Source of the DNA: Armatimonadota bacterium
Lineage (GTDB): Bacteria > Armatimonadota > SYMT01
Assembly: GCA_041690135.1 (NCBI GenBank)
Contig: JAWLHY010000009.1
Coordinates: 192,001-256,000, forward strand
DNA: 64,000 bases
Direction: 5' to 3'
The translations under genes and the position numbers were made by a program. The stretch's first letter is position 1. Each line of letters opens with the position of its first letter. The notes below the pieces were generated by a model. The model saw nothing but the letters and a program-made list of their open reading frames with translations, ran no database searches and was not told the origin of the DNA. Of the stretch, positions 1-64,000 are shown piece after piece.

Positions 1-113
1 CCACAGTCGTGTCAACTCTGAAGGTGGCCGCAGTGGCCGCACCAGAACTTTCCCCCGCTCACGCGGCGCAGAGCGGGCTGGGCGCAGATCTCGCACACCG
101 GCTCGGGCATGGT

Positions 114-1736
114 CTACCCCTCTTGCGCGGCCGGTGCCGGATCGAGGGTGGCACTCTTTGAGGAGGTTCCGAAGAACCGTTCCACCAGGGCTTCCTTCGG
201 GGGCGTGTCCATGAGGCTGACGACGATCCCGGCCACGGCGGAAGCCAGCAGGCCCCAGACGAAGGGGGCGATGCCGAACAGGTAGACGGGATAGAAGTTG
301 CCCTTCTCGCCGATGCCGGGAGGCGCGCCGGTACCGGTGGCGGTCATGTACCAGCCGGGGATGTAGAGCGCCAGCACCGTGAGCGCCCCGCCCAGCATGC
401 TGGCGATGGCGCCCCGCGCGGTGGCGCGTCGCCAGAAGCAGGCCATCACCGCCGGGAAGAGGTAGGTGCACGCCGCCGCGCCGCCGGTGAAGACGATGAT
501 TGCCTGGAGGAAGGTTGGCGCCTTCATCGCGCCGGCCATGGCGATGGCGGCGACCACCACCATGCTCACGTGGGAGAGGCGCTTCAGCGTGGCTTCCGAG
601 GCGTTGGGGTTGATCTGGCGATGGTAGATGTCCTGGACGAGCGCGGAGGAGATCTGGACCAGGAATCCGCTCACGGTGGCCATCACCGCCCCGAACGGAG
701 CCGAGAGGATGATGCCGGCAACGATGGGGTGGGCGATGGTGAGCGCCATCCGCGGCATCACTTCATCCGGCTTTTCGAGGCCGGGGAGGATGGCCCGCGC
801 GCAGACGAAGATCATCACCAGCGGCAGGTAGATCATCGTGTTGTAGACGGCCAGCAGGAAGATCGCCTTCCGCATGGTCTTCGTGTCCCGGAAGGCCATG
901 AGGCGCACCAGCGTGGCGGGCTGGCCCATGCCGGCGATCGACCACATACAGAAATAGGAGATCGCCAGGCTGATCGGTAGGAACTGCCACTCACCGCTGC
1001 CGCCCGGGGCCGCCGCGAAGCCGGGCCCCACTGCCTGAACACCCTGCTGGGTTGCGGGGCCAAATCCCCCGGAGAGCTTCAAAGCCAGCGGGAACATGAT
1101 CAGCACGCCGATGGCCATCAGGATGCTCTGGAAAACGTCGGTCCATACGGCCGCGAGAAAGCCGCCGTAGATGGTGTAGCTCACCACAACCAGCCCGAAG
1201 ATCACCAGTCCGTAGACGTAAGCGGGAGATTGTCCGAGGATCTGGGCACTCGGGTCATCCCAACCGGGCGGCTTGGGGAGTACGTGCTGGAGGATGATGG
1301 CGCCGCCCTTGAACTGCCCGATCAGGCTGAAGGCGAGGATGCAGATCATAAATGCGGAAGCCGCGAGCCCCAGGCCGGGGCTGGAGAACCGTTCCCGCAG
1401 CATGTCCGGAAGGGTGACGGCGCCGGTCTGGCGGGAGATCTGTCCCATTCGCTTGCCCAGCACGGCGAAGGTGCAGAGCGGCACCATCATGTAGCTGGCG
1501 ATCCAGAGCGCGAGCACCCATCCATACTGGTACACCAGCGACGGGAAGCCCATGAAAGTGCCGCCGCTCATCACGGTGGCGGTCAGCGCCATCGACCAGG
1601 AGCCCAGCCCGCGGTTGCCGAGGAAGTAGCCCTTGAGGAACCCACCTTTCTCGGAAGAGCGATTGGCGACCACCCCGATCGCCATGGAAGCGGCCATCAG
1701 GATGATGAGGCCGACGAGGGGAGCGAGACTATCCAT
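114..1736 (-). CDS. Sodium:solute symporter (SSS family, PanF-like)
   Basis: 540 aa, about 13 hydrophobic segments; SSS motifs YFLGNRGLG, ATVMSGGTFMGFP, YTIYGGFLAAVWTDVFQ. Confidence 0.9.
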   Translation of the reverse strand: MDSLAPLVGLIILMAASMAIGVVANRSSEKGGFLKGYFLGNRGLGSWSMALTATVMSGGTFMGFPSLVYQYGWVLALWIASYMMVPLCTFAVLGKRMGQISRQTGAVTLPDMLRERFSSPGLGLAASAFMICILAFSLIGQFKGGAIILQHVLPKPPGWDDPSAQILGQSPAYVYGLVIFGLVVVSYTIYGGFLAAVWTDVFQSILMAIGVLIMFPLALKLSGGFGPATQQGVQAVGPGFAAAPGGSGEWQFLPISLAISYFCMWSIAGMGQPATLVRLMAFRDTKTMRKAIFLLAVYNTMIYLPLVMIFVCARAILPGLEKPDEVMPRMALTIAHPIVAGIILSAPFGAVMATVSGFLVQISSALVQDIYHRQINPNASEATLKRLSHVSMVVVAAIAMAGAMKAPTFLQAIIVFTGGAAACTYLFPAVMACFWRRATARGAIASMLGGALTVLALYIPGWYMTATGTGAPPGIGEKGNFYPVYLFGIAPFVWGLLASAVAGIVVSLMDTPPKEALVERFFGTSSKSATLDPAPAAQEG

Positions 1737-2031
1737 AGCTTGGCTCCTCTCCGTGACCGTCCGTATTCTCTTCTCCCAGGTCTTCGTCCTGGATGCCCCA
1801 GAAGGAAGCCCAGATGGTGACCAGGGTGCAAACCCCCCAGGGAGCGAAGACGCCCCAGACCACCCAGGAGGGAATGCCGTAGATGAGATGGTTGGCGGCG
1901 TCCGGCCGGTAAGCGTTGAGGTAGGCGTAAGTACAGGTGTAGATGCAGCAGGCTACCCAGAGGAGCATCACGAGGATGGCTTCGCGGCGGGTCGTCTGCG
2001 AGAGAACGGGTGAGCGGTCCATAACTTCCAA
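1729..2031 (-). CDS. Small membrane protein, DUF997/YhdT-like partner of the SSS transporter
   Basis: 100 aa, two TM helices, RREA...GIPSW pattern; overlaps the symporter start, as yhdT does with panF. Confidence 0.75.
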   Translation of the reverse strand: MEVMDRSPVLSQTTRREAILVMLLWVACCIYTCTYAYLNAYRPDAANHLIYGIPSWVVWGVFAPWGVCTLVTIWASFWGIQDEDLGEENTDGHGEEPSYG

Positions 2032-2040
2032 TGAGGGCGG

Positions 2041-2604
2041 TTAGCCTCCGACGAGGAGGAGGTTGGCGTAGGGGGTGGAGTCTCCGGTGCGGATACACCC
2101 GACAGCGTGCCGGGCCAATCGCTTCAATTCCAAATGGGGTATAGCCTCGATCCGTCCCGAACCTTCACGGTGATAGACCCACCGCACGGGCGAAGCGAGT
2201 TGCATTTCGTGGGCCAGAATCATTCGATCCAATGGTAAGTCCGGCAGAATGGCGTCCAATACCTGCGGGATCGTCGGAATATTCGCCGTAAGCGAGAGAT
2301 CGACGACCGTGGAGAGCGACGGAACGGGATAGCCGCGGTCGGCGATGAGCAACATCTGGGTGTGGTTCACGCGCCGAATCAGGGCGGCGACTTCGGGGTT
2401 CAACAGGTGGCGAGTAGCCGACTGGTGCGCGCCAATGTCTTCGATGGCCGCCGCGCGCTGTTCCAGGGTGAACCGCTCCGCGGGGTCCGGCTCGGGGCGC
2501 TTGAAGATCCATTCGCCATTCTCGATGGCGACGAGTTCCCAACCCTCGCGGCCGAGGGTGTTGAGGTCAGCAGGTGCGGGGGTGCGGTGGTACTGCCAAC
2601 TCAC
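2041..2604 (-). CDS. RbsD/FucU-family sugar pyranase/mutarotase fused to an N-terminal DUF4177-like domain
   Basis: C-terminal part has RbsD motifs LLNPEV..VNHTQMLLIADRGYPVP, DLSL, RTGDSTPYANLLLVGG; N-terminal WQY..LNTLGREGWELV..FKR; GTG start at 2604 chosen for its GAAGGAG RBS. Confidence 0.75.
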   Translation of the reverse strand: MSWQYHRTPAPADLNTLGREGWELVAIENGEWIFKRPEPDPAERFTLEQRAAAIEDIGAHQSATRHLLNPEVAALIRRVNHTQMLLIADRGYPVPSLSTVVDLSLTANIPTIPQVLDAILPDLPLDRMILAHEMQLASPVRWVYHREGSGRIEAIPHLELKRLARHAVGCIRTGDSTPYANLLLVGG

Positions 2605-2747
2605 GTTCTTGAACTCTCCTTCACGATCACGAAGAGAGGAAGCGGGGCCCGGTGATTGTTCGCGAAGAGACCCCGCATCCACCTACCCCGTATCGCGTGA
2701 TACGCTTAACGGTGGACTTCGGAGTGTGACGAAGGAGAGACAGGCGA

Positions 2748-3806
2748 ATGGAGAACGCGTCCTACGAATTTCTGCGGTCCCTGGTGGAGGCCGGCGGGCC
2801 CTCGGGTTATGAGCAGCCGGTCCAGGCGATCTTCAAGAAGCAGGCCGAGGCCTACGGCGCTGAGGTGGAGATCGACGTCCTGGGTAACGCGATCGCCGTG
2901 CTGAACCGTTCGGGCTCCCCACGGGTGATGTTGGCCGGCCACGCCGACGAGATCGGATTTCTGGTCCGGTGGATCGACGAGAACGGCTACATCTACTTCG
3001 GCCCGGTGGGGGGATGGGATGCGGAAATCGCCGTGGGGCAGCGGGTGACGGTCCATACCGCGGCGGGGCCCGTAGTTGGGGTGATCGGCAAGCGCGCGAT
3101 CCACCTGATGGATGAAGAAGACCGGAAGAAGAAGAGTGAGCTGCACAAGCTCTGGATCGACATCGGCGTCACCAACCGCAACCAGGCCGAAGAACTGGTG
3201 GCCATTGGCGATCCGGTGACAATGCGGGTGCCGCTCGAACGCCTCCAGGGCGATCTCGCCACCGCGAAGAGCTTCGACAACCGGATGGCGGTGTGGGTCT
3301 GCGCGGAGACGCTGCGTCTCCTGCGGGGCCAAACCTTCAGCGCTGGGGTCTACAGCGTCTCCACCGTGCAGGAAGAGATCGGCCTTCGGGGCGCAAAAAC
3401 TGCGTCATTCGGTGTGAACCCGCTGGTGGGGATCGCGCTGGATGTGTGCCACGCCACGGACTACCCGGAAGCGGACAAGCGGAAGGTAGGGGACGTCCGC
3501 CTCGGTGGGGGACCGGTCGTATCGCGAGGCGCCAATATCAACCCGCGGGTGTTCGACCTGCTGGTCCGGGCGGCGCACGAAGAGCAGATTCCCATTCAAA
3601 TCGAGGCGGCTCCGGCGGGGACCGGAACGGACGCGAACGCGATGCAGCTCAACCAGGCGGGAATGGCGACGGGGCTGGTCTCCGTGCCGCTGCGATACAT
3701 GCACACCCCCTGCGAAACGCTGTCGCTTTCGGATCTGGAGAACGCCGCGCGTCTGTGTGCCGCCTTCATCAAGCGCGTCACCCCCGAAACGAGTTGGGCT
3801 CCCTGA
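2748..3806 (+). CDS. M42-family metallo-aminopeptidase
   Basis: Motifs GPSGYE, AGHADEIG, FDNR, VQEEIGLRGA, GTDA, RYMHTP; RBS GAAGGAG. Confidence 0.92.
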   Translation: MENASYEFLRSLVEAGGPSGYEQPVQAIFKKQAEAYGAEVEIDVLGNAIAVLNRSGSPRVMLAGHADEIGFLVRWIDENGYIYFGPVGGWDAEIAVGQRVTVHTAAGPVVGVIGKRAIHLMDEEDRKKKSELHKLWIDIGVTNRNQAEELVAIGDPVTMRVPLERLQGDLATAKSFDNRMAVWVCAETLRLLRGQTFSAGVYSVSTVQEEIGLRGAKTASFGVNPLVGIALDVCHATDYPEADKRKVGDVRLGGGPVVSRGANINPRVFDLLVRAAHEEQIPIQIEAAPAGTGTDANAMQLNQAGMATGLVSVPLRYMHTPCETLSLSDLENAARLCAAFIKRVTPETSWAP

Positions 3807-3870
3807 GAGGCAAACGTCGAGGGGTAACAGGGCAATCAACCTCCGGTGTCGAATATTAGGCCGGAGGTTG

Positions 3871-4914
3871 ATGATGCACCCGTGGAGTCGACGGCGTCTG
3901 CTCGGGGTGAGCGCGGGCGCGGTCACCCTGATTCTCACGAACCGGCAGGTCGCCTGGTCCCAGGATACGCCGGGGCAGGAGGCGACGGATGGAGCGCGCA
4001 TCCCCGCGGCACTCCAGTCGTTGTTACCGCCCTTTACCGCCACACTTTTTGATCCGCCCCCGGCCGGTCAGGGCTGGGGGCCGGTGATGCTCTCCCCGAG
4101 CGGCAAAGCCATGCTCGCGCAGCGGCGAGAGGGAGGGCATGTCGCCGTGTTCCTGCTGGACCGTAATGGGGAACCGGTTAAGGACCTCACCTCCGAGCAT
4201 TACCCGCTGGCGGAAGGCGTTTGGGGGCCGGACGACACCCAGATCTTGCTGGAGTGTCGCCGTGAGGAGAACGGCCGGGCGGAGTTCATGAAGGTCTTTC
4301 CGGCTTCGGGGCGCTTGCTCCCGGCTTCCGTGGCTGGGCTGCCGACCTGGGCCGCGGGGGGGAAAGCATATTTTCTCGAAACTGGGAGAACCGATTCTCC
4401 CAGCGGCGGCCACACTGCAGCCGGTCATTTCCAGCGGTTCACGGCTTCCAACATGGCGGTGGGGACTCCGTTGCTCGTGACGCAGCCGGTATGGAGCGGG
4501 GACGGGCAGTGGCTCGCTTTCCTACGGGAACGACCTCGACCCGCGGAGGCGGATGACAAGCGTTTCTCCCCGGTTCGCGAGGTCCGCGTGATCCCGGCCC
4601 GCGGGACGGTACAACGCGTCGTTCTGCCGTTCGCGGCGTGGGACCGCCTGATCAAAGAGCGTGGGTGGCGTTGGGCCAGCGGTCCGGAGCGCCTGTTCTG
4701 GGGCCCGTCCGGGGAGGCGTTGTATGGCTTCTGCACCGCGCGGACCGACAGCGAAGAGACGCGCTACCTGATGCGAATCGACCTGAAGGAGCCGAAACGC
4801 GACGTGGTGGCGGTGGACGATCTCACCGATCTCGTCAGCGCCTCGGCCGATGGTCGGCACTGGCTGCTTCAACTAGGCGACCGGCACTACCGGTTGGATC
4901 TCGCAGACAGGTAG
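3871..4914 (+). CDS. Tat-exported protein, probable TolB/PD40-like beta-propeller
   Basis: GGAGG RBS then MMHPWSRRRLLG (twin-arginine signal); repeats such as LSPSGK, WGPDDT, WSGDGQWLAF, WGPSGE; 3' end overlaps the convergent amidase by 28 bp. Confidence 0.65.
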   Translation: MMHPWSRRRLLGVSAGAVTLILTNRQVAWSQDTPGQEATDGARIPAALQSLLPPFTATLFDPPPAGQGWGPVMLSPSGKAMLAQRREGGHVAVFLLDRNGEPVKDLTSEHYPLAEGVWGPDDTQILLECRREENGRAEFMKVFPASGRLLPASVAGLPTWAAGGKAYFLETGRTDSPSGGHTAAGHFQRFTASNMAVGTPLLVTQPVWSGDGQWLAFLRERPRPAEADDKRFSPVREVRVIPARGTVQRVVLPFAAWDRLIKERGWRWASGPERLFWGPSGEALYGFCTARTDSEETRYLMRIDLKEPKRDVVAVDDLTDLVSASADGRHWLLQLGDRHYRLDLADR

Positions 4915-6449
4915 GCCAGGATGCCCTCTCCGACCCCTTCCGCGATCTTCTGACGGTAGTCCGGTCGGGCGAGGAGCTTCGCGGTACCGGCGTGGCTGAT
5001 ATAGCCGGTCTCCACCAGTACGGCCGGCCGTTCCGCACAGCGCAAAATGTAGAATCCGCGGTCGTAGCGGGTGTAATCGCTGCGCACACCGAGGTCCGGC
5101 GCCCCGGTCGCCCGCACCAGGTATTGCTGAACCTTTTCGGCCAATGCCCGGCACGCGGACTGCGCCCGGTGGAAGTAGGTGGTCGCCCCGGTGACATTAG
5201 GTCGTCCGGAAACCGAGTCGCAGTGGATGCTGACCAGGACATCGGATTGCGTCTGCTGGACCCAGGCGCTGCGGACCGGCGGGGGCATGGAGACATCGGA
5301 GCGCCGCGACAACCGCACCTGGCAGCCCCGCTCTCGCAGCCACCGGGAGAGTCGCAGCGCCACGTCCAGGGTGACGTTCTTCTCCAGGATGCCGCCGGGT
5401 CCCAGGGCACCGGGATCGCCACCCCCATGCCCGGCGTCGATCGCAATCACCTTGCCTTCCCCACCGGTGGGATCGACCGGAGGGGAAGGGGGGAGCTCCG
5501 GCAGGACCGGCAGCGGGAGGGGGCGGCCTTCGGGTCCGACCAGCACCGCGGGTTCGAACCCTTCCGCGAGGAACTCCTCTTCACGGGTACCGGGCTTGAG
5601 GTCCAGCACGATACGGGCCACCGGGGGGTTGGTACTGTTCTGACCCAACCGGACGGCCTTCACCAGCGAGCCGGGCGGGAGGGTGGCGGGAGCCTTCAAT
5701 CCACCCAGGAGGGCGCCTTCCACGTCGATGAAACAGCGTGGGGTCGTGCCAGGAAGATACCCATGCCGGACCCGGCACGGTGAGCTGGCGGTCAACTTGA
5801 GCTGCAGCCGTTTTCCCTGGGGGAGGACGGCGAGGCGCAGCAGGCGGGCCGTGCGAGTAGGAGCCGCCGGGGGAGAAGGAGGACCCACCACGCGCGCGGG
5901 GCCGGACGGAAGCGCTGGAAGGGTTTCCCGGGGTTGTATCACCAGTTCCGGCCGGTCCTCCCGGGGGGTGGGTACGGCTTCGGGCGGGAAGGGGGTGAGC
6001 GTACTGGGACCCGCGGGACGGGAGAAAAGTCCCGGTCGCGGGCTCTCCTCGCCGATCTCGAGGACCAGGTCGCGCGCGCCGGTCCGAGAGACGAGCCGGA
6101 CTTTGACGGGGCGCTCCAGATCCAGCTCCAGGCGGACCCCTGTGGCCACGCGCCGGACCCGGAGGGAGCGAACCCCGCCAGTATCAAGCGGCAGCTCCGG
6201 CGGCAGCGATCCGGGGGTTGTGCCGGGCAACTCCAGGTGGACCTTCCGCGCGCCCGTATTCGTGAGGGTTGCGCGAATCGCAGCGGAGGTGCGGAGGGTC
6301 AGGCGGCTGACGCGCTCGCCGGGCTCGATGGTGACGCCCAGGATTTCGCTGGTTGGCGAGTTTTGTGCCGCAAACGGAATTGCCCCGGCCAGGGAAAGGC
6401 AGCCGGCGAATACGAGATAGAGGTGGAAAACCAGGCGCCGGAGACCCAT
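4887..6449 (-). CDS. N-acetylmuramoyl-L-alanine amidase (Amidase_3) with AMIN domains and Pro-rich linkers
   Basis: IAIDAGHGGGDPGA, EKNVTL, SIHCD, PAVLVETGYISH; signal peptide from ATG 6449; the longer listed start lies inside tmRNA. Confidence 0.9.
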   Translation of the reverse strand: MGLRRLVFHLYLVFAGCLSLAGAIPFAAQNSPTSEILGVTIEPGERVSRLTLRTSAAIRATLTNTGARKVHLELPGTTPGSLPPELPLDTGGVRSLRVRRVATGVRLELDLERPVKVRLVSRTGARDLVLEIGEESPRPGLFSRPAGPSTLTPFPPEAVPTPREDRPELVIQPRETLPALPSGPARVVGPPSPPAAPTRTARLLRLAVLPQGKRLQLKLTASSPCRVRHGYLPGTTPRCFIDVEGALLGGLKAPATLPPGSLVKAVRLGQNSTNPPVARIVLDLKPGTREEEFLAEGFEPAVLVGPEGRPLPLPVLPELPPSPPVDPTGGEGKVIAIDAGHGGGDPGALGPGGILEKNVTLDVALRLSRWLRERGCQVRLSRRSDVSMPPPVRSAWVQQTQSDVLVSIHCDSVSGRPNVTGATTYFHRAQSACRALAEKVQQYLVRATGAPDLGVRSDYTRYDRGFYILRCAERPAVLVETGYISHAGTAKLLARPDYRQKIAEGVGEGILAYLSARSNR

Positions 6450-6480
6450 GGAGTAGCTCCCAAGGCGGGCACGATCATGC

Positions 6481-6547
6481 AAAAAGGCCCGCCTGATGCG
6501 TGGTCTGTCCACCCCAGTGGCGGCAGAGCACGGCCCAGGCGGGCCTT
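6481..6547 (-). terminator. Probable intrinsic terminator of tmRNA
   Basis: 12-bp inverted repeat aaggcccgcctg (6484-6495) / caggcgggcctt (6536-6547) with further internal pairing and a T run on the minus strand. Confidence 0.6.
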
Positions 6548-6560
6548 CTCCAGCGGATGA

Positions 6561-6913
6561 TGGAGGCGCCGGGAGTTGAACCCGGGTCCAAAGGGTCACG
6601 ATATCGAACGTCTACGAGCGTATCCGGTGATTTGTATTTCGCGCCGGGACCCCCGCCGGTAGGGTTCCGATGACGCTATCTCGCTTATACCAACGGAAGA
6701 CCACGAGCCCTTCTTCCGCGGTGGCCAGGTTTTTCATCGCCCTACGCCGCGCCCCTGGCCGGGCTCGGATCGGACGGGCCGCCTTTGTTAGGCAGCCAGA
6801 GCGTAGCTCTGAGTGTTGTTCGCGTTTATGCGTTTGCCGCTTTTTACGAGGCCAGCGGCGCCTCGGCTCGCAGTCCGATCCGTAAAACTCCTCTGTCGAC
6901 ACCCATCGCCCCC
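6561..6913 (-). ncRNA. ssrA: tmRNA; tag peptide ANNTQSYALAA* at 6823-6788
   Basis: 5' GGGGGCG pairs with 3' CGCCTCC-A, including the G3.U alanine determinant; T-arm CCGGGTTCAACTCCCGG; tag frame ends YALAA-TAA; CCA not encoded (TCA follows). Confidence 0.97.
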
Positions 6914-6934
6914 TTAACGGGCTTCGGTGACCTC

Positions 6935-6963
6935 ATGCTACCCTGTCGCCAGTGGGGTGTCAA
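6935..6963 (-). promoter_or_regulatory. sigma70-type promoter of ssrA
   Basis: Minus strand TTGACA (6963-6958), 17 nt, TAGCAT (6940-6935), about 20 nt upstream of the mature 5' end. Confidence 0.8.
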
Positions 6964-7146
6964 TGTCCCACGCTCCGATTCTCGGTCGGAAGGCCACGTT
7001 CCCCAACCCCGATCTCAGGGCGCCATGAGAAAGACCCCCGGGATTGCGGACGGGTTCCCGAAATCTCCCAACGAGTGGTGAAACCGTGAGGAGGGGCGTA
7101 GGCAACCCGACACCGGGCGGATGCCTGCACAGGAATGCCCCAGGGC

Positions 7147-7179
7147 ACCCGGTCCGGCAGTGCAACTGCCGGACCGGGT
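7147..7179. terminator. Perfect 15-bp hairpin downstream of the LptD-like gene
   Basis: acccggtccggcagt-gca-actgccggaccgggt; no clear U-tract. Confidence 0.55.
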
Positions 7180-7203
7180 AGGTAATGTTTGCGGGTTTCC
7201 GCT

Positions 7204-9165
7204 CTAGAAGCGGGAGGCGCCGAACTCGATGATGAACCGGTGCTCGCGCCGGGACCAGTAAAGGCCAAGGTCCCGTCCGCCGAATGGCCGGGAGATGCCG
7301 AACTGGAAGTCGTAGTCGCCGAACTGGCCGTACTGGAAGAGGGTGTGCAGAACCTCCAGACGCCAGATCTTGGTGGCCTGGTAGCTGAGCTGGAAGATGC
7401 TGTGCCGGCTCGGCGCGTCGAGCGCCATGTTCGCGAGCGCGGTGAGGCGCAGGCGGGAAGTGATCGGATAGTTGGCGCTGAGGGTGCTGTTCAGCCTTCC
7501 CTGGGTGGGGAGGAGGTCGTAAACGGTGGCAAGACGGTTGTAGTTGAGGCCCAGGGTGAGGGTGCCGTTATTCGGCAGCGCTTTCCGGAGTTGTGCATCG
7601 AAGGCCGGGCCGAAGCCGGCGTTGGTGTTGCCGGTGACCGCCTGGAGCGAAGCGCTCGTGTCCAGATCCAGCCCGTCCGCCAGCTGGATCGACTTGGGCC
7701 GCGCGCGCAGGCCGAAAGACTGGTATTGGGCTCCCGGCACGGAAACGAAGCGGCGGGAGTTGGCGAGGATGCGCGTTTCGGCGGCATCCCGCCGGTAGAA
7801 GCTGGTCGTTGCCGTGAGCGCCACCTTTCCGTCGGCGATGGGCTTCGGCTTGCTCTCGAAGTTGAAGGAAAGGGTCTTCGCCAGCACGCCGGTGCGCGCG
7901 GGACGCGCCGCCGACATCGCGAGGTTGAGTACCCCGATCGGCAGGCCGCTCGTCAGGTTGACCTGGCCGTAAAGATCCCGGTGGTTGGGGAACTGAAGGT
8001 TGGAGACGAGGCGGGTGGACCGGGTCAACTGCTGGGTGTGGTTCCAGTAGAAACCCCACTGATCCAACGACGAGATGTTCGTCAGCATGGCCTCGCCTTC
8101 GTTCCGGCCGGAGAACCCGTACTTCTGCACCAGGTCGACGCTTAGGCCCTGGTTGCGGGTGAAGTAGCCGAGGCCGCCGGTGCGGGCGCCATAGCCCACC
8201 CGCAGTGCGGTGCTGGAATCCGGCGTCATATTCAGGTAGAGGGGCAGGTCCAGCGTAAGGCCCGCGGTTCCGACGCCCACGTAGCGATCCGTGGAGTTGA
8301 ACCCGTCTTTGAGGTTGGCCTCGTGGAACGGCATCCGAATGCTCTTGATGCCGCCGACAAAGGCCCGGCCACCCTGCACCTGCACGCGCTCCCCCGCGAT
8401 GTAGTTGGCGGATTTGCTGACCCAGATCAGCTTGCTGTCGGAAAGGTCGACCAGTTCGAAATCGGGGTTGAGGTTCTTGGGCCGCTCGGGGAGCTCCGTG
8501 AGACCGTAGGCGCTGAACCACTTCCTCGCTTCTACCGCGACGATGTAGCCTTCAAATGTCTTCAGATCCAGCCAGAGGCGGTCCCCCACCAGCGTCTTGT
8601 CGTCGCTGATGATGTTGACCTTACCCAGGGCCTTGATGTTGTCCCGGTCGAGGTCGATCTGCACGGAATTTGCTTCGATCTCCACGCCCCGGTAGCGCAC
8701 CCGAACCTGCTCATCCGCCTGGATGAAGTGCTTGTCTTCGCTGAAAGCGACGTACTTGCCCGTGATCTTGAGCACGCGCCCGCCGACATTCGCCTCCACC
8801 AGCTTACTGACCATCGGCACGGTGAGCACGGTCTGGTCCAGGCCGACCGACACACTGATGTTCGCCGCCTGCGGAATCGAGGCCGCAGTCAGCGTGGCCC
8901 GCGCCACCCCCGCTGAGGTGAAGGCCACTTGCGTGATCGAGCCGGCGGTGGTGTAGAAGCGAACTTCCGTGCCGTCGCGAGCCGGACGACCACTGCTGGT
9001 CCGCACCTCCGCCGTAACGGTTGCGGTACTGGCCCCATCCGCCAGGAGCACGTTCGGGCTCACCGAAACCCGGATGGACCCCGTCGCCGCAGCGACCGGG
9101 GAGGGGGACAAAACGCCCACGGCGATCAGCACGGTGGTGAGGAATAGTAGGAAGCGGGAAGTCAT
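7204..9165 (-). CDS. Outer-membrane protein with N-terminal Ig-like (Big_1/invasin) domain, OstA/LptD-like region and probable beta-barrel
   Basis: Signal peptide from ATG 9165; LLADGASTATVTAEV..DGTEVRF.T..G Big_1 pattern; beta-jellyroll-like IEANSVQIDL..KALGKVNI; C-terminal Phe (FIIEFGASRF). Confidence 0.65.
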   Translation of the reverse strand: MTSRFLLFLTTVLIAVGVLSPSPVAAATGSIRVSVSPNVLLADGASTATVTAEVRTSSGRPARDGTEVRFYTTAGSITQVAFTSAGVARATLTAASIPQAANISVSVGLDQTVLTVPMVSKLVEANVGGRVLKITGKYVAFSEDKHFIQADEQVRVRYRGVEIEANSVQIDLDRDNIKALGKVNIISDDKTLVGDRLWLDLKTFEGYIVAVEARKWFSAYGLTELPERPKNLNPDFELVDLSDSKLIWVSKSANYIAGERVQVQGGRAFVGGIKSIRMPFHEANLKDGFNSTDRYVGVGTAGLTLDLPLYLNMTPDSSTALRVGYGARTGGLGYFTRNQGLSVDLVQKYGFSGRNEGEAMLTNISSLDQWGFYWNHTQQLTRSTRLVSNLQFPNHRDLYGQVNLTSGLPIGVLNLAMSAARPARTGVLAKTLSFNFESKPKPIADGKVALTATTSFYRRDAAETRILANSRRFVSVPGAQYQSFGLRARPKSIQLADGLDLDTSASLQAVTGNTNAGFGPAFDAQLRKALPNNGTLTLGLNYNRLATVYDLLPTQGRLNSTLSANYPITSRLRLTALANMALDAPSRHSIFQLSYQATKIWRLEVLHTLFQYGQFGDYDFQFGISRPFGGRDLGLYWSRREHRFIIEFGASRF

Positions 9166-9428
9166 GCCTGCTCTTCGACGTTCGTGGATTGCGGCCTGGC
9201 TGGAGCGAAGGAGTCGGGAGAGGGGTCGCGGCGCTGTGGAACGACATCGTCCGGGCCGACACTTATCCCGTTGGACGGGCATCACCCTCCTGGTGTTCCT
9301 ACAGCCGGTTGGGTTATTCCTCCCCAGGCAGGCGGAAATTGACTCCAGGACGGAAAATTCTCTCCCGTCGAAACGGTCCGGCGACTGCAACTAGGAAGCA
9401 GCCGGGTAGGAACTGTGAGGATTCTGGA

Positions 9429-10118
9429 ATGAGTGTCGTTCGGGGAGGGATACTTCTAGCAGCACGCGCCTGCCGCATGCTGGCCCGGCAGTTGGGCAAA
9501 ATGGCGCCTGGCGGCGAGGTCTGGTTGGACGTGGGAGCTCATTACGGAGAAACGACCTTCAAGCGGGCCTATCGGGACCCATCCCTGACGGTCTACGCCT
9601 TCGAGCCCAACTTTCAGATCGCGTGCGTCCGGGTGGGGGTGCTGCCTAACTACCATGTTTTCCCCTTCGCGGTCTCCGAAGAAGAGGGATGCGCCACCTT
9701 CTACATTAACGATTACGAGGAAGCCAGTTCTCTTCTGCCGATCGACGAAGACTGCTTGAAGGAGTGGGTGGACGGACACGTGTTGGAGAGAATGTCGTCC
9801 ACCGTGGTGCCGACAGTGCGACTTGACACGTTCCTGGCGGCGATGCGTATTCCCTGGGTGGACTACCTGAAGATCGATACCCAAGGTGCGGATTTTGCCG
9901 TAATCCGGTCCGCCGGGGACCGTCTCAAAGACATCGGGCGGATTCGTCTGGAAGTGGCAACGACGGCCACCCCGCTTTACAAGGGGGGGACCGTGCGTGC
10001 GGAAGTAGAGGCTTACCTGCAGGATGCCGGTTTCGAACTGGTGGCGGAAGAGCCGCAGCACCATGGCCAGGAGACGAACTTGACATTTGCCAACCGTCGC
10101 CGGAAGAATGCTGCGTAG
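9429..10118 (+). CDS. FkbM-family SAM-dependent methyltransferase
   Basis: LDVGAHYG, YAFEPN, VRLDTFL, YLKIDTQGADF. Confidence 0.85.
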   Translation: MSVVRGGILLAARACRMLARQLGKMAPGGEVWLDVGAHYGETTFKRAYRDPSLTVYAFEPNFQIACVRVGVLPNYHVFPFAVSEEEGCATFYINDYEEASSLLPIDEDCLKEWVDGHVLERMSSTVVPTVRLDTFLAAMRIPWVDYLKIDTQGADFAVIRSAGDRLKDIGRIRLEVATTATPLYKGGTVRAEVEAYLQDAGFELVAEEPQHHGQETNLTFANRRRKNAA

Positions 10119-10281
10119 GCTGGCCCGCCCTATAAGCATTTTACCGCCCGGCAACATTGACCTCGGACGAGCGGGACGCGACGTAGATAGGGGTCGCCAG
10201 GTTTGTGTCGGTGCGGGGTGGGTATAGCTGAACGGGCCGAAAGGCACACTCTTACTTGACTACGGCGGGACGGAGTAGCAA

Positions 10282-10584
10282 ATGAGCGAGACAATCGACG
10301 TGACCCGGAGAGAGGATCTGGCGACGACCAGTCCGGAGCGTGCGCCCTCGGCGCCGGACTCTAGCCTGCTGCATCCCGCGGAACGCCCCATCGATTTGTG
10401 GCCGGAGGGGGTGCTTGCAGCGTTGGCGGGGATTACCCTCGTGGTGATCGGCTTCCGGCATCGCTTGTATCTGCAGCGCAAAGCTCAGGAAGTCCAGCGG
10501 ATGGTGGACGAGTTTCAGCGCGAGGGTGGAGTGGAAGAGATCAAGCAGGTCGCACGGCAGGCCGCGGAATTGCTGAAGGGTTGA
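10282..10584 (+). CDS. Hypothetical single-pass membrane protein
   Basis: GGAG RBS; one TM helix (GVLAALAGITLVVIGF) followed by a charged helical tail. Confidence 0.65.
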   Translation: MSETIDVTRREDLATTSPERAPSAPDSSLLHPAERPIDLWPEGVLAALAGITLVVIGFRHRLYLQRKAQEVQRMVDEFQREGGVEEIKQVARQAAELLKG

Positions 10585-10624
10585 TAAGGGGCCAACCCCC
10601 GAAGATACCGGTCCCCGAAATTAG

Positions 10625-10681
10625 AGGAAAGGGAGACGGGGAGCCGCCACTGCAAGTGACGGCTCCCCGTCTCCCTTTCCT
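10625..10681. terminator. Long hairpin between convergent genes, probable bidirectional terminator
   Basis: 26-bp arms around tgcaa; the single mismatch is a G.U pair on the minus strand. Confidence 0.7.
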
Positions 10682-10732
10682 GTCGGGCTCATGCGCAACC
10701 AAGAGAGCCCGGAACACAGGGATTGAGACGCG

Positions 10733-12229
10733 TCAAATTGGTGAACCGGGGCCATCGGGGCGTGCCATGGCGCGGGTGTCCACGGGGGCTTCCGACGGCT
10801 CGCCTTCCCCACCCTCACCTTCGTCAGTGGTCCGTGCCGCCAGTGTGTCGGTGCCGCAGATGGTCACCAGGGCCACCCAGAGACTTTCCGCCAGGCTGAC
10901 GCCGGCCACCCGCATCACCCCGAAGACGCCCTCTCCCCGTAACTTCAGCGTGACTGCGAACGCCCATGCGAGCACTCCCAGAGCGCCGCCCACCACCACC
11001 CCCACGGCGAAGATGAGCGCGAGGTGCATCCATGTCCGCTTGCCCGCCATGGTCACGGCTGTTCGGAAGGCTTGCCAACCCCCCGGGCCCTCATTGATGG
11101 CCATCACGAGGGCGGGCGCCAGGAGAGCATGAAATGGCGCGGCCAATACGAGCCCCATCAGCAGCAGCACATCCGCGCTGAAGCGACTTCGCAGTGCCAG
11201 CAGGATCCCGAAAACTCCCAGCGTGACCAGCGAATAGCCTAACGTGACCGGAAGTCCCCGAAGCAAACGCGCTGGGATGAGTTCGCGGTCCACGGCGAAT
11301 ACGCGCCCGTGGAACCACTGATCGGCCATCGCGATCATCGCCGGAGTCGCTCCCACGCCCAGAGCTACGGTCCAGACCAGCAGCCCCAGCCACTGGTGGT
11401 CGCCTTCCAGCCCGCGCAACGCCTGCGCGAGGAGCAGCGCGCCGATATTGGGCAACGCGAGCAAGGCGATCCACACGAGCGGCTGCTGGCCCCAAAGGTA
11501 GAGCGTGGCCCGGAAGAGACCCAGGAACCCGGGAAGTTGCTCCGGCTCCCAGCCTGGAAGGGGCGGAGGGGCTGGTAAGAATTCGTCCGCCTCTCCCGGA
11601 ACGTTGAACGGGTCGAAACGGGTCGCCGGCCGGCGGCGGAAGGCTGGGCGTGTATCCGTCTCTGCCGGCATGCCTTCCGGCAGGGACGCCGATCGACCGG
11701 CCAGGGCGGTGCCGGGCTCGGTGCGGGCTTCCGGGGAAGCGGGTACCGTCTCATCCTCGGAGAGGGGGGGACGTACGTCTGTGTTCGAGGCTTGCTCTCT
11801 GTCGCGGGGACTGGTTCCAACCGCGAACGTTCCCGGAGCGCGGGTTTCCCCCTGGAAAGAGGTGCTGCTCGGGGCCGATGCCGAAAGCGCGGCCAACTGC
11901 GCGCGCGCGCCCGGGAACTCCGGTTCGAGACGGAGTACCGCCTCGAACCGGAGGCGGGCCTCCCGCGCACGCCCCGCAGCCTGAAGAACCCTTCCATACT
12001 GGAACAGGATGTCCGCGCGATGGGGTTGGAGATAGTGCGCGGCCTCCAGCACTTCCAGCGCCTCCTCCGTCCGGCCCGCGCGGGCGTGCACCACTCCCAG
12101 AGCGGCCTGGAGATCCGCATTGGAAGGATCGAGGTCCAGATGCTCCCGCAGGCGGCTGGCCGCTTCCTCCGGCGCGAGCTTATCTATCAGCCGGAGAGCG
12201 CGACTGAATACGGTGTCGTGGTCGGACAG
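10733..12229 (-). CDS. TPR-repeat protein with Pro/Ala-rich linker and multi-pass membrane C-terminus
   Basis: TPR-like helices (..LDPSNADLQAALGVVHARAGRTEEA.., ..LQPHRADILFQYGRVL..); about 6 TM helices; the frame stays open upstream of the listed GTG to a CTG with a GGAGA RBS. Confidence 0.7.
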   Translation of the reverse strand: MSDHDTVFSRALRLIDKLAPEEAASRLREHLDLDPSNADLQAALGVVHARAGRTEEALEVLEAAHYLQPHRADILFQYGRVLQAAGRAREARLRFEAVLRLEPEFPGARAQLAALSASAPSSTSFQGETRAPGTFAVGTSPRDREQASNTDVRPPLSEDETVPASPEARTEPGTALAGRSASLPEGMPAETDTRPAFRRRPATRFDPFNVPGEADEFLPAPPPLPGWEPEQLPGFLGLFRATLYLWGQQPLVWIALLALPNIGALLLAQALRGLEGDHQWLGLLVWTVALGVGATPAMIAMADQWFHGRVFAVDRELIPARLLRGLPVTLGYSLVTLGVFGILLALRSRFSADVLLLMGLVLAAPFHALLAPALVMAINEGPGGWQAFRTAVTMAGKRTWMHLALIFAVGVVVGGALGVLAWAFAVTLKLRGEGVFGVMRVAGVSLAESLWVALVTICGTDTLAARTTDEGEGGEGEPSEAPVDTRAMARPDGPGSPI

Positions 12230-12374
12230 GGAACTTTCTCCGTGGTCGATGCATAGAAACCGCCGTCAACTGCGGCGGCCCGGCTCAGGCCATGTTTACG
12301 GCCGAATGGCGGCCGGTTCCTTCCCACGGTTCATGCCGGCGGGAATGTAACAAATGAAATCTTACCGTTCCGAG

Positions 12375-12402
12375 TCGAGTCGAGGAATCCGGATGCCGAC
12401 AT
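12375..12402 (+). promoter_or_regulatory. Candidate sigma28-like promoter of the polysaccharide locus
   Basis: TCGAG-N15-GCCGACAT resembles TAAA/TCAAG-N14-15-GCCGATAA. Confidence 0.4.
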
Positions 12403-12413
12403 AACCCTTGGAT

Positions 12414-12551
12414 CGCTGGAAGCCCGCGATGTGACATTTTCGGTCAAGTAGGGAGTGGAGTCGCAAGGCTCTTGACCGGCAGCGAGGGAGACACCTATTC
12501 TTAATAGATAGGTAAACTTACAACCACCCGGAAACCGGCCAATCTCCAGCG
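12414..12551 (+). promoter_or_regulatory. Structured 5' leader of the NusG-paralogue gene
   Basis: Closing stem cgctgga/tccagcg encloses cggtcaa/ttgaccg plus gagtc-GCAA-ggctc, acctat/ataggt and ccgg-aaa-ccgg. Confidence 0.5.
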
Positions 12552-12560
12552 GACGTTATC

Positions 12561-13073
12561 ATGAGTAGTGATTCTGCAGCATGGTATGCGTTGTACACGC
12601 GCAGCCGCCATGAGAAGCAGGTCGCCGCATTCCTGGAACGGCAGGGAATCGAAACCTATCTGCCACTACGTCGGGTCTGGAGTTCCCGCCAGGACCGCCG
12701 GGTGACTATTCAAATTCCGGCGCTGCCAGGCTACGTGTTCGTCCGCTGCACTCTCTACGCGGAAACCCGCGCAATGATCAAGCGCGCATCGGGGGTGTTG
12801 CGCCTGGTGGAGAACGCAGGACGCCCCGCGGCGATTCCCGATACGCAGATCGCCTCACTCCGGAAGGCGCTGGCGAACTCCTTCAACGCGGAAGGACATC
12901 CCTACCTGAAGGTTGGCGATCGCGTGCGGGTGGCCCGAGGGCCGATGGAGGGGGCTGAAGGGTATCTCGTGCGGGTGGCGGAGAACAAGCACCGTTTGGT
13001 GATCGCGGTGGACTACGTCAATCAGGCTCTGAGCGTGGAGATCGACAGTAGCTGCGTGGAGGCTGCCGCGTGA
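12561..13073 (+). CDS. Specialised NusG-paralogue transcription antiterminator (UpxY/LoaP/RfaH-like; NGN + KOW)
   Basis: WYALYTRSRHEKQVA, YLP, PALPGYVFV (NGN); LKVGDRVRVARGPMEGAEG (KOW); first gene of a polysaccharide locus and outside the secE-nusG-rplK context. Confidence 0.92.
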   Translation: MSSDSAAWYALYTRSRHEKQVAAFLERQGIETYLPLRRVWSSRQDRRVTIQIPALPGYVFVRCTLYAETRAMIKRASGVLRLVENAGRPAAIPDTQIASLRKALANSFNAEGHPYLKVGDRVRVARGPMEGAEGYLVRVAENKHRLVIAVDYVNQALSVEIDSSCVEAAA

Positions 13074-13474
13074 GCCTCGGCACGGTGTGCGAATACCGGC
13101 CGGCCGGCACTTCTGCGGAAGAAAAGCGCGAAAACACTCGCCGAATCGGGCGGTGGCTGCATTCGGATGCATGGTGTTCCCACGAGCCGTCGCCGGGTAA
13201 TAGGGCATCCAACCGCCATCAATGCGACCTCCATGGAAACTACCGCGACTCCTCGACGCAGGCAACTATACCAGGGGGCAGCGCCGGTTGACCTGGCATA
13301 CGGACGTGACCGGAGTTGCCTGGTAAGCCGCGCCGAAGGCGGGAGGGGTAGCGGCGGTTCGTTCCTTCATCGGGGACTCCCGGTCGTGTGATCGAGAGTG
13401 CTGCGCATTGTACGCAACGGCATGGGAGTCAGCGAGGATGGGAGCTGGCTCCCTTTCATCACGAGGTAGTTCGC

Positions 13475-13738
13475 ATGGGTGACACAGGTAGCCTGCAGGG
13501 AGCCGCAGTGGAGCTCTCGCCGTGCCCTTCTTCCGGTCAGTCGCTCGAAGGCGTATTGTTTGAGCTCGAGGAGCGATACGGTCGGTTGTGCGCAGAACTG
13601 GCGACGGTCGAAGCACGCCTTCGCCAGTTACGTACCGCCGCCGAAGTATGTCCGATGTGCGGCGGGTCGGGAGAGCGTTGGGTGCGAGGCGGGCTCTATG
13701 GTGAGTTGCAGCAGCGTCCCTGTCCTTGCCAGGGCTAG
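13475..13738 (+). CDS. Small hypothetical protein: coiled coil plus CxxCxGxG...CxC putative Zn finger
   Basis: GAGG RBS, ATG 13475; heptad LFELEERYGRLCAELATVEARLRQL; CPMCGGSG...CPC. Confidence 0.65.
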   Translation: MGDTGSLQGAAVELSPCPSSGQSLEGVLFELEERYGRLCAELATVEARLRQLRTAAEVCPMCGGSGERWVRGGLYGELQQRPCPCQG

Positions 13739-13821
13739 ACCTCTGCCCTCACCCTTTCAAGTGCTTTTCCAATTCGCGTCGATCGCTATAGACAACCCCG
13801 CATCAGGAAAGGGGAGACAGC

Positions 13822-16236
13822 ATGCCAGCTAACCTGGAAGAAGAAAGCTCCGGCCCCGAGTTTTCCATCCGTGACATCACGGATACACTCCGTCGCCGGA
13901 AGTGGGTGATTATCCAGGCATTCGTCATCGTGAGCGTCATCGGCCTCGTGACGGCCGCTCTCTCACCACCGGTCTACAGCACCGCTGGTCGGATGCTGGT
14001 GGAAACCCCTTCGAACAACAACTTTATCCTGACGCAGTTGGATGCCAAGGACCCGCTCAGCGCGCTGACCGTCCTGCGACAGAAGCAGAACGTTGAGACC
14101 CAGCTCGCCATTCTCCGCAGTTCCGAGTTCCGCCGGCGGGTGAACAACCGGCTCGGTGACATGGCGGGTGAGGCCGTGAGCCTGTCCTACCAGCCGCAGG
14201 AGGGCACCGGCATCATTATCGTTGCCGCGGAAGGCACCAATCCCAAGGCTTGCGCGGAGTGGTGCAACGTCTCCGTTGCCGAATACGTGGACTTCACGGC
14301 GGAGACGAACCGCCGCGCCATTCGCCAGACCCTCAAGTACCTGCGCGAAGAGCGTTCCAAAGCGGAGACCGCCCTGGCGGCCGCCGAAAAGGAATTGACC
14401 GCTTTCAAGCGGCGGACCCAGTATTCCGACAGCGACGAGGAGCGGGTCCTGCGCTTGAAGGAAGCCCTGGAGGCGCGCCAGCGTGCCGGGGCCGCCAAGC
14501 AAGAATTGCTGACGCTGGAGACCAAGCTGGCCGGAATCCAGGCGCGCCTGGACGCCGAGCCCGAGTCGTTGAATGAAGTGCGCATCATTCCCAATCCGGA
14601 AGTGGAAGCCTTCCGCGGTCGGATCGCGTCACTGAAGGCCGAGCGTGCCGTAAAGCTGGGTGAATATCAGGAGACCAGCGCCGTCATTATTGAGCTCAAC
14701 GCCCAGATTGAGGAATTGGAGAAGCAACTCGAAGGGCGTCCTCTGGTCATCAAAGAGACGTATGAAAAGCCCAACCCGAGGCTCCTGGAACTCCGCTCCC
14801 AATTGGATGACCTCCACCTCCAGAAGGCGACCTTCGAAGCGCAGTACAAGCAGCTCGCCTCGATCGCCATCCCCGCGGTTCAAAAAGTGGAGCAATTCGC
14901 GCCCTGGCAGGTGGAGCTCGGAAAGCTCGAGCGCGAACGCGCGATGTCGGAGAAGACGTTCATCGACTACGACACGAAGTTGCGCGAACTGGAGGTCCGT
15001 CAGGAACTGGTTGGAGCGACCGCGCAGTTGATGGAAGAAGCACCGGTACCGGGCGTTCCTATCCGTCCGCAGAAGGCGCAGCAGGTCGCCATGGCGGCGA
15101 TGATGGGCCTGCTGCTCGGCGTGGGCTTTGCGTTCCTCCAGGAGTTCCTCGACGACCGGGTGAACACGTCGGAAGACATCGAGCGGATCACGGCCCTGCC
15201 GACGCTCGGCGTGGTGCCAACGATTCCGGAGAGCCACAACCGCCTGCTGATCGGGCACGATGCCCTTTCCCCAGTCACCGAGAGCTACCGGTCCCTGCGA
15301 ACGAGTGTCCTCTATTCCTCGGTGGATAACCCGATCCACACGATGATCGTGACCAGCGCGCATCCGGGCGAAGGCAAGTCGATCACCAGTGCTAACCTGG
15401 CTATCGCGATGGCCCTGCAGGGCAAACGCGTCATCCTCGCCGATGCCGACCTGCGGCGCCCGAGCGTGCACCGCATGTTCCGCCTGGAAGGGGAGCCGGG
15501 TCTTACTTCCGTGCTGGCCGGTGAAGTCTCCCTGGAAGATGCGCTCCATCCAACGGCAATCGAGGGGTTGACAGTGCTCTGCTGTGGGGCATTGCCGCCG
15601 AACCCGCCGGAACTGCTGAACAGCCAGGCCATGATGGACCTGATGGCCCTGATGCGCGAGCACGCCGATCTGATCGTCTTCGACACCCCGCCGACCATTC
15701 CGGTGACGGACGCTCAGGTGCTGGCGAGTGTCACGGATGGGGCGGTGCTGGTGGTGGAAGCCGGCCAGTCCCGCAAAGCGGCGGTCAAGCACGCGCGCGA
15801 CCTGCTGGCCCAGACCCACTCGCGAGTGCTGGGGGTGGTCCTCAACAAGATCGACCAGAGCAGCAAGGGTTACTACTATCACTACTACTACCGCAGTGGG
15901 TACCGGCGCTACAAGAAGTACGGCTATGGGCGCAAGGGCTACGGCTACGGCTATGGCGGTGGCCAGGGCTACGGCAGCGGCAAGGGGTACGGCTACGGCA
16001 GCGGTGAGGGCTATGGCCAGAGCTATGGCTATGGCGAGGGTTACGGCTACGGACAGAGCTACGGCTACGGCGAGGGCTATGGCGAAGGGCGAGGGCGGCA
16101 TCGCCTGGGGGCTGCAGGGGTCGATACCGAGACTCTCTCTCCCCACGAAATGGCCGGAGGTGACTTCCGACCGGAACAGGCGGAAGAACAGGAAGAGCGG
16201 CCGCGGCTGCCCGACCGCCTGCGAGACTGGGAGTAA
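13822..16236 (+). CDS. wzc: Polysaccharide co-polymerase / BY tyrosine kinase (Wzc-like)
   Basis: Two TM helices flanking a periplasmic coiled coil; ESYRSLRTS, Walker A SAHPGEGKS, Walker A' ADADLRRP, Walker B FDTPP; C-terminal Tyr cluster. Confidence 0.95.
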   Translation: MPANLEEESSGPEFSIRDITDTLRRRKWVIIQAFVIVSVIGLVTAALSPPVYSTAGRMLVETPSNNNFILTQLDAKDPLSALTVLRQKQNVETQLAILRSSEFRRRVNNRLGDMAGEAVSLSYQPQEGTGIIIVAAEGTNPKACAEWCNVSVAEYVDFTAETNRRAIRQTLKYLREERSKAETALAAAEKELTAFKRRTQYSDSDEERVLRLKEALEARQRAGAAKQELLTLETKLAGIQARLDAEPESLNEVRIIPNPEVEAFRGRIASLKAERAVKLGEYQETSAVIIELNAQIEELEKQLEGRPLVIKETYEKPNPRLLELRSQLDDLHLQKATFEAQYKQLASIAIPAVQKVEQFAPWQVELGKLERERAMSEKTFIDYDTKLRELEVRQELVGATAQLMEEAPVPGVPIRPQKAQQVAMAAMMGLLLGVGFAFLQEFLDDRVNTSEDIERITALPTLGVVPTIPESHNRLLIGHDALSPVTESYRSLRTSVLYSSVDNPIHTMIVTSAHPGEGKSITSANLAIAMALQGKRVILADADLRRPSVHRMFRLEGEPGLTSVLAGEVSLEDALHPTAIEGLTVLCCGALPPNPPELLNSQAMMDLMALMREHADLIVFDTPPTIPVTDAQVLASVTDGAVLVVEAGQSRKAAVKHARDLLAQTHSRVLGVVLNKIDQSSKGYYYHYYYRSGYRRYKKYGYGRKGYGYGYGGGQGYGSGKGYGYGSGEGYGQSYGYGEGYGYGQSYGYGEGYGEGRGRHRLGAAGVDTETLSPHEMAGGDFRPEQAEEQEERPRLPDRLRDWE
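15871..16089 (+). repeat. Low-complexity Gly-Tyr coding repeat (ggctac/ggctat units) in the Wzc tail
   Basis: Translates to YYYHYYY...GYGYG...GQSYGYGEGYG x2; 24 Tyr. Confidence 0.9.
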
Positions 16237-16303
16237 CGAGTTGCTTACACGACGATTTCTCCGCACGGAAGGTGCTTGGGTCCAAGGAAGGAGGGGGAAC
16301 GGA

Positions 16304-17569
16304 ATGAGCTACTTCGCATCCACCTGGCGCTACGCGGTGGCGGCCGCATGCGTCATCGGGACGGCAACCGTCGCTCCGGCGCGCGCGTTTGCCCAGCAGG
16401 CGGCTCCGGCTCCGGTGGCTCCGGTGGCTCCGGTCGTCTCGAATGAAATCCCGGACCGCGACCATGTTCTCGGTCCCGGCGATGTCATTGAGATCACCGT
16501 CGAACGTTACCCAGACCTTAGCCGCACGGTCACCCTCTTCTCCGACGGCACCATCGATCATCCCACCATCGGAGCGGTGCAGTGCGCCGGCTACAAGACG
16601 GGCGAGCTTGCGCTGCGTCTGGTGGAAGCCTTCAAGAAGGAACTGCGACGTCCCACCGTCCATGTAGCGCTACGCTCCAAGTACGTACCTCCGAAGGTGG
16701 AGGTGAAGGTCGAGATCCCCAAGATCACCGCTCTCGGCGCCGTCTCGCGGAAAGGTATGATCGAACTGCCCCAGCCGAAGCCCCTACGGCTGGTACTCGC
16801 GGAAATCACCCCAACCGCCGACGCCGATCTCACCAAGATCTGCGTCCGCTATCCGGATGGAACGCGCCGTTTTGCGGACTTCAGCCAGTTCGACCTTAAA
16901 GGTGAGTCCGAGGACGACTTCCTGATCAAAGGCGGGGAGGAGATCATCCTGACCGAGCGGCCGGCGGTGCAGAAGCCGGATCCCATCAAGTTCAAGGTAT
17001 TGGGGGAAGGGGTCAACAAGCCGGGCGAAATCACCACCGAGGGGAACATCTCGATCCTGGAAGCCATTGAACGAGCCGGCGGTTTTAAACCCAGCGCTGA
17101 TCTGGAACTGGTGGAGGTCTTTGGCCCTAACCACAAGCAGACGAAGATCGTCGACGTCGAGAAGTACATGTTCGGTGACGTCACCGCCAACTACGTGGTC
17201 CAGGGGACGGACGTCATCAAAGTGCCGCTCAAGAAGCTGGAAATCAGCGTGCTCGGTGAAGTCGGCCGGCCGGGAGTGATGAACATCCGGGAAACGGAGA
17301 CACTCCTGAGTGTCTACCTGGCGGCCGGGCGGTCCACCGGTGGGGATGCGACGAAAGCCCAGTTGATCCGCCGGGGGAAGGACGGGAAGGCGGTATTCAA
17401 GGTGGTGAATATCCGCGAAATCGAGAAGCAAAAGAAGCCGGATCTTCCGCTCATGGCGGGAGACGTGGTCTTTGTTCCCCACAAGAAGACCAAACGCGGC
17501 CTTGTGTACTATCTGCAGGCGATCGCCACTCCGCTCTGGTTGGCCAGGTCGATTTCGCCCGTTCCCTAA
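16304..17569 (+). CDS. Polysaccharide export protein (Wza/OPX; Poly_export + SLBB domains)
   Basis: GGAGG RBS; HVLGPGDVIEITV..DGTIDHPTIG, AIERAGGF, VLGEVGRPG, LMAGDVVFVP; C-terminal amphipathic helix. Confidence 0.9.
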   Translation: MSYFASTWRYAVAAACVIGTATVAPARAFAQQAAPAPVAPVAPVVSNEIPDRDHVLGPGDVIEITVERYPDLSRTVTLFSDGTIDHPTIGAVQCAGYKTGELALRLVEAFKKELRRPTVHVALRSKYVPPKVEVKVEIPKITALGAVSRKGMIELPQPKPLRLVLAEITPTADADLTKICVRYPDGTRRFADFSQFDLKGESEDDFLIKGGEEIILTERPAVQKPDPIKFKVLGEGVNKPGEITTEGNISILEAIERAGGFKPSADLELVEVFGPNHKQTKIVDVEKYMFGDVTANYVVQGTDVIKVPLKKLEISVLGEVGRPGVMNIRETETLLSVYLAAGRSTGGDATKAQLIRRGKDGKAVFKVVNIREIEKQKKPDLPLMAGDVVFVPHKKTKRGLVYYLQAIATPLWLARSISPVP

Positions 17570-17590
17570 GTCCGTTCGGAAGAAGAGCTC

Positions 17591-17638
17591 CACGCGCGCC
17601 CGTAGCCGGTCCTTCGCGCTCGGCTACGGGCGCGCGTG
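17591..17638 (+). terminator. Perfect 18-bp intra-operon hairpin (terminator or mRNA stabiliser)
   Basis: cacgcgcgcccgtagccg / cggctacgggcgcgcgtg with a 12-nt loop; no U-tract. Confidence 0.55.
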
Positions 17639-17672
17639 CGGTTAGTTGGTTCCTGGTGGGGAGATCCTGTCC

Positions 17673-19157
17673 TTGAGTATCGCAGCAACGAGTGGAACTG
17701 GAGTCCGGCGCAAAGCCCCGGGCAGCGGGACATCCGCCCAGGCGCCTACGGCCAAAGTGATCGGCGCCTTGCTACTGGGTGCGCTGCCGGCGTTGATCCT
17801 GGCGGTCATTGTTGCACGAGAGGGCTTCCGGCACCCGCTGGTGTTGCCGTTGGCCGTCGTCGTTTTTGCGGTCAACGCGGTCATCGTTGTTCAGGACATC
17901 CGCAACGGTGTTGCCCTCTTCATCCTGGCGGCAGGATTATCTCCAAAGCTTCCGGGTCTCTACGAAAACCTGCGGGTTGAGGACTTCATCTTCGTTGTAG
18001 TGTTCGGGTTGTGGTTGTTCCGGCAAACCCCTGCCACGCGCCTGGCGAATCTCCGCAGCCCCATCGTCCAGCCCTTTATCGTCCTGACGGTTGTGAGTCT
18101 GCTGTCGACCATTTGGGGTGCGGCGCTAGGAAGGGTTCCGGACCTGGCTTACTCCGCACTGCTGCAGTTCAAACGGGTGGAGTACTTCCTGATTTTCTGG
18201 GTGGTTGCGACCACGGTCAAGAGCGAGCAGTGGCTGCGCATCCTGACGCTGCTCTTTGTGTTTAGCGGCGCGGGATGCGCGATGTACGGGTTCTTAAATC
18301 CTTCCGTGCCCGACTACACCAGCGCCGGCGAGACCCGGGTGGTTGGTCCGGAAGGGGAGAACTACAACACCCTCTCGGGCTACCTGGTGGTCTGCATCGG
18401 CGCCGGCGTGGGCGTGCTTCCAGATTTTCGTAAGGGTTTTGCGCGCCTGCTTTTGATCGCCTCGATCTCCCTGGCGGCGCTCGGGGTGTTGTTCAGCTTC
18501 TCCCGGGAGGGGCTGATCATGTTAATGGGCGCTCTCTTGTTCTTCGGCTTCACCCGCTATCGGATACTCCTGATCGCCGCGGCGGTCGCCTTCGTCGTGG
18601 CCCTCGGGGTGGCCGACCCCGTCCGGGAGAACCTGTCCGAGACCTTCAATCTGATCCAGAATTCCCGCGAGGCGGATCCGGGTGCCAACTCGCTTACCGC
18701 CCGGTACCGCGCGTGGGAGTATCGCTGGAACGGCTGGTTTGTGCAGCAGCCTCTGTTCGGCAACGGCGTCGGTTCCGTTGCACTTTCTGTCGACAACGAG
18801 TACTTGCTGCGTGCCTGTGAGACGGGCATTTTGGGATTTGGGGTCTTCATCTGGTGGCTTACCGCAATCGGCAAGCAGGTCGTGATCTTGCGTCGCAAGA
18901 AAGGGCTTGTGCAAACGATGTCGTTCGGGCTGGCATCGGGATTCGTGGGACTTCTCATCCAGGCGCTCGTTGCCTGCTCGTTCACCACTATCCGCACCAT
19001 GGAGGCCTTCTGGTTCTGGTTGGGGTTGGTAGCCGCCGCCAACCTGATTCAGACGCGTGCAGATCGCGAGGCCGCGGAGGCGCAGCGGCGGGCGGAAGAA
19101 CTGGCATCCAAGCAGAGCGCCACTCCGCGCCGGCGAGTTCCTTCCGTCGGTTGGTAG
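17673..19157 (+). CDS. O-antigen ligase / Wzy polymerase family protein (copy 1)
   Basis: Multi-TM; NYNTLSGYL, FSFSREG, PLFGNGVG, DNEYL (Wzy_C pattern); TTG start 17673 has a GGGGAG RBS (alternative 17646). Confidence 0.85.
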   Translation: MSIAATSGTGVRRKAPGSGTSAQAPTAKVIGALLLGALPALILAVIVAREGFRHPLVLPLAVVVFAVNAVIVVQDIRNGVALFILAAGLSPKLPGLYENLRVEDFIFVVVFGLWLFRQTPATRLANLRSPIVQPFIVLTVVSLLSTIWGAALGRVPDLAYSALLQFKRVEYFLIFWVVATTVKSEQWLRILTLLFVFSGAGCAMYGFLNPSVPDYTSAGETRVVGPEGENYNTLSGYLVVCIGAGVGVLPDFRKGFARLLLIASISLAALGVLFSFSREGLIMLMGALLFFGFTRYRILLIAAAVAFVVALGVADPVRENLSETFNLIQNSREADPGANSLTARYRAWEYRWNGWFVQQPLFGNGVGSVALSVDNEYLLRACETGILGFGVFIWWLTAIGKQVVILRRKKGLVQTMSFGLASGFVGLLIQALVACSFTTIRTMEAFWFWLGLVAAANLIQTRADREAAEAQRRAEELASKQSATPRRRVPSVGW

Positions 19158-19241
19158 GCCATGGCGACGCCCTTCCTAACCGCCGCTCTAACCGGGCGGG
19201 TCGGCACCTTCCGGCCGTCCACAACCTCAAAGTAACGCCAC

Positions 19242-20654
19242 GTGGTAGCCTTCACTTCTGATGGGATCCGGCGGTTTCGCCGCGCGCCGGTCGCCACGGC
19301 GCTACTGTGGATAGCAGCGCCCACCGCACTCCTTGCCGTGGGCCTCGCCCTCGGTGGTACCCGCGATCAGAGCGGTTTCGAGCCGTGGGAGGTGGTGTTC
19401 GTCCTGGTAGCCTGGCTGGCCGTGACCCTGGCAACTGTCATCGATTTGCGATGGGGGCTCGGCGCCTTCGTTTTGGCAGCCGGAATCTCCCCGGAGATTC
19501 CCCTCCTCAACTACACGGTGCGGTTCGAAGATTTCATTTTTGTCCCGGTGCTGACCTGTTGGGCGATGACGTGGTTCCGGCGCCGGCGAATGCCACCGGT
19601 TCATCCCCTGTTGATCTGGCCGATTCTGGCGGGCCTGGCGGTGAGCGTGTTGGCCACGGTGCGCGGCGCGCACCTCGGGCTGCTGCCCGACCCGGTCTTC
19701 TCCTGGCTGGTGCTTGCCAAGCGGGTCGAGTATTTTCTGATCTTCTGGGTGGTGGCCACCAGCATTGATGAGGAGCGGAGTGCGCGCGCACTGGTGCACT
19801 GCCTGCTGGTGGGCGCCGTGCTGTCGGCCGCCTACGGTTTGATGGTGCCGGGAGAGTGGGGCGGCGAGTCGCGAATCTTTGCCGAACGTCGGGTGTTCGG
19901 TCCCGCCGGTGAGAATTACAACACGCTGAGCGGCTACCTGGTTGTTGCCATGTGTCTCGGCCTGGCGCTTTTCCCCACGTTTTCCGATCGTCGGGAACGC
20001 GTTTGGATCGGCGGAGCGGTTCTCCTTTCCGCGGTGGGGGTCTTGCTGAGTTTCTCGCGCGAGGGTCTCATCGTACTGGTGGTGGCACTGGTCATTATCT
20101 CGGCTATGGCTGCCGTCCACCGGTTCCGGAGCATCCTGGTGCTGGCACTCGCGATCGTGCTTCTGGTGGGCGTGGTTCCGCCAGTGCGGGACAACGCGAC
20201 CTACACCGTGACCCTCATCCAACGCGCGGCGGTGGATGCTCCGACGCAGAACTCCCTGGCGGCCCGTTATCAAACTTGGGCCTATCGCTGGAATGGTTGG
20301 GTGCGTCGCGAGCCGATTATAGGGAGTGGCGTTGGCTGTGTCGCCCTCTCGGCGGACAACGAGTATCTCCTTCGTGCGTGTGAGACCGGCTTCGTCGGGC
20401 TTGCCACCTTCGCCTGGCTTCTTGCAGCCGTGGGCGCACTGATCCGCCGCGAACTGAACAAGCCCGGGTGGTCGCATTACCTGGCGTGGGGAATGGCTGC
20501 CGCGTTCGCCGCACTACTCGTTCAGGCCACCGTTGCCGTTTCCTTCACAACGATCCGCACAATGGAACCGTTTTGGTTCGCCCTCGGTTTGCTCGCGGCG
20601 CTGGCTGTGCCGCAGTCGTCTTTCCCAGGAAAGCAAAAGAAATGCGCGTCTTGA
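19242..20654 (+). CDS. O-antigen ligase / Wzy polymerase family protein (copy 2)
   Basis: Same motifs as copy 1 (GENYNTLSGYLVV, SFSREGLI, RWNGW, DNEYLLRACETG); start uncertain. Confidence 0.85.
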   Translation: MVAFTSDGIRRFRRAPVATALLWIAAPTALLAVGLALGGTRDQSGFEPWEVVFVLVAWLAVTLATVIDLRWGLGAFVLAAGISPEIPLLNYTVRFEDFIFVPVLTCWAMTWFRRRRMPPVHPLLIWPILAGLAVSVLATVRGAHLGLLPDPVFSWLVLAKRVEYFLIFWVVATSIDEERSARALVHCLLVGAVLSAAYGLMVPGEWGGESRIFAERRVFGPAGENYNTLSGYLVVAMCLGLALFPTFSDRRERVWIGGAVLLSAVGVLLSFSREGLIVLVVALVIISAMAAVHRFRSILVLALAIVLLVGVVPPVRDNATYTVTLIQRAAVDAPTQNSLAARYQTWAYRWNGWVRREPIIGSGVGCVALSADNEYLLRACETGFVGLATFAWLLAAVGALIRRELNKPGWSHYLAWGMAAAFAALLVQATVAVSFTTIRTMEPFWFALGLLAALAVPQSSFPGKQKKCAS

Positions 20655-21658
20655 TCACGGGGGGTGCCGGTTTCATCGGTACCAATCTAGCGGATGCCCT
20701 CTGCCGGCAGGGTCACCAGGTCACCGTCTACGACAACCTTTCCCGCCGGGGGGTGGAGAGCAATGCCCGCTGGCTGCGTCAGGAACATCCTCAACTCGAA
20801 TTCATCGAGGGCGACGTGCGCAATGTCGCCGACCTGGAGAGCGCATGCCGCGGAGTACAGCAGGTTTACCACCTCGCCGCGCAGGTGGCGGTGACCACCT
20901 CCGTGCAGGATCCGCGTTCCGACTTCGATGTCAATCTGCTCGGCACCTTGAACCTGCTGGAAGCGGTCCGGCGAGGCGCGCCGGAAGCACCCGTGTTTTA
21001 CACTTCCACCAATAAGGTGTACGGCGGCATGGAAGATCTTCCGGTCGAATTGCAGGGGGAGCGATATGCCTATGCCACCCTGCCCGAAGGCGTTTCCGAA
21101 CAGCGACCCCTCGACTTCCATTCCCCTTACGGCTGCTCCAAAGGCGGAGCCGACCAGTACGTGCGGGACTACGCTCGTATCTATGGCCTGCGCACGGTGG
21201 TCTTCCGCATGTCCTGCATCTATGGCCCCCATCAGTGCGGGAACGAAGATCAGGGTTGGGTCGCCCATTTTGCTCGCTGCGCCCTCCAGGGTGCGGGTGT
21301 GAACATCTACGGGGACGGCAAGCAGGTGCGCGACATTCTTTACGTCGAGGATCTCGTCCGTGCATTCCGGATGGCGGCGGAAGCGATCGATCGCACGGCC
21401 GGCCACGTGTACAACATCGGCGGCGGGCCCGAAAACACGGTTTCTCTGCTGGAGCTCCTCTCCGTGCTGGAAGAACTGTGCGGGCACAGCATTCCCCGCT
21501 CCTTCTCGGACTGGCGGCCGGGCGACCAGCGGATCTATGTCACCAACGTGCAGAGCGCCTGCAACGACTTCGGCTGGCATCCGGAAGTATCGCGCTTGGA
21601 GGGGATCAGCCGCCTATTCCAGTGGCTGAAATCCGCTGAGCGGGTGTTGGTGGGATAA
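20642..21658 (+). CDS. NAD-dependent epimerase, CDP-paratose/tyvelose 2-epimerase-like
   Basis: LITGGAGFIG, DNLSRRG, HLAAQVAVTTS, STNKVYG, SPYGCSKG, DQGWVAHF. Confidence 0.85.
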   Translation: MRVLITGGAGFIGTNLADALCRQGHQVTVYDNLSRRGVESNARWLRQEHPQLEFIEGDVRNVADLESACRGVQQVYHLAAQVAVTTSVQDPRSDFDVNLLGTLNLLEAVRRGAPEAPVFYTSTNKVYGGMEDLPVELQGERYAYATLPEGVSEQRPLDFHSPYGCSKGGADQYVRDYARIYGLRTVVFRMSCIYGPHQCGNEDQGWVAHFARCALQGAGVNIYGDGKQVRDILYVEDLVRAFRMAAEAIDRTAGHVYNIGGGPENTVSLLELLSVLEELCGHSIPRSFSDWRPGDQRIYVTNVQSACNDFGWHPEVSRLEGISRLFQWLKSAERVLVG

Positions 21659-21671
21659 AGGGGAGGGTCGG

Positions 21672-22538
21672 ATGAGCGTGATTGAAGAACCCGCGTCCAT
21701 GCCGTTACAGCCGAGTCCGGTGGCGGTGACGCGCATCCGGCCGCAACAGGGGCTACTGGGTCTGGACCTCCACGGTATTTGGGAGTACCGGGAACTGCTC
21801 TACTTCTTGATCTGGAGAGATCTCAAGGTCAGGTACAAGCAGACAATTCTGGGGTTCGCCTGGGCGATCATTCCGCCGATCGCGCGGGTGCTGTTGTTCA
21901 CCATCATCTTCGGCCGTTTCATCAAGACACCGACCGAGGGCGTGCCGTATCCGCTTTTTGCATATGCGGCGCTGCTGCCCTGGAGCCTGTTCTCCGGAGC
22001 CGTCAATCGTTCCGGGACCAGCCTCGTCCAGAGTGCGGGCCTGATCTCCAAGGTGTATTTTCCACGCCTGGTCGTCCCTCTCTCCGCCGCTCTCGGTGCC
22101 CTCGCGGACTTTGCCATCTCACTCTTGGTGCTCGCCGGTTTGATGGTGATCTTCGGATATGTTCCCACCGCCGCCATGCTCACCCTGCCTCTCTGGGCCG
22201 GGCTCGCCCTGGCGTTGGGGTTCGGTGTGGGCCTGGGGCTCTCCGCAGTCAATGTTCGGTTCCGCGACGTGACCTTCGTGATGACACTTCTGGTGGAACT
22301 CTGGATGTATGCTTCCCCGGTCGTCTACTCGCTGGAAGTCGTGCCGGAACAGTATCGCTTCTGGTATGACCTCAACCCAATGGTCGGCTGCATCCAGGGT
22401 TTTCGCTGGGCTATTCTCCAATCCGCCACCCAAGTGGATGTGCCGTGGATTCCCGCGGTGGCACTGACCGGTGTCATTCTTGTCGCGGCGACCTTCTACT
22501 TCAATCAGGTAGAGCGTTCCTTCGCGGATGTTATTTGA
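21672..22538 (+). CDS. wzm: Polysaccharide ABC transporter permease
   Basis: YRELLYFLIWRDLKVRYKQTILG, LISKVYFPR, FRDV, SPVVY, LNPM. Confidence 0.92.
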   Translation: MSVIEEPASMPLQPSPVAVTRIRPQQGLLGLDLHGIWEYRELLYFLIWRDLKVRYKQTILGFAWAIIPPIARVLLFTIIFGRFIKTPTEGVPYPLFAYAALLPWSLFSGAVNRSGTSLVQSAGLISKVYFPRLVVPLSAALGALADFAISLLVLAGLMVIFGYVPTAAMLTLPLWAGLALALGFGVGLGLSAVNVRFRDVTFVMTLLVELWMYASPVVYSLEVVPEQYRFWYDLNPMVGCIQGFRWAILQSATQVDVPWIPAVALTGVILVAATFYFNQVERSFADVI

Positions 22539-22570
22539 CGCGGATGTCATTTGACGCGCATGTTATCTGA
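22523..22570 (+). repeat. Three imperfect 16-bp tandem repeats across the wzm stop codon
   Basis: cgcggatgttatttga / cgcggatgtcatttga / cgcgcatgttatctga. Confidence 0.85.
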
Positions 22571-22582
22571 TCGGTTAAGCAT

Positions 22583-23848
22583 ATGAGCGAACTGGCAATC
22601 CGTGTGGACGGACTGAGTAAACAGTACCGGATCGGCATCGGTCCCGATCGGTCCGCCAACCTGCAAGAAGCTTTGCTGCGCGCCATCACCGGCCCGGTCC
22701 GCAGGCTCCGAGACGGGAAGCGGAGCAACCAGGAAGAGGTTCTGTGGGCGCTGCGCGACGTTTCCTTCGACCTGCGACAGGGAGAGGTACTCGGGGTCAT
22801 CGGGCGCAACGGGGCCGGCAAGAGCACCCTGCTCAAGATCCTTTCCCGGATCACGGGGCCGACCAGCGGTGAAGTGGAAGTGCGGGGCCGACTGGCTTCG
22901 TTGCTGGAAGTCGGAACCGGATTCCATCCGGAACTTACCGGCCGCGAGAACATTTTCCTGAACGGCGCGATGCTCGGCATGCGGCGGCGCGAGATCAGCC
23001 AGAAGTTCGACGCCATCGTCGATTTCTCGGGAGTGGAGCGCTTCCTGGAAACGCCGGTCAAGCGGTACTCCAGCGGCATGTATATGCGACTCGCCTTTGC
23101 TGTGGCGGCGCATCTGGAGCCGGAGGTCCTGGTGGTGGACGAAGTCCTGGCCGTGGGTGACCTGAGCTTCCAGAAGAAGTGTCTCGGCAAGATGGGAGAG
23201 GTCGCTCGGGCCGGTCGCACCGTGTTGTTCGTCAGCCATCAGATGAACGCCGTACGCCGGCTTTGTCATCGCTGCCTCTGGCTGGAGCAGGGCCAGGTGC
23301 GAATGTTGGGGGACACCGCACACGTTGTCAGCTTTTACGAGGCCGCGGCGACGGCCACGAGCGATAGTGCCGACGGCACGCGCAACGGGGGACCCGCGCG
23401 GTTTCTGCGCTGGGAAATTCGGGGAGCGGACCCGGATGAGCCCAATGTCCTGCGCCGCGACGGCAACACGGAACTCGTGTTGCACGTTCAAGTCAACCGG
23501 CCTATCCGTTTCGGCGAGCACGGCATCGCCCTCTTCAACGGCGACGGTCAGTTGATGTGGGCCAACGCGGCACGGAACCTGCACCTGGAGCCCGGACACC
23601 ACGAAATCTGCCACGCCGTACCGTACCTACCTCTGCGTCCGGGAAGCTATTCGCTGCAGGTTAGCATCTACGAAGACCGAGAATTGCTCGATTTCTGGCA
23701 CGCCACACCGGAACTCATCCTGGCCACCCCGCCGTGCGGGCATCCCTCGGATGAGTGGGCAGGTGTGCTCAACCTCCCCGCAGAGGTTCGAATCACTTCA
23801 AAGGCGCCGGCGGTGTCCGACGCGGAGCAGGTGCTGCTGCAAACTTGA
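22583..23848 (+). CDS. wzt: Polysaccharide ABC transporter ATPase with C-terminal Wzt_C carbohydrate-binding domain
   Basis: GRNGAGKST, YSSGM signature, VVDEVLAVGD, VSH; about 170 aa C-terminal extension. Confidence 0.93.
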   Translation: MSELAIRVDGLSKQYRIGIGPDRSANLQEALLRAITGPVRRLRDGKRSNQEEVLWALRDVSFDLRQGEVLGVIGRNGAGKSTLLKILSRITGPTSGEVEVRGRLASLLEVGTGFHPELTGRENIFLNGAMLGMRRREISQKFDAIVDFSGVERFLETPVKRYSSGMYMRLAFAVAAHLEPEVLVVDEVLAVGDLSFQKKCLGKMGEVARAGRTVLFVSHQMNAVRRLCHRCLWLEQGQVRMLGDTAHVVSFYEAAATATSDSADGTRNGGPARFLRWEIRGADPDEPNVLRRDGNTELVLHVQVNRPIRFGEHGIALFNGDGQLMWANAARNLHLEPGHHEICHAVPYLPLRPGSYSLQVSIYEDRELLDFWHATPELILATPPCGHPSDEWAGVLNLPAEVRITSKAPAVSDAEQVLLQT

Positions 23849-23923
23849 GAGGCACCCTACCGCGTCTCCGCCCAGTCGTCCGCAATCGTTTTCCCGTCCA
23901 GCATTCCACCGGAGTCCACAACC

Positions 23924-24721
23924 ATGCCTGATCCATCCGTTTTCGATTATCCTGGCGCCCTTTCGATTAACGCCGCGCGCCAGGACTGGGTGCGCTCGGT
24001 GCTCAAAGACCTCCAGCCCCGCCACCAGTACAAGACCGCGGCCGACATCGGTTGCGGTGTCGGGTACTTCTCCGGCTTCCTCAAAGATTTCGGCTATACG
24101 GTGCGCGGTTGGGACGCGAGAGAGGAGAACATCGAGGAAGCTCGCCGGCGCCACCCAGGGATCGAGTTCGACACGATTAACGTGGAAGACCAGAACTTCT
24201 CCCGGTTGGGCAAGAACGACCTGGTGCTGTGTTTCGGCTTGCTGTACCACCTGGAAAACCCCTTCCTGGCGGTGCGGAACCTTTACTCGATCACGGGTCA
24301 TACGCTGCTGGTGGAGTCGATGGTGGTGCCCTCCGACACTACCTCGGCGGTCCTGGCGGATGAGTGCCTGGGTGATAACCAGGGAGTGACCTATATGGCG
24401 CTCATTCCCTCGGAAAAGTGCCTGATCAAGATGCTGTACTGCGCGGGCTTCAAGAATGTATACGGCAGCCGGGTGATGCCCGATGACGTTAACTTCCGGC
24501 CCACCGAACGCTTCGTGCGGCGCCGAACGGTGCTGGTGGCTTCCGATCACGTGCTGGAATCCCCCTACCTCGAGCTGGCCGAGCGGCCGGTGCAGTGGCA
24601 TGAGCCGATCTGGCATCATCCGACTGCAACCACCCCGGCGCCGCTTCCGGTGCGTGCCTTGCGCCGTGTCAAGAATAGTGTGAGCTATCGCTTCCGCCGC
24701 TGGATGCCCGCGGAGAGATAA
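23924..24721 (+). CDS. Class I SAM-dependent methyltransferase
   Basis: ADIGCGVG, DLVLCFGLLYHLENP. Confidence 0.85.
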   Translation: MPDPSVFDYPGALSINAARQDWVRSVLKDLQPRHQYKTAADIGCGVGYFSGFLKDFGYTVRGWDAREENIEEARRRHPGIEFDTINVEDQNFSRLGKNDLVLCFGLLYHLENPFLAVRNLYSITGHTLLVESMVVPSDTTSAVLADECLGDNQGVTYMALIPSEKCLIKMLYCAGFKNVYGSRVMPDDVNFRPTERFVRRRTVLVASDHVLESPYLELAERPVQWHEPIWHHPTATTPAPLPVRALRRVKNSVSYRFRRWMPAER

Positions 24722-24842
24722 CTTCCCCCTTCCTGCCACAGGAAATGAGGAAGGTCATGCGGGCGAGAACTGCTTCCCGCGTAACGCAGCGCGAGTTCCC
24801 CCAAATCGCTTGACCGGTGACTGTTCGTATTGAGGAAAGCCC

Positions 24843-25691
24843 ATGTCAACATCCAGCAGTGCAGCCCCTGCCTCCATTGAGCAGGTGCGCGAGTTCTGGG
24901 ACCGCCGGCCATGCAACATCCGGCACTCCCCGGCTCCGGTCGGCACCCGTGAATACTTCGACCAGGTCGAGCAGCGGAAGTACTTCGTAGAGCCCCATAT
25001 TCCGGCGTTCGCTGATTTCGCCCGATGGAAGGGCAAGAAAGTGCTGGAAGTCGGCTGCGGGATCGGGACGGATACGATGAACTTCGCCCGGGCCGGCGCC
25101 CAAGTGACAGCGGTCGATCTTTCGTCCAGGTCCCTGGAGGTCGCCCGCAAACGAGCGGAGGTCTACGGTTTACAGGACCGGATCCAGTTCTATCAAGCGA
25201 ACGCGGAGAAACTGACCGACTACGTGCCAGTGGACCGCTACGACCTCGTATACTCGTTCGGAGTAATCCACCACACTCCGAACCCCAGTAACGTGTTGGA
25301 GCAGATCCGGGCCTACATGGGGCCGGAGTCGACCTTTAAGTCGATGGTGTACCATCATCATTCCTGGAAGGTGGCCTGGATCGTCACCAGCCTGGGCCAG
25401 TGCCAGTTCTGGAAAGCAAAGGACCTGATCGCCACGCACGCTGAAGCGGCCACAGGGTGCCCCATCGCTTACACCTACACTCGCGCCGGCGGCCGGAAGT
25501 GGTTGGAAGAGGCGGGCTTCACCGTAACAGACCAGTTCGTTGACCACATTTTCCCTTACCGCATCGCCGACTATGTCAAATACCAGTATGTCAAAAACTG
25601 GTACTTCCGCATCCTGCCCCAGCCCATGTTCCGCGCGCTGGAACGGAACTTCGGGTGGCATCTTTGCATGACCGCTCGCCTGGGCAAATGA
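24843..25691 (+). CDS. Class I SAM-dependent methyltransferase
   Basis: VLEVGCGIG, VDLS, YDLVYSFGVIHHTP. Confidence 0.88.
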   Translation: MSTSSSAAPASIEQVREFWDRRPCNIRHSPAPVGTREYFDQVEQRKYFVEPHIPAFADFARWKGKKVLEVGCGIGTDTMNFARAGAQVTAVDLSSRSLEVARKRAEVYGLQDRIQFYQANAEKLTDYVPVDRYDLVYSFGVIHHTPNPSNVLEQIRAYMGPESTFKSMVYHHHSWKVAWIVTSLGQCQFWKAKDLIATHAEAATGCPIAYTYTRAGGRKWLEEAGFTVTDQFVDHIFPYRIADYVKYQYVKNWYFRILPQPMFRALERNFGWHLCMTARLGK

Positions 25692-25722
25692 GCTTCTCCG
25701 ACTACCGCTACCGACTAAGGCC

Positions 25723-26658
25723 GTGACAGCACCCCTCATCACCCTGTTTACCGTCTGTAAGCCGTTTCATGGCCACATCCGGGTCATCCAGCGGAATGCG
25801 ATCGAGAGTTGGACGCACCTGCGACCGCATTGCGAGGTGATCCTCTTCGGCGACGAGGACGGGATGGCGGAAGCGGCGGCCGACTTCGGCGTGCGTCACG
25901 AGCCGGAGATCGGCAGGAACGAATTCGGCACGCCATTGATGCGAGACCTGTTTACGCGGGCGAAAGCCATGACGCAGAGCCCGTACCTCTGCTACATCAA
26001 TGGCGATATTATGCTGACCAGCGATTTCGTGCGTTCCGTGCAGCGGGTGAGCCCCCGCCGCGCGCTGGTGGCGGGACGTCGCTGGAACGTCGATATTACG
26101 GAGCGGTGGGAGTTTGACACCCCAGGCTGGGAAGACCGGTTGCTGCGCACGGTCCACGAGACAGGGAAGCTCTACGACGTCGCGGCCATCGACTACTTCG
26201 CGTTCCACCGGAGCATGTACGACAACATTCCGGAATTCGCGCTGGGGCGGACCGCTTTCGATAACTGGATGATCTACGGCGCGCGGGCGGCCGCCAGGCC
26301 GGTGATCGACGCCACGGAAGCCATCACGGCGATTCACCAGAATCACGACTACTCCCATCACCCGGGCGGGGCTCATTACCTGTGGAACGGTGAGGAAGCC
26401 CAGCGCAACCGGAAGTTGGCGGGGATCGATAACTGGGGCGACGCGTTTCTCTTCACCATGAAGGACGCGACTCACCGGATGTCCGGCCAGGGGATACGCC
26501 CCATCCTCACCCAGGAAGCGTACCAGCGCCATTGCGTCACGGCTCCGGTGCTGTATCCCTCTCTGCGTCCCTGGTTCCGGACCGTCAAAGAACTCAAAGG
26601 CGTGCGCAACGGAGTGATGAGGCGGTTGGGCCGGCTGGTGGCGCCGCGCGGCAAGTGA
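25723..26658 (+). CDS. Putative GT-A-fold glycosyltransferase
   Basis: QRNAIESW, YINGDIML (DxD-like), IDYFAF, DNW, HQNHDY; operon context. Confidence 0.65.
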   Translation: MTAPLITLFTVCKPFHGHIRVIQRNAIESWTHLRPHCEVILFGDEDGMAEAAADFGVRHEPEIGRNEFGTPLMRDLFTRAKAMTQSPYLCYINGDIMLTSDFVRSVQRVSPRRALVAGRRWNVDITERWEFDTPGWEDRLLRTVHETGKLYDVAAIDYFAFHRSMYDNIPEFALGRTAFDNWMIYGARAAARPVIDATEAITAIHQNHDYSHHPGGAHYLWNGEEAQRNRKLAGIDNWGDAFLFTMKDATHRMSGQGIRPILTQEAYQRHCVTAPVLYPSLRPWFRTVKELKGVRNGVMRRLGRLVAPRGK

Positions 26659-26785
26659 GAACGCATTTCTTTCGCCGTTCCGGGTTACGCCCTTGCAGAC
26701 CGGGACGGACGCTCCTCAGCTCCTGATCGAAGGGGCGGCGCGCGTACGGCGCCCCTGCGTCGGAGCAGTCCGAAAGGAACAGAGT

Positions 26786-28147
26786 TTGGATAGCTATCGC
26801 GATAAGAAGCCGGTCCTGGCGGTTATCGGCCTGGGAAAGCTCGGCGCACCCATGGCGGCCTGCCTGGCGGCCCGCGGCTATACGGTCGTGGGCTGCGACC
26901 TGAATCCCGAAACGGTTCGCCTGATCGGCGAGGGGCAGGCGCCGGTACAGGAAGCGCAGTTGCAGGAGATGCTTCTCGAAGCCCGAGCCCGGCTCACGGC
27001 GACCACGGATATCGAGGAAGCGGTCCGGGCGGCAGACGTCACCTTTGTGATCGTGCCGACCCCCAGCGATGAGCAAGGGGCTTTTTCCCTTCGCTTCGTC
27101 GTGCCGGTGATGGAGCGGGTCGCCCGGGCCCTCCGGGACAAGCAGTCGCGACATCTGGTCGTCCTCACCAGTACGGTCATGCCGGGCGCGACGGATGCCG
27201 AAGTGCGTCCGCTGCTGGAGCGGATCTCGGGTAAGCGATGCGGCGTGGAGTTCGGACTCTGTTACAGCCCCGAGTTCATCGCTTTGGGGACGGTGGTGCG
27301 GGACTTCCTGAGCCCCGACTTCATCCTAATTGGCGAGTCCGACCCGGAAGCGGGGGAAGTATTGGCGTCGATCTACCGGGAAGTTTGTGAACCCGAACCA
27401 CCGGTAGCGCGCATGAACTACGTCAACGCCGAGATTGCGAAGCTCGCGGTCAACACCTACGTGACCACGAAGATCACCTTCGCAAACATGCTCGCCTCGC
27501 TGTGCGCGGCGGTGCCCGGCGGCGACGTCGATTCCGTGACCGGAGCGCTGGGACTCGACAGCCGGATCGGCCGGAAGTGTCTCAAGGGCGCCGTGGGATA
27601 CGGTGGGCCATGTTTTCCCCGGGACGTCGTTGCCTTGAGCTACCTGGCGCGCTCGCTGGGAGTCCCGGCCGCGCTGGCGGAAACGGTGGACACGCTGAAC
27701 CGGGGGATGATGCCGGAACTGGTGCGGAAGCTTGCGGCGCGCCTGCCCGCCGGGGCGCGGGTGGGCATTCTGGGGCTTTCCTATAAGCCGGGCACGCCCG
27801 TGATCGAAGAATCGCCCGGCATCGCCCTCGCGCAGGCCCTGCATGCCGCCGGGTTTCCCGTGGTCGCGTACGATCCTCTTGCGATGCCGTCGGCAAGAAA
27901 CACTTTAGCCGGCGACGTGACATTTGCGGAGTCCGCCGAAGATTGTGCTAGGCAGGTGGATGCGTTGGTGGTCACTAACCCGGAGGCCGAGTATGCCTCC
28001 CTGTCGCCGGAGGTGTTCCGGCGCGACACGGGGCGGGTGTTGCTGGTGGATTGCTGGCGCATCCTGGGGACCCCGCCTTACACCGAGTTGACCGAGTATG
28101 TGGCCGTGGGGGTGGGTCCCGTGGCCGGAGACAGGGCTCGTGAGTGA
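26786..28147 (+). CDS. UDP-glucose/GDP-mannose dehydrogenase family protein
   Basis: VIGLGKLG, VPTPS, YSPEF, AEIAK, GYGGPCFPRD, GLSYKP; TTG start with AAAGGA RBS. Confidence 0.92.
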   Translation: MDSYRDKKPVLAVIGLGKLGAPMAACLAARGYTVVGCDLNPETVRLIGEGQAPVQEAQLQEMLLEARARLTATTDIEEAVRAADVTFVIVPTPSDEQGAFSLRFVVPVMERVARALRDKQSRHLVVLTSTVMPGATDAEVRPLLERISGKRCGVEFGLCYSPEFIALGTVVRDFLSPDFILIGESDPEAGEVLASIYREVCEPEPPVARMNYVNAEIAKLAVNTYVTTKITFANMLASLCAAVPGGDVDSVTGALGLDSRIGRKCLKGAVGYGGPCFPRDVVALSYLARSLGVPAALAETVDTLNRGMMPELVRKLAARLPAGARVGILGLSYKPGTPVIEESPGIALAQALHAAGFPVVAYDPLAMPSARNTLAGDVTFAESAEDCARQVDALVVTNPEAEYASLSPEVFRRDTGRVLLVDCWRILGTPPYTELTEYVAVGVGPVAGDRARE

Positions 28148-29096
28148 TTTCTGGACAGGTAAACGCGTAACGGTGACGGGCGGCGCGGGCTTTCTCGGCA
28201 GCCACCTCGTGGACCGGTTGGAAACTCTGGGGGCGATGCCCCTGACGCCGCGGCGGGCTGCTTACGATTTCACCCGGCCGGATGACGCCACTCGCTGGTT
28301 CGAGGAAAATCCCAGCGACATGGTGATCCACTGTGCCGCGTTCTACGGCGGAATCTGGATCAACCAGCTCTATCCCGCCAAGATTTACTACGAAAACCTG
28401 GTGATGGGCGCGCACCTGATGGAAGCGGCCCGGCTGGCAGGGATCCAGAAGTTCGTCGGCATCGGCACCGCGTGTTCCTATCCGGGTTACCTCGAAGGCG
28501 AGTTGAAGGAGGCCAACCTGTGGGACGGCATTCCCCACGAGACCGTGCGGAACTACGGCCTGACCAAGAAGATGATGGCGGTCCAGAGTTGGGCCTACAA
28601 GAAGCAGTACGACTTCAACTCCATCCACCTGATCCTCACCAATCTTTACGGGCCTCGGGACACCTTCAACCCGGACCGCTCGCACGTCGTTTCCGCCCTC
28701 ATCCGCAAGTGGGTAGAGGCCTGCCAGGCGAACGCACCGGCGGTGGAAGTGTGGGGAACGGGACGGCCGATCCGTGAATTCCTGTACGTAGAAGACTGCG
28801 CGGACGCCATTTTGCTGGCCGCCGAGAAATACAACGATACGGAACCGTTGAACATCGGCACGGGTGTCGGCACTTCTATCCGGGAACTCGCCGAGACGAT
28901 TCACGACGTGACGGGCTTCCAGGGAGAGATGACCTGGAACACCAGCAAACCGGACGGGCAACTCCTCAAGGTTCTGGATGTCTCCCGGATGCGGAGCGCC
29001 CTGAATTGGACCCCGCCGACCTCGCTGCGGGACGGTCTCCAGAAAACGATCGAATGGTACATCGCCAATAAAGAGGCGGCCGACGCTCGCTTCTAA
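28140..29096 (+). CDS. fcl: GDP-L-fucose synthase-like epimerase/reductase
   Basis: VTGGAGFLG, GTACSYP, YGLTK, NLYGPRD, SHVVSALIRK, WGTG.P.REFLYVED, KPDG. Confidence 0.85.
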   Translation: MSDFWTGKRVTVTGGAGFLGSHLVDRLETLGAMPLTPRRAAYDFTRPDDATRWFEENPSDMVIHCAAFYGGIWINQLYPAKIYYENLVMGAHLMEAARLAGIQKFVGIGTACSYPGYLEGELKEANLWDGIPHETVRNYGLTKKMMAVQSWAYKKQYDFNSIHLILTNLYGPRDTFNPDRSHVVSALIRKWVEACQANAPAVEVWGTGRPIREFLYVEDCADAILLAAEKYNDTEPLNIGTGVGTSIRELAETIHDVTGFQGEMTWNTSKPDGQLLKVLDVSRMRSALNWTPPTSLRDGLQKTIEWYIANKEAADARF

Positions 29097-29120
29097 TCTG
29101 GCTTTAAGGGAGTTACTGCT

Positions 29121-30062
29121 GTGCCGAACTTTAAGAATGTGCTGGTTACGGGTGGCGCCGGCTTCGTCGGGTCGCTCCTGGTGCCGGCCCTGCTCGAAAC
29201 CGGCCACCGGGTGCGCGTGGTGGACAACCTGATGTACGGAGGGATGACCCTGCTGCCCCTCTTCCGGCATCAGAATTTCGAGTTCGTCAAAGGTGACGTG
29301 ACGGACCCCCAGATCGCAAAGCAGGCCATGGAGGGGATGGACGCGGTGGTGCACCTCGCCGCCATCGTCGGCTATCCGGCCTGTAAGCGGAATCCGGAAC
29401 TGGCGTGGGCGGTCAACGTTGAGGCCACCCGGAATCTCTACCGTGAGCGACGGGCGGACGTACCGATCTTTTACGCATCGACGGGTAGCAACTACGGCAA
29501 GGTCGACGGTGTCTGCACGGAGGAGACTCCGCTGAACCCCTTGACCGAATACGGGGAGACCAAGACTCTCGCGGAACGCGAATTGCTGGAGGCCGGCAAC
29601 GTCGTCTGCTACCGGTTTGCCACCGCGTTCGGCCTTTCCCCTCGTCTCCGCCTGGACTTGATGCCGAATGACTTCGCCTATCAAGCCATTCACAATAAGC
29701 AGTTGATCGTGTACGAACGCCACGTCCGCCGGACCTTCATTCACGTCTGGGACATGGCCCGCAGTTTCCTCTTCGCGTTGGAGCACCACGACCGCATGCG
29801 CGACGAAGTGTTCAACGTGGGTCACGAGTCGATGAACTACACCAAGGAGGACATCGCCAAGCTGATCCAGGAAAAGGTCCCGTACTATCTCCACTTTGCG
29901 GAAATTGGCGAGGACCCCGACAAGCGCGACTACGAAGTTTCTTACGCCAAGATCCGCAAGGCCGGTTTTGAGACGGCGGTCACCATCCAGGATGGCATCG
30001 ACGAACTGATCCGGGGCATGGCCGTCCTGAAGATCTCCAACCCTTACTCGAACGTCGTCTAA
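29121..30062 (+). CDS. NAD-dependent epimerase/dehydratase
   Basis: VTGGAGFVG, HLAAIVG.PAC, YGETK, FGLSPRLRLDL. Confidence 0.88.
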   Translation: MPNFKNVLVTGGAGFVGSLLVPALLETGHRVRVVDNLMYGGMTLLPLFRHQNFEFVKGDVTDPQIAKQAMEGMDAVVHLAAIVGYPACKRNPELAWAVNVEATRNLYRERRADVPIFYASTGSNYGKVDGVCTEETPLNPLTEYGETKTLAERELLEAGNVVCYRFATAFGLSPRLRLDLMPNDFAYQAIHNKQLIVYERHVRRTFIHVWDMARSFLFALEHHDRMRDEVFNVGHESMNYTKEDIAKLIQEKVPYYLHFAEIGEDPDKRDYEVSYAKIRKAGFETAVTIQDGIDELIRGMAVLKISNPYSNVV

Positions 30063-30071
30063 CACCCGGCC

Positions 30072-31013
30072 GTGAAGACCAGCATCATCATTCCGACCCA
30101 CAACCGGTCCGCCATGGTCCGGGAGGTGATTACGAGCGCCGTGGGCCTGGATGGTCACGAGGATCGCGAGATCATCGTGGTGAATGACGGGTCTACCGAC
30201 GATACCGCGGAGGTCCTGGCTTCTTTCGGGTCCAGGATCCGGGTCGAGCACGTCGACCATGGTGAGCGCTCACGGGCGCGGAACCGGGGAGCGGAGCTGG
30301 CCCGGGGACAGTACCTGTTCTTCGTGGATGATGATGATCTGTTGTTGCCGGCTGGTCTTCCTGCCCTGGAGCGTGCCGCTGAGGAGAGCAGCCCGGAAAC
30401 CGGAATGGTTTACGGGCTGCCCCGCTACTTGAAAACCCATTCCGCCAGTCCCCTCTGCGGAACTCTCCCGGACCGGATTGGAACCTGTGGTTGGATCTAC
30501 CCAACGCTCCTGGGTCTGAACTTTATTGTTATGGGGACCGCGTTGGTGCGCCGCGAAGCGTTCCTGGAACTCGGCGGCTTCCGATGCGATCTGGTGGAAT
30601 TGGAAGACTGGGACTTCTGGCTACGGCTGTCACAACAGTGGAGTGTTGGGTTCGTGGATATTCCCGTGTCGGAGATTCGCCTCCACGGAGCCAACTCGAC
30701 TGCCGGTATTGAGAGGGCCGGTCGAGCCACGGAATACGTGCGAGAGTGGCACCTCCTTTCACCGGAACTCCGTGAGTACGTCCGGCGCCGGTCCCCGGTC
30801 GACGGTCCGTCCGTGCGAATGATGTTGGCACAACGGTGTGTCGACCTGGCTCGCCGGCGTTGGTGGGAAGGAGAGTACCGGACCTGCCGCCTCGCCATCT
30901 ACCAGAGTTTCCGGCTGGCGCCACTGATCGCCATGGCGGCCTTACCAGCCTGCTGGCGGGCATGGATACCGCTGCAGCGGCCACCATGGATGCGTCGCCG
31001 CCCTACGAACTAA
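30072..31013 (+). CDS. Glycosyltransferase family 2
   Basis: SIIIPTHN, VVNDGSTD, ARNRG, FVDDDD, EDWDFW. Confidence 0.9.
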   Translation: MKTSIIIPTHNRSAMVREVITSAVGLDGHEDREIIVVNDGSTDDTAEVLASFGSRIRVEHVDHGERSRARNRGAELARGQYLFFVDDDDLLLPAGLPALERAAEESSPETGMVYGLPRYLKTHSASPLCGTLPDRIGTCGWIYPTLLGLNFIVMGTALVRREAFLELGGFRCDLVELEDWDFWLRLSQQWSVGFVDIPVSEIRLHGANSTAGIERAGRATEYVREWHLLSPELREYVRRRSPVDGPSVRMMLAQRCVDLARRRWWEGEYRTCRLAIYQSFRLAPLIAMAALPACWRAWIPLQRPPWMRRRPTN

Positions 31014-31019
31014 GCGAAC

Positions 31020-31970
31020 ATGGCCGTTGTCTCCGTTATCGTCCCCACTTATAACCGGTCGCAGGCTCTGCGACGGACATTGGACTCCGTGCTGGGACAG
31101 TCTCTCGAGGATTGGGAAATGGTCCTCGTGGACGATGGGTCCAGTGACGACACGGGGGAGGTCTGTCGCGAGTATGCGCGGCGGGATCGTCGAATCCAGT
31201 ATGTGCCGCAGCCCAACGCGGGGGGCGCTGCCGCCCGGGCTCGTGGGCTGGCGGCTACCACGGCGGAGTACGTGGCGTTTCTGGATCACGACGACCTCTG
31301 GCTTCCGTTAAAGCTGGCTTTGCAGGTAGAACGGCTGGCGCGGGCGGAGGCGGAAGGCTGGGTGTATGGTCGCTTTGACCTGGTGCACTCCGACAGCAAA
31401 GTGGTGGGAGACTTCCACCAGCTTTATGCCACGCTGCCTTACCAGGGCTGGATCGAGGCCGATCTGCTGCTACACCAGAATTTCATCGGCACCTACAGTA
31501 ACCCCTTGATCCGCCGGTCACTGCTGGAGCGAACGGGTGGTCCGCGGGCGGAGGCCGGGCTTTCGGACGACTGGGATCTGTTCATCCGGCTGGCGGGCGT
31601 TGCCCAGGTTGGTTTTCTGGATGAGACCCTTTTCCACTACGATGCCGGCAATCCGGAGTCGCAGTCCCGCGGCGACATGGAGCGTGCCTACCGGTGCGAA
31701 GAGCGCGTATTGCGGTTGAACCGGGCAGCAATTCAGCGTCTTTCCCTCGCGCAGCGGTGGGCGCTTACCTGCAACGCTCGCCGGCGATGGGGACGCTGGT
31801 TGAAGGATAAGGCCCTGTGGGCGCAGCGGGACGGCGAACTGCGCACCGCCGCTCACACCTATGCTTTGGCAGCCCGGGTGAACCCGCTGTTGTTTGCCAA
31901 CCCTACCGCGGTGAAAGATGTGCTCGCGCTTTTCCGCCGGATGGCGGTGGGCCGGGGAGCGGGAAGATGA
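31020..31970 (+). CDS. Glycosyltransferase family 2
   Basis: SVIVPTYN, VDDGSSD, FLDHDD, DDWDL. Confidence 0.9.
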   Translation: MAVVSVIVPTYNRSQALRRTLDSVLGQSLEDWEMVLVDDGSSDDTGEVCREYARRDRRIQYVPQPNAGGAAARARGLAATTAEYVAFLDHDDLWLPLKLALQVERLARAEAEGWVYGRFDLVHSDSKVVGDFHQLYATLPYQGWIEADLLLHQNFIGTYSNPLIRRSLLERTGGPRAEAGLSDDWDLFIRLAGVAQVGFLDETLFHYDAGNPESQSRGDMERAYRCEERVLRLNRAAIQRLSLAQRWALTCNARRRWGRWLKDKALWAQRDGELRTAAHTYALAARVNPLLFANPTAVKDVLALFRRMAVGRGAGR

Positions 31971-32031
31971 CGGTGTCGAACCTCCCGTCCAAGAACAACC
32001 AGGGGCGAGTGACGTGTACCTGGAGGCATCT

Positions 32032-33327
32032 ATGTCTCAAGTAAAGCGAATCTTACACGTTTTCTTGCCCTGTGGCGTCGCCGGTACCGAGACGATGATC
32101 CGGGTGTTGATCCAGCGGCTGGCCACGCGCGGCGTGGAATCGGAGGCGTACTTCAGCCGCGATATTGGCGGCAGTGCCCTGTTCCGCGCCACCTGCGTCA
32201 CCCACTCCGATGAGGAGCGGTCGCTCGTTTCGGTCATCCGGGAAGGACGCTTCGACGCGATCCACGCAACAGCATCCTCGATCACCCTGGAAGTGCCTGC
32301 TGCGGTTGAGCGGGCCGGGTTTACCGGCCCCGTGATCGTCTCTTGCCACGGTGATTACGTGGTCGGCTGGAACCGCAGAAATGCGAGTACGATCACCAGC
32401 CAGACGGAGTGGTGGAAGGATAAGATCCAGCCGTACACGGACGTGCCGCTCGCGATACTACGGAACCCCGTGGTCCTCGACCATTTTCCGGCAGTGACGC
32501 GGGAACGGGGGCGAGAACGGCCGATACTCGGGTGGGTCGGCCATACCACGGACGCCCGCAAAGGTCCCGACCTGTTGAAGGCGCTGATGGCCGCGCTGCC
32601 GCGAGAGGCCTACGACTTCTATATCGCCGACACGGACGACGCGGGCGATCCGCGGAAGGTATTCGGCGACCTGGCGGACCGGGTGGTGCGTTACGGCTAC
32701 GTTCCGCACCGGGAAATGCCCGGCTTCTTCCAGGACATCGCCCGATCGGGCGGAGCCGTGTTCAGTACTTCGAACTCGGAAACGTTTCCGCTTTGCCTGA
32801 TGGAAGCCATGTCCACGGGCTGCCCCGTGGTGGTGCCGGACGCGTGGGGCGCCCGGGAAATGATGGACAACGATCGCGCTGGCCTGATCTACGATCCAGT
32901 CACGGCTCCCGGCAGCATTCTTACTTGCCTGGAGCAGCTGCGAGACCCGGAGGCATGGACGCGTTGCGCGGAGATGGGTCGCCAGGTCGTCCGGCAGTAC
33001 GACGCGGACGGGGTGGCGGAGCGGTTTCTCCAGATCTGCGAGGAGGCCGCTACCCGGCGGCGGTCCGCGGGGTGGCTCGCGGGAGCGAAGTGGGCTTTCC
33101 GTTCAGCGGCGCATTACTCCCGGCCCTTGCCGGAGCAGATGTTTCTCTACCGGCCCCGTTTTGCCGCGGAAGCCCTGGAGAAGGCCCTGCGCGCCCACGA
33201 AGCGGGCCAGGGAGGGCAAACGCGGCGAGCCCTACTGGATGCTCTGCGCGTATTCCCAGTGGTCTACCTGAAGCCGTGGCGAGCGAAATTCCTCCTGCGC
33301 ACGCTTCTCTTCCCGAGCCACCAGTGA
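32032..33327 (+). CDS. Glycosyltransferase family 4
   Basis: GGAGG RBS; GTET, RKG, SETFPLCLMEAMSTGCPVV (EX7E). Confidence 0.85.
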   Translation: MSQVKRILHVFLPCGVAGTETMIRVLIQRLATRGVESEAYFSRDIGGSALFRATCVTHSDEERSLVSVIREGRFDAIHATASSITLEVPAAVERAGFTGPVIVSCHGDYVVGWNRRNASTITSQTEWWKDKIQPYTDVPLAILRNPVVLDHFPAVTRERGRERPILGWVGHTTDARKGPDLLKALMAALPREAYDFYIADTDDAGDPRKVFGDLADRVVRYGYVPHREMPGFFQDIARSGGAVFSTSNSETFPLCLMEAMSTGCPVVVPDAWGAREMMDNDRAGLIYDPVTAPGSILTCLEQLRDPEAWTRCAEMGRQVVRQYDADGVAERFLQICEEAATRRRSAGWLAGAKWAFRSAAHYSRPLPEQMFLYRPRFAAEALEKALRAHEAGQGGQTRRALLDALRVFPVVYLKPWRAKFLLRTLLFPSHQ

Positions 33328-33341
33328 GCCAGTCTGTGTTA

Positions 33342-34256
33342 ATGCCGCCCCGGGTCTCCATTGTCATACCGGTCTATAACCAGGTGGAGCTACTGGCCCG
33401 CTGCCTCGAATCGTTGCGGGGGCAAACGGAGCCGGGGCTGCAGGTGATCGTCGTCGACGATCGCTCGCCCGAAGATCCCACACCCGTGCTGCGCGATCAC
33501 GAATGGGTGGAGGTGATCCGCCTGGAAATGAATTCGGGGTATGCGGCGGCGAACAACGCGGGTTTTGCCCGGGCGACGGGACGCTTCTACATGTGGTTGA
33601 ACTCCGACACGGAGTTGCCGCCGGATGCGGTGCAGCGCTTGGCCGACTACCTGGAGGCGCACCCGGGAGCCGGAGGCGTCGCGCCACTCCATCGCGACAC
33701 GCAGGGAGAGATCCAGCGGACCTGCTACGGGTTCCCCGACCTGCCCACCGGTGCGTTGTGGGATTCCGTCGTTCACCTCCTCCGGCCCGGCCATCCGGTC
33801 TTGCGGAAGTACCAACTGGCCGACTGGGACCACCAGTCCGAGCGGTGGGTGGAGCACGCACAGACGAGTTGCCTCCTGGTGCGGCGCGAAGCTTACGAAG
33901 CCGCGGGAGGGATGGACCCCCGTCTTTTCCTTTTCTACAACGATACGGACGTCTGCTTTCAGATGGCTCGGAAGGGCTACCCGATCCGGTTCATCCCGGA
34001 CGTGGAGATCCACCACCACGGCGGCGCGAGCGTGAAGACCTTCGACCGTGCTGAAGCGCAGGTTTTGGGGGACCGATATCGATACTACCGCAAGTGGTAC
34101 GGCTGGCGCGGTGGGGCCGCGGTTCGGCTGGCCCTGTGGTCACGTATCGGTTACGAAGCGCTGGTAGAATTCGCCCACCTGAACTGGCGTTTTGCATGGT
34201 CGAAGGTGCGCCGAGGCCTCCGTATGAACCAGGCTTTCACAATGACACGTTCTTGA
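33342..34256 (+). CDS. Glycosyltransferase family 2 (rhamnosyltransferase-like)
   Basis: SIVIPVYN, VVDDRS, GYAAANNAG, LNSD, FLFYNDTDVC, HHGGAS; alternative GTG at 33324. Confidence 0.88.
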   Translation: MPPRVSIVIPVYNQVELLARCLESLRGQTEPGLQVIVVDDRSPEDPTPVLRDHEWVEVIRLEMNSGYAAANNAGFARATGRFYMWLNSDTELPPDAVQRLADYLEAHPGAGGVAPLHRDTQGEIQRTCYGFPDLPTGALWDSVVHLLRPGHPVLRKYQLADWDHQSERWVEHAQTSCLLVRREAYEAAGGMDPRLFLFYNDTDVCFQMARKGYPIRFIPDVEIHHHGGASVKTFDRAEAQVLGDRYRYYRKWYGWRGGAAVRLALWSRIGYEALVEFAHLNWRFAWSKVRRGLRMNQAFTMTRS

Positions 34257-34283
34257 GAGAACGCTCGGAGCACGGTCGGCAAG

Positions 34284-35177
34284 ATGTCTTTGATGGCTAA
34301 GATTGGGACGGCGGCGGGCTGGCGGAGCCGCCATCTACTGGGAAAACTCGCGGGCCGTCGGACCATGGTCCCCTGGCCGGTCCTCTGGGGGGAGATTTCG
34401 ACCCGGAGAGAACTGGCCTTCGACGCACCGGAGTTTCAGACCGTGGCGACGGACCTCGCCGCCGGGATGGTTCAGGTGCGCGGCGGCGAAGTGGACCTGT
34501 GGCTTCCCGACGGCATCTACTTCGGCGCGCTGCCGCACATCTTCAAGGAAGTCTATAATCCGGGGAACCCCCACTACTACGAGCATGGTGAATGCCGGCT
34601 GCGACCGGGAGATGTGGTGGTGGACGGAGGCGCGTGTGAGGGCATCTTCACCCGGTTCGCCCTGGATCGCGGCGCGAAAGTCATCGTGGTCGAACCGTGG
34701 TCCCGCATGGCGGACGCCCTGCGTAAGACGTTCGCGCGCGAGATCGAGGAAGGCCGGGTGGTGGTGGAACGCGCCCTGATCGATTGCCGGGAGGGGGAGT
34801 CGACTCTCACCCTGAACCCCCGGTTCCCCTTCGAGGCTTGCGAGGGCCAGGCGACGAGCGCGGATACAATCAGCGAACCCGTACCCGTGCGGACACTGGA
34901 CACCATTATCCAGCGGTCTCCCTGGGGCCGTTGTGACTTTCTGAAGATGGACATCGAAGGCCACGAGCGTCCCGCGCTGGCCAGCGCGTCGGCCACGCTG
35001 AAGCGGGACCGTCCCCGGATCGCCATCGCCGTCTACCACCATGCGCAGGGTTACCGGGAGATTGCCGCGGACCTCCGCGACCTGGGACTCGGTTACCACG
35101 TTGCCGGAAAAGGATTGGCGCTGGGAGACAAAACGGTGTGGCGTCCGATGCTCCTCCACGCCTGGACCACCTCCTGA
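34284..35177 (+). CDS. FkbM-family methyltransferase
   Basis: VVDGGACEG, VEP, TLD, FLKMDIEGHE, IAVYH. Confidence 0.88.
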   Translation: MSLMAKIGTAAGWRSRHLLGKLAGRRTMVPWPVLWGEISTRRELAFDAPEFQTVATDLAAGMVQVRGGEVDLWLPDGIYFGALPHIFKEVYNPGNPHYYEHGECRLRPGDVVVDGGACEGIFTRFALDRGAKVIVVEPWSRMADALRKTFAREIEEGRVVVERALIDCREGESTLTLNPRFPFEACEGQATSADTISEPVPVRTLDTIIQRSPWGRCDFLKMDIEGHERPALASASATLKRDRPRIAIAVYHHAQGYREIAADLRDLGLGYHVAGKGLALGDKTVWRPMLLHAWTTS

Positions 35178-35178
35178 C

Positions 35179-36456
35179 GTGACGACAATCGCTCCAACAC
35201 AACACGGGAAGTCCCTGGATTGGCCGAAAATCGGTGTCATCCAGCCGCGATTGGATGGCCACGGCGGGGTGGAGAAGTACGGAGCTTTTTTAATTGAGGC
35301 CCTGGCGCGAAGGGGGCCGGTGGATGTCATTTCGGAACATACGGTCGATCCCGAGGCGGTCGCGCGCGCCTTTAACCTGCGGCTGGAGGGTCCGCGATTT
35401 CTAAAGGACCCGCGCTGCAATCCTCCGGGGTCCTTTGCGGCCCGGGGACGTCTCCACGCCGCCTACCTACGGCACCAGGTGCGCGCGGGCTATGAGGCGG
35501 TCAGCCGGCCCTACGATCTCCTGATTGCCACCGTGGGCACGCTGCCCTGGCGGAGCGCGGCGCGCCGGAGCGTGCTCATCTGTCACTTTCCCGTCGTGCG
35601 AGGTCAGCGAGTCAACCCGTCCATTTCCCACTCGGGGCTGGCCACCCTGACCAGTTCCGCCGCGCGCGAACAGCGGGACATTCGCTCCCGCCTGGATAGT
35701 TGGAACCGGATTATTGCCAACAGCGAGTTCAGCCGCTACTGGATGGGCCAGTACTGGCAGCGAGACGCCGAAGTCATTCATCCGCCCATCGAAAAGACGG
35801 CCACGCCCGACCTGGCCAACAAGAGGAACTGGATCATTGCCGCGGGAGCATTCTCCCGCCCCGCGGGGCATGCGGGGGACCCGTGGAGTTACAAGCGCCA
35901 GGAAGTGATGATCGACGCCTTCAAGCAGCTTTGTGATAGCGGCCTGCGCGGTTGGGAACTCCACTTGGCGGGCCATGTGCTGCCGCCGAGCCCGGATATG
36001 TTTGCCTGGGTGGATGAACTGCGCGACCGGGCGCAGGGCTATCCGGTCGTACTCCACCCCTCTTGCCCCTACTCGGAACTCGAGGAACTGTACCGGCTCG
36101 GGTCGATTTTCTGGCACGCCACGGGATACGGGATCGATCCGGAGGTGTATCCCGAGAAGACCGAACACTTCGGCATGGTGACGGTGGAAGCGATGGGTTG
36201 GGGCTGCGTGCCGGTAGTCGTCAACCTGGGAGGACAGCCGGAGATCGTCGAGCATGGTCGCTCCGGGTTCCTGTGGGACACCCGCGAGCAACTGCAGGCC
36301 CATACGCGCGCCCTGGCTGAGTCCTCCGATCAGCGGAAGGCCCTGGCGATGGGGGCCGTCGCGCGTTCCTCCCACTTCGGGTTGGACCGTTTCAACCAGC
36401 AGGTCAACCGACTCCTGGATGAGGAGTTGGCTCTTCTCCACGCGGACAGGCGCTGA
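35179..36456 (+). CDS. Glycosyltransferase family 4
   Basis: GGVEKY, ANSEFS, YKRQ, EHFGMVTVEAMGWGCVPVV. Confidence 0.88.
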   Translation: MTTIAPTQHGKSLDWPKIGVIQPRLDGHGGVEKYGAFLIEALARRGPVDVISEHTVDPEAVARAFNLRLEGPRFLKDPRCNPPGSFAARGRLHAAYLRHQVRAGYEAVSRPYDLLIATVGTLPWRSAARRSVLICHFPVVRGQRVNPSISHSGLATLTSSAAREQRDIRSRLDSWNRIIANSEFSRYWMGQYWQRDAEVIHPPIEKTATPDLANKRNWIIAAGAFSRPAGHAGDPWSYKRQEVMIDAFKQLCDSGLRGWELHLAGHVLPPSPDMFAWVDELRDRAQGYPVVLHPSCPYSELEELYRLGSIFWHATGYGIDPEVYPEKTEHFGMVTVEAMGWGCVPVVVNLGGQPEIVEHGRSGFLWDTREQLQAHTRALAESSDQRKALAMGAVARSSHFGLDRFNQQVNRLLDEELALLHADRR

Positions 36457-36469
36457 AAGGCACCCGGCG

Positions 36470-37402
36470 ATGTCACGATTTGCTTTTGCCTTTTACGCCA
36501 CCCAGTGGCGCCCGGATCTCACCGATCCGCTGCGCGCCTGCCTTTATTCGCTCGACACTCGCGGCGGCGCGGCGGCGAACTATCCTCGCTACCTGGTCTA
36601 CGCCGAAGAAATCACCGCGGACATCCGCGCCTTCTGTGACCGGTACCGGATGATTCCGGTACACCAGCCGCGGTTCACCTACCGGCTTTCATACCCCAAC
36701 AAAGCCACCATGCTCCTGATACCGGAGCATGAGGCGGTCTGCCTGACTGACCTCGATCTGATCTTCCTCTCGGACCCCACGCCGATGTTCGAGGAAGTGG
36801 CCCGCTCGGGGAAGGTGCACACCCGATACGATCTCATTGTGCCGCTGTGGCCCTGGCCGAAGCTGCCGAAGGCATGGGCCGAGCATCTGCGCTGGAAGGT
36901 AGCTCCCTCGGTGTGGCGCGCGCAGTACCAGCGGTTTGCTCGACCGGGCACGCCTCCCGTCACCGAGATGCCCTGGCGGGAGTGCGGAAGCCTTCCGGCC
37001 TATTTCAATGACGGAGTCGCCTTTGTTCCCGGCAAATCGATGCGCCCACTGCACGACGTATGGCGCGAGGTCGCGCTGACCTGGTTGCAGGATGTGGCGC
37101 TGCGCCGCCCTTACACCTGGCTGTTCACGAACCATTTCACCAGCCAGATCAGTTACTCATTGGCGTTACATCGCGGGCAGATCCCTTGGGCCGTGCTCCC
37201 TTCCACGCATAACCTGATTCCCGCCGAGGCGATGAACGAGGCGGACCGGGCTTTGATCGGCACGGATCGGGTGGTGATGGCGCACATGGTCTCCGGAGTG
37301 CGCCACTGGCTGCAGCCAGGGGCGGCCCCGGCCTGCCCGGACTGGATGCTTCCCCTCTATCATCAGGTGCAAGAAGTGGTGAAAGGGGTTCCCGCCCCGT
37401 GA
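36470..37402 (+). CDS. Putative GT8-like glycosyltransferase
   Basis: YPNK, TDLDLIFL (DxD), YFNDGV, Q..YSLAL, HN. Confidence 0.6.
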   Translation: MSRFAFAFYATQWRPDLTDPLRACLYSLDTRGGAAANYPRYLVYAEEITADIRAFCDRYRMIPVHQPRFTYRLSYPNKATMLLIPEHEAVCLTDLDLIFLSDPTPMFEEVARSGKVHTRYDLIVPLWPWPKLPKAWAEHLRWKVAPSVWRAQYQRFARPGTPPVTEMPWRECGSLPAYFNDGVAFVPGKSMRPLHDVWREVALTWLQDVALRRPYTWLFTNHFTSQISYSLALHRGQIPWAVLPSTHNLIPAEAMNEADRALIGTDRVVMAHMVSGVRHWLQPGAAPACPDWMLPLYHQVQEVVKGVPAP

Positions 37403-37571
37403 GGCGGCGCGGACCGGGATGCGAACCGGCACTCCGAAGCGGACGTCCCTCTGGTTTGAAGGCGCCGCGCGTTCGACCGACAATTGCCCTGGCAGCATGC
37501 GGTTGCCCAGCCCCGGCTCCCCGGACCCAAGGCGTGTGCCGAAGCCGGCAGTGTGGTTGTGAGAGGGATCG

Positions 37572-38519
37572 ATGCAAGTCTTAATACCGGCCGGCGGCCG
37601 CGGCGTTCGCCTCCGTCCGCTGACCAATGACACTCCCAAACCGCTGCTTCCGTTGGGCGATCGCCCCATCCTCACGCGGATCGTCGAGGACCTTCCTACG
37701 GAATTCCCGGCCAACGTGCTGGTCACTCCCGAGTTGGAGACCCAGTTCGCCGGTTGGCGTACGAGTTTGTGCGGAGTTCGCCCGGTGCGGCTGTACGTGG
37801 AGCGCCCCCGCGTGGCAGGCCCGCCCGGACCCGTGGTGGCGCTTTCCGACTGTCTGAGTGACTTTCGGATCGAGGATGACCTCCTCATCATGATGGGGGA
37901 CAGCATCCATCCCTTCGCCATGGCGGATTTCCTCGCGACGGGATCGCCGGATGAACTTCGGATTGCCGCGTACCAGCTCCCGGACATTCGCCAGGCCGGG
38001 CGGTTCGGGGTTCTCGAACTCGGGCCGGGGGACCGGCTGGCCTCCTTTGAGGAGAAGCCGGAGCAGCCGCGCTCGCCCTGGATCTTCACGGGCTGCATGT
38101 ATGTGCCGCGGCGAGCCGTTCCCCTGCTTCACGAGATCGCGGCCCAGGGCTTACCGCAGATGGGCCATTTGGTGGCACGCTACCTGGAGTTCGGTGAGAC
38201 CGTCCGCGTCTTCCGCGCCACGGGCGAATGGCACGACATCGGTACGTTCCAATCTTACCTGGCGGCCCACCAGCGCTTGCTCTCCTCGGAATGCCAGCAA
38301 AACCTGCTCTCCACGGGCAACTCGTTGGACGGGGTGGTTTACGTGCACCCGGCGGCTCGCGTCTCCGGTTCGCGTTTGCGGGACTGCATCGTCTCCGCCG
38401 GGGCGGACATCGCGGACGCCGATCTCACCAGTTGCGTCGTCCAGGCGGCCGTATCGATCCGAGGCCGTGAAATCAACGGAAAACTCATCGGGGCAGAAGC
38501 CGAGCTTCCGCTCTTCTAG
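37572..38519 (+). CDS. Sugar-phosphate nucleotidyltransferase
   Basis: LIPAGGRGVRLRPLT..PKPLLP, FEEKP, WHDIGT; C-terminal beta-helix-like tail. Confidence 0.9.
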   Translation: MQVLIPAGGRGVRLRPLTNDTPKPLLPLGDRPILTRIVEDLPTEFPANVLVTPELETQFAGWRTSLCGVRPVRLYVERPRVAGPPGPVVALSDCLSDFRIEDDLLIMMGDSIHPFAMADFLATGSPDELRIAAYQLPDIRQAGRFGVLELGPGDRLASFEEKPEQPRSPWIFTGCMYVPRRAVPLLHEIAAQGLPQMGHLVARYLEFGETVRVFRATGEWHDIGTFQSYLAAHQRLLSSECQQNLLSTGNSLDGVVYVHPAARVSGSRLRDCIVSAGADIADADLTSCVVQAAVSIRGREINGKLIGAEAELPLF

Positions 38520-38546
38520 CTAAGTCTTCTAGTCAGGATCCAGTCA

Positions 38547-39482
38547 GTGAGCCAAAGAGTCTTGATTACCGGTGGGGCCGGTTTCATCGGGTGCAACCTG
38601 GCCCGTCGCCTCGCCCGCAACAACTATCGCGTGCAGGCGGTAGATAATCTCTTCCTCGGCCGAGCGTCCAACCTCCCCACGGAGGTTCCGCTCGTCGTCG
38701 GCGACATCGCCGAGGAGCCGGTGTGGGGTGAGCTCGAACCGGCGGACGGCATCGTGCACCTCGCGGGTGCGTCCTCGGCCCCGATGTTTCCGGACAACCT
38801 GGTGGAGTGCTACCGGAACAACATCCTCGGCTTCATTCGCGTCCTCGACTTTGCCCGGGTCTGCGGGGCGCGCCGGGTGATCTACGCCAGCACCTCTTCG
38901 GTCTACGGCAACGTGACGCCGCCGCTGCGCGAGGACGGCGATCTGGATCTTCCCAATTTCTATGCTGTTTCCAAATACTGCATGGAAGAGATCGCCCGCA
39001 TGTACACGCTGCAGTACCCGCAGGTGGAGACCATCGGCCTGCGCTTCATGAGCGTGTACGGTCCGCGGGAAGACCACAAGGGGATCTACGCCAATCTCGT
39101 TTCGCAGTTCATCTGGGATGTGGAAGCCGGCCGGGCGCCGGTGATCTATGGGGACGGTACGCAGTCCCGCGACTTCACGAACGTGGGAGATATCGCCCAG
39201 GCGATCCAGCGGGTGCTCGAGCATCCGGAGCCGCTGGGGTACACCATCTTCAACGTCGGTACGTCGCATGACACGAACCTGAACGACCTGGTCCAACTCC
39301 TTTCGGGGTTGATGGATGTTCCGGTGACGCCGGAGTACATTCCCAATCCGGTCAAGAAGGGTTACGTCCGCCAGCAGCTCGCCAACCTGGATCGGATCAG
39401 TAGCACTCTGGGATACCAGCCGACCATTTCTCTCCGCGAGGGGATCCAGGAGATACTGGAAACCCGCCGCGCCGCCAGGTAG
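38547..39482 (+). CDS. NAD-dependent epimerase/dehydratase
   Basis: LITGGAGFIG, YASTSSVYG, YAVSK, IYGDGTQSRDF. Confidence 0.9.
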   Translation: MSQRVLITGGAGFIGCNLARRLARNNYRVQAVDNLFLGRASNLPTEVPLVVGDIAEEPVWGELEPADGIVHLAGASSAPMFPDNLVECYRNNILGFIRVLDFARVCGARRVIYASTSSVYGNVTPPLREDGDLDLPNFYAVSKYCMEEIARMYTLQYPQVETIGLRFMSVYGPREDHKGIYANLVSQFIWDVEAGRAPVIYGDGTQSRDFTNVGDIAQAIQRVLEHPEPLGYTIFNVGTSHDTNLNDLVQLLSGLMDVPVTPEYIPNPVKKGYVRQQLANLDRISSTLGYQPTISLREGIQEILETRRAAR

Positions 39483-39489
39483 AACGCCA

Positions 39490-40281
39490 ATGACCGACAA
39501 CGCCTCCCGTGTGGCTGCTCCGCCCGCCGTTCCGACCGCCGACGTCTGGGACCGGGTGTGGGAAAGCTACGACAAGCTCGCGGAACCCACCACTCCACGC
39601 CTGGTGGATACGATCGCGGCCCTGGGCCCGGCCGGCAAACGGATCTGTGAGGTCGGCTGTGGCACCGGAAAAGACAGCTTCAAGCTGGCGGCCATGGGGG
39701 CGAAGGTCACCAGTGTGGACTTTTCGCTGCGCGCCCTGGAGCTGGTGCAGCGGAAAGCCGGCGTAATCGACGGCCCCGCTCCCGCGCTGGTGGCCGGCGA
39801 TACCTTGAAGCTGCCGTTCCGGGACGCGACGTTCGATATCCTCTTCCACCAGGGCCTGCTGGAGCACTTCCTGGATCCGGTGGCCGTGCTCCGCGAGCAG
39901 TCGCGGGTGGTCAAGCCGGGAGGCTATCTCCTGGTGGACGTGCCCCAGACCTTCAACTGGTATGCCGTAAAGAAGCGGCGCGCGATGAAGGAAGGCACGT
40001 GGTTCGCCGGCTGGGAGACCGACTTCCACCTCCTGGAGCTGCAGAACTGCCTGCGGAAGGCGGGGCTGCGGCCGGTGAAGACCTACGCATACGGCTACTT
40101 CCCGGCGCCGCTCTACATGGTGCGCCACCTGCACGAAGTGGGTGAGACCCGCTTCGGCCGCCCCTTGATGCCGCGCCCGCTGGGGAAGGTTTATGAGCGG
40201 GCCTGCCAGTGGTGGGAAGGCACCTGGATGGCTGCCTATTCGCTCGTGTGCGTCGGCGTACTCGCCCAGAAGCCGGAATAG
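39490..40281 (+). CDS. Class I SAM-dependent methyltransferase
   Basis: CEVGCGTG, VDFS, LPFRDATFD, GLLEHF, VKPGG. Confidence 0.88.
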   Translation: MTDNASRVAAPPAVPTADVWDRVWESYDKLAEPTTPRLVDTIAALGPAGKRICEVGCGTGKDSFKLAAMGAKVTSVDFSLRALELVQRKAGVIDGPAPALVAGDTLKLPFRDATFDILFHQGLLEHFLDPVAVLREQSRVVKPGGYLLVDVPQTFNWYAVKKRRAMKEGTWFAGWETDFHLLELQNCLRKAGLRPVKTYAYGYFPAPLYMVRHLHEVGETRFGRPLMPRPLGKVYERACQWWEGTWMAAYSLVCVGVLAQKPE

Positions 40282-40295
40282 GAAGTCACCTCAGA

Positions 40296-41333
40296 GTGAA
40301 GACACTCGTCATTTCAACCTATCCGCCGGAGCGGTGCGGGGTGGCCCTGTTCACCGCCCAGGCGGTGCAACTCCTGCGCGAGGCCGGGGAAGAAGTGCGC
40401 ATCCTCACCTGGGGGAAGGGGCAGGGCGATATTCACCTGGGTCCCGTGGCGCCCCGGGGGAAACGGGCCCTGGAACTGCTGCGGCATTGTCGCGAGGCGG
40501 ATCGCGTGGTGCTGCACTACATGCCGGACTTCTTTATCGACGATCGGTCGCGCTGGACGCAGATCGAATCGCGCCTGGCACTTACCCGCATCCTGCGCTC
40601 CGTTCGTCCCCTGGAAGTGATGGTCCACGAGCAGCCCTGGTATCCCCCCGTGGAGCAAATGGGGCCGGCCGGGAAGCTGCTGTGGTACCTGGAGCGTCGC
40701 CAGTTCGCCGCGGCGCCCGACCTCCGGTTCCACAACACACCGGCGATCGAAGTGTTCATGCAGCGGTTCCGCCTTCCCGGAACGAACGCGCAGGTGCTGC
40801 CCCACGGGTGTCACTTTCGCGCCAACTACTCGGGAAGCCGGGACGAGGCGCGCGCCGAGCTGGGACTGGACCCGACTCGCCTCATCTTCGTCTCGGTCGG
40901 CTTCATCTCGCCGCGCAAGGGATACGAGCTGGCGCTGGAGGCGCTCTCGCGCATTCCCGAAGTGGATTGTGAGTACTACATCGTCGGGACCGCGCATCCG
41001 GGGAACGGCGCGGACGACGAGCAGTACATCCAGCGCTTGCAAGAATTGAGCGCGGGGGATGCACGCATCCGGTACCTGCTGGATTTTGTAGATGATGTGG
41101 CGTTCGATCGCTGGACCCGCGCCGCGGATGTGGTCCTGATTCCGTCGAAGGCGGCCAGCTCCTCCAGCGTCCTGGCGCGGTGCCGGCTCCTCGGCACTCC
41201 CGCCATTACCACCGCTCAACCCGGGCTGGTGGCGGAGCTAGGCCCCGGTGACCAGGCGATCGCGAGTGCGGAAGAACTGGCGGCCGCGATCCGACGCTGC
41301 CGCCGCGCCGATACCCTCACCGCCGTCGGGTGA
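40296..41333 (+). CDS. Glycosyltransferase family 4
   Basis: STYPPERCGVA, LPHG, GFISPRKG, AADVVLIP, SSSVL. Confidence 0.85.
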   Translation: MKTLVISTYPPERCGVALFTAQAVQLLREAGEEVRILTWGKGQGDIHLGPVAPRGKRALELLRHCREADRVVLHYMPDFFIDDRSRWTQIESRLALTRILRSVRPLEVMVHEQPWYPPVEQMGPAGKLLWYLERRQFAAAPDLRFHNTPAIEVFMQRFRLPGTNAQVLPHGCHFRANYSGSRDEARAELGLDPTRLIFVSVGFISPRKGYELALEALSRIPEVDCEYYIVGTAHPGNGADDEQYIQRLQELSAGDARIRYLLDFVDDVAFDRWTRAADVVLIPSKAASSSSVLARCRLLGTPAITTAQPGLVAELGPGDQAIASAEELAAAIRRCRRADTLTAVG

Positions 41334-41349
41334 TCTTTGTCCCGCTGGC

Positions 41350-41381
41350 GGCGAAGGGTAACGCCTTCAGAACGCCGATAA
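41350..41381 (+). promoter_or_regulatory. Candidate internal alternative-sigma promoter (sigma28-like -10)
   Basis: GGCGAAGGG-N15-GCCGATAA; the same motif recurs at 55701-55733. Confidence 0.5.
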
Positions 41382-41449
41382 TCTCACAGGTCGCCCGTAG
41401 CAGATAGGCGACGACCGCCCGAGAGCGGTAGGCCCCCGGAGGGAGACTC

Positions 41450-42457
41450 TTGAAGCGAGCACTAATTACCGGCATTACCGGCCAGGATGGACCGTACCTG
41501 GCGGCCCACCTGATTTCCCTGGGCTACCAGGTATTCGGGCTGGTGCGTGGGCACGACAACCCGAAACTCCGCGGCGTCCGGGAGATCGTGCCCGACATCG
41601 AGTTTGTCGGGGGCGATCTCCTCGACCACGTGTCCTTGATCCGGGCGGTGGAGCAGGCCGCGCCGGATGAGCTTTACAATCTGGCCGCCATCTCCGCGGT
41701 TCCCATCTCGTGGCAGCAGTCCGAGTTGGTGAGCCAGATCAACGGCCTGGGAGTGTGGCGGCTGCTGGAAGCCCTGCGCATCACCGGCCGCACCCGGACC
41801 CGTTTCTTCCAGGCTTCGAGCGCCGAAGTGTTCGGAGACGTGGACCGCTGCCCGCAGGACGAGTCCACTCCCATCCGGCCGCGGAACCCGTATGGGATCG
41901 CCAAACTGTACGCCCACGAGGTGGTCAGGAACTACCGCGATCACTTCGGGATGTTTGCGGTCAATGGCATTCTCTACCCGCACGAGAGCCTGCGGCGGAG
42001 CGAAGAGTTCGTGACCCGCAAGATCACGCGGGCCGCGGCGCGGATCAAGCTGGGGATGCAGAAGGAGTTGGGCATCGGGAACCTGCAGGCCCAGCGAGAC
42101 TGGGGCTATGCGCCGGATTACGTCCGCGCTTACCACCTGATGCTCCAGCACGACATGCCGGAAGACTTCGTCATCGGCTCGGGCGTGATGCACACCATTG
42201 AGGACGTGCTGCGGATCGCCTTCAGCCGGGTGGGCCTGGACTGGTGCGAGTACGTCAAGGTCGACCCTCGGTTCTACCGGAAGCCGGAGCAGTTCCCCAT
42301 GCGCAGCGACGCCGGCAAGGCGCGAGAGAAGCTGGGCTGGGAGCCCCGGGTGACGGTGGAGCAGATGATCCAGATGATGGTGGACTACGATTTGAACGAT
42401 CTGGCCGGCGAGGGAAGCGCTCCCGTTCCCGGCGGTCTGGTGGAGAGCATTGCATGA
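41450..42457 (+). CDS. gmd: GDP-mannose 4,6-dehydratase
   Basis: ALITGITGQDG.YLA, YNLAA, QASS.E, PYGIAK, HES.RR..FVTRKI, RDWG; TTG start with GGAG RBS. Confidence 0.92.
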   Translation: MKRALITGITGQDGPYLAAHLISLGYQVFGLVRGHDNPKLRGVREIVPDIEFVGGDLLDHVSLIRAVEQAAPDELYNLAAISAVPISWQQSELVSQINGLGVWRLLEALRITGRTRTRFFQASSAEVFGDVDRCPQDESTPIRPRNPYGIAKLYAHEVVRNYRDHFGMFAVNGILYPHESLRRSEEFVTRKITRAAARIKLGMQKELGIGNLQAQRDWGYAPDYVRAYHLMLQHDMPEDFVIGSGVMHTIEDVLRIAFSRVGLDWCEYVKVDPRFYRKPEQFPMRSDAGKAREKLGWEPRVTVEQMIQMMVDYDLNDLAGEGSAPVPGGLVESIA

Positions 42458-43692
42458 ACGGCCTCTGTCGCCTGAACGGCGATCCTCTCATTGAGGTGAT
42501 CGACCTCGGAGAGCTGTATGTTTCCGATTTCGTTGAGGATCCCGCGCAGGGGACGCGCTGCCCGCTGAAGCTGGGGATCGGGCCGACTTCCGGGCTGGTG
42601 CAGCTCTTCGATACCTTTCCGCAGGAAGAGATCTACCGCCACTACTGGTACCGCTCCGGCATCAACGAAGCGATGCGCAACGAGTTGGCGGATATCGTCC
42701 GCTCCGCCAAACGCTTCGTCCGCCTTCAGGCGGGGGATGTCGTTCTGGATATCGGCAGCAATGACGGCACGCTGCTGAGCTTCTGGGACAAGGAACTCTT
42801 CCGCATCGGGATCGACCCGTCGCGCAACCTGGCGGAGCATTCGCGCCACCATGCGAGCGAGATCGTGGTCGACTTTTTCTCCCGCGATGCGTTCGCGGGG
42901 GTGACTTCGAAGCGCGCCAAGGTCATCACGTCTATTGCGATGTTCTACGACCTGGAAGACCCACATTCGTTCGTGGAGGACGTGCGGAACTGCCTGGACG
43001 AGCATGGCGTGTGGATCGCGCAGTTGAGCTATACGCCGCTGATGCTGGAGCAGAACGCGTTCGACAACATCCTGGCCGAGCACCTGGAATACTACACGCT
43101 CACGGTGGTGAAGAACCTGCTGGCGGAGCACGGCCTGCGCATTGTGGACGTGGAGTTGAACGATACCAACTCGGGCAGCTTCCGCCTCTACATCACGCAC
43201 GACGGCAATCGGTCGCTGAACCTGCCCGTGTTCACCGAAATGATCGGAGAGTACCGGGTCCAATCTCTTCTGACCCATGAGGCCGCACTGGACTTGAGTT
43301 CACCGGCGCCATGGCTCGCCTTCATGGACCGGGTGCGGACCAACCGGGACGCGACGGTGGACCTGCTGCGGAAGCTGGCGGACGAGGGGAAGAAGGTCGT
43401 CGGCTACGGGGCCAGCACCAAAGGGAACACCACGCTCCAGTACTACGGCATCACGCCGGAAATCCTGCCGTGCATTGCGGAGCGAAGCCAGGAGAAGGTC
43501 GGGAAGCGGACCGTCGGCACCGGCATTCCGATCATCAGCGAAGAAGAGATGCGAGCGATGCGCCCCGACTACCTCTTCGTGCTGCCCTGGCACTTCATCA
43601 AGGCGTTCGAGGAGCGGGAGAGCGAGCTTCTGGCGGCAGGCACTAAGCTGATCGTCCCGCTGCCGAGCCTCACCGTTATCGGTAGGGATTGA
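42454..43692 (+). CDS. NDP-sugar C-methyltransferase family protein
   Basis: GLVQL, YWYRSG, LDIGSNDGTLL, EHLEYY, GYGASTKGNT.LQY, PDYLFVLPWHF. Confidence 0.88.
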   Translation: MNGLCRLNGDPLIEVIDLGELYVSDFVEDPAQGTRCPLKLGIGPTSGLVQLFDTFPQEEIYRHYWYRSGINEAMRNELADIVRSAKRFVRLQAGDVVLDIGSNDGTLLSFWDKELFRIGIDPSRNLAEHSRHHASEIVVDFFSRDAFAGVTSKRAKVITSIAMFYDLEDPHSFVEDVRNCLDEHGVWIAQLSYTPLMLEQNAFDNILAEHLEYYTLTVVKNLLAEHGLRIVDVELNDTNSGSFRLYITHDGNRSLNLPVFTEMIGEYRVQSLLTHEAALDLSSPAPWLAFMDRVRTNRDATVDLLRKLADEGKKVVGYGASTKGNTTLQYYGITPEILPCIAERSQEKVGKRTVGTGIPIISEEEMRAMRPDYLFVLPWHFIKAFEERESELLAAGTKLIVPLPSLTVIGRD

Positions 43693-43811
43693 GCGGATAA
43701 CCGAGAGGACGTGCAGACTGGGGGCATCCGCAAGCGTGGTGCAGTTTCACGTGCGCCTACTGCTGCCAACACGAATGTGGTCCGGACTCTATATCCACAG
43801 TGAGCGACCCG

Positions 43812-44030
43812 GACGGTAGGGAATGCGACGTACACCCGGCGGAGCTTGGGCCGTTCCATTCCGTAGTCCGTGAAGTTGATCCCGTTGCGCCAATCCAGAC
43901 CGGTCCGGCACCCGTGCCGTTACGATTTGGCGCAGCGGGATCAACTCCAAGCTGGCGGAACACTACGGCGAGACGTTCCCTACAGGTGCTGGTACCGAAG
44001 GCTTGTCGCACGCGAGCCGACACAGGCCGT
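43812..44030 (+). ncRNA. Candidate structured RNA with pseudoknot, unknown class
   Basis: Nested helices of 10, 7 and 20 bp plus a 7-bp loop-to-bulge pairing (see findings). Confidence 0.5.
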
Positions 44031-44262
44031 CAGAGATTTCCCGCCCGCATGAGAATCTGCTCGCCATTTGCGGGGAGTACCTTCTAACAGGAGCAGGTCC
44101 GTGTCGCGTCCATCCGGATATCGTCTCCACCCTGGTGCGGTAGTCCGGGCGTAGTTTCGCGGCGAAACCGCGTATCTCTTACCGCCGGTGCCCCACTGCC
44201 CCATGTTTCGGGGTGATTGCTCCGAAATCCCGCGGAGCCAGTGGCCCGCCCGAGGGTTGCGA

Positions 44263-46083
44263 GTGAGGATTCTAGGTCTCTCCGCTTATTACCACGACAG
44301 CGCCGCGGCCCTGATCGAGGACGGCGAGATCCTGGCTGCCGCACAGGAAGAACGCTTCACCCGGATCAAGCAGGACTCGGCCTACCCGCGGCGTGCGATC
44401 GGGTTCTGCCTGGAACGCGCCGGGATCGGCCTGAAGGAACTCGACGCGGTGGTCTTCTATGAGAAGCCGCTCGTCAAGGCCGAACGGCTGCTGGAAACGT
44501 ACCTCGCGGTAGCCCCCTCCGGCCTCGGGGCCTTCCTTGCCGGGATTCCCACCTGGCTACGCGGCAAGGCGAATATCGCCGCCACTCTCCGGAAAGAATT
44601 GGGTCGCCGCTACGCCGGCCCCATCCTCTTCACGGAGCACCACGAGTCGCACGCGGCGAGCGCTTTCTTCCCTTCCCCGTATGAGGACGCGGCGATTCTG
44701 ACCGTGGACGGGGTGGGGGAGTGGGCGACCACCACGCTCGGCGTGGGCGAAGGCAACCGGATCCGCATCCTGAAGGAGATCCGGTTCCCGCACTCCCTCG
44801 GACTGCTCTACAGCGCGTTCACCTATTACACCGGGTTCAAGGTCAACTCCGGCGAGTACAAGGTGATGGGCCTGGCCCCCTACGGGGAAGCGAAATACGT
44901 CGAGCGCATCTACGAGCACCTGATCCGCGTGGAGGACGACGGCAGCTTCTGGCTCAACCAGGAGTATTTCCACTACTGCCGCGGTCTCACGATGACCAAC
45001 GACCGTTTCCACGCCCTGTTCGGCGGACCGCCGCGTGCGCCGGAATCTCTGCTCACGCAGAAGGAAATGGACCTCGCGGCCAGCGTGCAGGTGGTTACCG
45101 AGGAGCTCATGCTCAAGCTGGCCCGCCACGCTCAAGAGGTGACGGGGAAGTCAAAGCTGTGCATGGCGGGCGGGGTGGCGTTGAACTGCGTGGCGAACGG
45201 GCGAATTCTGCGGGAAGGCCCGTTTGAGGAGATGTTCATCCAGCCGGCAGCGGGCGATGCGGGCGGGGCCCTGGGTGCGGCCCTACACGTGTGGCACCAG
45301 GTGCTCGGGCGGGAACGACGACCAAAAGTGCAGGATAGCATGCGGGGCGCGTACCTGGGGCCGGAGTATTCCGACGCGGAGATCCGGGCCTGTCTGGAGC
45401 AGGCCGGCGCCGTTTCGGAGTATCTGGATGATGCCGAACTGGCCGATCGGGTGGCGCGGCTTCTGGCTGAAGAGAAGGTGGTCGGCTGGTTCCGAGGCCG
45501 GATGGAGTTTGGCCCGCGCGCGCTGGGCGCTCGCAGTATTCTGGGGGACCCCCGGAGCCCCCGCATGCAGGCGCAGATGAACTTGAAGATCAAGTTTCGG
45601 GAGAGCTTCCGGCCGTTCGCCCCCTCGGTGCTCCGCGAGCACGCGGCGGAGTATTTCGACCTGGAGGCGGAGAGCCCCTACATGCTTCAGGTCGCCCAGG
45701 TGGCCCAGGAGAAGCAACTGCCGCCGCCGCCCGGCGCGGATGAGTTGTGGGGCATCGAGAAGCTCAACGTCCCGCGGAGCACCATCCCGGCGGTGACCCA
45801 CGTGGACTACAGCGCCCGCGTGCAGACGGTAGACGCGGAGCGGCACGGGCTGTACCACACGCTGATTCAGCGTTTCTATGAATTGACCGGGTGCCCGGTG
45901 GTGGTGAACACCAGCTTCAACGTGCGCGGTGAGCCGATCGTCTGTACGCCGGAGGATGCCTACCGCTGTTTCATGTTCACCCACATCGACGTTCTCGTTC
46001 TGGGTAACCACCTGCTCCTGAAGGAGCGACAGCCTCCGATGCCGGGTGCGGAAGAACACCTGTCCCGCTTTGAGCTCGATTGA
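44263..46083 (+). CDS. O-carbamoyltransferase (NodU/CmcH/SxtI family)
   Basis: ILGLSAYYHDSAAAL, AAQEERFTR, HHESHAASAF, GEYKVMGLAPYG, AGGVALNC, EFGPRALG, FRPFAP, NTSFN. Confidence 0.95.
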   Translation: MRILGLSAYYHDSAAALIEDGEILAAAQEERFTRIKQDSAYPRRAIGFCLERAGIGLKELDAVVFYEKPLVKAERLLETYLAVAPSGLGAFLAGIPTWLRGKANIAATLRKELGRRYAGPILFTEHHESHAASAFFPSPYEDAAILTVDGVGEWATTTLGVGEGNRIRILKEIRFPHSLGLLYSAFTYYTGFKVNSGEYKVMGLAPYGEAKYVERIYEHLIRVEDDGSFWLNQEYFHYCRGLTMTNDRFHALFGGPPRAPESLLTQKEMDLAASVQVVTEELMLKLARHAQEVTGKSKLCMAGGVALNCVANGRILREGPFEEMFIQPAAGDAGGALGAALHVWHQVLGRERRPKVQDSMRGAYLGPEYSDAEIRACLEQAGAVSEYLDDAELADRVARLLAEEKVVGWFRGRMEFGPRALGARSILGDPRSPRMQAQMNLKIKFRESFRPFAPSVLREHAAEYFDLEAESPYMLQVAQVAQEKQLPPPPGADELWGIEKLNVPRSTIPAVTHVDYSARVQTVDAERHGLYHTLIQRFYELTGCPVVVNTSFNVRGEPIVCTPEDAYRCFMFTHIDVLVLGNHLLLKERQPPMPGAEEHLSRFELD

Positions 46084-46089
46084 ACCCCC

Positions 46090-46530
46090 ATGTCTGTCCA
46101 GCAAATCAAACAGCTTCCCTGCTTCAGCCATCTGGAGTGGAACCCCTCCCGCAAGTTGCTGCGCGAGTTCGCAGTGGCGATGGTGGTCGGGTTTCTCTTG
46201 ATTGGCGCCCTGGTCGCCTGGCGGCACCGCGGCCTGGGAACGGCCACCTACGTACTCTGGTCCGTGGGGTTGCTGCTGGCGGTGGGATCCCAGGTGCCCG
46301 GGCTGGGACGGTTCGTCTACCTGGCCGTGAACGTACCCACCGGTATCCTGGGGCATTTCGTCAGCCGCATTATCCTGGTCGTGCTGTTTTTGGTGGTTTT
46401 CACGCCGATCGGGCTGTTGCTGCGGCTGATGGGGAAGGACCTGCTGCACCTCCGGAGGCCCGAGGGCGGCTCCTTGTGGGGAGATCGTGCCGGGTCACCG
46501 TCACAGGATAGTTACTACCGGCAGTTCTAA
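46090..46530 (+). CDS. SxtJ-family membrane protein
   Basis: LREF, TM helices, FTPIGLLLRLMGKDLL, terminal YYRQF; follows the carbamoyltransferase. Confidence 0.8.
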   Translation: MSVQQIKQLPCFSHLEWNPSRKLLREFAVAMVVGFLLIGALVAWRHRGLGTATYVLWSVGLLLAVGSQVPGLGRFVYLAVNVPTGILGHFVSRIILVVLFLVVFTPIGLLLRLMGKDLLHLRRPEGGSLWGDRAGSPSQDSYYRQF

Positions 46531-46734
46531 ATGCTGCCAAAGACCAGGGACATCAAGATGGAGCCCCCAAACGATTTGAAGAAGAACCGGAGCTTTGCTG
46601 CCGACGTGTTCGCATTCCTCATGCAGAACAAGAAGTGGTGGTTAATTCCGGTGGTCGTCGTCCTCACGCTGGTCGGTTTGTTGATCGCTCTGGGCGGCAC
46701 GGCGGCCGCTCCCTTCATTTACTCGCTCTTCTAG
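46531..46734 (+). CDS. SxtK/DUF5989-family small membrane protein
   Basis: FLMQNKKWWLIP...AAPFIYSLF; alternative start 46558. Confidence 0.85.
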   Translation: MLPKTRDIKMEPPNDLKKNRSFAADVFAFLMQNKKWWLIPVVVVLTLVGLLIALGGTAAAPFIYSLF

Positions 46735-46784
46735 AGCCTTCGACCGCAGGCTGGTACGCATTGGGCGCAGAGGTTAGAAGCAAG

Positions 46785-47858
46785 ATGCGAGCCCGCATGG
46801 TGCTCGGAGGCCGCCGTCACGGGTTGGGAGGGGCGCAGCGGATCGTCGAGGGGCTGGAGTATCGTCTCGAACGCGAGGGCTGGGAGGTGGAGTGGTTCAC
46901 GCCGCATGACCTGCCGGCGCTTCCCCAGTCACGGCGCTTTCCCGCGGTGAACGAGGCGCTGCGCGCCCTGGCCCTCGGCAAGGCGATACGTGGCTTGCCG
47001 CGCGTGGACCTGACGATCTCGCACGGGATTTTCGGGCTGTGGACGCCGGGCCGGCGGGTCCATGCCTACCACGGAACGTCCGCCGGTATGGCGCGCGCCT
47101 GCCGGGCGGGAATCCATCCACTCGATTACCAGGTCATCCGCTGGATGTATGGCACGTGCGAGCAGGGGAGCGGAGTGGGCGCCTACCGCGTTGCCGTTTC
47201 GCAGCCCGTAGCTCGGGAAGTCGGCCGCTACTATCGCCTGCGAACCCAGCGCATCCTCCATAACGGGGTCGATATCCGCCATTTCACCCCGCGTGCCAAT
47301 GCGACCGAGTTGCGCCGGCGCTGGTCTCTGCCGGAAGACGACTTTCTGCTGCTCGTGGTCGGCCGGATGGACTACGGCAAAGGGCGGGAGGTACTGAAGG
47401 AGATGGCGCCACTACTTCCACCCGAGGTGAAGTTCGTGGTAGCGGCGCCCGAGGCGTCGAAGATGGAGACGTTCCCCGCGGAGCGATTGATCCTTCTTCC
47501 GGGCATAGCTTACCGGGATTTGCCGCTTCTCTACGCGGCCTGCGACGTGCTGCTCTGCGCCTCACTGTACGAAGGGTTCGGGTTGACCCTGATCGAGGCG
47601 TGGGCGTGCGGGCTCCCCGTGGTGACCGGACGCCTGGGCATCATCGAAGAGCTATCCGGCACGGAGCCCGCCCTGGATGCGTGTGTGGCGGGGGTAGGGG
47701 ACGCTCCGGGCCTGGCGGCATCCGTCTGTCGACTGGTGGAAGACCGGGAACTGGGTCGCCGGCAGGGGGAGTGGGGACGTCATCTGGTGGAAGAGCGCTT
47801 CTCCGCCGACCGGTTCACGTCCGAGTGGTGGCAGGTCATCCGGGAAGTAAGCTCATGA
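46785..47858 (+). CDS. Glycosyltransferase family 4
   Basis: GGAQR, HNGVD, GRMDYGKG, YEGFGLTLIEAWACGLPVV. Confidence 0.9.
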   Translation: MRARMVLGGRRHGLGGAQRIVEGLEYRLEREGWEVEWFTPHDLPALPQSRRFPAVNEALRALALGKAIRGLPRVDLTISHGIFGLWTPGRRVHAYHGTSAGMARACRAGIHPLDYQVIRWMYGTCEQGSGVGAYRVAVSQPVAREVGRYYRLRTQRILHNGVDIRHFTPRANATELRRRWSLPEDDFLLLVVGRMDYGKGREVLKEMAPLLPPEVKFVVAAPEASKMETFPAERLILLPGIAYRDLPLLYAACDVLLCASLYEGFGLTLIEAWACGLPVVTGRLGIIEELSGTEPALDACVAGVGDAPGLAASVCRLVEDRELGRRQGEWGRHLVEERFSADRFTSEWWQVIREVSS

Positions 47859-49000
47859 ATCCGGGAGCTTCGGTGACCGGCAGACGGCTGCGCGTTGGTC
47901 TGGACGGCAGCCTGGCTTCCAGTAAGCGACCGACCGGAGTGGAGCATTTCGCCCGCTCGCTCCTGGGCGAGTTGCTCCGACTGCATGCTGCGGACGTGGA
48001 GTGGTTCCTGTACCTGCCCCCGTACGCCGATATCGGCTGCGAAGTGCCCCCGGAGGTCCACGCCCGCTACCGGCCGGACGTCAACACCCTGATCAAGAAA
48101 CCCTGGCTGATCGGCAACACCTGGCGCGATCGCCTGGACGTGATCTACGCTTTCGGGCACCTGCTTCCGGGCGGCTGCCGGGGACGGTACGTGTTGACGG
48201 TCCACGATCTCGCCTTCGACTCCTATCCGGACTGCTATCCGCCCGGAGCCCCGGAAGGCGCCCGCTTGCAGGTAGCGCATGCGTGCCGCCAGGCCAACCG
48301 GTTTGTTGTCCCCTCGGAGGCCACTCGAGACGATCTGGTTGCCGGATATCGCTTCCCGGAGAAGCGGGTTCACGTGATTTACGAGGGCAGTCGTGGGATC
48401 TTCACGCCCGGCGACCCCGGCCCCTTACCGGAAAAGGTGGTGTCCGCGGGAATCGCCGCTCCGTACTTCCTCAGCGTGGGCCGCCTGGACCGCCGGAAGA
48501 ACGTGGAGCGCGTTATCGAAGCCTATCGTTCACTGCTGCGAGACGGAGTGTCCTGCGGAGGCCTGGTGATCGTTGGTCCCGACGACTCCGGTTCGGAAGC
48601 GGTGAAGGCACGTGTCGCGGCCGGCCAGGTGCCGGGAGAGCAGATCGTGATGACCGGCTACCTGGACGAAGCGGACCTCGTGCGGCTTTTCCGAGGCGCG
48701 TCCGCGGTCGTCTATCCGTCTCTGGCGGAGGGATTTGGCTTACCCGTGCTTGAGGCCATGGCCTGTGGCATCCCGACAATCACCTCGTGTGTCTCCTCCA
48801 TGCGCGAGGTAGGGGCGGGCGCCGCTCTCCTCGTGGAACCCACCGATCCGGCGGCGATCGCCGCGGCGATGCGGCGGGTGCTGACCGAGCCCGATTTGCG
48901 CGAGCAACTGGCGGCTGCCGGACTACGTCGTGCGGAGGAGTTAACGTGGCGGAAAAGCGCCGAGCGTCTCCTCGAGGTATTCCGGCTGGCGGCCAGGTGA
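47855..49000 (+). CDS. Glycosyltransferase family 4 (mannosyltransferase-like)
   Basis: TGVEHF, TVHDL, GRLDRRKN, EGFGLPVLEAMACG. Confidence 0.9.
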   Translation: MNPGASVTGRRLRVGLDGSLASSKRPTGVEHFARSLLGELLRLHAADVEWFLYLPPYADIGCEVPPEVHARYRPDVNTLIKKPWLIGNTWRDRLDVIYAFGHLLPGGCRGRYVLTVHDLAFDSYPDCYPPGAPEGARLQVAHACRQANRFVVPSEATRDDLVAGYRFPEKRVHVIYEGSRGIFTPGDPGPLPEKVVSAGIAAPYFLSVGRLDRRKNVERVIEAYRSLLRDGVSCGGLVIVGPDDSGSEAVKARVAAGQVPGEQIVMTGYLDEADLVRLFRGASAVVYPSLAEGFGLPVLEAMACGIPTITSCVSSMREVGAGAALLVEPTDPAAIAAAMRRVLTEPDLREQLAAAGLRRAEELTWRKSAERLLEVFRLAAR

Positions 49001-49004
49001 AAGT

Positions 49005-50198
49005 TTGGGCAATTCGAACGGAAAATGTCTGGTCCTGGCTCCCGGCAACCCGTACCCTCCCCGGGATGCGGTGGCTATCCGGGTCCTGGAGTTCCTCCGG
49101 CTCCTTGAACGGCCGGTGGATCTGCTGGTATTCGGGGATGAGGACCGGCAACAGGCTCTCGCGGCGCCCGCGACCGGCCGGCTGATCCAGGTTCAGCGTC
49201 CGCCCCGCCAGGCACGCTCCCCGCTCAGCCAGTCGCTCTTCGGAGATCCCACCACGCTGGTCTCCTTCCGCTCCGAGCGCTACGCGGACCGGATGCGAGA
49301 GTGCCTTGCGGAAGGCCCGGCGCTGGTATTGGCCGTAGGGCTGCAGATGGGGCAGTACCTGGATGCGGTGCCCGCCACGATTCCGACGATCCTGGATGAT
49401 TACAACGTCGAGTGGAAAATCCTGGATCGGCTGGCCGGGTTGAAGGGCGGCCTGAAGCGCCACTACTGGCGGCACGAGGCGCGGAAGCTCCGGAATTGGG
49501 AAAGCCGCCTGCTGCAAAAACCCCGTACTGTGCTGGCGATCTCCGAAGTGGATCGTTCGGGGCTGCGAGAACTGGCCCCACGGCAGGACATCCGGGTGGT
49601 GGGGCCCTGTATTCCCGCCGAAGCGGACGCGGCGGACGAAGCCGCTCCCGTGGAGCCGGTGCTGGTTTTCACCGGAGCATTCAACTGGCACGTCAACGTT
49701 CAGGCGGCGGAGTGGTTTTGCCGCTCCGTGCTTCCACAGGTGCAGGCGCGCGTCCCAGAGGCCCGAGTGGAATTGGTGGGGAAAGACCCGGCCCCAGAGG
49801 TGCGGGCGCTTGCTCAGCTTCCGGGAGTCGCTATCACCGGCACCGTGCCGGACGTGCTTCCGTACTTGCGGAAAGCCTCGGCTGCCATTGTGCCGCTCAA
49901 GTATGGAAGTGGCGTGCGTTACAAGATCCTGGAGGCGTTCAGCGCCGGGGCGCCCGTAGTCACCACCTCTGTCGGATGCGAGGGGCTGGATGTCCGTCAC
50001 GGGCGGGAGTTGTTGATCGCCGATGATGCGGCGGCGTTCGCCGCGGCTTGCTGTGAACTCCTGGAAAGCGCCGACGCTCGCAAGTCGCTCGCCCGCCAGG
50101 GGACGCAGTGGCTGCAGGAGATCAACCGCGCTACGGCCGCGTCTTTCCGTGGCGTGGTCCGCGAGTGCCTGAATTCGGACGCTGTTCTGACTGTGTGA
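49005..50198 (+). CDS. Glycosyltransferase family 4-like
   Basis: PYPP, YNVE, FTGAFNW.VN, PLKYGSGVRYKILEA, TSVGCEGL. Confidence 0.85.
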   Translation: MGNSNGKCLVLAPGNPYPPRDAVAIRVLEFLRLLERPVDLLVFGDEDRQQALAAPATGRLIQVQRPPRQARSPLSQSLFGDPTTLVSFRSERYADRMRECLAEGPALVLAVGLQMGQYLDAVPATIPTILDDYNVEWKILDRLAGLKGGLKRHYWRHEARKLRNWESRLLQKPRTVLAISEVDRSGLRELAPRQDIRVVGPCIPAEADAADEAAPVEPVLVFTGAFNWHVNVQAAEWFCRSVLPQVQARVPEARVELVGKDPAPEVRALAQLPGVAITGTVPDVLPYLRKASAAIVPLKYGSGVRYKILEAFSAGAPVVTTSVGCEGLDVRHGRELLIADDAAAFAAACCELLESADARKSLARQGTQWLQEINRATAASFRGVVRECLNSDAVLTV

Positions 50199-50206
50199 GG
50201 AATACT

Positions 50207-51118
50207 GTGCCAGCGAGTCGAGTCGTCGTCGTCATTCTCACCATGAACCAGCGGGAGTTGACCCGCGCGTGCCTGGAGTCGCTGCGGGACTGCCGGGAAG
50301 AACTGGCCGGCGTCGTGATGCTGGACAATGCCTCCACGGACGGCACCTATGAGTTGGTGACCGCCGAGTTTCCGGAAGTGAACGCGATTCGCTCCGAGAC
50401 GAACCTGGGGATGGCCGCCGGGCGGAACCTGGGGCTGCGGACGGCGTTGGAGATGGGCGCCGACTACGTCTGGTCGATCGACAACGATACGGTGGTCCCC
50501 AAGGGCACCATCCCGAAACTCAACGAGTTCATGGATGCCAATCCCGACGTGGGCATCGCCGCCGCCACCGTTTGCTGGGGGCACGAGCGGGATAAGGTCT
50601 GGTCGACCACCGGGTTCATTGACTGGGAACTGGGTGAGCCGAAACATCCCGAGCGGAACCGGCCGTATGCCGAACTCGAGCAAGAGGTGAATGAGGCGGC
50701 CTTCATCTGCGGCTGCAACATGTTCTTCCGCGCCGAGGTGGTCCGGAAGACCGGCGGCTACGACGAGCGATTCTTCTGCTACTACGAGGATGTGGATTGC
50801 AGCATCCGCGCCCGGAAGCTGGGCTATCGCCTGGTGTCGCTTCGCACTCCCGTCATCTACCACTATCACCGGAGCGCGCTGGGGCGCGCCAGCCCCCGGA
50901 TGACCTATTTCGTGATGCGGAATCGGTTCCTCTTTGTGGAGCAAAACTGCACGCCGGAGCAGCGGCGGAAGTTCATGACCAGGTGGTATCTCCAGTACCT
51001 CTTCCGCTTTCTTCCCAAGCGCTTGCTGGAAGGGGATTTTGCCGCCATCCGGGCCACCCGGTTGGCGCTTCGCGACTACTGGCGGCGAGACTGGAAGACC
51101 CAGCCGGAACTCGGATAG
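50207..51118 (+). CDS. Glycosyltransferase family 2
   Basis: LDNASTDG, NLG.AAGRN, IDND, FFCYYEDVD. Confidence 0.9.
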   Translation: MPASRVVVVILTMNQRELTRACLESLRDCREELAGVVMLDNASTDGTYELVTAEFPEVNAIRSETNLGMAAGRNLGLRTALEMGADYVWSIDNDTVVPKGTIPKLNEFMDANPDVGIAAATVCWGHERDKVWSTTGFIDWELGEPKHPERNRPYAELEQEVNEAAFICGCNMFFRAEVVRKTGGYDERFFCYYEDVDCSIRARKLGYRLVSLRTPVIYHYHRSALGRASPRMTYFVMRNRFLFVEQNCTPEQRRKFMTRWYLQYLFRFLPKRLLEGDFAAIRATRLALRDYWRRDWKTQPELG

Positions 51119-51162
51119 GAGTCCTTCCCTACGGCCACCTGCGGCCGTGGGCGACCAGAACT

Positions 51163-52305
51163 ATGGGCATTCCGCAGTCCTCTAGAATTTTGATCACGGG
51201 GGGAGCCGGCTTCGTCGGCTGCCATCTCGCGCGTGCCCTCGTTGAACGGGGGCACGGCGTGCGGGTGCTCGATGCCCTGGTGGAGCAGGTGCATCCCACC
51301 GGTATGCGTCCGGCCGCGCTGCCCGCGGAAGTGGAGCTGATCCGGGGCGATGTCTGCGACCCGGCTGTTGTACGGGAAGCCTTGAGGGACGTCGATGCCG
51401 TCTACCACCTCGCATCGGAGGTGGGTGTCGGGCAGTCGATGTACGCCATCGGCCGGTTTGTCCGTGCCAACGCCCTGGGAACGGCAGTGCTCCTGGAGGA
51501 GATCGTACGGAACCACCGGGGATTGCGGAAGCTGGTGGTGGCCTCTTCCATGACGCTCTACGGAGAAGGCTGCGGCTACTGCGAGCGCCACGGGCGCGTG
51601 GAGCCGGGGCTCCGGTCTCCCGAGGCGCTGATCCGGCGTCAGTGGGAGCCGACGTGTCCGCAGTGTGAAGCACCGCTGCAACCGGCGCCGACACCGGAGA
51701 CGAAGCTGCCTGTGCCTACCTCCGTGTACGCCGTATCCAAGCGGGATCAGGAAGAGCTCTGCCTGGCGGTCGGCCGGGCTTACGAGATTCCCACGGTGGC
51801 CCTCCGGTACTTCAACATTTACGGCCCCGGTCAGGCGCTTACCAACCCCTACACCGGCGTGATCTCCATCTTCTGTCGCCGCCTCATGGAAGGCCAGCCG
51901 ATTACGATCTACGAAGACGGCGCGCAGAGCCGGGACTTCGTCCACGTGAACGACATCGTCCAGGCGAACCTGCTGGCGCTGGAGGCTTCCGAGGCGGACT
52001 ACCAGACGATCAACGTCAGCTCGGGCGAGCTCTGGTCGGTCGGTGAGGTGGCACGGTTGGTCCTTGCCGCCATGGGCGGAGACGGAGCGATTGAGATCGC
52101 CGAGAAGTTCCGGGCGGGCGACATCCGTCATTGCCACGCCGATCTGACGCGCGCCCGCCGTCTCCTCGGATTCCAGCCGCGTATCGGCTTGAGAGAAGGT
52201 CTGCCGCGGACGATCGACTGGGCCCGTTCCCAGGCAATCGCCGGACTCCAGCCCCGTGAAGATGCCGCCGCTCGCGAACTGGAAGCGCACGGCCTGCTGC
52301 GATAA
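51163..52305 (+). CDS. NAD-dependent epimerase with Cys-rich insertion (dTDP-rhamnose 4-epimerase-like)
   Basis: LITGGAGFVG, EVGVGQSMY, CERH...CPQC insert, YAVSK, NPYTGV, EDG.QSRDF. Confidence 0.85.
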   Translation: MGIPQSSRILITGGAGFVGCHLARALVERGHGVRVLDALVEQVHPTGMRPAALPAEVELIRGDVCDPAVVREALRDVDAVYHLASEVGVGQSMYAIGRFVRANALGTAVLLEEIVRNHRGLRKLVVASSMTLYGEGCGYCERHGRVEPGLRSPEALIRRQWEPTCPQCEAPLQPAPTPETKLPVPTSVYAVSKRDQEELCLAVGRAYEIPTVALRYFNIYGPGQALTNPYTGVISIFCRRLMEGQPITIYEDGAQSRDFVHVNDIVQANLLALEASEADYQTINVSSGELWSVGEVARLVLAAMGGDGAIEIAEKFRAGDIRHCHADLTRARRLLGFQPRIGLREGLPRTIDWARSQAIAGLQPREDAAARELEAHGLLR

Positions 52306-52310
52306 TCCCC

Positions 52311-53462
52311 ATGCGTATCCTGTTCCTTACCGACAAGTTCACCCCGGAGCGCGGCGGCAGCCAGATCATTTTCAACCACGTCTACGACCATCTCCCGGCG
52401 CATGAGGTAACGGTGCTGACGCGGAGTTGGCCGGGAGACCGCGAAGCTGACGCGAGCTACCGCCATCCGGTCGTGCGGGTGCCCTATTCCAACATTCCCA
52501 AGCTGCGGACGCCCCTGCTGTGGCTGTCCCTGTTGCGCGAAGGAAGGCGACTGATCCGCCGGCAGGGGTTCGACCTGATCGTTTCCGGCCAACCGGTGGA
52601 AACGGCTCCCTTCGGCGCCCGGTTGGCGCGGGAGTTTCACCTTCCCAGCCTGGTCCACACCTTTGCGGAGGACGTCACCTCGTTCCTTACCCACCCGATC
52701 CTGGGGCGGATGATGCGCGGGGCGCTCACCCAGGCGGGCGCGGTCACCACGATCAGCCACTTCACCCGCGATCATCTTCTGCGCCTGGGCGTCTCACCGG
52801 AACGCATCGTCTTGCTCTATCCGGGTGTCGTGCCGGAACGATGGCAGGACACGGGCCGTGCCGCGGAGATTCGCCGGCGGTACGAGCTGGAAGGCAAGCG
52901 GGTCGTTATCACCGTGAGTCGCCTTATCCCGCGCAAAGGTCACGACGTCGTGCTCCAGGCCCTTCCTCAAGTGTTGAAGAAGGTGCCGAATGCCGTCTAT
53001 CTCATCGTGGGGGATGGACCGCAGGAAGCCCACCTGCGCAGCCTCGCCGATTCGCTGGGGTTGCAGAACAGTGTGCGGTTCGCCGGCAGCATTCCCAACG
53101 CCGAGACGGTCGACTACTACCACGCCAGCGACGTCTTCGTGATGCCGAACCGGCGGATGTCCAATGGGGATATCGAGGGCTTTGGCCTCGTGTTCCTGGA
53201 AGCGAACGTGTGTGGCCTGCCGGTGATCGGGGGGCGTTCCGGCGGCGCCGTCGATGCCATCGAGCACGGACGGACCGGATTCCTGGTGGAGCCCACCTCG
53301 GTGGAAGAAGTGGCGGACCGCCTGATCGAACTCCTGACCCAGGAAGACCGCGCCCGGGAGATGGGGACCGTGGGACGCCAGCGGGTGCTGGACAACTTTA
53401 CCTGGAGCCGGAGCGGCACTGTTCTCGACCGGGCGGTCACGCTCGCCGCGGGACGGGCCTGA
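52311..53462 (+). CDS. Glycosyltransferase family 4 (PimB-like)
   Basis: SRLIPRKG, EGFGLVFLEAN.CGLPVIGG.SGG. Confidence 0.9.
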   Translation: MRILFLTDKFTPERGGSQIIFNHVYDHLPAHEVTVLTRSWPGDREADASYRHPVVRVPYSNIPKLRTPLLWLSLLREGRRLIRRQGFDLIVSGQPVETAPFGARLAREFHLPSLVHTFAEDVTSFLTHPILGRMMRGALTQAGAVTTISHFTRDHLLRLGVSPERIVLLYPGVVPERWQDTGRAAEIRRRYELEGKRVVITVSRLIPRKGHDVVLQALPQVLKKVPNAVYLIVGDGPQEAHLRSLADSLGLQNSVRFAGSIPNAETVDYYHASDVFVMPNRRMSNGDIEGFGLVFLEANVCGLPVIGGRSGGAVDAIEHGRTGFLVEPTSVEEVADRLIELLTQEDRAREMGTVGRQRVLDNFTWSRSGTVLDRAVTLAAGRA

Positions 53463-53469
53463 AACTACG

Positions 53470-54399
53470 ATGAGCGCTGCGCGAAAGACACGAGCCGAAT
53501 ACGTCAAGCATCGGAACGGCGACTCGCCGGCCCGCGTGACCGTAACGGAGGGGCGCGCGGTAAGCCCCGACGGGCCGCGCGTGAGCATCATCATCCCCAC
53601 CGCGGATGGCCAGCGCCATGGATACCTGGACGTGCTTCTGGAACAGATCGGCGAGCAGACGTTTCAGGACCTGGAGGTCATCCTGGTGACGGGCGACACC
53701 CGGCAGGGTCGCGCCATCAATCTTGGCGCCGAGCTGGCACGGGGAGAGTACCTGCTGACTTTCGATGACGATTCCCAACTCGGCATTGCTACCGTGATCC
53801 AGTGCCTGGTGGACGCGATGGACGCCGACGCCTCGATCGGCATGGCCGGGGTGGAGAACCGGGTGCCGAAAGACGCCCCCTGGCTGGTCCGCCGGCTGAT
53901 GCTGGAAGTGCCGCGGCGCTGTTCGCCCCCCGTAACTACGGTGACCGACAGCGATATGGCGGAGCATCCGTGCCTGATGATGCGAAAGTCGGTCTTTTAC
54001 CGGATCGGCGGCGAGCACGAGATCGTGCCGCGGGGACTGGACCCGTACCTTCGGCGAGAGTTCCGGGCCGCCGGCACCCGAGTCGTGGTGGTTCCCGGCG
54101 TCTGGATCCACCATCTTCCCCCGCCGAACCTCCGGGCGATCCTGCGCCAGTTCTACCGGAACGGGAAGATGTCCGCCCTGGTAAGCCGGCAGTTTCCCGA
54201 CCTGGCGCTCGACAACGCGCTGCAGCACGGGGAAGCGCAGATCCAGGCGCAGCCCCGCTGGTTCCGAGCCCTGAGGCATGCCGGCCGGATGGCGGGAGCA
54301 CTCTTCAGCATGAAGTGGATTTACCTGGCGACCACCGTCGCTTACGGGCTCGGCGTGCTGGCCGGCGGGCGCCAGGAAACGGGCAAGGCCACCAAATGA
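53470..54399 (+). CDS. Glycosyltransferase family 2
   Basis: VSIIIPT, AINLGA, TFDDD. Confidence 0.8.
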   Translation: MSAARKTRAEYVKHRNGDSPARVTVTEGRAVSPDGPRVSIIIPTADGQRHGYLDVLLEQIGEQTFQDLEVILVTGDTRQGRAINLGAELARGEYLLTFDDDSQLGIATVIQCLVDAMDADASIGMAGVENRVPKDAPWLVRRLMLEVPRRCSPPVTTVTDSDMAEHPCLMMRKSVFYRIGGEHEIVPRGLDPYLRREFRAAGTRVVVVPGVWIHHLPPPNLRAILRQFYRNGKMSALVSRQFPDLALDNALQHGEAQIQAQPRWFRALRHAGRMAGALFSMKWIYLATTVAYGLGVLAGGRQETGKATK

Positions 54400-55085
54400 G
54401 ACAAGGATCTCCGGTGGCGCCCCGCGTGGTCGCCGTGCTTCCCGCCTTCAACGAGGCGGGGCATGTCGGTAAAGTGGTCCGCGCCGTGCGCCCCTACGTG
54501 GATGCGGTGGTAGTGGTGGACGACGGTTCCCGGGACACTACTTCGCAAGAGGCGCGCGAGGCGGGCGCCGTCGTGCTGCGTCACCTGGTGAACCGGGGCG
54601 CCGGCGGCAGTACGATGACGGGCCTGAAGGCGGCGGCCCGGCTCGGGGCCGAGATCGTCGTGACCCTGGATGCGGACGGCCAGCATTTGCCGGAGGAGAT
54701 TTCGCGGGTGATCGCGCCGATCGAGCGCGGTGAGGCGGATTTCGTCATCGGCTCGCGACTGCTGCAGCCGAAGGGGATGCCCCGCAGCCGCCTGCTGGCG
54801 AACCGGGTGGCGGACCTTTGCCTGCGCATCCTCTTCGGAGTCCAGGTCTGCGACAGTCAATCCGGATTCCGCGCGCAGAGCCGGCTGGTGATCGAGAACA
54901 TCGACGTGCGGACCAGCCGTTTTGAAACGATCAGCGAGATCGTGGTCGAGGTCGCGCGCCGGAAGTTCCGAGTGGCGCACGTTCCGATCACCGTTATCTA
55001 TACCGAATACTCCATGTCCAAGGGTCAGAACTTCTGGGTGGGGCTCCAGACCCTGGCGCGCCTGGTGATGCGGAAAGTCGGATGA
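54396..55085 (+). CDS. GT2, polyprenyl-phosphate sugar synthase (DPM/GacI-like)
   Basis: PAFNE, VVDDGSRD, NRGAG, TLDADGQH, VIGSR, DSQSGFRA. Confidence 0.88.
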   Translation: MRQGSPVAPRVVAVLPAFNEAGHVGKVVRAVRPYVDAVVVVDDGSRDTTSQEAREAGAVVLRHLVNRGAGGSTMTGLKAAARLGAEIVVTLDADGQHLPEEISRVIAPIERGEADFVIGSRLLQPKGMPRSRLLANRVADLCLRILFGVQVCDSQSGFRAQSRLVIENIDVRTSRFETISEIVVEVARRKFRVAHVPITVIYTEYSMSKGQNFWVGLQTLARLVMRKVG

Positions 55086-55459
55086 ACCCGATCCAGATCG
55101 CTCTTACGCTCTTTCTCGGAATTGCGATCACGCGCGTGGTTTCCGCCATTCGTGTGAACCAGATCAGCTGGCGGCGCGGTGTCCTCTGGATCGCGCTCTG
55201 GCTGACGGGCATTTTCGTGGTCTGGTTTCCGGACACCACCCTCGTCGTCGCGCAGATCGCTGGAGTGAAGCGCGGCGTCGATGCCGTGCTCTACGTCTCC
55301 GTGGCCCTGATGACCTACCTGATCTTCCGGCTTTATGCCGCCATCGAGAAGCAGGACCAGGTGATCACGCGCCTGGTGTCCGAACTGGCGCTCCGGGAAC
55401 TATCCGCCCCGACCAACCGGGGTGACGGTTCCGCCCCCTCCGCCCAGGGCGGCCGGTAG
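55082..55459 (+). CDS. DUF2304-family small membrane protein
   Basis: Three TM helices, GVKRGVD, ITRLVSELAL; overlaps the DPM-like GT2. Confidence 0.82.
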   Translation: MNPIQIALTLFLGIAITRVVSAIRVNQISWRRGVLWIALWLTGIFVVWFPDTTLVVAQIAGVKRGVDAVLYVSVALMTYLIFRLYAAIEKQDQVITRLVSELALRELSAPTNRGDGSAPSAQGGR

Positions 55460-55639
55460 TATTACAACGACGGCTTTAGGTTAGGCGGTTCAAACCGCAC
55501 GCTGAAACGGCACGAAGTCGCCACCACACCCACAAGTGGGTACCCGGGTGCCCGGCGCGGACTCGCCGCGCAAGTAGCGAGCTCGGCCGCAACCCAGCGA
55601 TTTCACGCACGCGTGATGGAACTTCATCGTTGTAGTATT
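55458..55639 (+). ncRNA. Candidate multibranch structured RNA in an intergenic spacer
   Basis: 13-bp closing helix with two G.U pairs enclosing several short hairpins. Confidence 0.4.
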
Positions 55640-55700
55640 GGCTTGCGTCGGTTCGCGAATCCCTCCGAATAACCCTCGTCTTTGCGCTCACACCTCTCGG

Positions 55701-55733
55701 GGCGAAGGGCACCTCGCCCGGAACCGCCGATAA
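55701..55733 (+). promoter_or_regulatory. Candidate internal alternative-sigma promoter (sigma28-like -10) for asnB
   Basis: GGCGAAGGG-N16-GCCGATAA ending 13 nt before an ATG that lacks an SD. Confidence 0.5.
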
Positions 55734-55746
55734 TCCCACCCTGTAT

Positions 55747-57762
55747 ATGTGCGGAATCGCCGGTTTCATCCATTCAACTCCACAGCCGCGGGCGCAAGCG
55801 CTCCTGCAGCGCATGAACGACTCTCTGGTGCATCGCGGCCCGGACGATGCCGGCTTTTTCCTCACGCCGGAAGGAGCCCGCGGTCCCCAGGTCGGCATCG
55901 CCATGCGCCGCCTGGCCATCATCGACCTCGCAGGCGGCCACCAGCCAATCCCTAACGAGGATGAGAGCTGCTGGATCGTTTTCAACGGGGAGATCTACAA
56001 CCACCAGAAACTGCGAAACGAACTCGAGCGGTTGGGCCATGTCTACCGCACGCAATCCGATACGGAAACGATTCTGCACGCCTACGAGGAGTACGGAACG
56101 GAGTGCGTTTCCCACCTGCGCGGAATGTTCGCCTTCGCCATCTGGGATAGTCGCCGGCAGCGGGTGCTCATCGCGCGCGACCACGTGGGGATCAAACCCC
56201 TCTACTGGACGGAAATCGGCGGCCGATTCCTGTTCGGCTCCGAGATCAAGGCGCTCTTGCGCGATCCGGAGGTCCCCCGGCGGGTCAACCCGGAAGGCCT
56301 GCACCACTACCTGACGTACCTCTACGCGCCCGCGCCCGGCACGATGTTCGAAGGCATCCACCAGTTGCCTCCGGGGCACCGCCTGATCTGGGAAGCGGGC
56401 CGTGTCACCGTGGAAGAGTACTGGAGCGGGCCGCGCGCGATGCTGGAAGGCCCCGAAGGGCCGGAAGTGTCGCTGGAAGAGGCGTGGGAGGTGCTGCGGG
56501 AGTCGGTGGATGCGCACATGCTCAGCGAAGTGCCGCTGGGCGCCTTCCTCAGCGGCGGCCTGGACTCCACGGTGATTGTCGCCCTGATGCGGGAACTGTC
56601 CCCGCACCGGGTGAAGACCTTCTCGATCGGCTTCCGGAACGCGGGTATCTACGACGAGCAGCGGTATGCCCGGATGGTTGCAGACCACCTGGGTACGGAG
56701 CATCACGCGTTCGAGGTGGATGCGGACGACGTGAGCGTGCTTCCCGAGATCATCCGGCACCTGGACGAACCGCTGGCGGACGCCTCGGTCATTCCGAATT
56801 ACCTGGTGGCGCGCATGGCGCGGGAGCACGTTACGGTGGCCCTCACCGGCATCGGCGGCGATGAGCTGTTCGGCGGATACCGGCGCTACTTCGGCGACGA
56901 CCTGGCGCGCAAGTGGGAGCGGGTACCGCGGTTCGCGCGCAAGAACCTGCTGCTGCCGGCGCTCCGCCTGGTGCCGGCCACCGGCGATACCCGCATCGGC
57001 AATATGAGCCGCCTGGTGCAGAAGTTCCTGGAGCCGCTCGACCTGGCGCCCGAGGAACGGTACATCGCGTGGAACGCCTTCTTCTCGGAAGAAGCGAAGC
57101 GAGAACTTTACGGGCGGCCGAATGGACACGTCGCCCGCTCTTCGGCGGAGCCGATGCTCCCGCATTTTTCGCACGTGGGCCACCGCCGGTTTGCCGACCG
57201 GGCGATGTACCTGGATCTGAAGAGCTATCTCCCGGGCGATCCGCTCTTTCTCTCGGACCGGATGACCATGGCGCATTCGTTGGAGGGCCGGGTACCGCTG
57301 GTGGACGTGGACGTGATGGAGTTCGCGGCTCGAGTTCCCTTGAGCCAGAAGCTCCAGGGCCAGACGACGAAACTCCTGCTGCGCCGCCTGCTGGAGGGGC
57401 GCGTCCCCGAGGAAGTCATCTACCGGCCCAAGCAGGGTTTCGGCACCCCGATCGACGTCTGGTTCCGGGGTCGGCTGGCGCCGCTGGTCGATCAGATCCT
57501 CTCTCCTGAGGTCCTGCGCAGCCGGGGCTACTTCGATCCGGGTTATGTGAACTGGCTGCGCGCTCAGCAGGCCGCCGGCAAGCGGGACTTCAGCCAGCAT
57601 CTGTGGGCGCTGATCGTGTTCGAACTATGGCACCGGGCCTACATCGATGCCGATCTGAGCGATCGAAAAGGCCTGACTTTCGAGGACCTGGGGCTCTCCA
57701 TGACCGGGACAAAGACTGTTCCATCCGGGGAAGGCCAGAGCCTGGCCGGGAGCCGGAGGTGA
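55747..57762 (+). CDS. asnB: Asparagine synthase (glutamine-hydrolysing)-family amidotransferase
   Basis: MCGIAG, HRGPD, RRLAIIDL, FNGEIYN, FLSGGLDS, GGDELFGGY, KQGF. Confidence 0.93.
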   Translation: MCGIAGFIHSTPQPRAQALLQRMNDSLVHRGPDDAGFFLTPEGARGPQVGIAMRRLAIIDLAGGHQPIPNEDESCWIVFNGEIYNHQKLRNELERLGHVYRTQSDTETILHAYEEYGTECVSHLRGMFAFAIWDSRRQRVLIARDHVGIKPLYWTEIGGRFLFGSEIKALLRDPEVPRRVNPEGLHHYLTYLYAPAPGTMFEGIHQLPPGHRLIWEAGRVTVEEYWSGPRAMLEGPEGPEVSLEEAWEVLRESVDAHMLSEVPLGAFLSGGLDSTVIVALMRELSPHRVKTFSIGFRNAGIYDEQRYARMVADHLGTEHHAFEVDADDVSVLPEIIRHLDEPLADASVIPNYLVARMAREHVTVALTGIGGDELFGGYRRYFGDDLARKWERVPRFARKNLLLPALRLVPATGDTRIGNMSRLVQKFLEPLDLAPEERYIAWNAFFSEEAKRELYGRPNGHVARSSAEPMLPHFSHVGHRRFADRAMYLDLKSYLPGDPLFLSDRMTMAHSLEGRVPLVDVDVMEFAARVPLSQKLQGQTTKLLLRRLLEGRVPEEVIYRPKQGFGTPIDVWFRGRLAPLVDQILSPEVLRSRGYFDPGYVNWLRAQQAAGKRDFSQHLWALIVFELWHRAYIDADLSDRKGLTFEDLGLSMTGTKTVPSGEGQSLAGSRR

Positions 57763-57764
57763 GT

Positions 57765-59813
57765 ATGGGCACGCTGCTTCTCTCCATCGCTTCCGGCCTG
57801 GGGATCGCGACCGTCGTCCTGGCGGTCACGCTGGCCTTGGGCCTGGCACTCTGGTGGCGGTTCACGGGGCGAAGCCCTTCTCCCGCGGAATTGCTCGGTC
57901 CCGGGTTTCTTCTCGGCTGCATCGCCCTCACGACGCTCTCGGTGCTGATCATCGTGGCCCTTCCGGCTCATCCGCTCGCCGCCTGGGGTGCGATAGGGGC
58001 TGCGTTGCTTCTTGCCGCGGCTAGCCTCGCCCCGGAACGGGCCGCGGTGCGCGAGGCGCTGACCGGGATGTGCCAATCCGTGTCCACCGGCTTCCGCGCG
58101 CAGCCCGTGTGGTGGCTGGCCATACTGGGGCTGGCTGCGCTGGAATTCTTCGTCTGCCTGGCACCCAACACGGCGTGGGATGCCTATACCCTCCATTACG
58201 GCATCATCGAGAAGTTCTGGCGGACCGGCAGCCTCGCCCCGGAAGGCCTGGCTCCCCGCGAGTACATGCACCTGAATTCCGAGGTACTGTGTTCGATCTG
58301 GATGCTGGCGGCAGGCGAGCGGGCGGCAAACCTGATGTCGCTGCTGCAGGTGATCAGTCTCGGAGCGACCGTCTACCTGGGAATCAGCCGCTACACGGAA
58401 AGCTTCTGGGCGCGGCTCGGGGCCACGGTGGTGCTGGGCCTGCCGGTATCCGTCCACCAGTCGTCCGGGGGATGGGTAGACACCCTCCTCGTGCAGAGCG
58501 TGTTGCTCTGCTATCTCTGTTACGAGGTGGCTCCCCGTGAGGCACGTCCGCTGGGATGGGCCGTTTTCGCCGGGCTGTGCGGCGGTTATGCCTGGGGGGT
58601 CAAGCAAAGCGTCCCGGCGCTACTGGTTCCGCTGGCGCTGATCGCCGCATTCGACCTGCTGCGTCATCGCGACCGTCGTCTCCCGGCCCTGGTCATGGGG
58701 GCGGTTCTCGTCCTGGTGGCGGCCCCCTGGCTCTACCGCACGTGGACCGCGACCGGCAACCCGCTCTATCCGGCGTTTCCTTCCCTCAACCGCCTCACGC
58801 ACCGGTGGGACCTGGCGCATGCGGTGGGTTACCGGACGCCGTTGCCGTGGGGCTTCCTGCAGATGTTCCAGGTCCACTCGGGATCGCCATCCAAGTGGCT
58901 GGACGATGCGGTGCCTCCCTGGGTGATGCTCTACTTCCTCCTGGGTTTTCTCGTGCTGCTCCGCATGCGGGACTGGAAGGCCGCGCCGGGGCGCCTGTGG
59001 ACCGGGGTGCTCCTGGCCCTGGGCCCAACGTACTACTTCTTTTTCGGCAACTCCCGCTATGCCGTGTTCGCCTACATCTTTGGGGCGATCACCGCCTCGA
59101 TTACCTGCGGGCGAGCGTTCGGAAAGGCGACCGGTTTCCGCTGGGCCTGTGCCGGAGTCGGCGTCCTCAGCCTGCTCCTGGGTTCGGCGATAGCCGCGGG
59201 GCGAGCCTGGAACCGCCGGGATGTCCTGGTCGGCCGGGTGACTCCCCAGGCGTACGTGGCCGGCACCTATCCCCATCTCGCGCTGCTGGACCCCGTGCGG
59301 AGTGAAATCCAGCCGGGCCAGAAGGTCGTGATGTTCGACGGTCTCATCTATCGGAATGGAATGCCGACCGTGGACGCGGATCCCCGCTTCCCCGGCGCGC
59401 GCGTGGTGAACTGGCAGACCGAGACGGCCGAACGGGTCCTGGACAACTGTCGCGAGTTGAATGTCCGGTGGATCGTGGTCCCCTATGGCTATGCCCGGTT
59501 CAGCATGGGAGTGGGCTACTGGGCTTCTCAGAAGTCCGGCGCGGGCGCCGGCGAGCAGGAGCGGCTGATGGCTACCGTGCGGGAGACTTTCCCTGAGTGG
59601 GTTTGGAAGGAAGGGTCGCCGCTCTGGGTGGACCCCACCGTCGACTACTTCGCGGCCGTGGTGGAGCGCCTCAGCGAAATTCGCCCCTGGCTGCGGACGC
59701 GCGGTGTGGTTCCCGGATGGGTGCTTTATGAGCTTCGGGATGCGCCTGTGGAAGTTGCTGATTTCGATGAGGACCGTACCGTACCGGCGGGCAAAGGACA
59801 GGCGCAGTTCTGA
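57765..59813 (+). CDS. Polytopic membrane protein, probable GT-C-fold (ArnT/PMT-like) glycosyltransferase
   Basis: Many TM helices; WDAYTLH in the first large loop, GVKQ, PWLYRTW..TGNPLYP; soluble C-terminal domain. Confidence 0.7.
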   Translation: MGTLLLSIASGLGIATVVLAVTLALGLALWWRFTGRSPSPAELLGPGFLLGCIALTTLSVLIIVALPAHPLAAWGAIGAALLLAAASLAPERAAVREALTGMCQSVSTGFRAQPVWWLAILGLAALEFFVCLAPNTAWDAYTLHYGIIEKFWRTGSLAPEGLAPREYMHLNSEVLCSIWMLAAGERAANLMSLLQVISLGATVYLGISRYTESFWARLGATVVLGLPVSVHQSSGGWVDTLLVQSVLLCYLCYEVAPREARPLGWAVFAGLCGGYAWGVKQSVPALLVPLALIAAFDLLRHRDRRLPALVMGAVLVLVAAPWLYRTWTATGNPLYPAFPSLNRLTHRWDLAHAVGYRTPLPWGFLQMFQVHSGSPSKWLDDAVPPWVMLYFLLGFLVLLRMRDWKAAPGRLWTGVLLALGPTYYFFFGNSRYAVFAYIFGAITASITCGRAFGKATGFRWACAGVGVLSLLLGSAIAAGRAWNRRDVLVGRVTPQAYVAGTYPHLALLDPVRSEIQPGQKVVMFDGLIYRNGMPTVDADPRFPGARVVNWQTETAERVLDNCRELNVRWIVVPYGYARFSMGVGYWASQKSGAGAGEQERLMATVRETFPEWVWKEGSPLWVDPTVDYFAAVVERLSEIRPWLRTRGVVPGWVLYELRDAPVEVADFDEDRTVPAGKGQAQF

Positions 59814-61135
59814 TGCAGACGGCAGAAGTCACCCCGCAGGGTGAAGAGAGAATGTCGCCTCCTGCTTCCCCGGGGAGTCGGACTGGGCGCCCGCTTAGCA
59901 TTCTCATGGTCGCGGACGTGGACCCCGTGCACGTGATCGGCGGGGGCGAGCGGATGCTCCACGAGCATTCGACCCGTCTCGCCGCGCGGGGCCATCGGGT
60001 GGTCGTGCTGACGCGTCGTGAATTGTCCGAGTACCCGGCGGAAGAGGTCCATCGAGGAGTTCGCGTCTTCCGGCATCCGGTGACGGAGGGGGGCTCCCTC
60101 ACCTTTATGCGAACGGTACTGCGGGAGTGTGGTCGGGCCTTTACACGCCTGGTGGCGCAGGAGCGGTTCGATGTGGTCAACGTCCACCAGCCGCTCGCCG
60201 GGGCCGGGGTGGCGAAGCTCGCCCAGAGCCGCGGCTTGCCGATTCTTTACACCTACCTCTCGCCCTGGGGGGACGAGTATCGCGTGCGCGCGGAACGCCA
60301 GGCGGCCCGCGCGTCGGGCGGTGGCGGGGCGGCCCGCAATGCCTGGGTGGCGCTCAACACCCGGGCCCGCGAATGGATGGAGCGATCGGTGCTCGGCCGC
60401 ACCGCCGAGATCATGGTCCTCTCCGAGTTCACCTCCAGCCAATTGCGCGACATTCACGGAATCCCTACCTCCCGTCCCCAACTCATCCCCGGCGGGGTCG
60501 ATACGGAGCGATTCCGACCGCCGGCGGACCGAGTGGCCCTCCGTCGCGAATTAGGCCTGCCGGAGGGTTTTCTCTTCCTTACCGTAAGGAACCTGGTTCC
60601 GCGGATGGGCCTGGACGCGCTGATCGCCGCGATGGCCGAGGTGGTGCGCAATCGTCCGGACGCACACCTGGCAATCGGCGGTTCGGGCGCACTGCGGGAG
60701 GTCCTGGAACAGCAGGTGCGCGCGCTGGGGCTGGAGCGGAACGTGACCTTCCTCGGCTTTATCCCCGAGGCGCGGCTGCCGGACTACTATGGCGCGGCCG
60801 ATCTCTTCGTGCTCCCGACTCGCACACTGGAAGGCTTCGGCCTGGTGACCGTGGAGGCGCTGGCGTGCGGCACTCCCGCCCTGGGCACCCCCATTGGGGG
60901 CACGCTCGAGATCCTGCGACCCTTTGGAACCGAGTGGCTCTTCCGGGGGATCGAAGCCGGCGAACTGGCGGAAGGGATGTTATCGCGCATCTCGCAAGTG
61001 GAAGGAGAGGCCGGCTTGCGGGACCGGTGCCGCCAGTACGTTCTCGACCACTACGCATGGGAGGTGATCATTCCCCGCGTGGAGAGCCTCATGGCCGCGA
61101 TGGTGAACGCGGAGAACGCCGGCCGCCGCGCGTGA
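59813..61135 (+). CDS. Glycosyltransferase family 4
   Basis: GGGER, PGGVD.ERF, RNLVPRMG, EGFGLVTVEALACGTP. Confidence 0.9.
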   Translation: MQTAEVTPQGEERMSPPASPGSRTGRPLSILMVADVDPVHVIGGGERMLHEHSTRLAARGHRVVVLTRRELSEYPAEEVHRGVRVFRHPVTEGGSLTFMRTVLRECGRAFTRLVAQERFDVVNVHQPLAGAGVAKLAQSRGLPILYTYLSPWGDEYRVRAERQAARASGGGGAARNAWVALNTRAREWMERSVLGRTAEIMVLSEFTSSQLRDIHGIPTSRPQLIPGGVDTERFRPPADRVALRRELGLPEGFLFLTVRNLVPRMGLDALIAAMAEVVRNRPDAHLAIGGSGALREVLEQQVRALGLERNVTFLGFIPEARLPDYYGAADLFVLPTRTLEGFGLVTVEALACGTPALGTPIGGTLEILRPFGTEWLFRGIEAGELAEGMLSRISQVEGEAGLRDRCRQYVLDHYAWEVIIPRVESLMAAMVNAENAGRRA

Positions 61136-61245
61136 AGCGTGGAGTCTAGCAACCGTCGAGCAGTTATGCTATATGCTGTCTCGGTTGGCTACCAGCAGAG
61201 AGGATGCGCGCCGCGACCAATGCGCGCCGGGGAAGACAGGAGCGT

Positions 61246-62172
61246 ATGAGAATCGTAGTTACGGGCGGTGGAGGCTTCATCGGCTCTACACTTTCCAGAC
61301 GGCTCCTGGCATCCGGGCACACCGTTACCGTCTTCGACAACATGTCCTCGGGGGAACGGGGCGAGCGGAACATGGAGGAGTTGCTGCGGAACGGAGCACG
61401 GGCCGTGCGCGGTGACATCCGCTGCTCCGATGCATTGGCCCCGGCTCTGGTAGGCGCCGAGGCCGTGGTGCACCTCGCCGCGATGGCTTCCGTGGCCGTG
61501 AGTGTTGCAGACCCCAAGGCGTGCTGGGAGATCAACGCGCTGGGCACCCGGACCGTGCTGGAGGCAGCCCGCCGGGCCGGCGTTCGCCGGCTGGTCTTCG
61601 CTTCCACGGCGGCGGTCTACGGGATGGAGCCGCGGTTGCCCTCCCGTGAAGACGATCCACTCGCGCCGGCATCCCCTTATGCGGAAGCCAAGATCGCCGC
61701 GGAAGAGGCCTGCCACCTGGCGCATGAAAGCGGCGACCTCGAGGCGGTAGTGCTCCGGTTCTTCAATGTTTACGGGGCCGGGCAGGACCCGCTTTCATCC
61801 TACTCGGGTGTGATCACCCGCTGGATGGAAGCGTTGCGCCAGAAAGCCGCCATTCAGGTCTATGGGGACGGCAGCCAGACGCGCGATTTTGTGCACGTTG
61901 AGGATGTAGCCGGAGCTATTGAGCTGGCACTGCAGGCGCAGCCCGCGCATCCGGGCCCGATGAACATCGGCTCCGGCATCGCCACCAGCCTGCTCGAACT
62001 GCTGCAGCATCTCGGTTCCGCCTACGGAACGAAGCCGGAAGTGCAGTTCCAGCCGTTTCGAGCGGGTGATGTGCTGCACTCGCGGGCCGACATCAGCCGG
62101 GCGGCCGAGCATCTCGGCTTCCGGCCGACGGTCAACCTGTCGGAGGGTCTGCGTTCGCTTTTCCAGCGGTAG
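61246..62172 (+). CDS. NAD-dependent epimerase (UDP-sugar 4-epimerase-like)
   Basis: AGGAG RBS; VTGGGGFIG, ASTAAVYG, SPYAEAK, RFFNVYG..QDP.S.YSGVI. Confidence 0.9.
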   Translation: MRIVVTGGGGFIGSTLSRRLLASGHTVTVFDNMSSGERGERNMEELLRNGARAVRGDIRCSDALAPALVGAEAVVHLAAMASVAVSVADPKACWEINALGTRTVLEAARRAGVRRLVFASTAAVYGMEPRLPSREDDPLAPASPYAEAKIAAEEACHLAHESGDLEAVVLRFFNVYGAGQDPLSSYSGVITRWMEALRQKAAIQVYGDGSQTRDFVHVEDVAGAIELALQAQPAHPGPMNIGSGIATSLLELLQHLGSAYGTKPEVQFQPFRAGDVLHSRADISRAAEHLGFRPTVNLSEGLRSLFQR

Positions 62173-62208
62173 CCTTTGCCTATCCCCGCCGGAGTTTTCA
62201 ACGAGCCC

Positions 62209-63546
62209 ATGTCTCAACAGCCTCGACCGATTCGTGTCCTGCACATCATCACCCGGATGGTGCGGGGGGGAGCTCAAGAGAATACACTGGCCAACGTGGC
62301 CGGTCTCCACGGGCCGGAGTGGGAGAGTTGCCTGGTTACGGGTCCAGCTCTGGGGCCGGAGGGGAGCCTGGAAACCAAGTGCGAGGCGGCCGGGATCCGG
62401 ATGCTCCATGTGCCCTCGCTGGTCCGGGAGATTTCGCCCCGCCAGGACCGCATTGCGCTGGCGCACCTGGTCCGCATCCTCCGGCAGGAGCGTCCTCACC
62501 TCGTCCACACCCATACCTCGAAGGCGGGAATCCTGGGTCGGCTCGCAGCCCGGATTGCCCGCGTTCCGGTGGTGATCCACACCCCCCACGGTCACGTGTT
62601 CCACAGTTACGAAGGCAAGCTGAAGTCGAAGGTCTTCGTGGGCGTGGAACGTAGCTGCGCCTCCATGGCACAGCGACTGGTGGCGCTCACCGACCGCGAA
62701 ATGCAGGAGCACCTTGAACTGGGGGTAGGCCGTCCGGAGCAGTGGTCGATCATCCACAGCGGCGTCGACTTCCGGCCGTTCGAAGCGGCCCGGGGCGGCG
62801 GTGAGCGCGTGCGGGCGGAACTGGGAATCCCTCCCCAGGCGCCGGTGGTCGGCACGGTGGGGCGCCTGGTGGCCATCAAGGGGCAGGAATTCCTCCTGGA
62901 AGCGGCGGCATCCCTGGCCGGGGAGTTTCCGGACCTGCATCTGCTCATGGTGGGGGACGGTCCACTCCGCACCCAACTGTTGGAAATGGCGCGGGGGGCC
63001 GGCCTGAACACCGTCGAACATCCCGCGCCGGGTGTTGCAGGGGAAACGTTAAGAACGTCCGGAAGCGCGGCCCCGGCTCCGACCGTGCATTTTGTGGGTC
63101 TCCGGAAGGACGTGGGTCGGATGCTGTCGGCGATGGACGTGTTCGCTCTTCCATCGCTCAACGAGGGAATGGGGCGCGTGCTGGTGGAAGCGATGGCCAT
63201 GGAGCTTCCCTGCGTGGCTTCCCAGGTCAGTGGGATTCCGGACGTCGTGGAAGACGGGTCCACCGGATTGCTGGTCCCCGCGCGCGACGCCGCTTCCCTG
63301 AGTGGGGCTCTCCGTCGCCTACTCGCATCTCCGGACCTGGCCCGCGCCATGGGGCAGCGGGGTCGGGCTCGCGCGGTTCCCGGTTACAGCGTGGAGGAAA
63401 TGCTGGCGCAGTTGGAGAGGCTCTACCGACAAGCGCTCCGGGAGCGCGGGATAGTGCCCCCCGCGGCGACCGAAAATATCGACCCGGGGGACTGCAGACG
63501 TACTTTGCCCGTCGCTGATGGGGGAGAGGCTGTAAGCCGAAGATAA
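62209..63546 (+). CDS. Glycosyltransferase family 4
   Basis: VLHIITR..GGAQEN, HTHTSKAG, HTPHG, GRLVAIKG, EGMGRVLVEAMA. Confidence 0.9.
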   Translation: MSQQPRPIRVLHIITRMVRGGAQENTLANVAGLHGPEWESCLVTGPALGPEGSLETKCEAAGIRMLHVPSLVREISPRQDRIALAHLVRILRQERPHLVHTHTSKAGILGRLAARIARVPVVIHTPHGHVFHSYEGKLKSKVFVGVERSCASMAQRLVALTDREMQEHLELGVGRPEQWSIIHSGVDFRPFEAARGGGERVRAELGIPPQAPVVGTVGRLVAIKGQEFLLEAAASLAGEFPDLHLLMVGDGPLRTQLLEMARGAGLNTVEHPAPGVAGETLRTSGSAAPAPTVHFVGLRKDVGRMLSAMDVFALPSLNEGMGRVLVEAMAMELPCVASQVSGIPDVVEDGSTGLLVPARDAASLSGALRRLLASPDLARAMGQRGRARAVPGYSVEEMLAQLERLYRQALRERGIVPPAATENIDPGDCRRTLPVADGGEAVSRR

Positions 63547-63616
63547 GGGTTGGACATCGGTGGGGGCTGCGGGAACGTCGCTGGCCGGAGCCGCAAAGAG
63601 CCAAGGAGTTAGGACG

Positions 63617-64000
63617 ATGAAAGTACTGGTCACCGGCGGAGCCGGTTACATCGGATCGAACCTGGTGGACACGCTGATGGCGCGTGGTGACGAGGTTTTC
63701 ATCATCGACAATCTGTCGACCGGACGGATCCAGAACATCCGCCATCACCTGGACAACCCGCGGTTCCACTTCGTCAATGACACGATCCTCTCGCTCGGCA
63801 CGCTCGAGCGCCTGGTGGATCAGGTAGACCTCATCTACCACCTGGCGGCGGCCGTCGGTGTCAAGTACATCGTGGACGATCCGATCGGGACGATCACCAC
63901 GAACGTGCGCGGCACCGAGAACGTGTTGGCGATGGCCTACCGGTACTGGAAGCGCGTGGTGGTGGCCTCCACCAGCGAAGTGTACGGCAAGTCGACGGGC
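63617..64000 (+). CDS. NAD-dependent epimerase/dehydratase, truncated by the window end
   Basis: AAGGAG RBS; MKVLVTGGAGYIGSNL..DNLSTG..YHLAAAVGV..ASTSEVYGK (translated by hand; absent from the ORF track). Confidence 0.9.
   Translation, partial: MKVLVTGGAGYIGSNLVDTLMARGDEVFIIDNLSTGRIQNIRHHLDNPRFHFVNDTILSLGTLERLVDQVDLIYHLAAAVGVKYIVDDPIGTITTNVRGTENVLAMAYRYWKRVVVASTSEVYGKSTG

Follow-up and report, generated by a model that had tools for sequence, protein, structure and literature searches.

Transcription of a polysaccharide cluster of more than 51 kb that opens with a specialised NusG paralogue raises the question of which sequence elements, if any, that factor acts on. An earlier sequence-only reading had proposed a dedicated factor acting with several internal structured RNAs in the long spacers. 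We addressed this in the window, the 64,000-nucleotide stretch of an Armatimonadota contig, and in related genomes and metagenomes.

Organization of the locus and its two leading genes

Plus-strand open reading frames (ORFs) run uninterrupted from 12561 to 64000 in the ORF listing of the window, and about 45 plus-strand polysaccharide genes extend from 12,561 to its end. Pfam matches were obtained for 41 of the 46 ORFs submitted, with functions nearly all in polysaccharide metabolism, and GC3 supports the plus-strand frames over their minus-strand shadows; ORFs, Pfam, and GC3 thus agree on the all-plus gene run described earlier. Most junctions are tight, as had been claimed (32 of 44 at 50 nt or less, computed with approximate gene starts), and the four long spacers lie where they had been placed, namely the leader upstream of the paralogue, 13074-13474, 43693-44262, and 55460-55746. 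The locus is a very long polysaccharide cluster of the capsule, EPS, or O-antigen type, with the following features:

10733-12094, minus strand: TPR gene, divergent from the NusG paralogue gene
12257-12560, plus strand: leader or promoter region of the paralogue (folding, leader comparison, Rfam)
12561-13073, plus strand: UpxY-family specialised NusG paralogue of 170 aa that opens the run (NF033644, PF02357)
13074-13373, plus strand: unique 300-nt stretch from paralogue to element
13374-13417, plus strand: conserved hairpin-plus-tail element, about 45 nt, candidate ops-like loading or pause site (blastn against relatives)
13475-13738, plus strand: 87-aa microprotein with a long helix, a CxxCGG...CxC zinc knuckle, and an invariant RGGLYGE (homologues, alignment, AF2)
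13822-16236, plus strand: Wzc-like polysaccharide co-polymerase/BY-kinase whose long tail is rich in Tyr and Gly (Pfam Wzz, GNVR, and P-loop families; sequence)
16240-17569, start approximate, plus strand: Wza-like outer export protein (Pfam Poly_export, SLBB), one of five Poly_export genes in the genome
17586-17643, plus strand: GC-rich hairpin with 18 perfect pairs, located after wza and before the first Wzy-like gene (perfect inverted repeat; folding)
17646-64000, plus strand: about 40 more polysaccharide genes (Pfam, ORFs), including Wzy-like, ABC-2 Wzm/Wzt, sugar-nucleotide enzyme, GT2/GT4 glycosyltransferase, methyltransferase, carbamoyltransferase, and AsnB-like genes
43802-44005, no strand assigned: copy of dispersed repeat A, MITE-like (blastn, nhmmer)
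55461-55574, plus strand: copy of dispersed repeat B, about 114 nt (own-genome repeat search; Rfam)

The first gene is a specialised NusG paralogue, as had been recognized: it scores 143.4 bits against the UpxY model NF033644 (cut-off 100) and 83 bits against PF02357 (NusG), and no other protein of the genome exceeds the NF033644 cut-off. The RfaH, LoaP, and NusG models were also tried, and all scored below their cut-offs. An AF2 model of the protein comprises an NGN domain and a beta-stranded C-terminal domain.

The 87-aa zinc-finger ORF called in the sequence-only reading is conserved in homologues and is a real, clade-restricted gene, always located directly upstream of the orthologous wzc. 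Its AF2 model (pLDDT 82.5) has a helix at 20-55 and a beta hairpin. The protein matched no Pfam or NCBIfam family, and none of 20 homologous clusters carried a Pfam domain (three were named 'hypothetical protein' and 17 were nameless).

A conserved element upstream of polysaccharide export operons

The spacer at 13.07-13.47 kb contains a hairpin, CTCYCGG...YCGAGAG, followed by the tail TGCTRCGCAATGTAC, about 300 nt past the paralogue gene and 62 nt ahead of the next gene. In the window copy, the stem halves occupy 13377-13384 and 13391-13398, the loop 13385-13390, and the tail (TGCTGCGCATTGTAC) 13399-13413. The pattern was observed once in the window (0 expected), and a covariance-model search (R1) of the whole window with filters off returned one match of 50.5 bits, the next best reaching 10.3 bits; therefore, there are no internal reload sites. 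The proposal of a dedicated factor plus several RNA elements thus holds for a NusG paralogue with one conserved nucleic-acid element but not for several. Similarly, the statement that the spacers share no primary-sequence motif is correct within the window but not beyond it, since the element in the second spacer is common to two other operons of the genome and to relatives.

Potential to form the stem is evident across 64 distinct rows aligned with the covariance model, where 89% of cells pair compared to 26-49% when the partner is slid. One stem pair occurs as GC (20), GU (15), AU (10), and CG (4). The covariation score in this alignment, which had been fitted to the model, was 0.104 compared to 0.073 in shuffles, and 0 of 500 shuffles reached it; the initial 10-sequence alignment showed no significant covariation. 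The stem is conserved mostly in sequence, with strong covariation at one pair only. Both stem halves are retained across loops of about 3-16 nt. Because the collections were screened with this pattern, the search itself imposes part of the invariance within the 21-mer; at positions that the pattern did not fix, the TGTAA flank is kept in 45-56 of 58 instances and A15 in 54 of 58. Conservation ends sharply past GTAC, and the 70 nt preceding the hairpin showed no conserved block. The window copy has a C.A mismatch in its stem, and its hairpin is not part of the local minimum-free-energy fold.

The genome encodes three copies of the element (C9, C17, and C1), each directly upstream of a Wza (Poly_export) operon and on the same strand. 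These operons begin with Wzc-Wza on C9 and C1 and with an unassigned 680-aa protein followed by Wza on C17; the other two of the five Poly_export loci lack the element. Among 401 genomes of the phylum, the exact pattern was detected only in G000 (three copies), G001 (one), G005 (one), G006 (three), and G007 (one), while one-mismatch matches in the others were about as frequent as in a reversed control. Including a one-mismatch copy on contig C16 of G001, there are 10 instances at nine loci, and in all nine the element is followed by a Wzc, Wza, UDP-sugar dehydrogenase, or zinc-finger gene.

A paralogue at least 61% identical was present, among 41 genomes tested, only in the five genomes with the element, a co-occurrence that is phylogenetically confounded because these genomes are close kin. 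Distant paralogues (45-48% identity; G008, G023, and G036) had neither the element nor a shared non-coding block. No element was found adjacent to the paralogue gene of G005 or to the second copy in G007. In G005 the element and the paralogue are on separate contigs, which points to action in trans.

Screening of metagenomes revealed 46 loci, of which four look like chance matches (no hairpin, within coding sequence). Among the remaining 42, the next gene was clearly a polysaccharide gene in 30, ambiguous in two, and of other or unknown function in five, with five truncated by a contig end. The element usually follows the paralogue and precedes wzc, wza, or sugar genes; in 12 of the 42, the paralogue is the gene directly upstream and shares its strand. 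Five loci carry tandem copies 40-41 nt apart. In two metagenome loci (L129 and L147) the element is inside the locus, between wza and transporter genes.

Loading site, promoter, or RNA element

Collectively, these observations suggest that the element is probably, if not securely, an ops-like loading site for the paralogue, a reading drawn from sequence. That the element is transcribed, that the polymerase pauses there, and that the paralogue binds and brings about antitermination are inferences. RNA polymerase in the leader would pause after the U of ...GCAAU|G, with G at -10, a pyrimidine at -1, and G at +1; in the window copy the pause would follow T13409, with G13400 as -10 and G13410 as +1. 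The tail would read UGCURCGCAAUGUAC in RNA, and a nascent RNA hairpin ending 12 nt upstream, or 9 nt where extended through UGC, would stabilise the pause. The paralogue would then recognise the exposed non-template strand, in which TGC-TRC-GCA may form a 3-bp mini-hairpin, together with the conserved upstream duplex TGTAAYCGAGAG, and would displace NusG, so that the polymerase would resist pausing and terminating along the operon. The element also heads two unlinked polysaccharide export operons, and therefore one factor would serve a small regulon, as RfaH does.

A close parallel is the UpxY/opsX system of Bacteroides, reportedly the subject of a 2009 study by Chatzidaki-Livanis and colleagues, in which an UpxY-family NusG paralogue is likewise found at the head of a polysaccharide operon. 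Here one paralogue is encoded per genome, not per locus, and no UpxZ-like gene was detected. In the opsX sites of Bacteroides, the pause hairpin extends to -12 to -9, the non-template DNA forms a hairpin within -11 to +1, an elemental-pause consensus is present, and the upstream duplex DNA is recognised (Saba et al., 2024, PMC11685472). The element is similar in its predicted RNA hairpin ending about 9-12 nt before a putative G-10/Y-1/G+1 pause, its possible non-template mini-hairpin, and its conserved upstream duplex. It differs in that it lies downstream rather than upstream of the factor gene, also heads unlinked operons such that the factor would have a regulon, occurs in tandem copies, and belongs to another phylum (Armatimonadota).

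RfaH of Escherichia coli is likewise a single NusG paralogue acting in trans, paired with a short conserved element (ops/JUMPStart) that closely precedes many polysaccharide gene starts and includes a consensus-type pause. In contrast, the paralogue of the window scored 82.4 bits against an RfaH cut-off of 144.5, its C-terminal domain is predicted to form beta strands rather than an alpha hairpin, and its gene is as a rule linked to one of its putative target operons. The E. coli ops 12-mer was not enriched (eight one-mismatch matches compared to 5.0 +/- 2.2 expected), and Rfam returned no JUMPStart match. LoaP of Bacillus velezensis resembles the present case in that a NusG paralogue lies by a long biosynthetic operon and a small leader hairpin is implicated in recruitment, whereas the paralogue falls short of the LoaP model (NF033641, 76.2 bits; cut-off 125) and the targets are polysaccharide rather than polyketide operons. 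To our knowledge, no such single-stranded tail, conserved and carrying a pause consensus, has been described for LoaP.

It is unlikely, although worth weighing, that the element is instead a DNA-level promoter or operator of polysaccharide operons, recognised by an alternative sigma or transcription factor through TGTAAY and TGTAC blocks 16 nt apart, with no transcribed loading site. The element is always upstream of operons and on their strand, its sequence is very strongly conserved with little covariation, no conserved promoter was found upstream of it, and its TGTAAY-N16-TGTAC layout is reminiscent of ECF-type promoters. However, promoter spacers are generally variable, whereas no part of the element is more invariant than this 16-nt 'spacer'. 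Furthermore, a duplex-DNA site would need neither a complementary 5' half at variable distance nor a pair that covaries through four pair types. Tandem copies and confinement to genomes with a close paralogue also argue against a promoter.

We consider it quite improbable that the element acts purely as RNA, that is, as a leader hairpin and tail bound by the C-terminal domain of the paralogue (as proposed for LoaP) or by another protein, or as a control of first-gene translation or stability, with no ops-type DNA contact. Hairpin potential in nearly all copies, strand specificity, a position 40-180 nt ahead of the first start codon, and tandem arrays resembling multi-site protein-binding leaders are consistent with such a role. 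Conversely, sequence is conserved both in the loop-proximal TGTAA and in the 15-nt tail, and the tail fits the pause consensus; this suits recognition in a paused complex at least equally well. In addition, the distance to the start codon is not fixed, and no Rfam family matches the element.

The remaining spacers and the hairpin downstream of wza

The sequence-only reading had each long spacer structured beyond chance. Compared to dinucleotide shuffles, three of the four whole spacers showed no excess fold (12351-12560, z = -0.15; 13074-13475, z = -0.86; 55460-55746, z = +0.16), and the excess in the fourth (43693-44260, z = -2.32) is due to the MITE-like repeat inside it. Among spacer pieces folded on each strand, the repeat copy at 43802-44005 alone stood out (z = -3.67 plus, -2.29 minus), and no piece tested showed a plus-strand preference. 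A structured element had also been placed in the 5' leader at 12.41-12.56 kb; this leader folds like its shuffles, no 12-mer was common to more of 17 orthologous leaders than in shuffled controls, and the plus strand of 12257-12560 had no Rfam match at E<=5. The stretch at 13074-13373 (z = -0.02 plus, -0.79 minus) matches only itself in the genome, shows no remnant of the dehydrogenase gene of relatives, and may contain a putative promoter.

Genome-wide repeats occupy the two distal spacers, at odds with RNA elements particular to this locus. Repeat A is bounded by terminal inverted repeats (GTAGGGAA...TTCCCTAC) that flank a long palindrome (43871-43949); 180 matches from blastn and nhmmer merge into 91 loci in this genome, 79 of which overlap crude ORF calls by less than 20% (such calls cover 77% of the genome). 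It was not found in five relatives. Correia, REP/BIME, and ERIC sequences are palindromic intergenic repeats, and repeat A resembles these and MITEs in its termini, palindrome, mostly intergenic distribution, and absence from the relatives; comparison with named families was through Rfam alone, which returned no match. Repeat B, also mostly intergenic and without an Rfam match, occupies 20 loci, with hairpins maintained via compensatory changes. Given these numbers of loci, the spacers at 43.7-44.26 and 55.46-55.75 kb are not locus-specific RNAs. The long spacers other than that of the element are dispersed-repeat insertions or unique sequence without detectable structure.

The earlier model had independent structured RNAs in all four long spacers, serving as reload, processing, or stabilising sites on a transcript of more than 51 kb with modulation by the zinc-finger protein. 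These folding and repeat results largely refute it, and the single element copy in the window and the lack of spacer conservation in the related loci compared also count against it. We regard this model as very improbable even though the repeat A copy would give a long hairpin if transcribed, the element is internal to L129 and L147, and strong hairpins such as that at 17591-17638 could influence processing or stability.

That hairpin (arms 17591-17608 and 17621-17638) lies in a spacer absent from the earlier list and is the sole strong local hairpin in the locus (17570-17650; -48 kcal/mol, z = -4.33, 0 of 200 shuffles). It is a candidate internal terminator, processing hairpin, or stabilising hairpin. 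In G005 a 13-bp hairpin occupies the corresponding position after wza, and the same settings gave none in G001 or G006.

The polysaccharide locus and its first gene

From 12561 to the end of the window lies an ordinary polysaccharide locus of great length, which carries two repeat insertions and one conserved leader element. It belongs to a genome of 9.1 Mb in 25 contigs, with the window (64% G+C) located on contig C9. An ORF scan revealed that plus-strand ORFs run uninterrupted from 12561 to the window end, and Pfam matches were identified in 41 of the 46 ORFs submitted. Two of the five ORFs without a match are non-genes (one at 13479 in the wrong frame, the other within a repeat at 43800), and plus-strand frames were backed by GC3 where Pfam was silent. 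With gene starts taken as approximate, 45 genes were counted and 32 of 44 junctions were 50 nt or shorter. The plus-strand run, the Pfam content and the tight junctions bear out the gene layout proposed in the sequence-only reading.

Gene content of the locus (Pfam) and the RNA gene upstream of it (Rfam)
6558-6913, minus: tmRNA gene (RF00023, 158 bits), upstream of the locus
12561-64000, plus: Wzc-like co-polymerase/kinase and Wza-like exporter
12561-64000, plus: two Wzy_C proteins
12561-64000, plus: ABC-2 Wzm/Wzt pair
12561-64000, plus: many sugar-nucleotide dehydratases, epimerases and dehydrogenases
12561-64000, plus: more than 15 GT2/GT4 glycosyltransferases
12561-64000, plus: methyltransferases
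12561-64000, plus: carbamoyltransferase with SxtJ-like protein
12561-64000, plus: AsnB-like amidotransferase

The plus-strand run contains, at 17646-23848, two Wzy_C-type genes together with an ABC-2/Wzt transporter pair, so that multiple export pathways or multiple polymers may be encoded in it. At 44263-46530, a carbamoyltransferase gene followed by a gene for a small SxtJ-like protein (PF19588, 32 bits) suggests that the polymer is O-carbamoylated. The C-terminus of the Wzc-like protein (window 15900-16236) comprises a Tyr/Gly-rich tail of about 100 residues (YYYHYYYRSGYRRYKKYGYG... with GYG repeats) that is kept in G001 and G006, two other genomes of the phylum; the tyrosine clusters of BY-kinases are much shorter.

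The claim that a NusG paralogue comes first in the locus was likewise confirmed. The gene (12561-13073) is the first on the plus strand; a TPR gene is oriented divergently from it, and Wzc, Wza and about 40 polysaccharide genes come after it. Its product scored above the cut-off for the UpxY family only.

Profile scores of the NusG paralogue
NF033644 (UpxY family): 143.4 bits, cut-off 100, profile positions 1-164 of 164
TIGR01955 (RfaH): 82.4 bits, cut-off 144.5, below
NF006534 (RfaH): 60 bits, cut-off 124, below
NF033641 (LoaP): 76.2 bits, cut-off 125, below
NusG: 57 bits, cut-off 135.7, below

A whole-genome scan with NF033644 returned the paralogue as the sole match over the cut-off (143 bits) and a weaker second match on contig C2 (63.8 bits), which is presumably the housekeeping NusG. 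The NGN domain and KOW-type C-terminal domain that characterize the UpxY family are both present: PF02357 (NusG) matched residues 7-100 with 83 bits, and the AF2 model (pLDDT 81) comprises an NGN domain and a beta-stranded C-terminal domain with strands at 121-168 (pLDDT 64-80). As in the UpxY family, gene order places the paralogue first in a predicted polysaccharide operon. Among the 41 genomes searched, orthologues with 61-78% identity were identified in G001, G005, G006 and G007 (two copies in G007), and distant orthologues with 45-48% identity in G008, G023 and G036. The remaining genomes had weak matches of 18-31% identity, which we take to be housekeeping NusG, and G032 had no match.

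Long spacers and dispersed repeats

The sequence-only reading had placed several structured RNAs in four long spacers, each with nested helices bearing G.U pairs on the mRNA strand. Whole spacers were folded and compared with dinucleotide shuffles, after which pieces were folded on both strands.

Folding of the four long spacers relative to dinucleotide shuffles
12351-12560: z -0.15
13074-13475: z -0.86
43693-44260: z -2.32
55460-55746: z +0.16

The sole outlier among the pieces was 43802-44005 (z -3.67 on the plus strand, -2.29 on the minus strand), and none of the pieces showed a plus-strand folding preference. With a single outlying piece and no plus-strand preference, the nested helices are what is expected by chance for such composition. 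Screening of the whole window against Rfam at gathering scores recovered the tmRNA only, and no EAR, JUMPStart or other polysaccharide-leader family was matched. At E<=5, the region 12200-13850 gave only a chance-level sRNA match on the minus strand, and nothing relevant was found at 43600-44300 or 55400-55800. In the leader of the paralogue gene itself, no motif common to 17 orthologous leaders rose above shuffled controls. The multi-RNA interpretation was therefore not upheld, in that the spacers fold like shuffles or carry dispersed repeats, and only one conserved element was found.

A blastn search of 13 spacers against the genome of origin revealed two dispersed repeats. Repeat A forms the core of the third long spacer (copy at 43802-44005). 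Two rounds of nhmmer gave 180 hits, which collapse to 91 loci (median length 181 nt) because the palindromic element is matched on both strands. In its consensus, the terminal inverted repeats GTAGGGAA...TTCCCTAC stand 148 or about 168 nt from each other, and the interior is extensively self-complementary. Of the 180 hits, 94 contain GTAGGGAA and TTCCCTAC together at a spacing above 100 nt; these represent fewer loci because the palindrome is often matched on both strands. Most loci (79 of 91) fall outside crude ORF calls that cover 77% of the genome. In the flanks inspected no target-site duplications were obvious, and the true ends may extend beyond the repeats used. Repeat A is a short, multi-copy, non-coding and mostly intergenic sequence with terminal inverted repeats, for which a MITE-like mobile repeat is the best reading. 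Searches of five relatives recovered no copy, pointing to a recent expansion within its own lineage.

Repeat B comprises the first 114 nt of the fourth long spacer (55461-55574) and was identified at 20 loci, 17 of them intergenic. Its hairpins are maintained by compensatory changes, with the first hairpin doubly compensated (GGCGGTT/AACCGC in some copies, GGCGACT/AGTCGC in others); a small structured RNA family and a REP-like element are both candidate identities for the repeat. Long spacers in polysaccharide loci can thus be mere repeat insertions.

The only strongly structured short spacer (17570-17650, z -4.33) follows wza, where a perfect 18-bp GC-rich inverted repeat (-48 kcal/mol) lies at 17586-17643. 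A 13-bp hairpin occupies the equivalent junction in G005, and none was detected in G001 or G006 at the same settings. It is speculation that this hairpin is an internal terminator or processing site for a processive complex to pass.

A conserved hairpin and tail in polysaccharide-operon leaders

The one conserved element was recovered by blastn of the second long spacer against related loci, which revealed about 40 conserved nt; the same stretch also matches one place on contig C17 of the genome of origin.

13374-13417, plus: conserved hairpin and tail, 62 nt before the ATG at 13475

The element comprises a hairpin (5' CTCYCGG..., 3' ...YCGAGAG) followed by TGCTRCGCAnTGTAC, and in G001, G006 (twice) and G007 it lies 75-140 nt after the paralogue gene. 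No second copy was detected in the window by a covariance model with filters off. The genome of origin has three copies, each directly upstream of, and on the same strand as, an operon containing Wzc and/or Wza, such that three of its five Poly_export loci carry the element.

A scan of 401 genomes of the phylum returned exact pattern matches only in the genome of origin (G000), G001, G005, G006 and G007, and the frequency of one-mismatch matches elsewhere was about that of a reversed control. Exact copies are therefore confined to five genomes with a close paralogue, which are kin and hence not independent. In G005, element and paralogue are on separate contigs. Additional copies (G006:C32, G005:C1 and, with one mismatch, G001:C16) precede Wzc-Wza or dehydrogenase-Wzc-Wza operons. 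No non-coding blocks were common to the surroundings of the 45-48%-identical paralogues in G008, G023 and G036.

In G001, G006 and several metagenome contigs, the element is separated from the following small Zn-finger gene by a UDP-sugar dehydrogenase gene. Window positions 13413-13475 contain neither a dehydrogenase gene nor a remnant (compared with L035 1660-2991 and L033 8615-9919), and blastn found no such remnant in the second long spacer. A 33%-identical dehydrogenase is encoded at 26693-28147.

Across all representative genomes, 41 stretches matched the pattern, and the hairpin was present in six instances at five loci (L084, L089, L092, L093 and L096), with no hairpin-bearing instance beyond those of the 401-genome scan. 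The other 35 are apparent chance matches, about the number expected for a 33-bit pattern over that amount of sequence. Metagenomes yielded 53 instances at 46 loci, four of which look like chance matches. Clear polysaccharide genes (wzc, zn-wzc, dehydrogenase, wza, ABC-2, GT2 or sugar-nucleotide enzymes) follow the element at 30 of the 42 remaining loci, which are not independent observations because several contigs are near-duplicates. A methyltransferase or AsnB-like gene follows at two loci and other or unknown genes at five, and five contigs end too early. At L122, L135 and L151 the genes that follow, for DUF3466-like proteins and an RHS-repeat protein, have no obvious polysaccharide function. 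The paralogue is directly upstream on the same strand in 12 of the 42 and downstream in one (L141).

Five metagenome loci carry tandem copies 40-41 nt apart. The arrays, of two or three copies (L119 565-667, L126, L131, L132 and L152), are arranged such that each copy's 5' stem half begins at the GTAC of the preceding copy.

A covariance model was built on the 10 genome instances, which gave 67 matches among related and metagenome loci. The 5' stem halves were taken from the resulting alignment, as assignment by nearest complement was wrong for several copies. In this alignment, which is fitted to the model, 89% of stem cells pair versus 26-49% with slid partners. One stem pair varies widely (GC 20, GU 15, AU 10, CG 4), with both sides changed in 17 cells versus 4.0 +/- 4.1 in shuffles (0 of 500 reach 17). 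The other stem pairs are uninformative on covariation because they are nearly invariant, and covariation in the 10-sequence seed alone was not significant. Both stem halves persist across loop lengths of about 3 to 16 nt. Among positions left free by the pattern, the TGTAA preceding the 3' half and the AA preceding TGTAC are conserved, and conservation ends directly after GTAC. On the other side, no conserved block, promoter included, was found within 70 nt ahead of the hairpin.

A candidate loading site and its comparison with known systems

Capsules, toxins and antibiotic clusters are under the control of specialised NusG paralogues, and to our knowledge loading sites are known only in the cases of RfaH, the UpxY proteins of Bacteroides and LoaP. 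As is typical of ops-type sites, the element stands in polysaccharide-operon leaders (all nine genome loci as well as the metagenome loci noted) and co-occurs with a close paralogue. The elemental pause consensus is G-10/Y-1/G+1. This consensus is supported by PMC7819879. Saba et al. 2024 (PMC11685472) describe Bacteroides opsX sites as combining an elemental-pause-like consensus with a pause hairpin in the nascent RNA, which extends to -12 to -9.

If polymerase were to pause after the T of GCAAT|G in the element, G would be at -10, T (or C) at -1 and G at +1. The 3' end of the RNA hairpin would then lie at -12, extendable through UGC to -9, a TGC-TRC-GCA mini-hairpin might form from -11 to -3, and a conserved upstream duplex (TGTAAYCGAGAG) would be on offer. 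Under this alignment, the putative -1 position, unconstrained in the pattern of the genome scan, is T in 9 and C in 1 of 10 genome instances; the putative G+1 is invariant, with several pause-consensus positions fixed by the search patterns. We lean somewhat towards the element being an ops-like loading site, at which pausing, paralogue binding and antitermination are predicted from its anatomy.

A promoter or operator ahead of each operon is another reading of an element so placed, and an unlikely one. That the element acts purely at the RNA level appears quite improbable.

According to our literature searches, the conserved leader element that accompanies the paralogue is previously undescribed. 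No paper linking NusG paralogues with Armatimonadota/Armatimonadetes was found, the accessible portions of reviews on NusG paralogues do not mention the phylum, and the matches listed for the 10-mer CGAGAGTGCT were all unrelated. The sharply defined 27-45-nt candidate site in Armatimonadota provides a directly testable handle. If it is a loading site, the opsX logic of a pause hairpin plus non-template DNA would extend to a distant lineage with different wiring, comprising one factor, several operons and a site after the factor gene.

This wiring is RfaH-like, with one factor per genome and sites at unlinked operons. The paralogue falls below the cut-offs of RfaH (TIGR01955) and LoaP (NF033641), and the leader lacks an E. 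coli-type ops 12-mer. The 12-mer (GGCGGTAGnnTG) had no exact match in the window and eight one-mismatch matches versus 5.0 +/- 2.2 expected, none of them in the leader on the plus strand. In the Bacteroides UpxY-UpxZ systems, the ops site is upstream of the paralogue's own gene, whereas here the element is downstream (in the window and 12 metagenome loci; upstream in L141). Tandem sites are a further difference from known systems. The UpxZ gene directly follows the paralogue in Bacteroides, whereas no UpxZ was detected here: the next gene encodes an 87-aa Zn microprotein without a match in Pfam (E<=0.1) or NCBIfam (E<=0.01), libraries expected to include a UpxZ model.

An RfaH-style regulon that jointly comprises a UpxY-family factor, a bipartite hairpin-plus-tail signal and the clade-restricted Zn microprotein, whose gene stands between signal and wzc, as a UpxZ-like modulator of factor or polymerase is a long shot. 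Its signal would be new in sequence and in placement (after the factor gene, ahead of unlinked operons and in some cases as tandem arrays), and, if true, it would constitute a new protein-plus-nucleic-acid processivity module in the phylum.

The microprotein (ORF 13475-13738, 87 aa) comprises a long helix (LFELEERY..LC.ELA.VE.RLR.LRTAA) followed by CP.CGG.G.RW.RGGLYGE.Q.RPC.C. Twenty homologous clusters of 60-96 aa were identified, three named 'hypothetical protein' and 17 nameless, none with a Pfam domain. An AF2 model is confident for residues 20-87. Searches with this model returned nothing at E<=0.001 (Foldseek on PDB), generic helices with a best Z of 4.2 (VIA-align wide) and a best score of 0.81, below the meaningful level (Atlas fold search). 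Complex prediction for the paralogue with microprotein residues 24-87 scored 0.00, which gives no verdict. The gene is always directly before an orthologous wzc, in the order paralogue, element, (dehydrogenase), zn, wzc, and the remaining two operons of its genome that carry the element lack it. This context ties the microprotein to its Wzc subfamily at least as much as to the paralogue.
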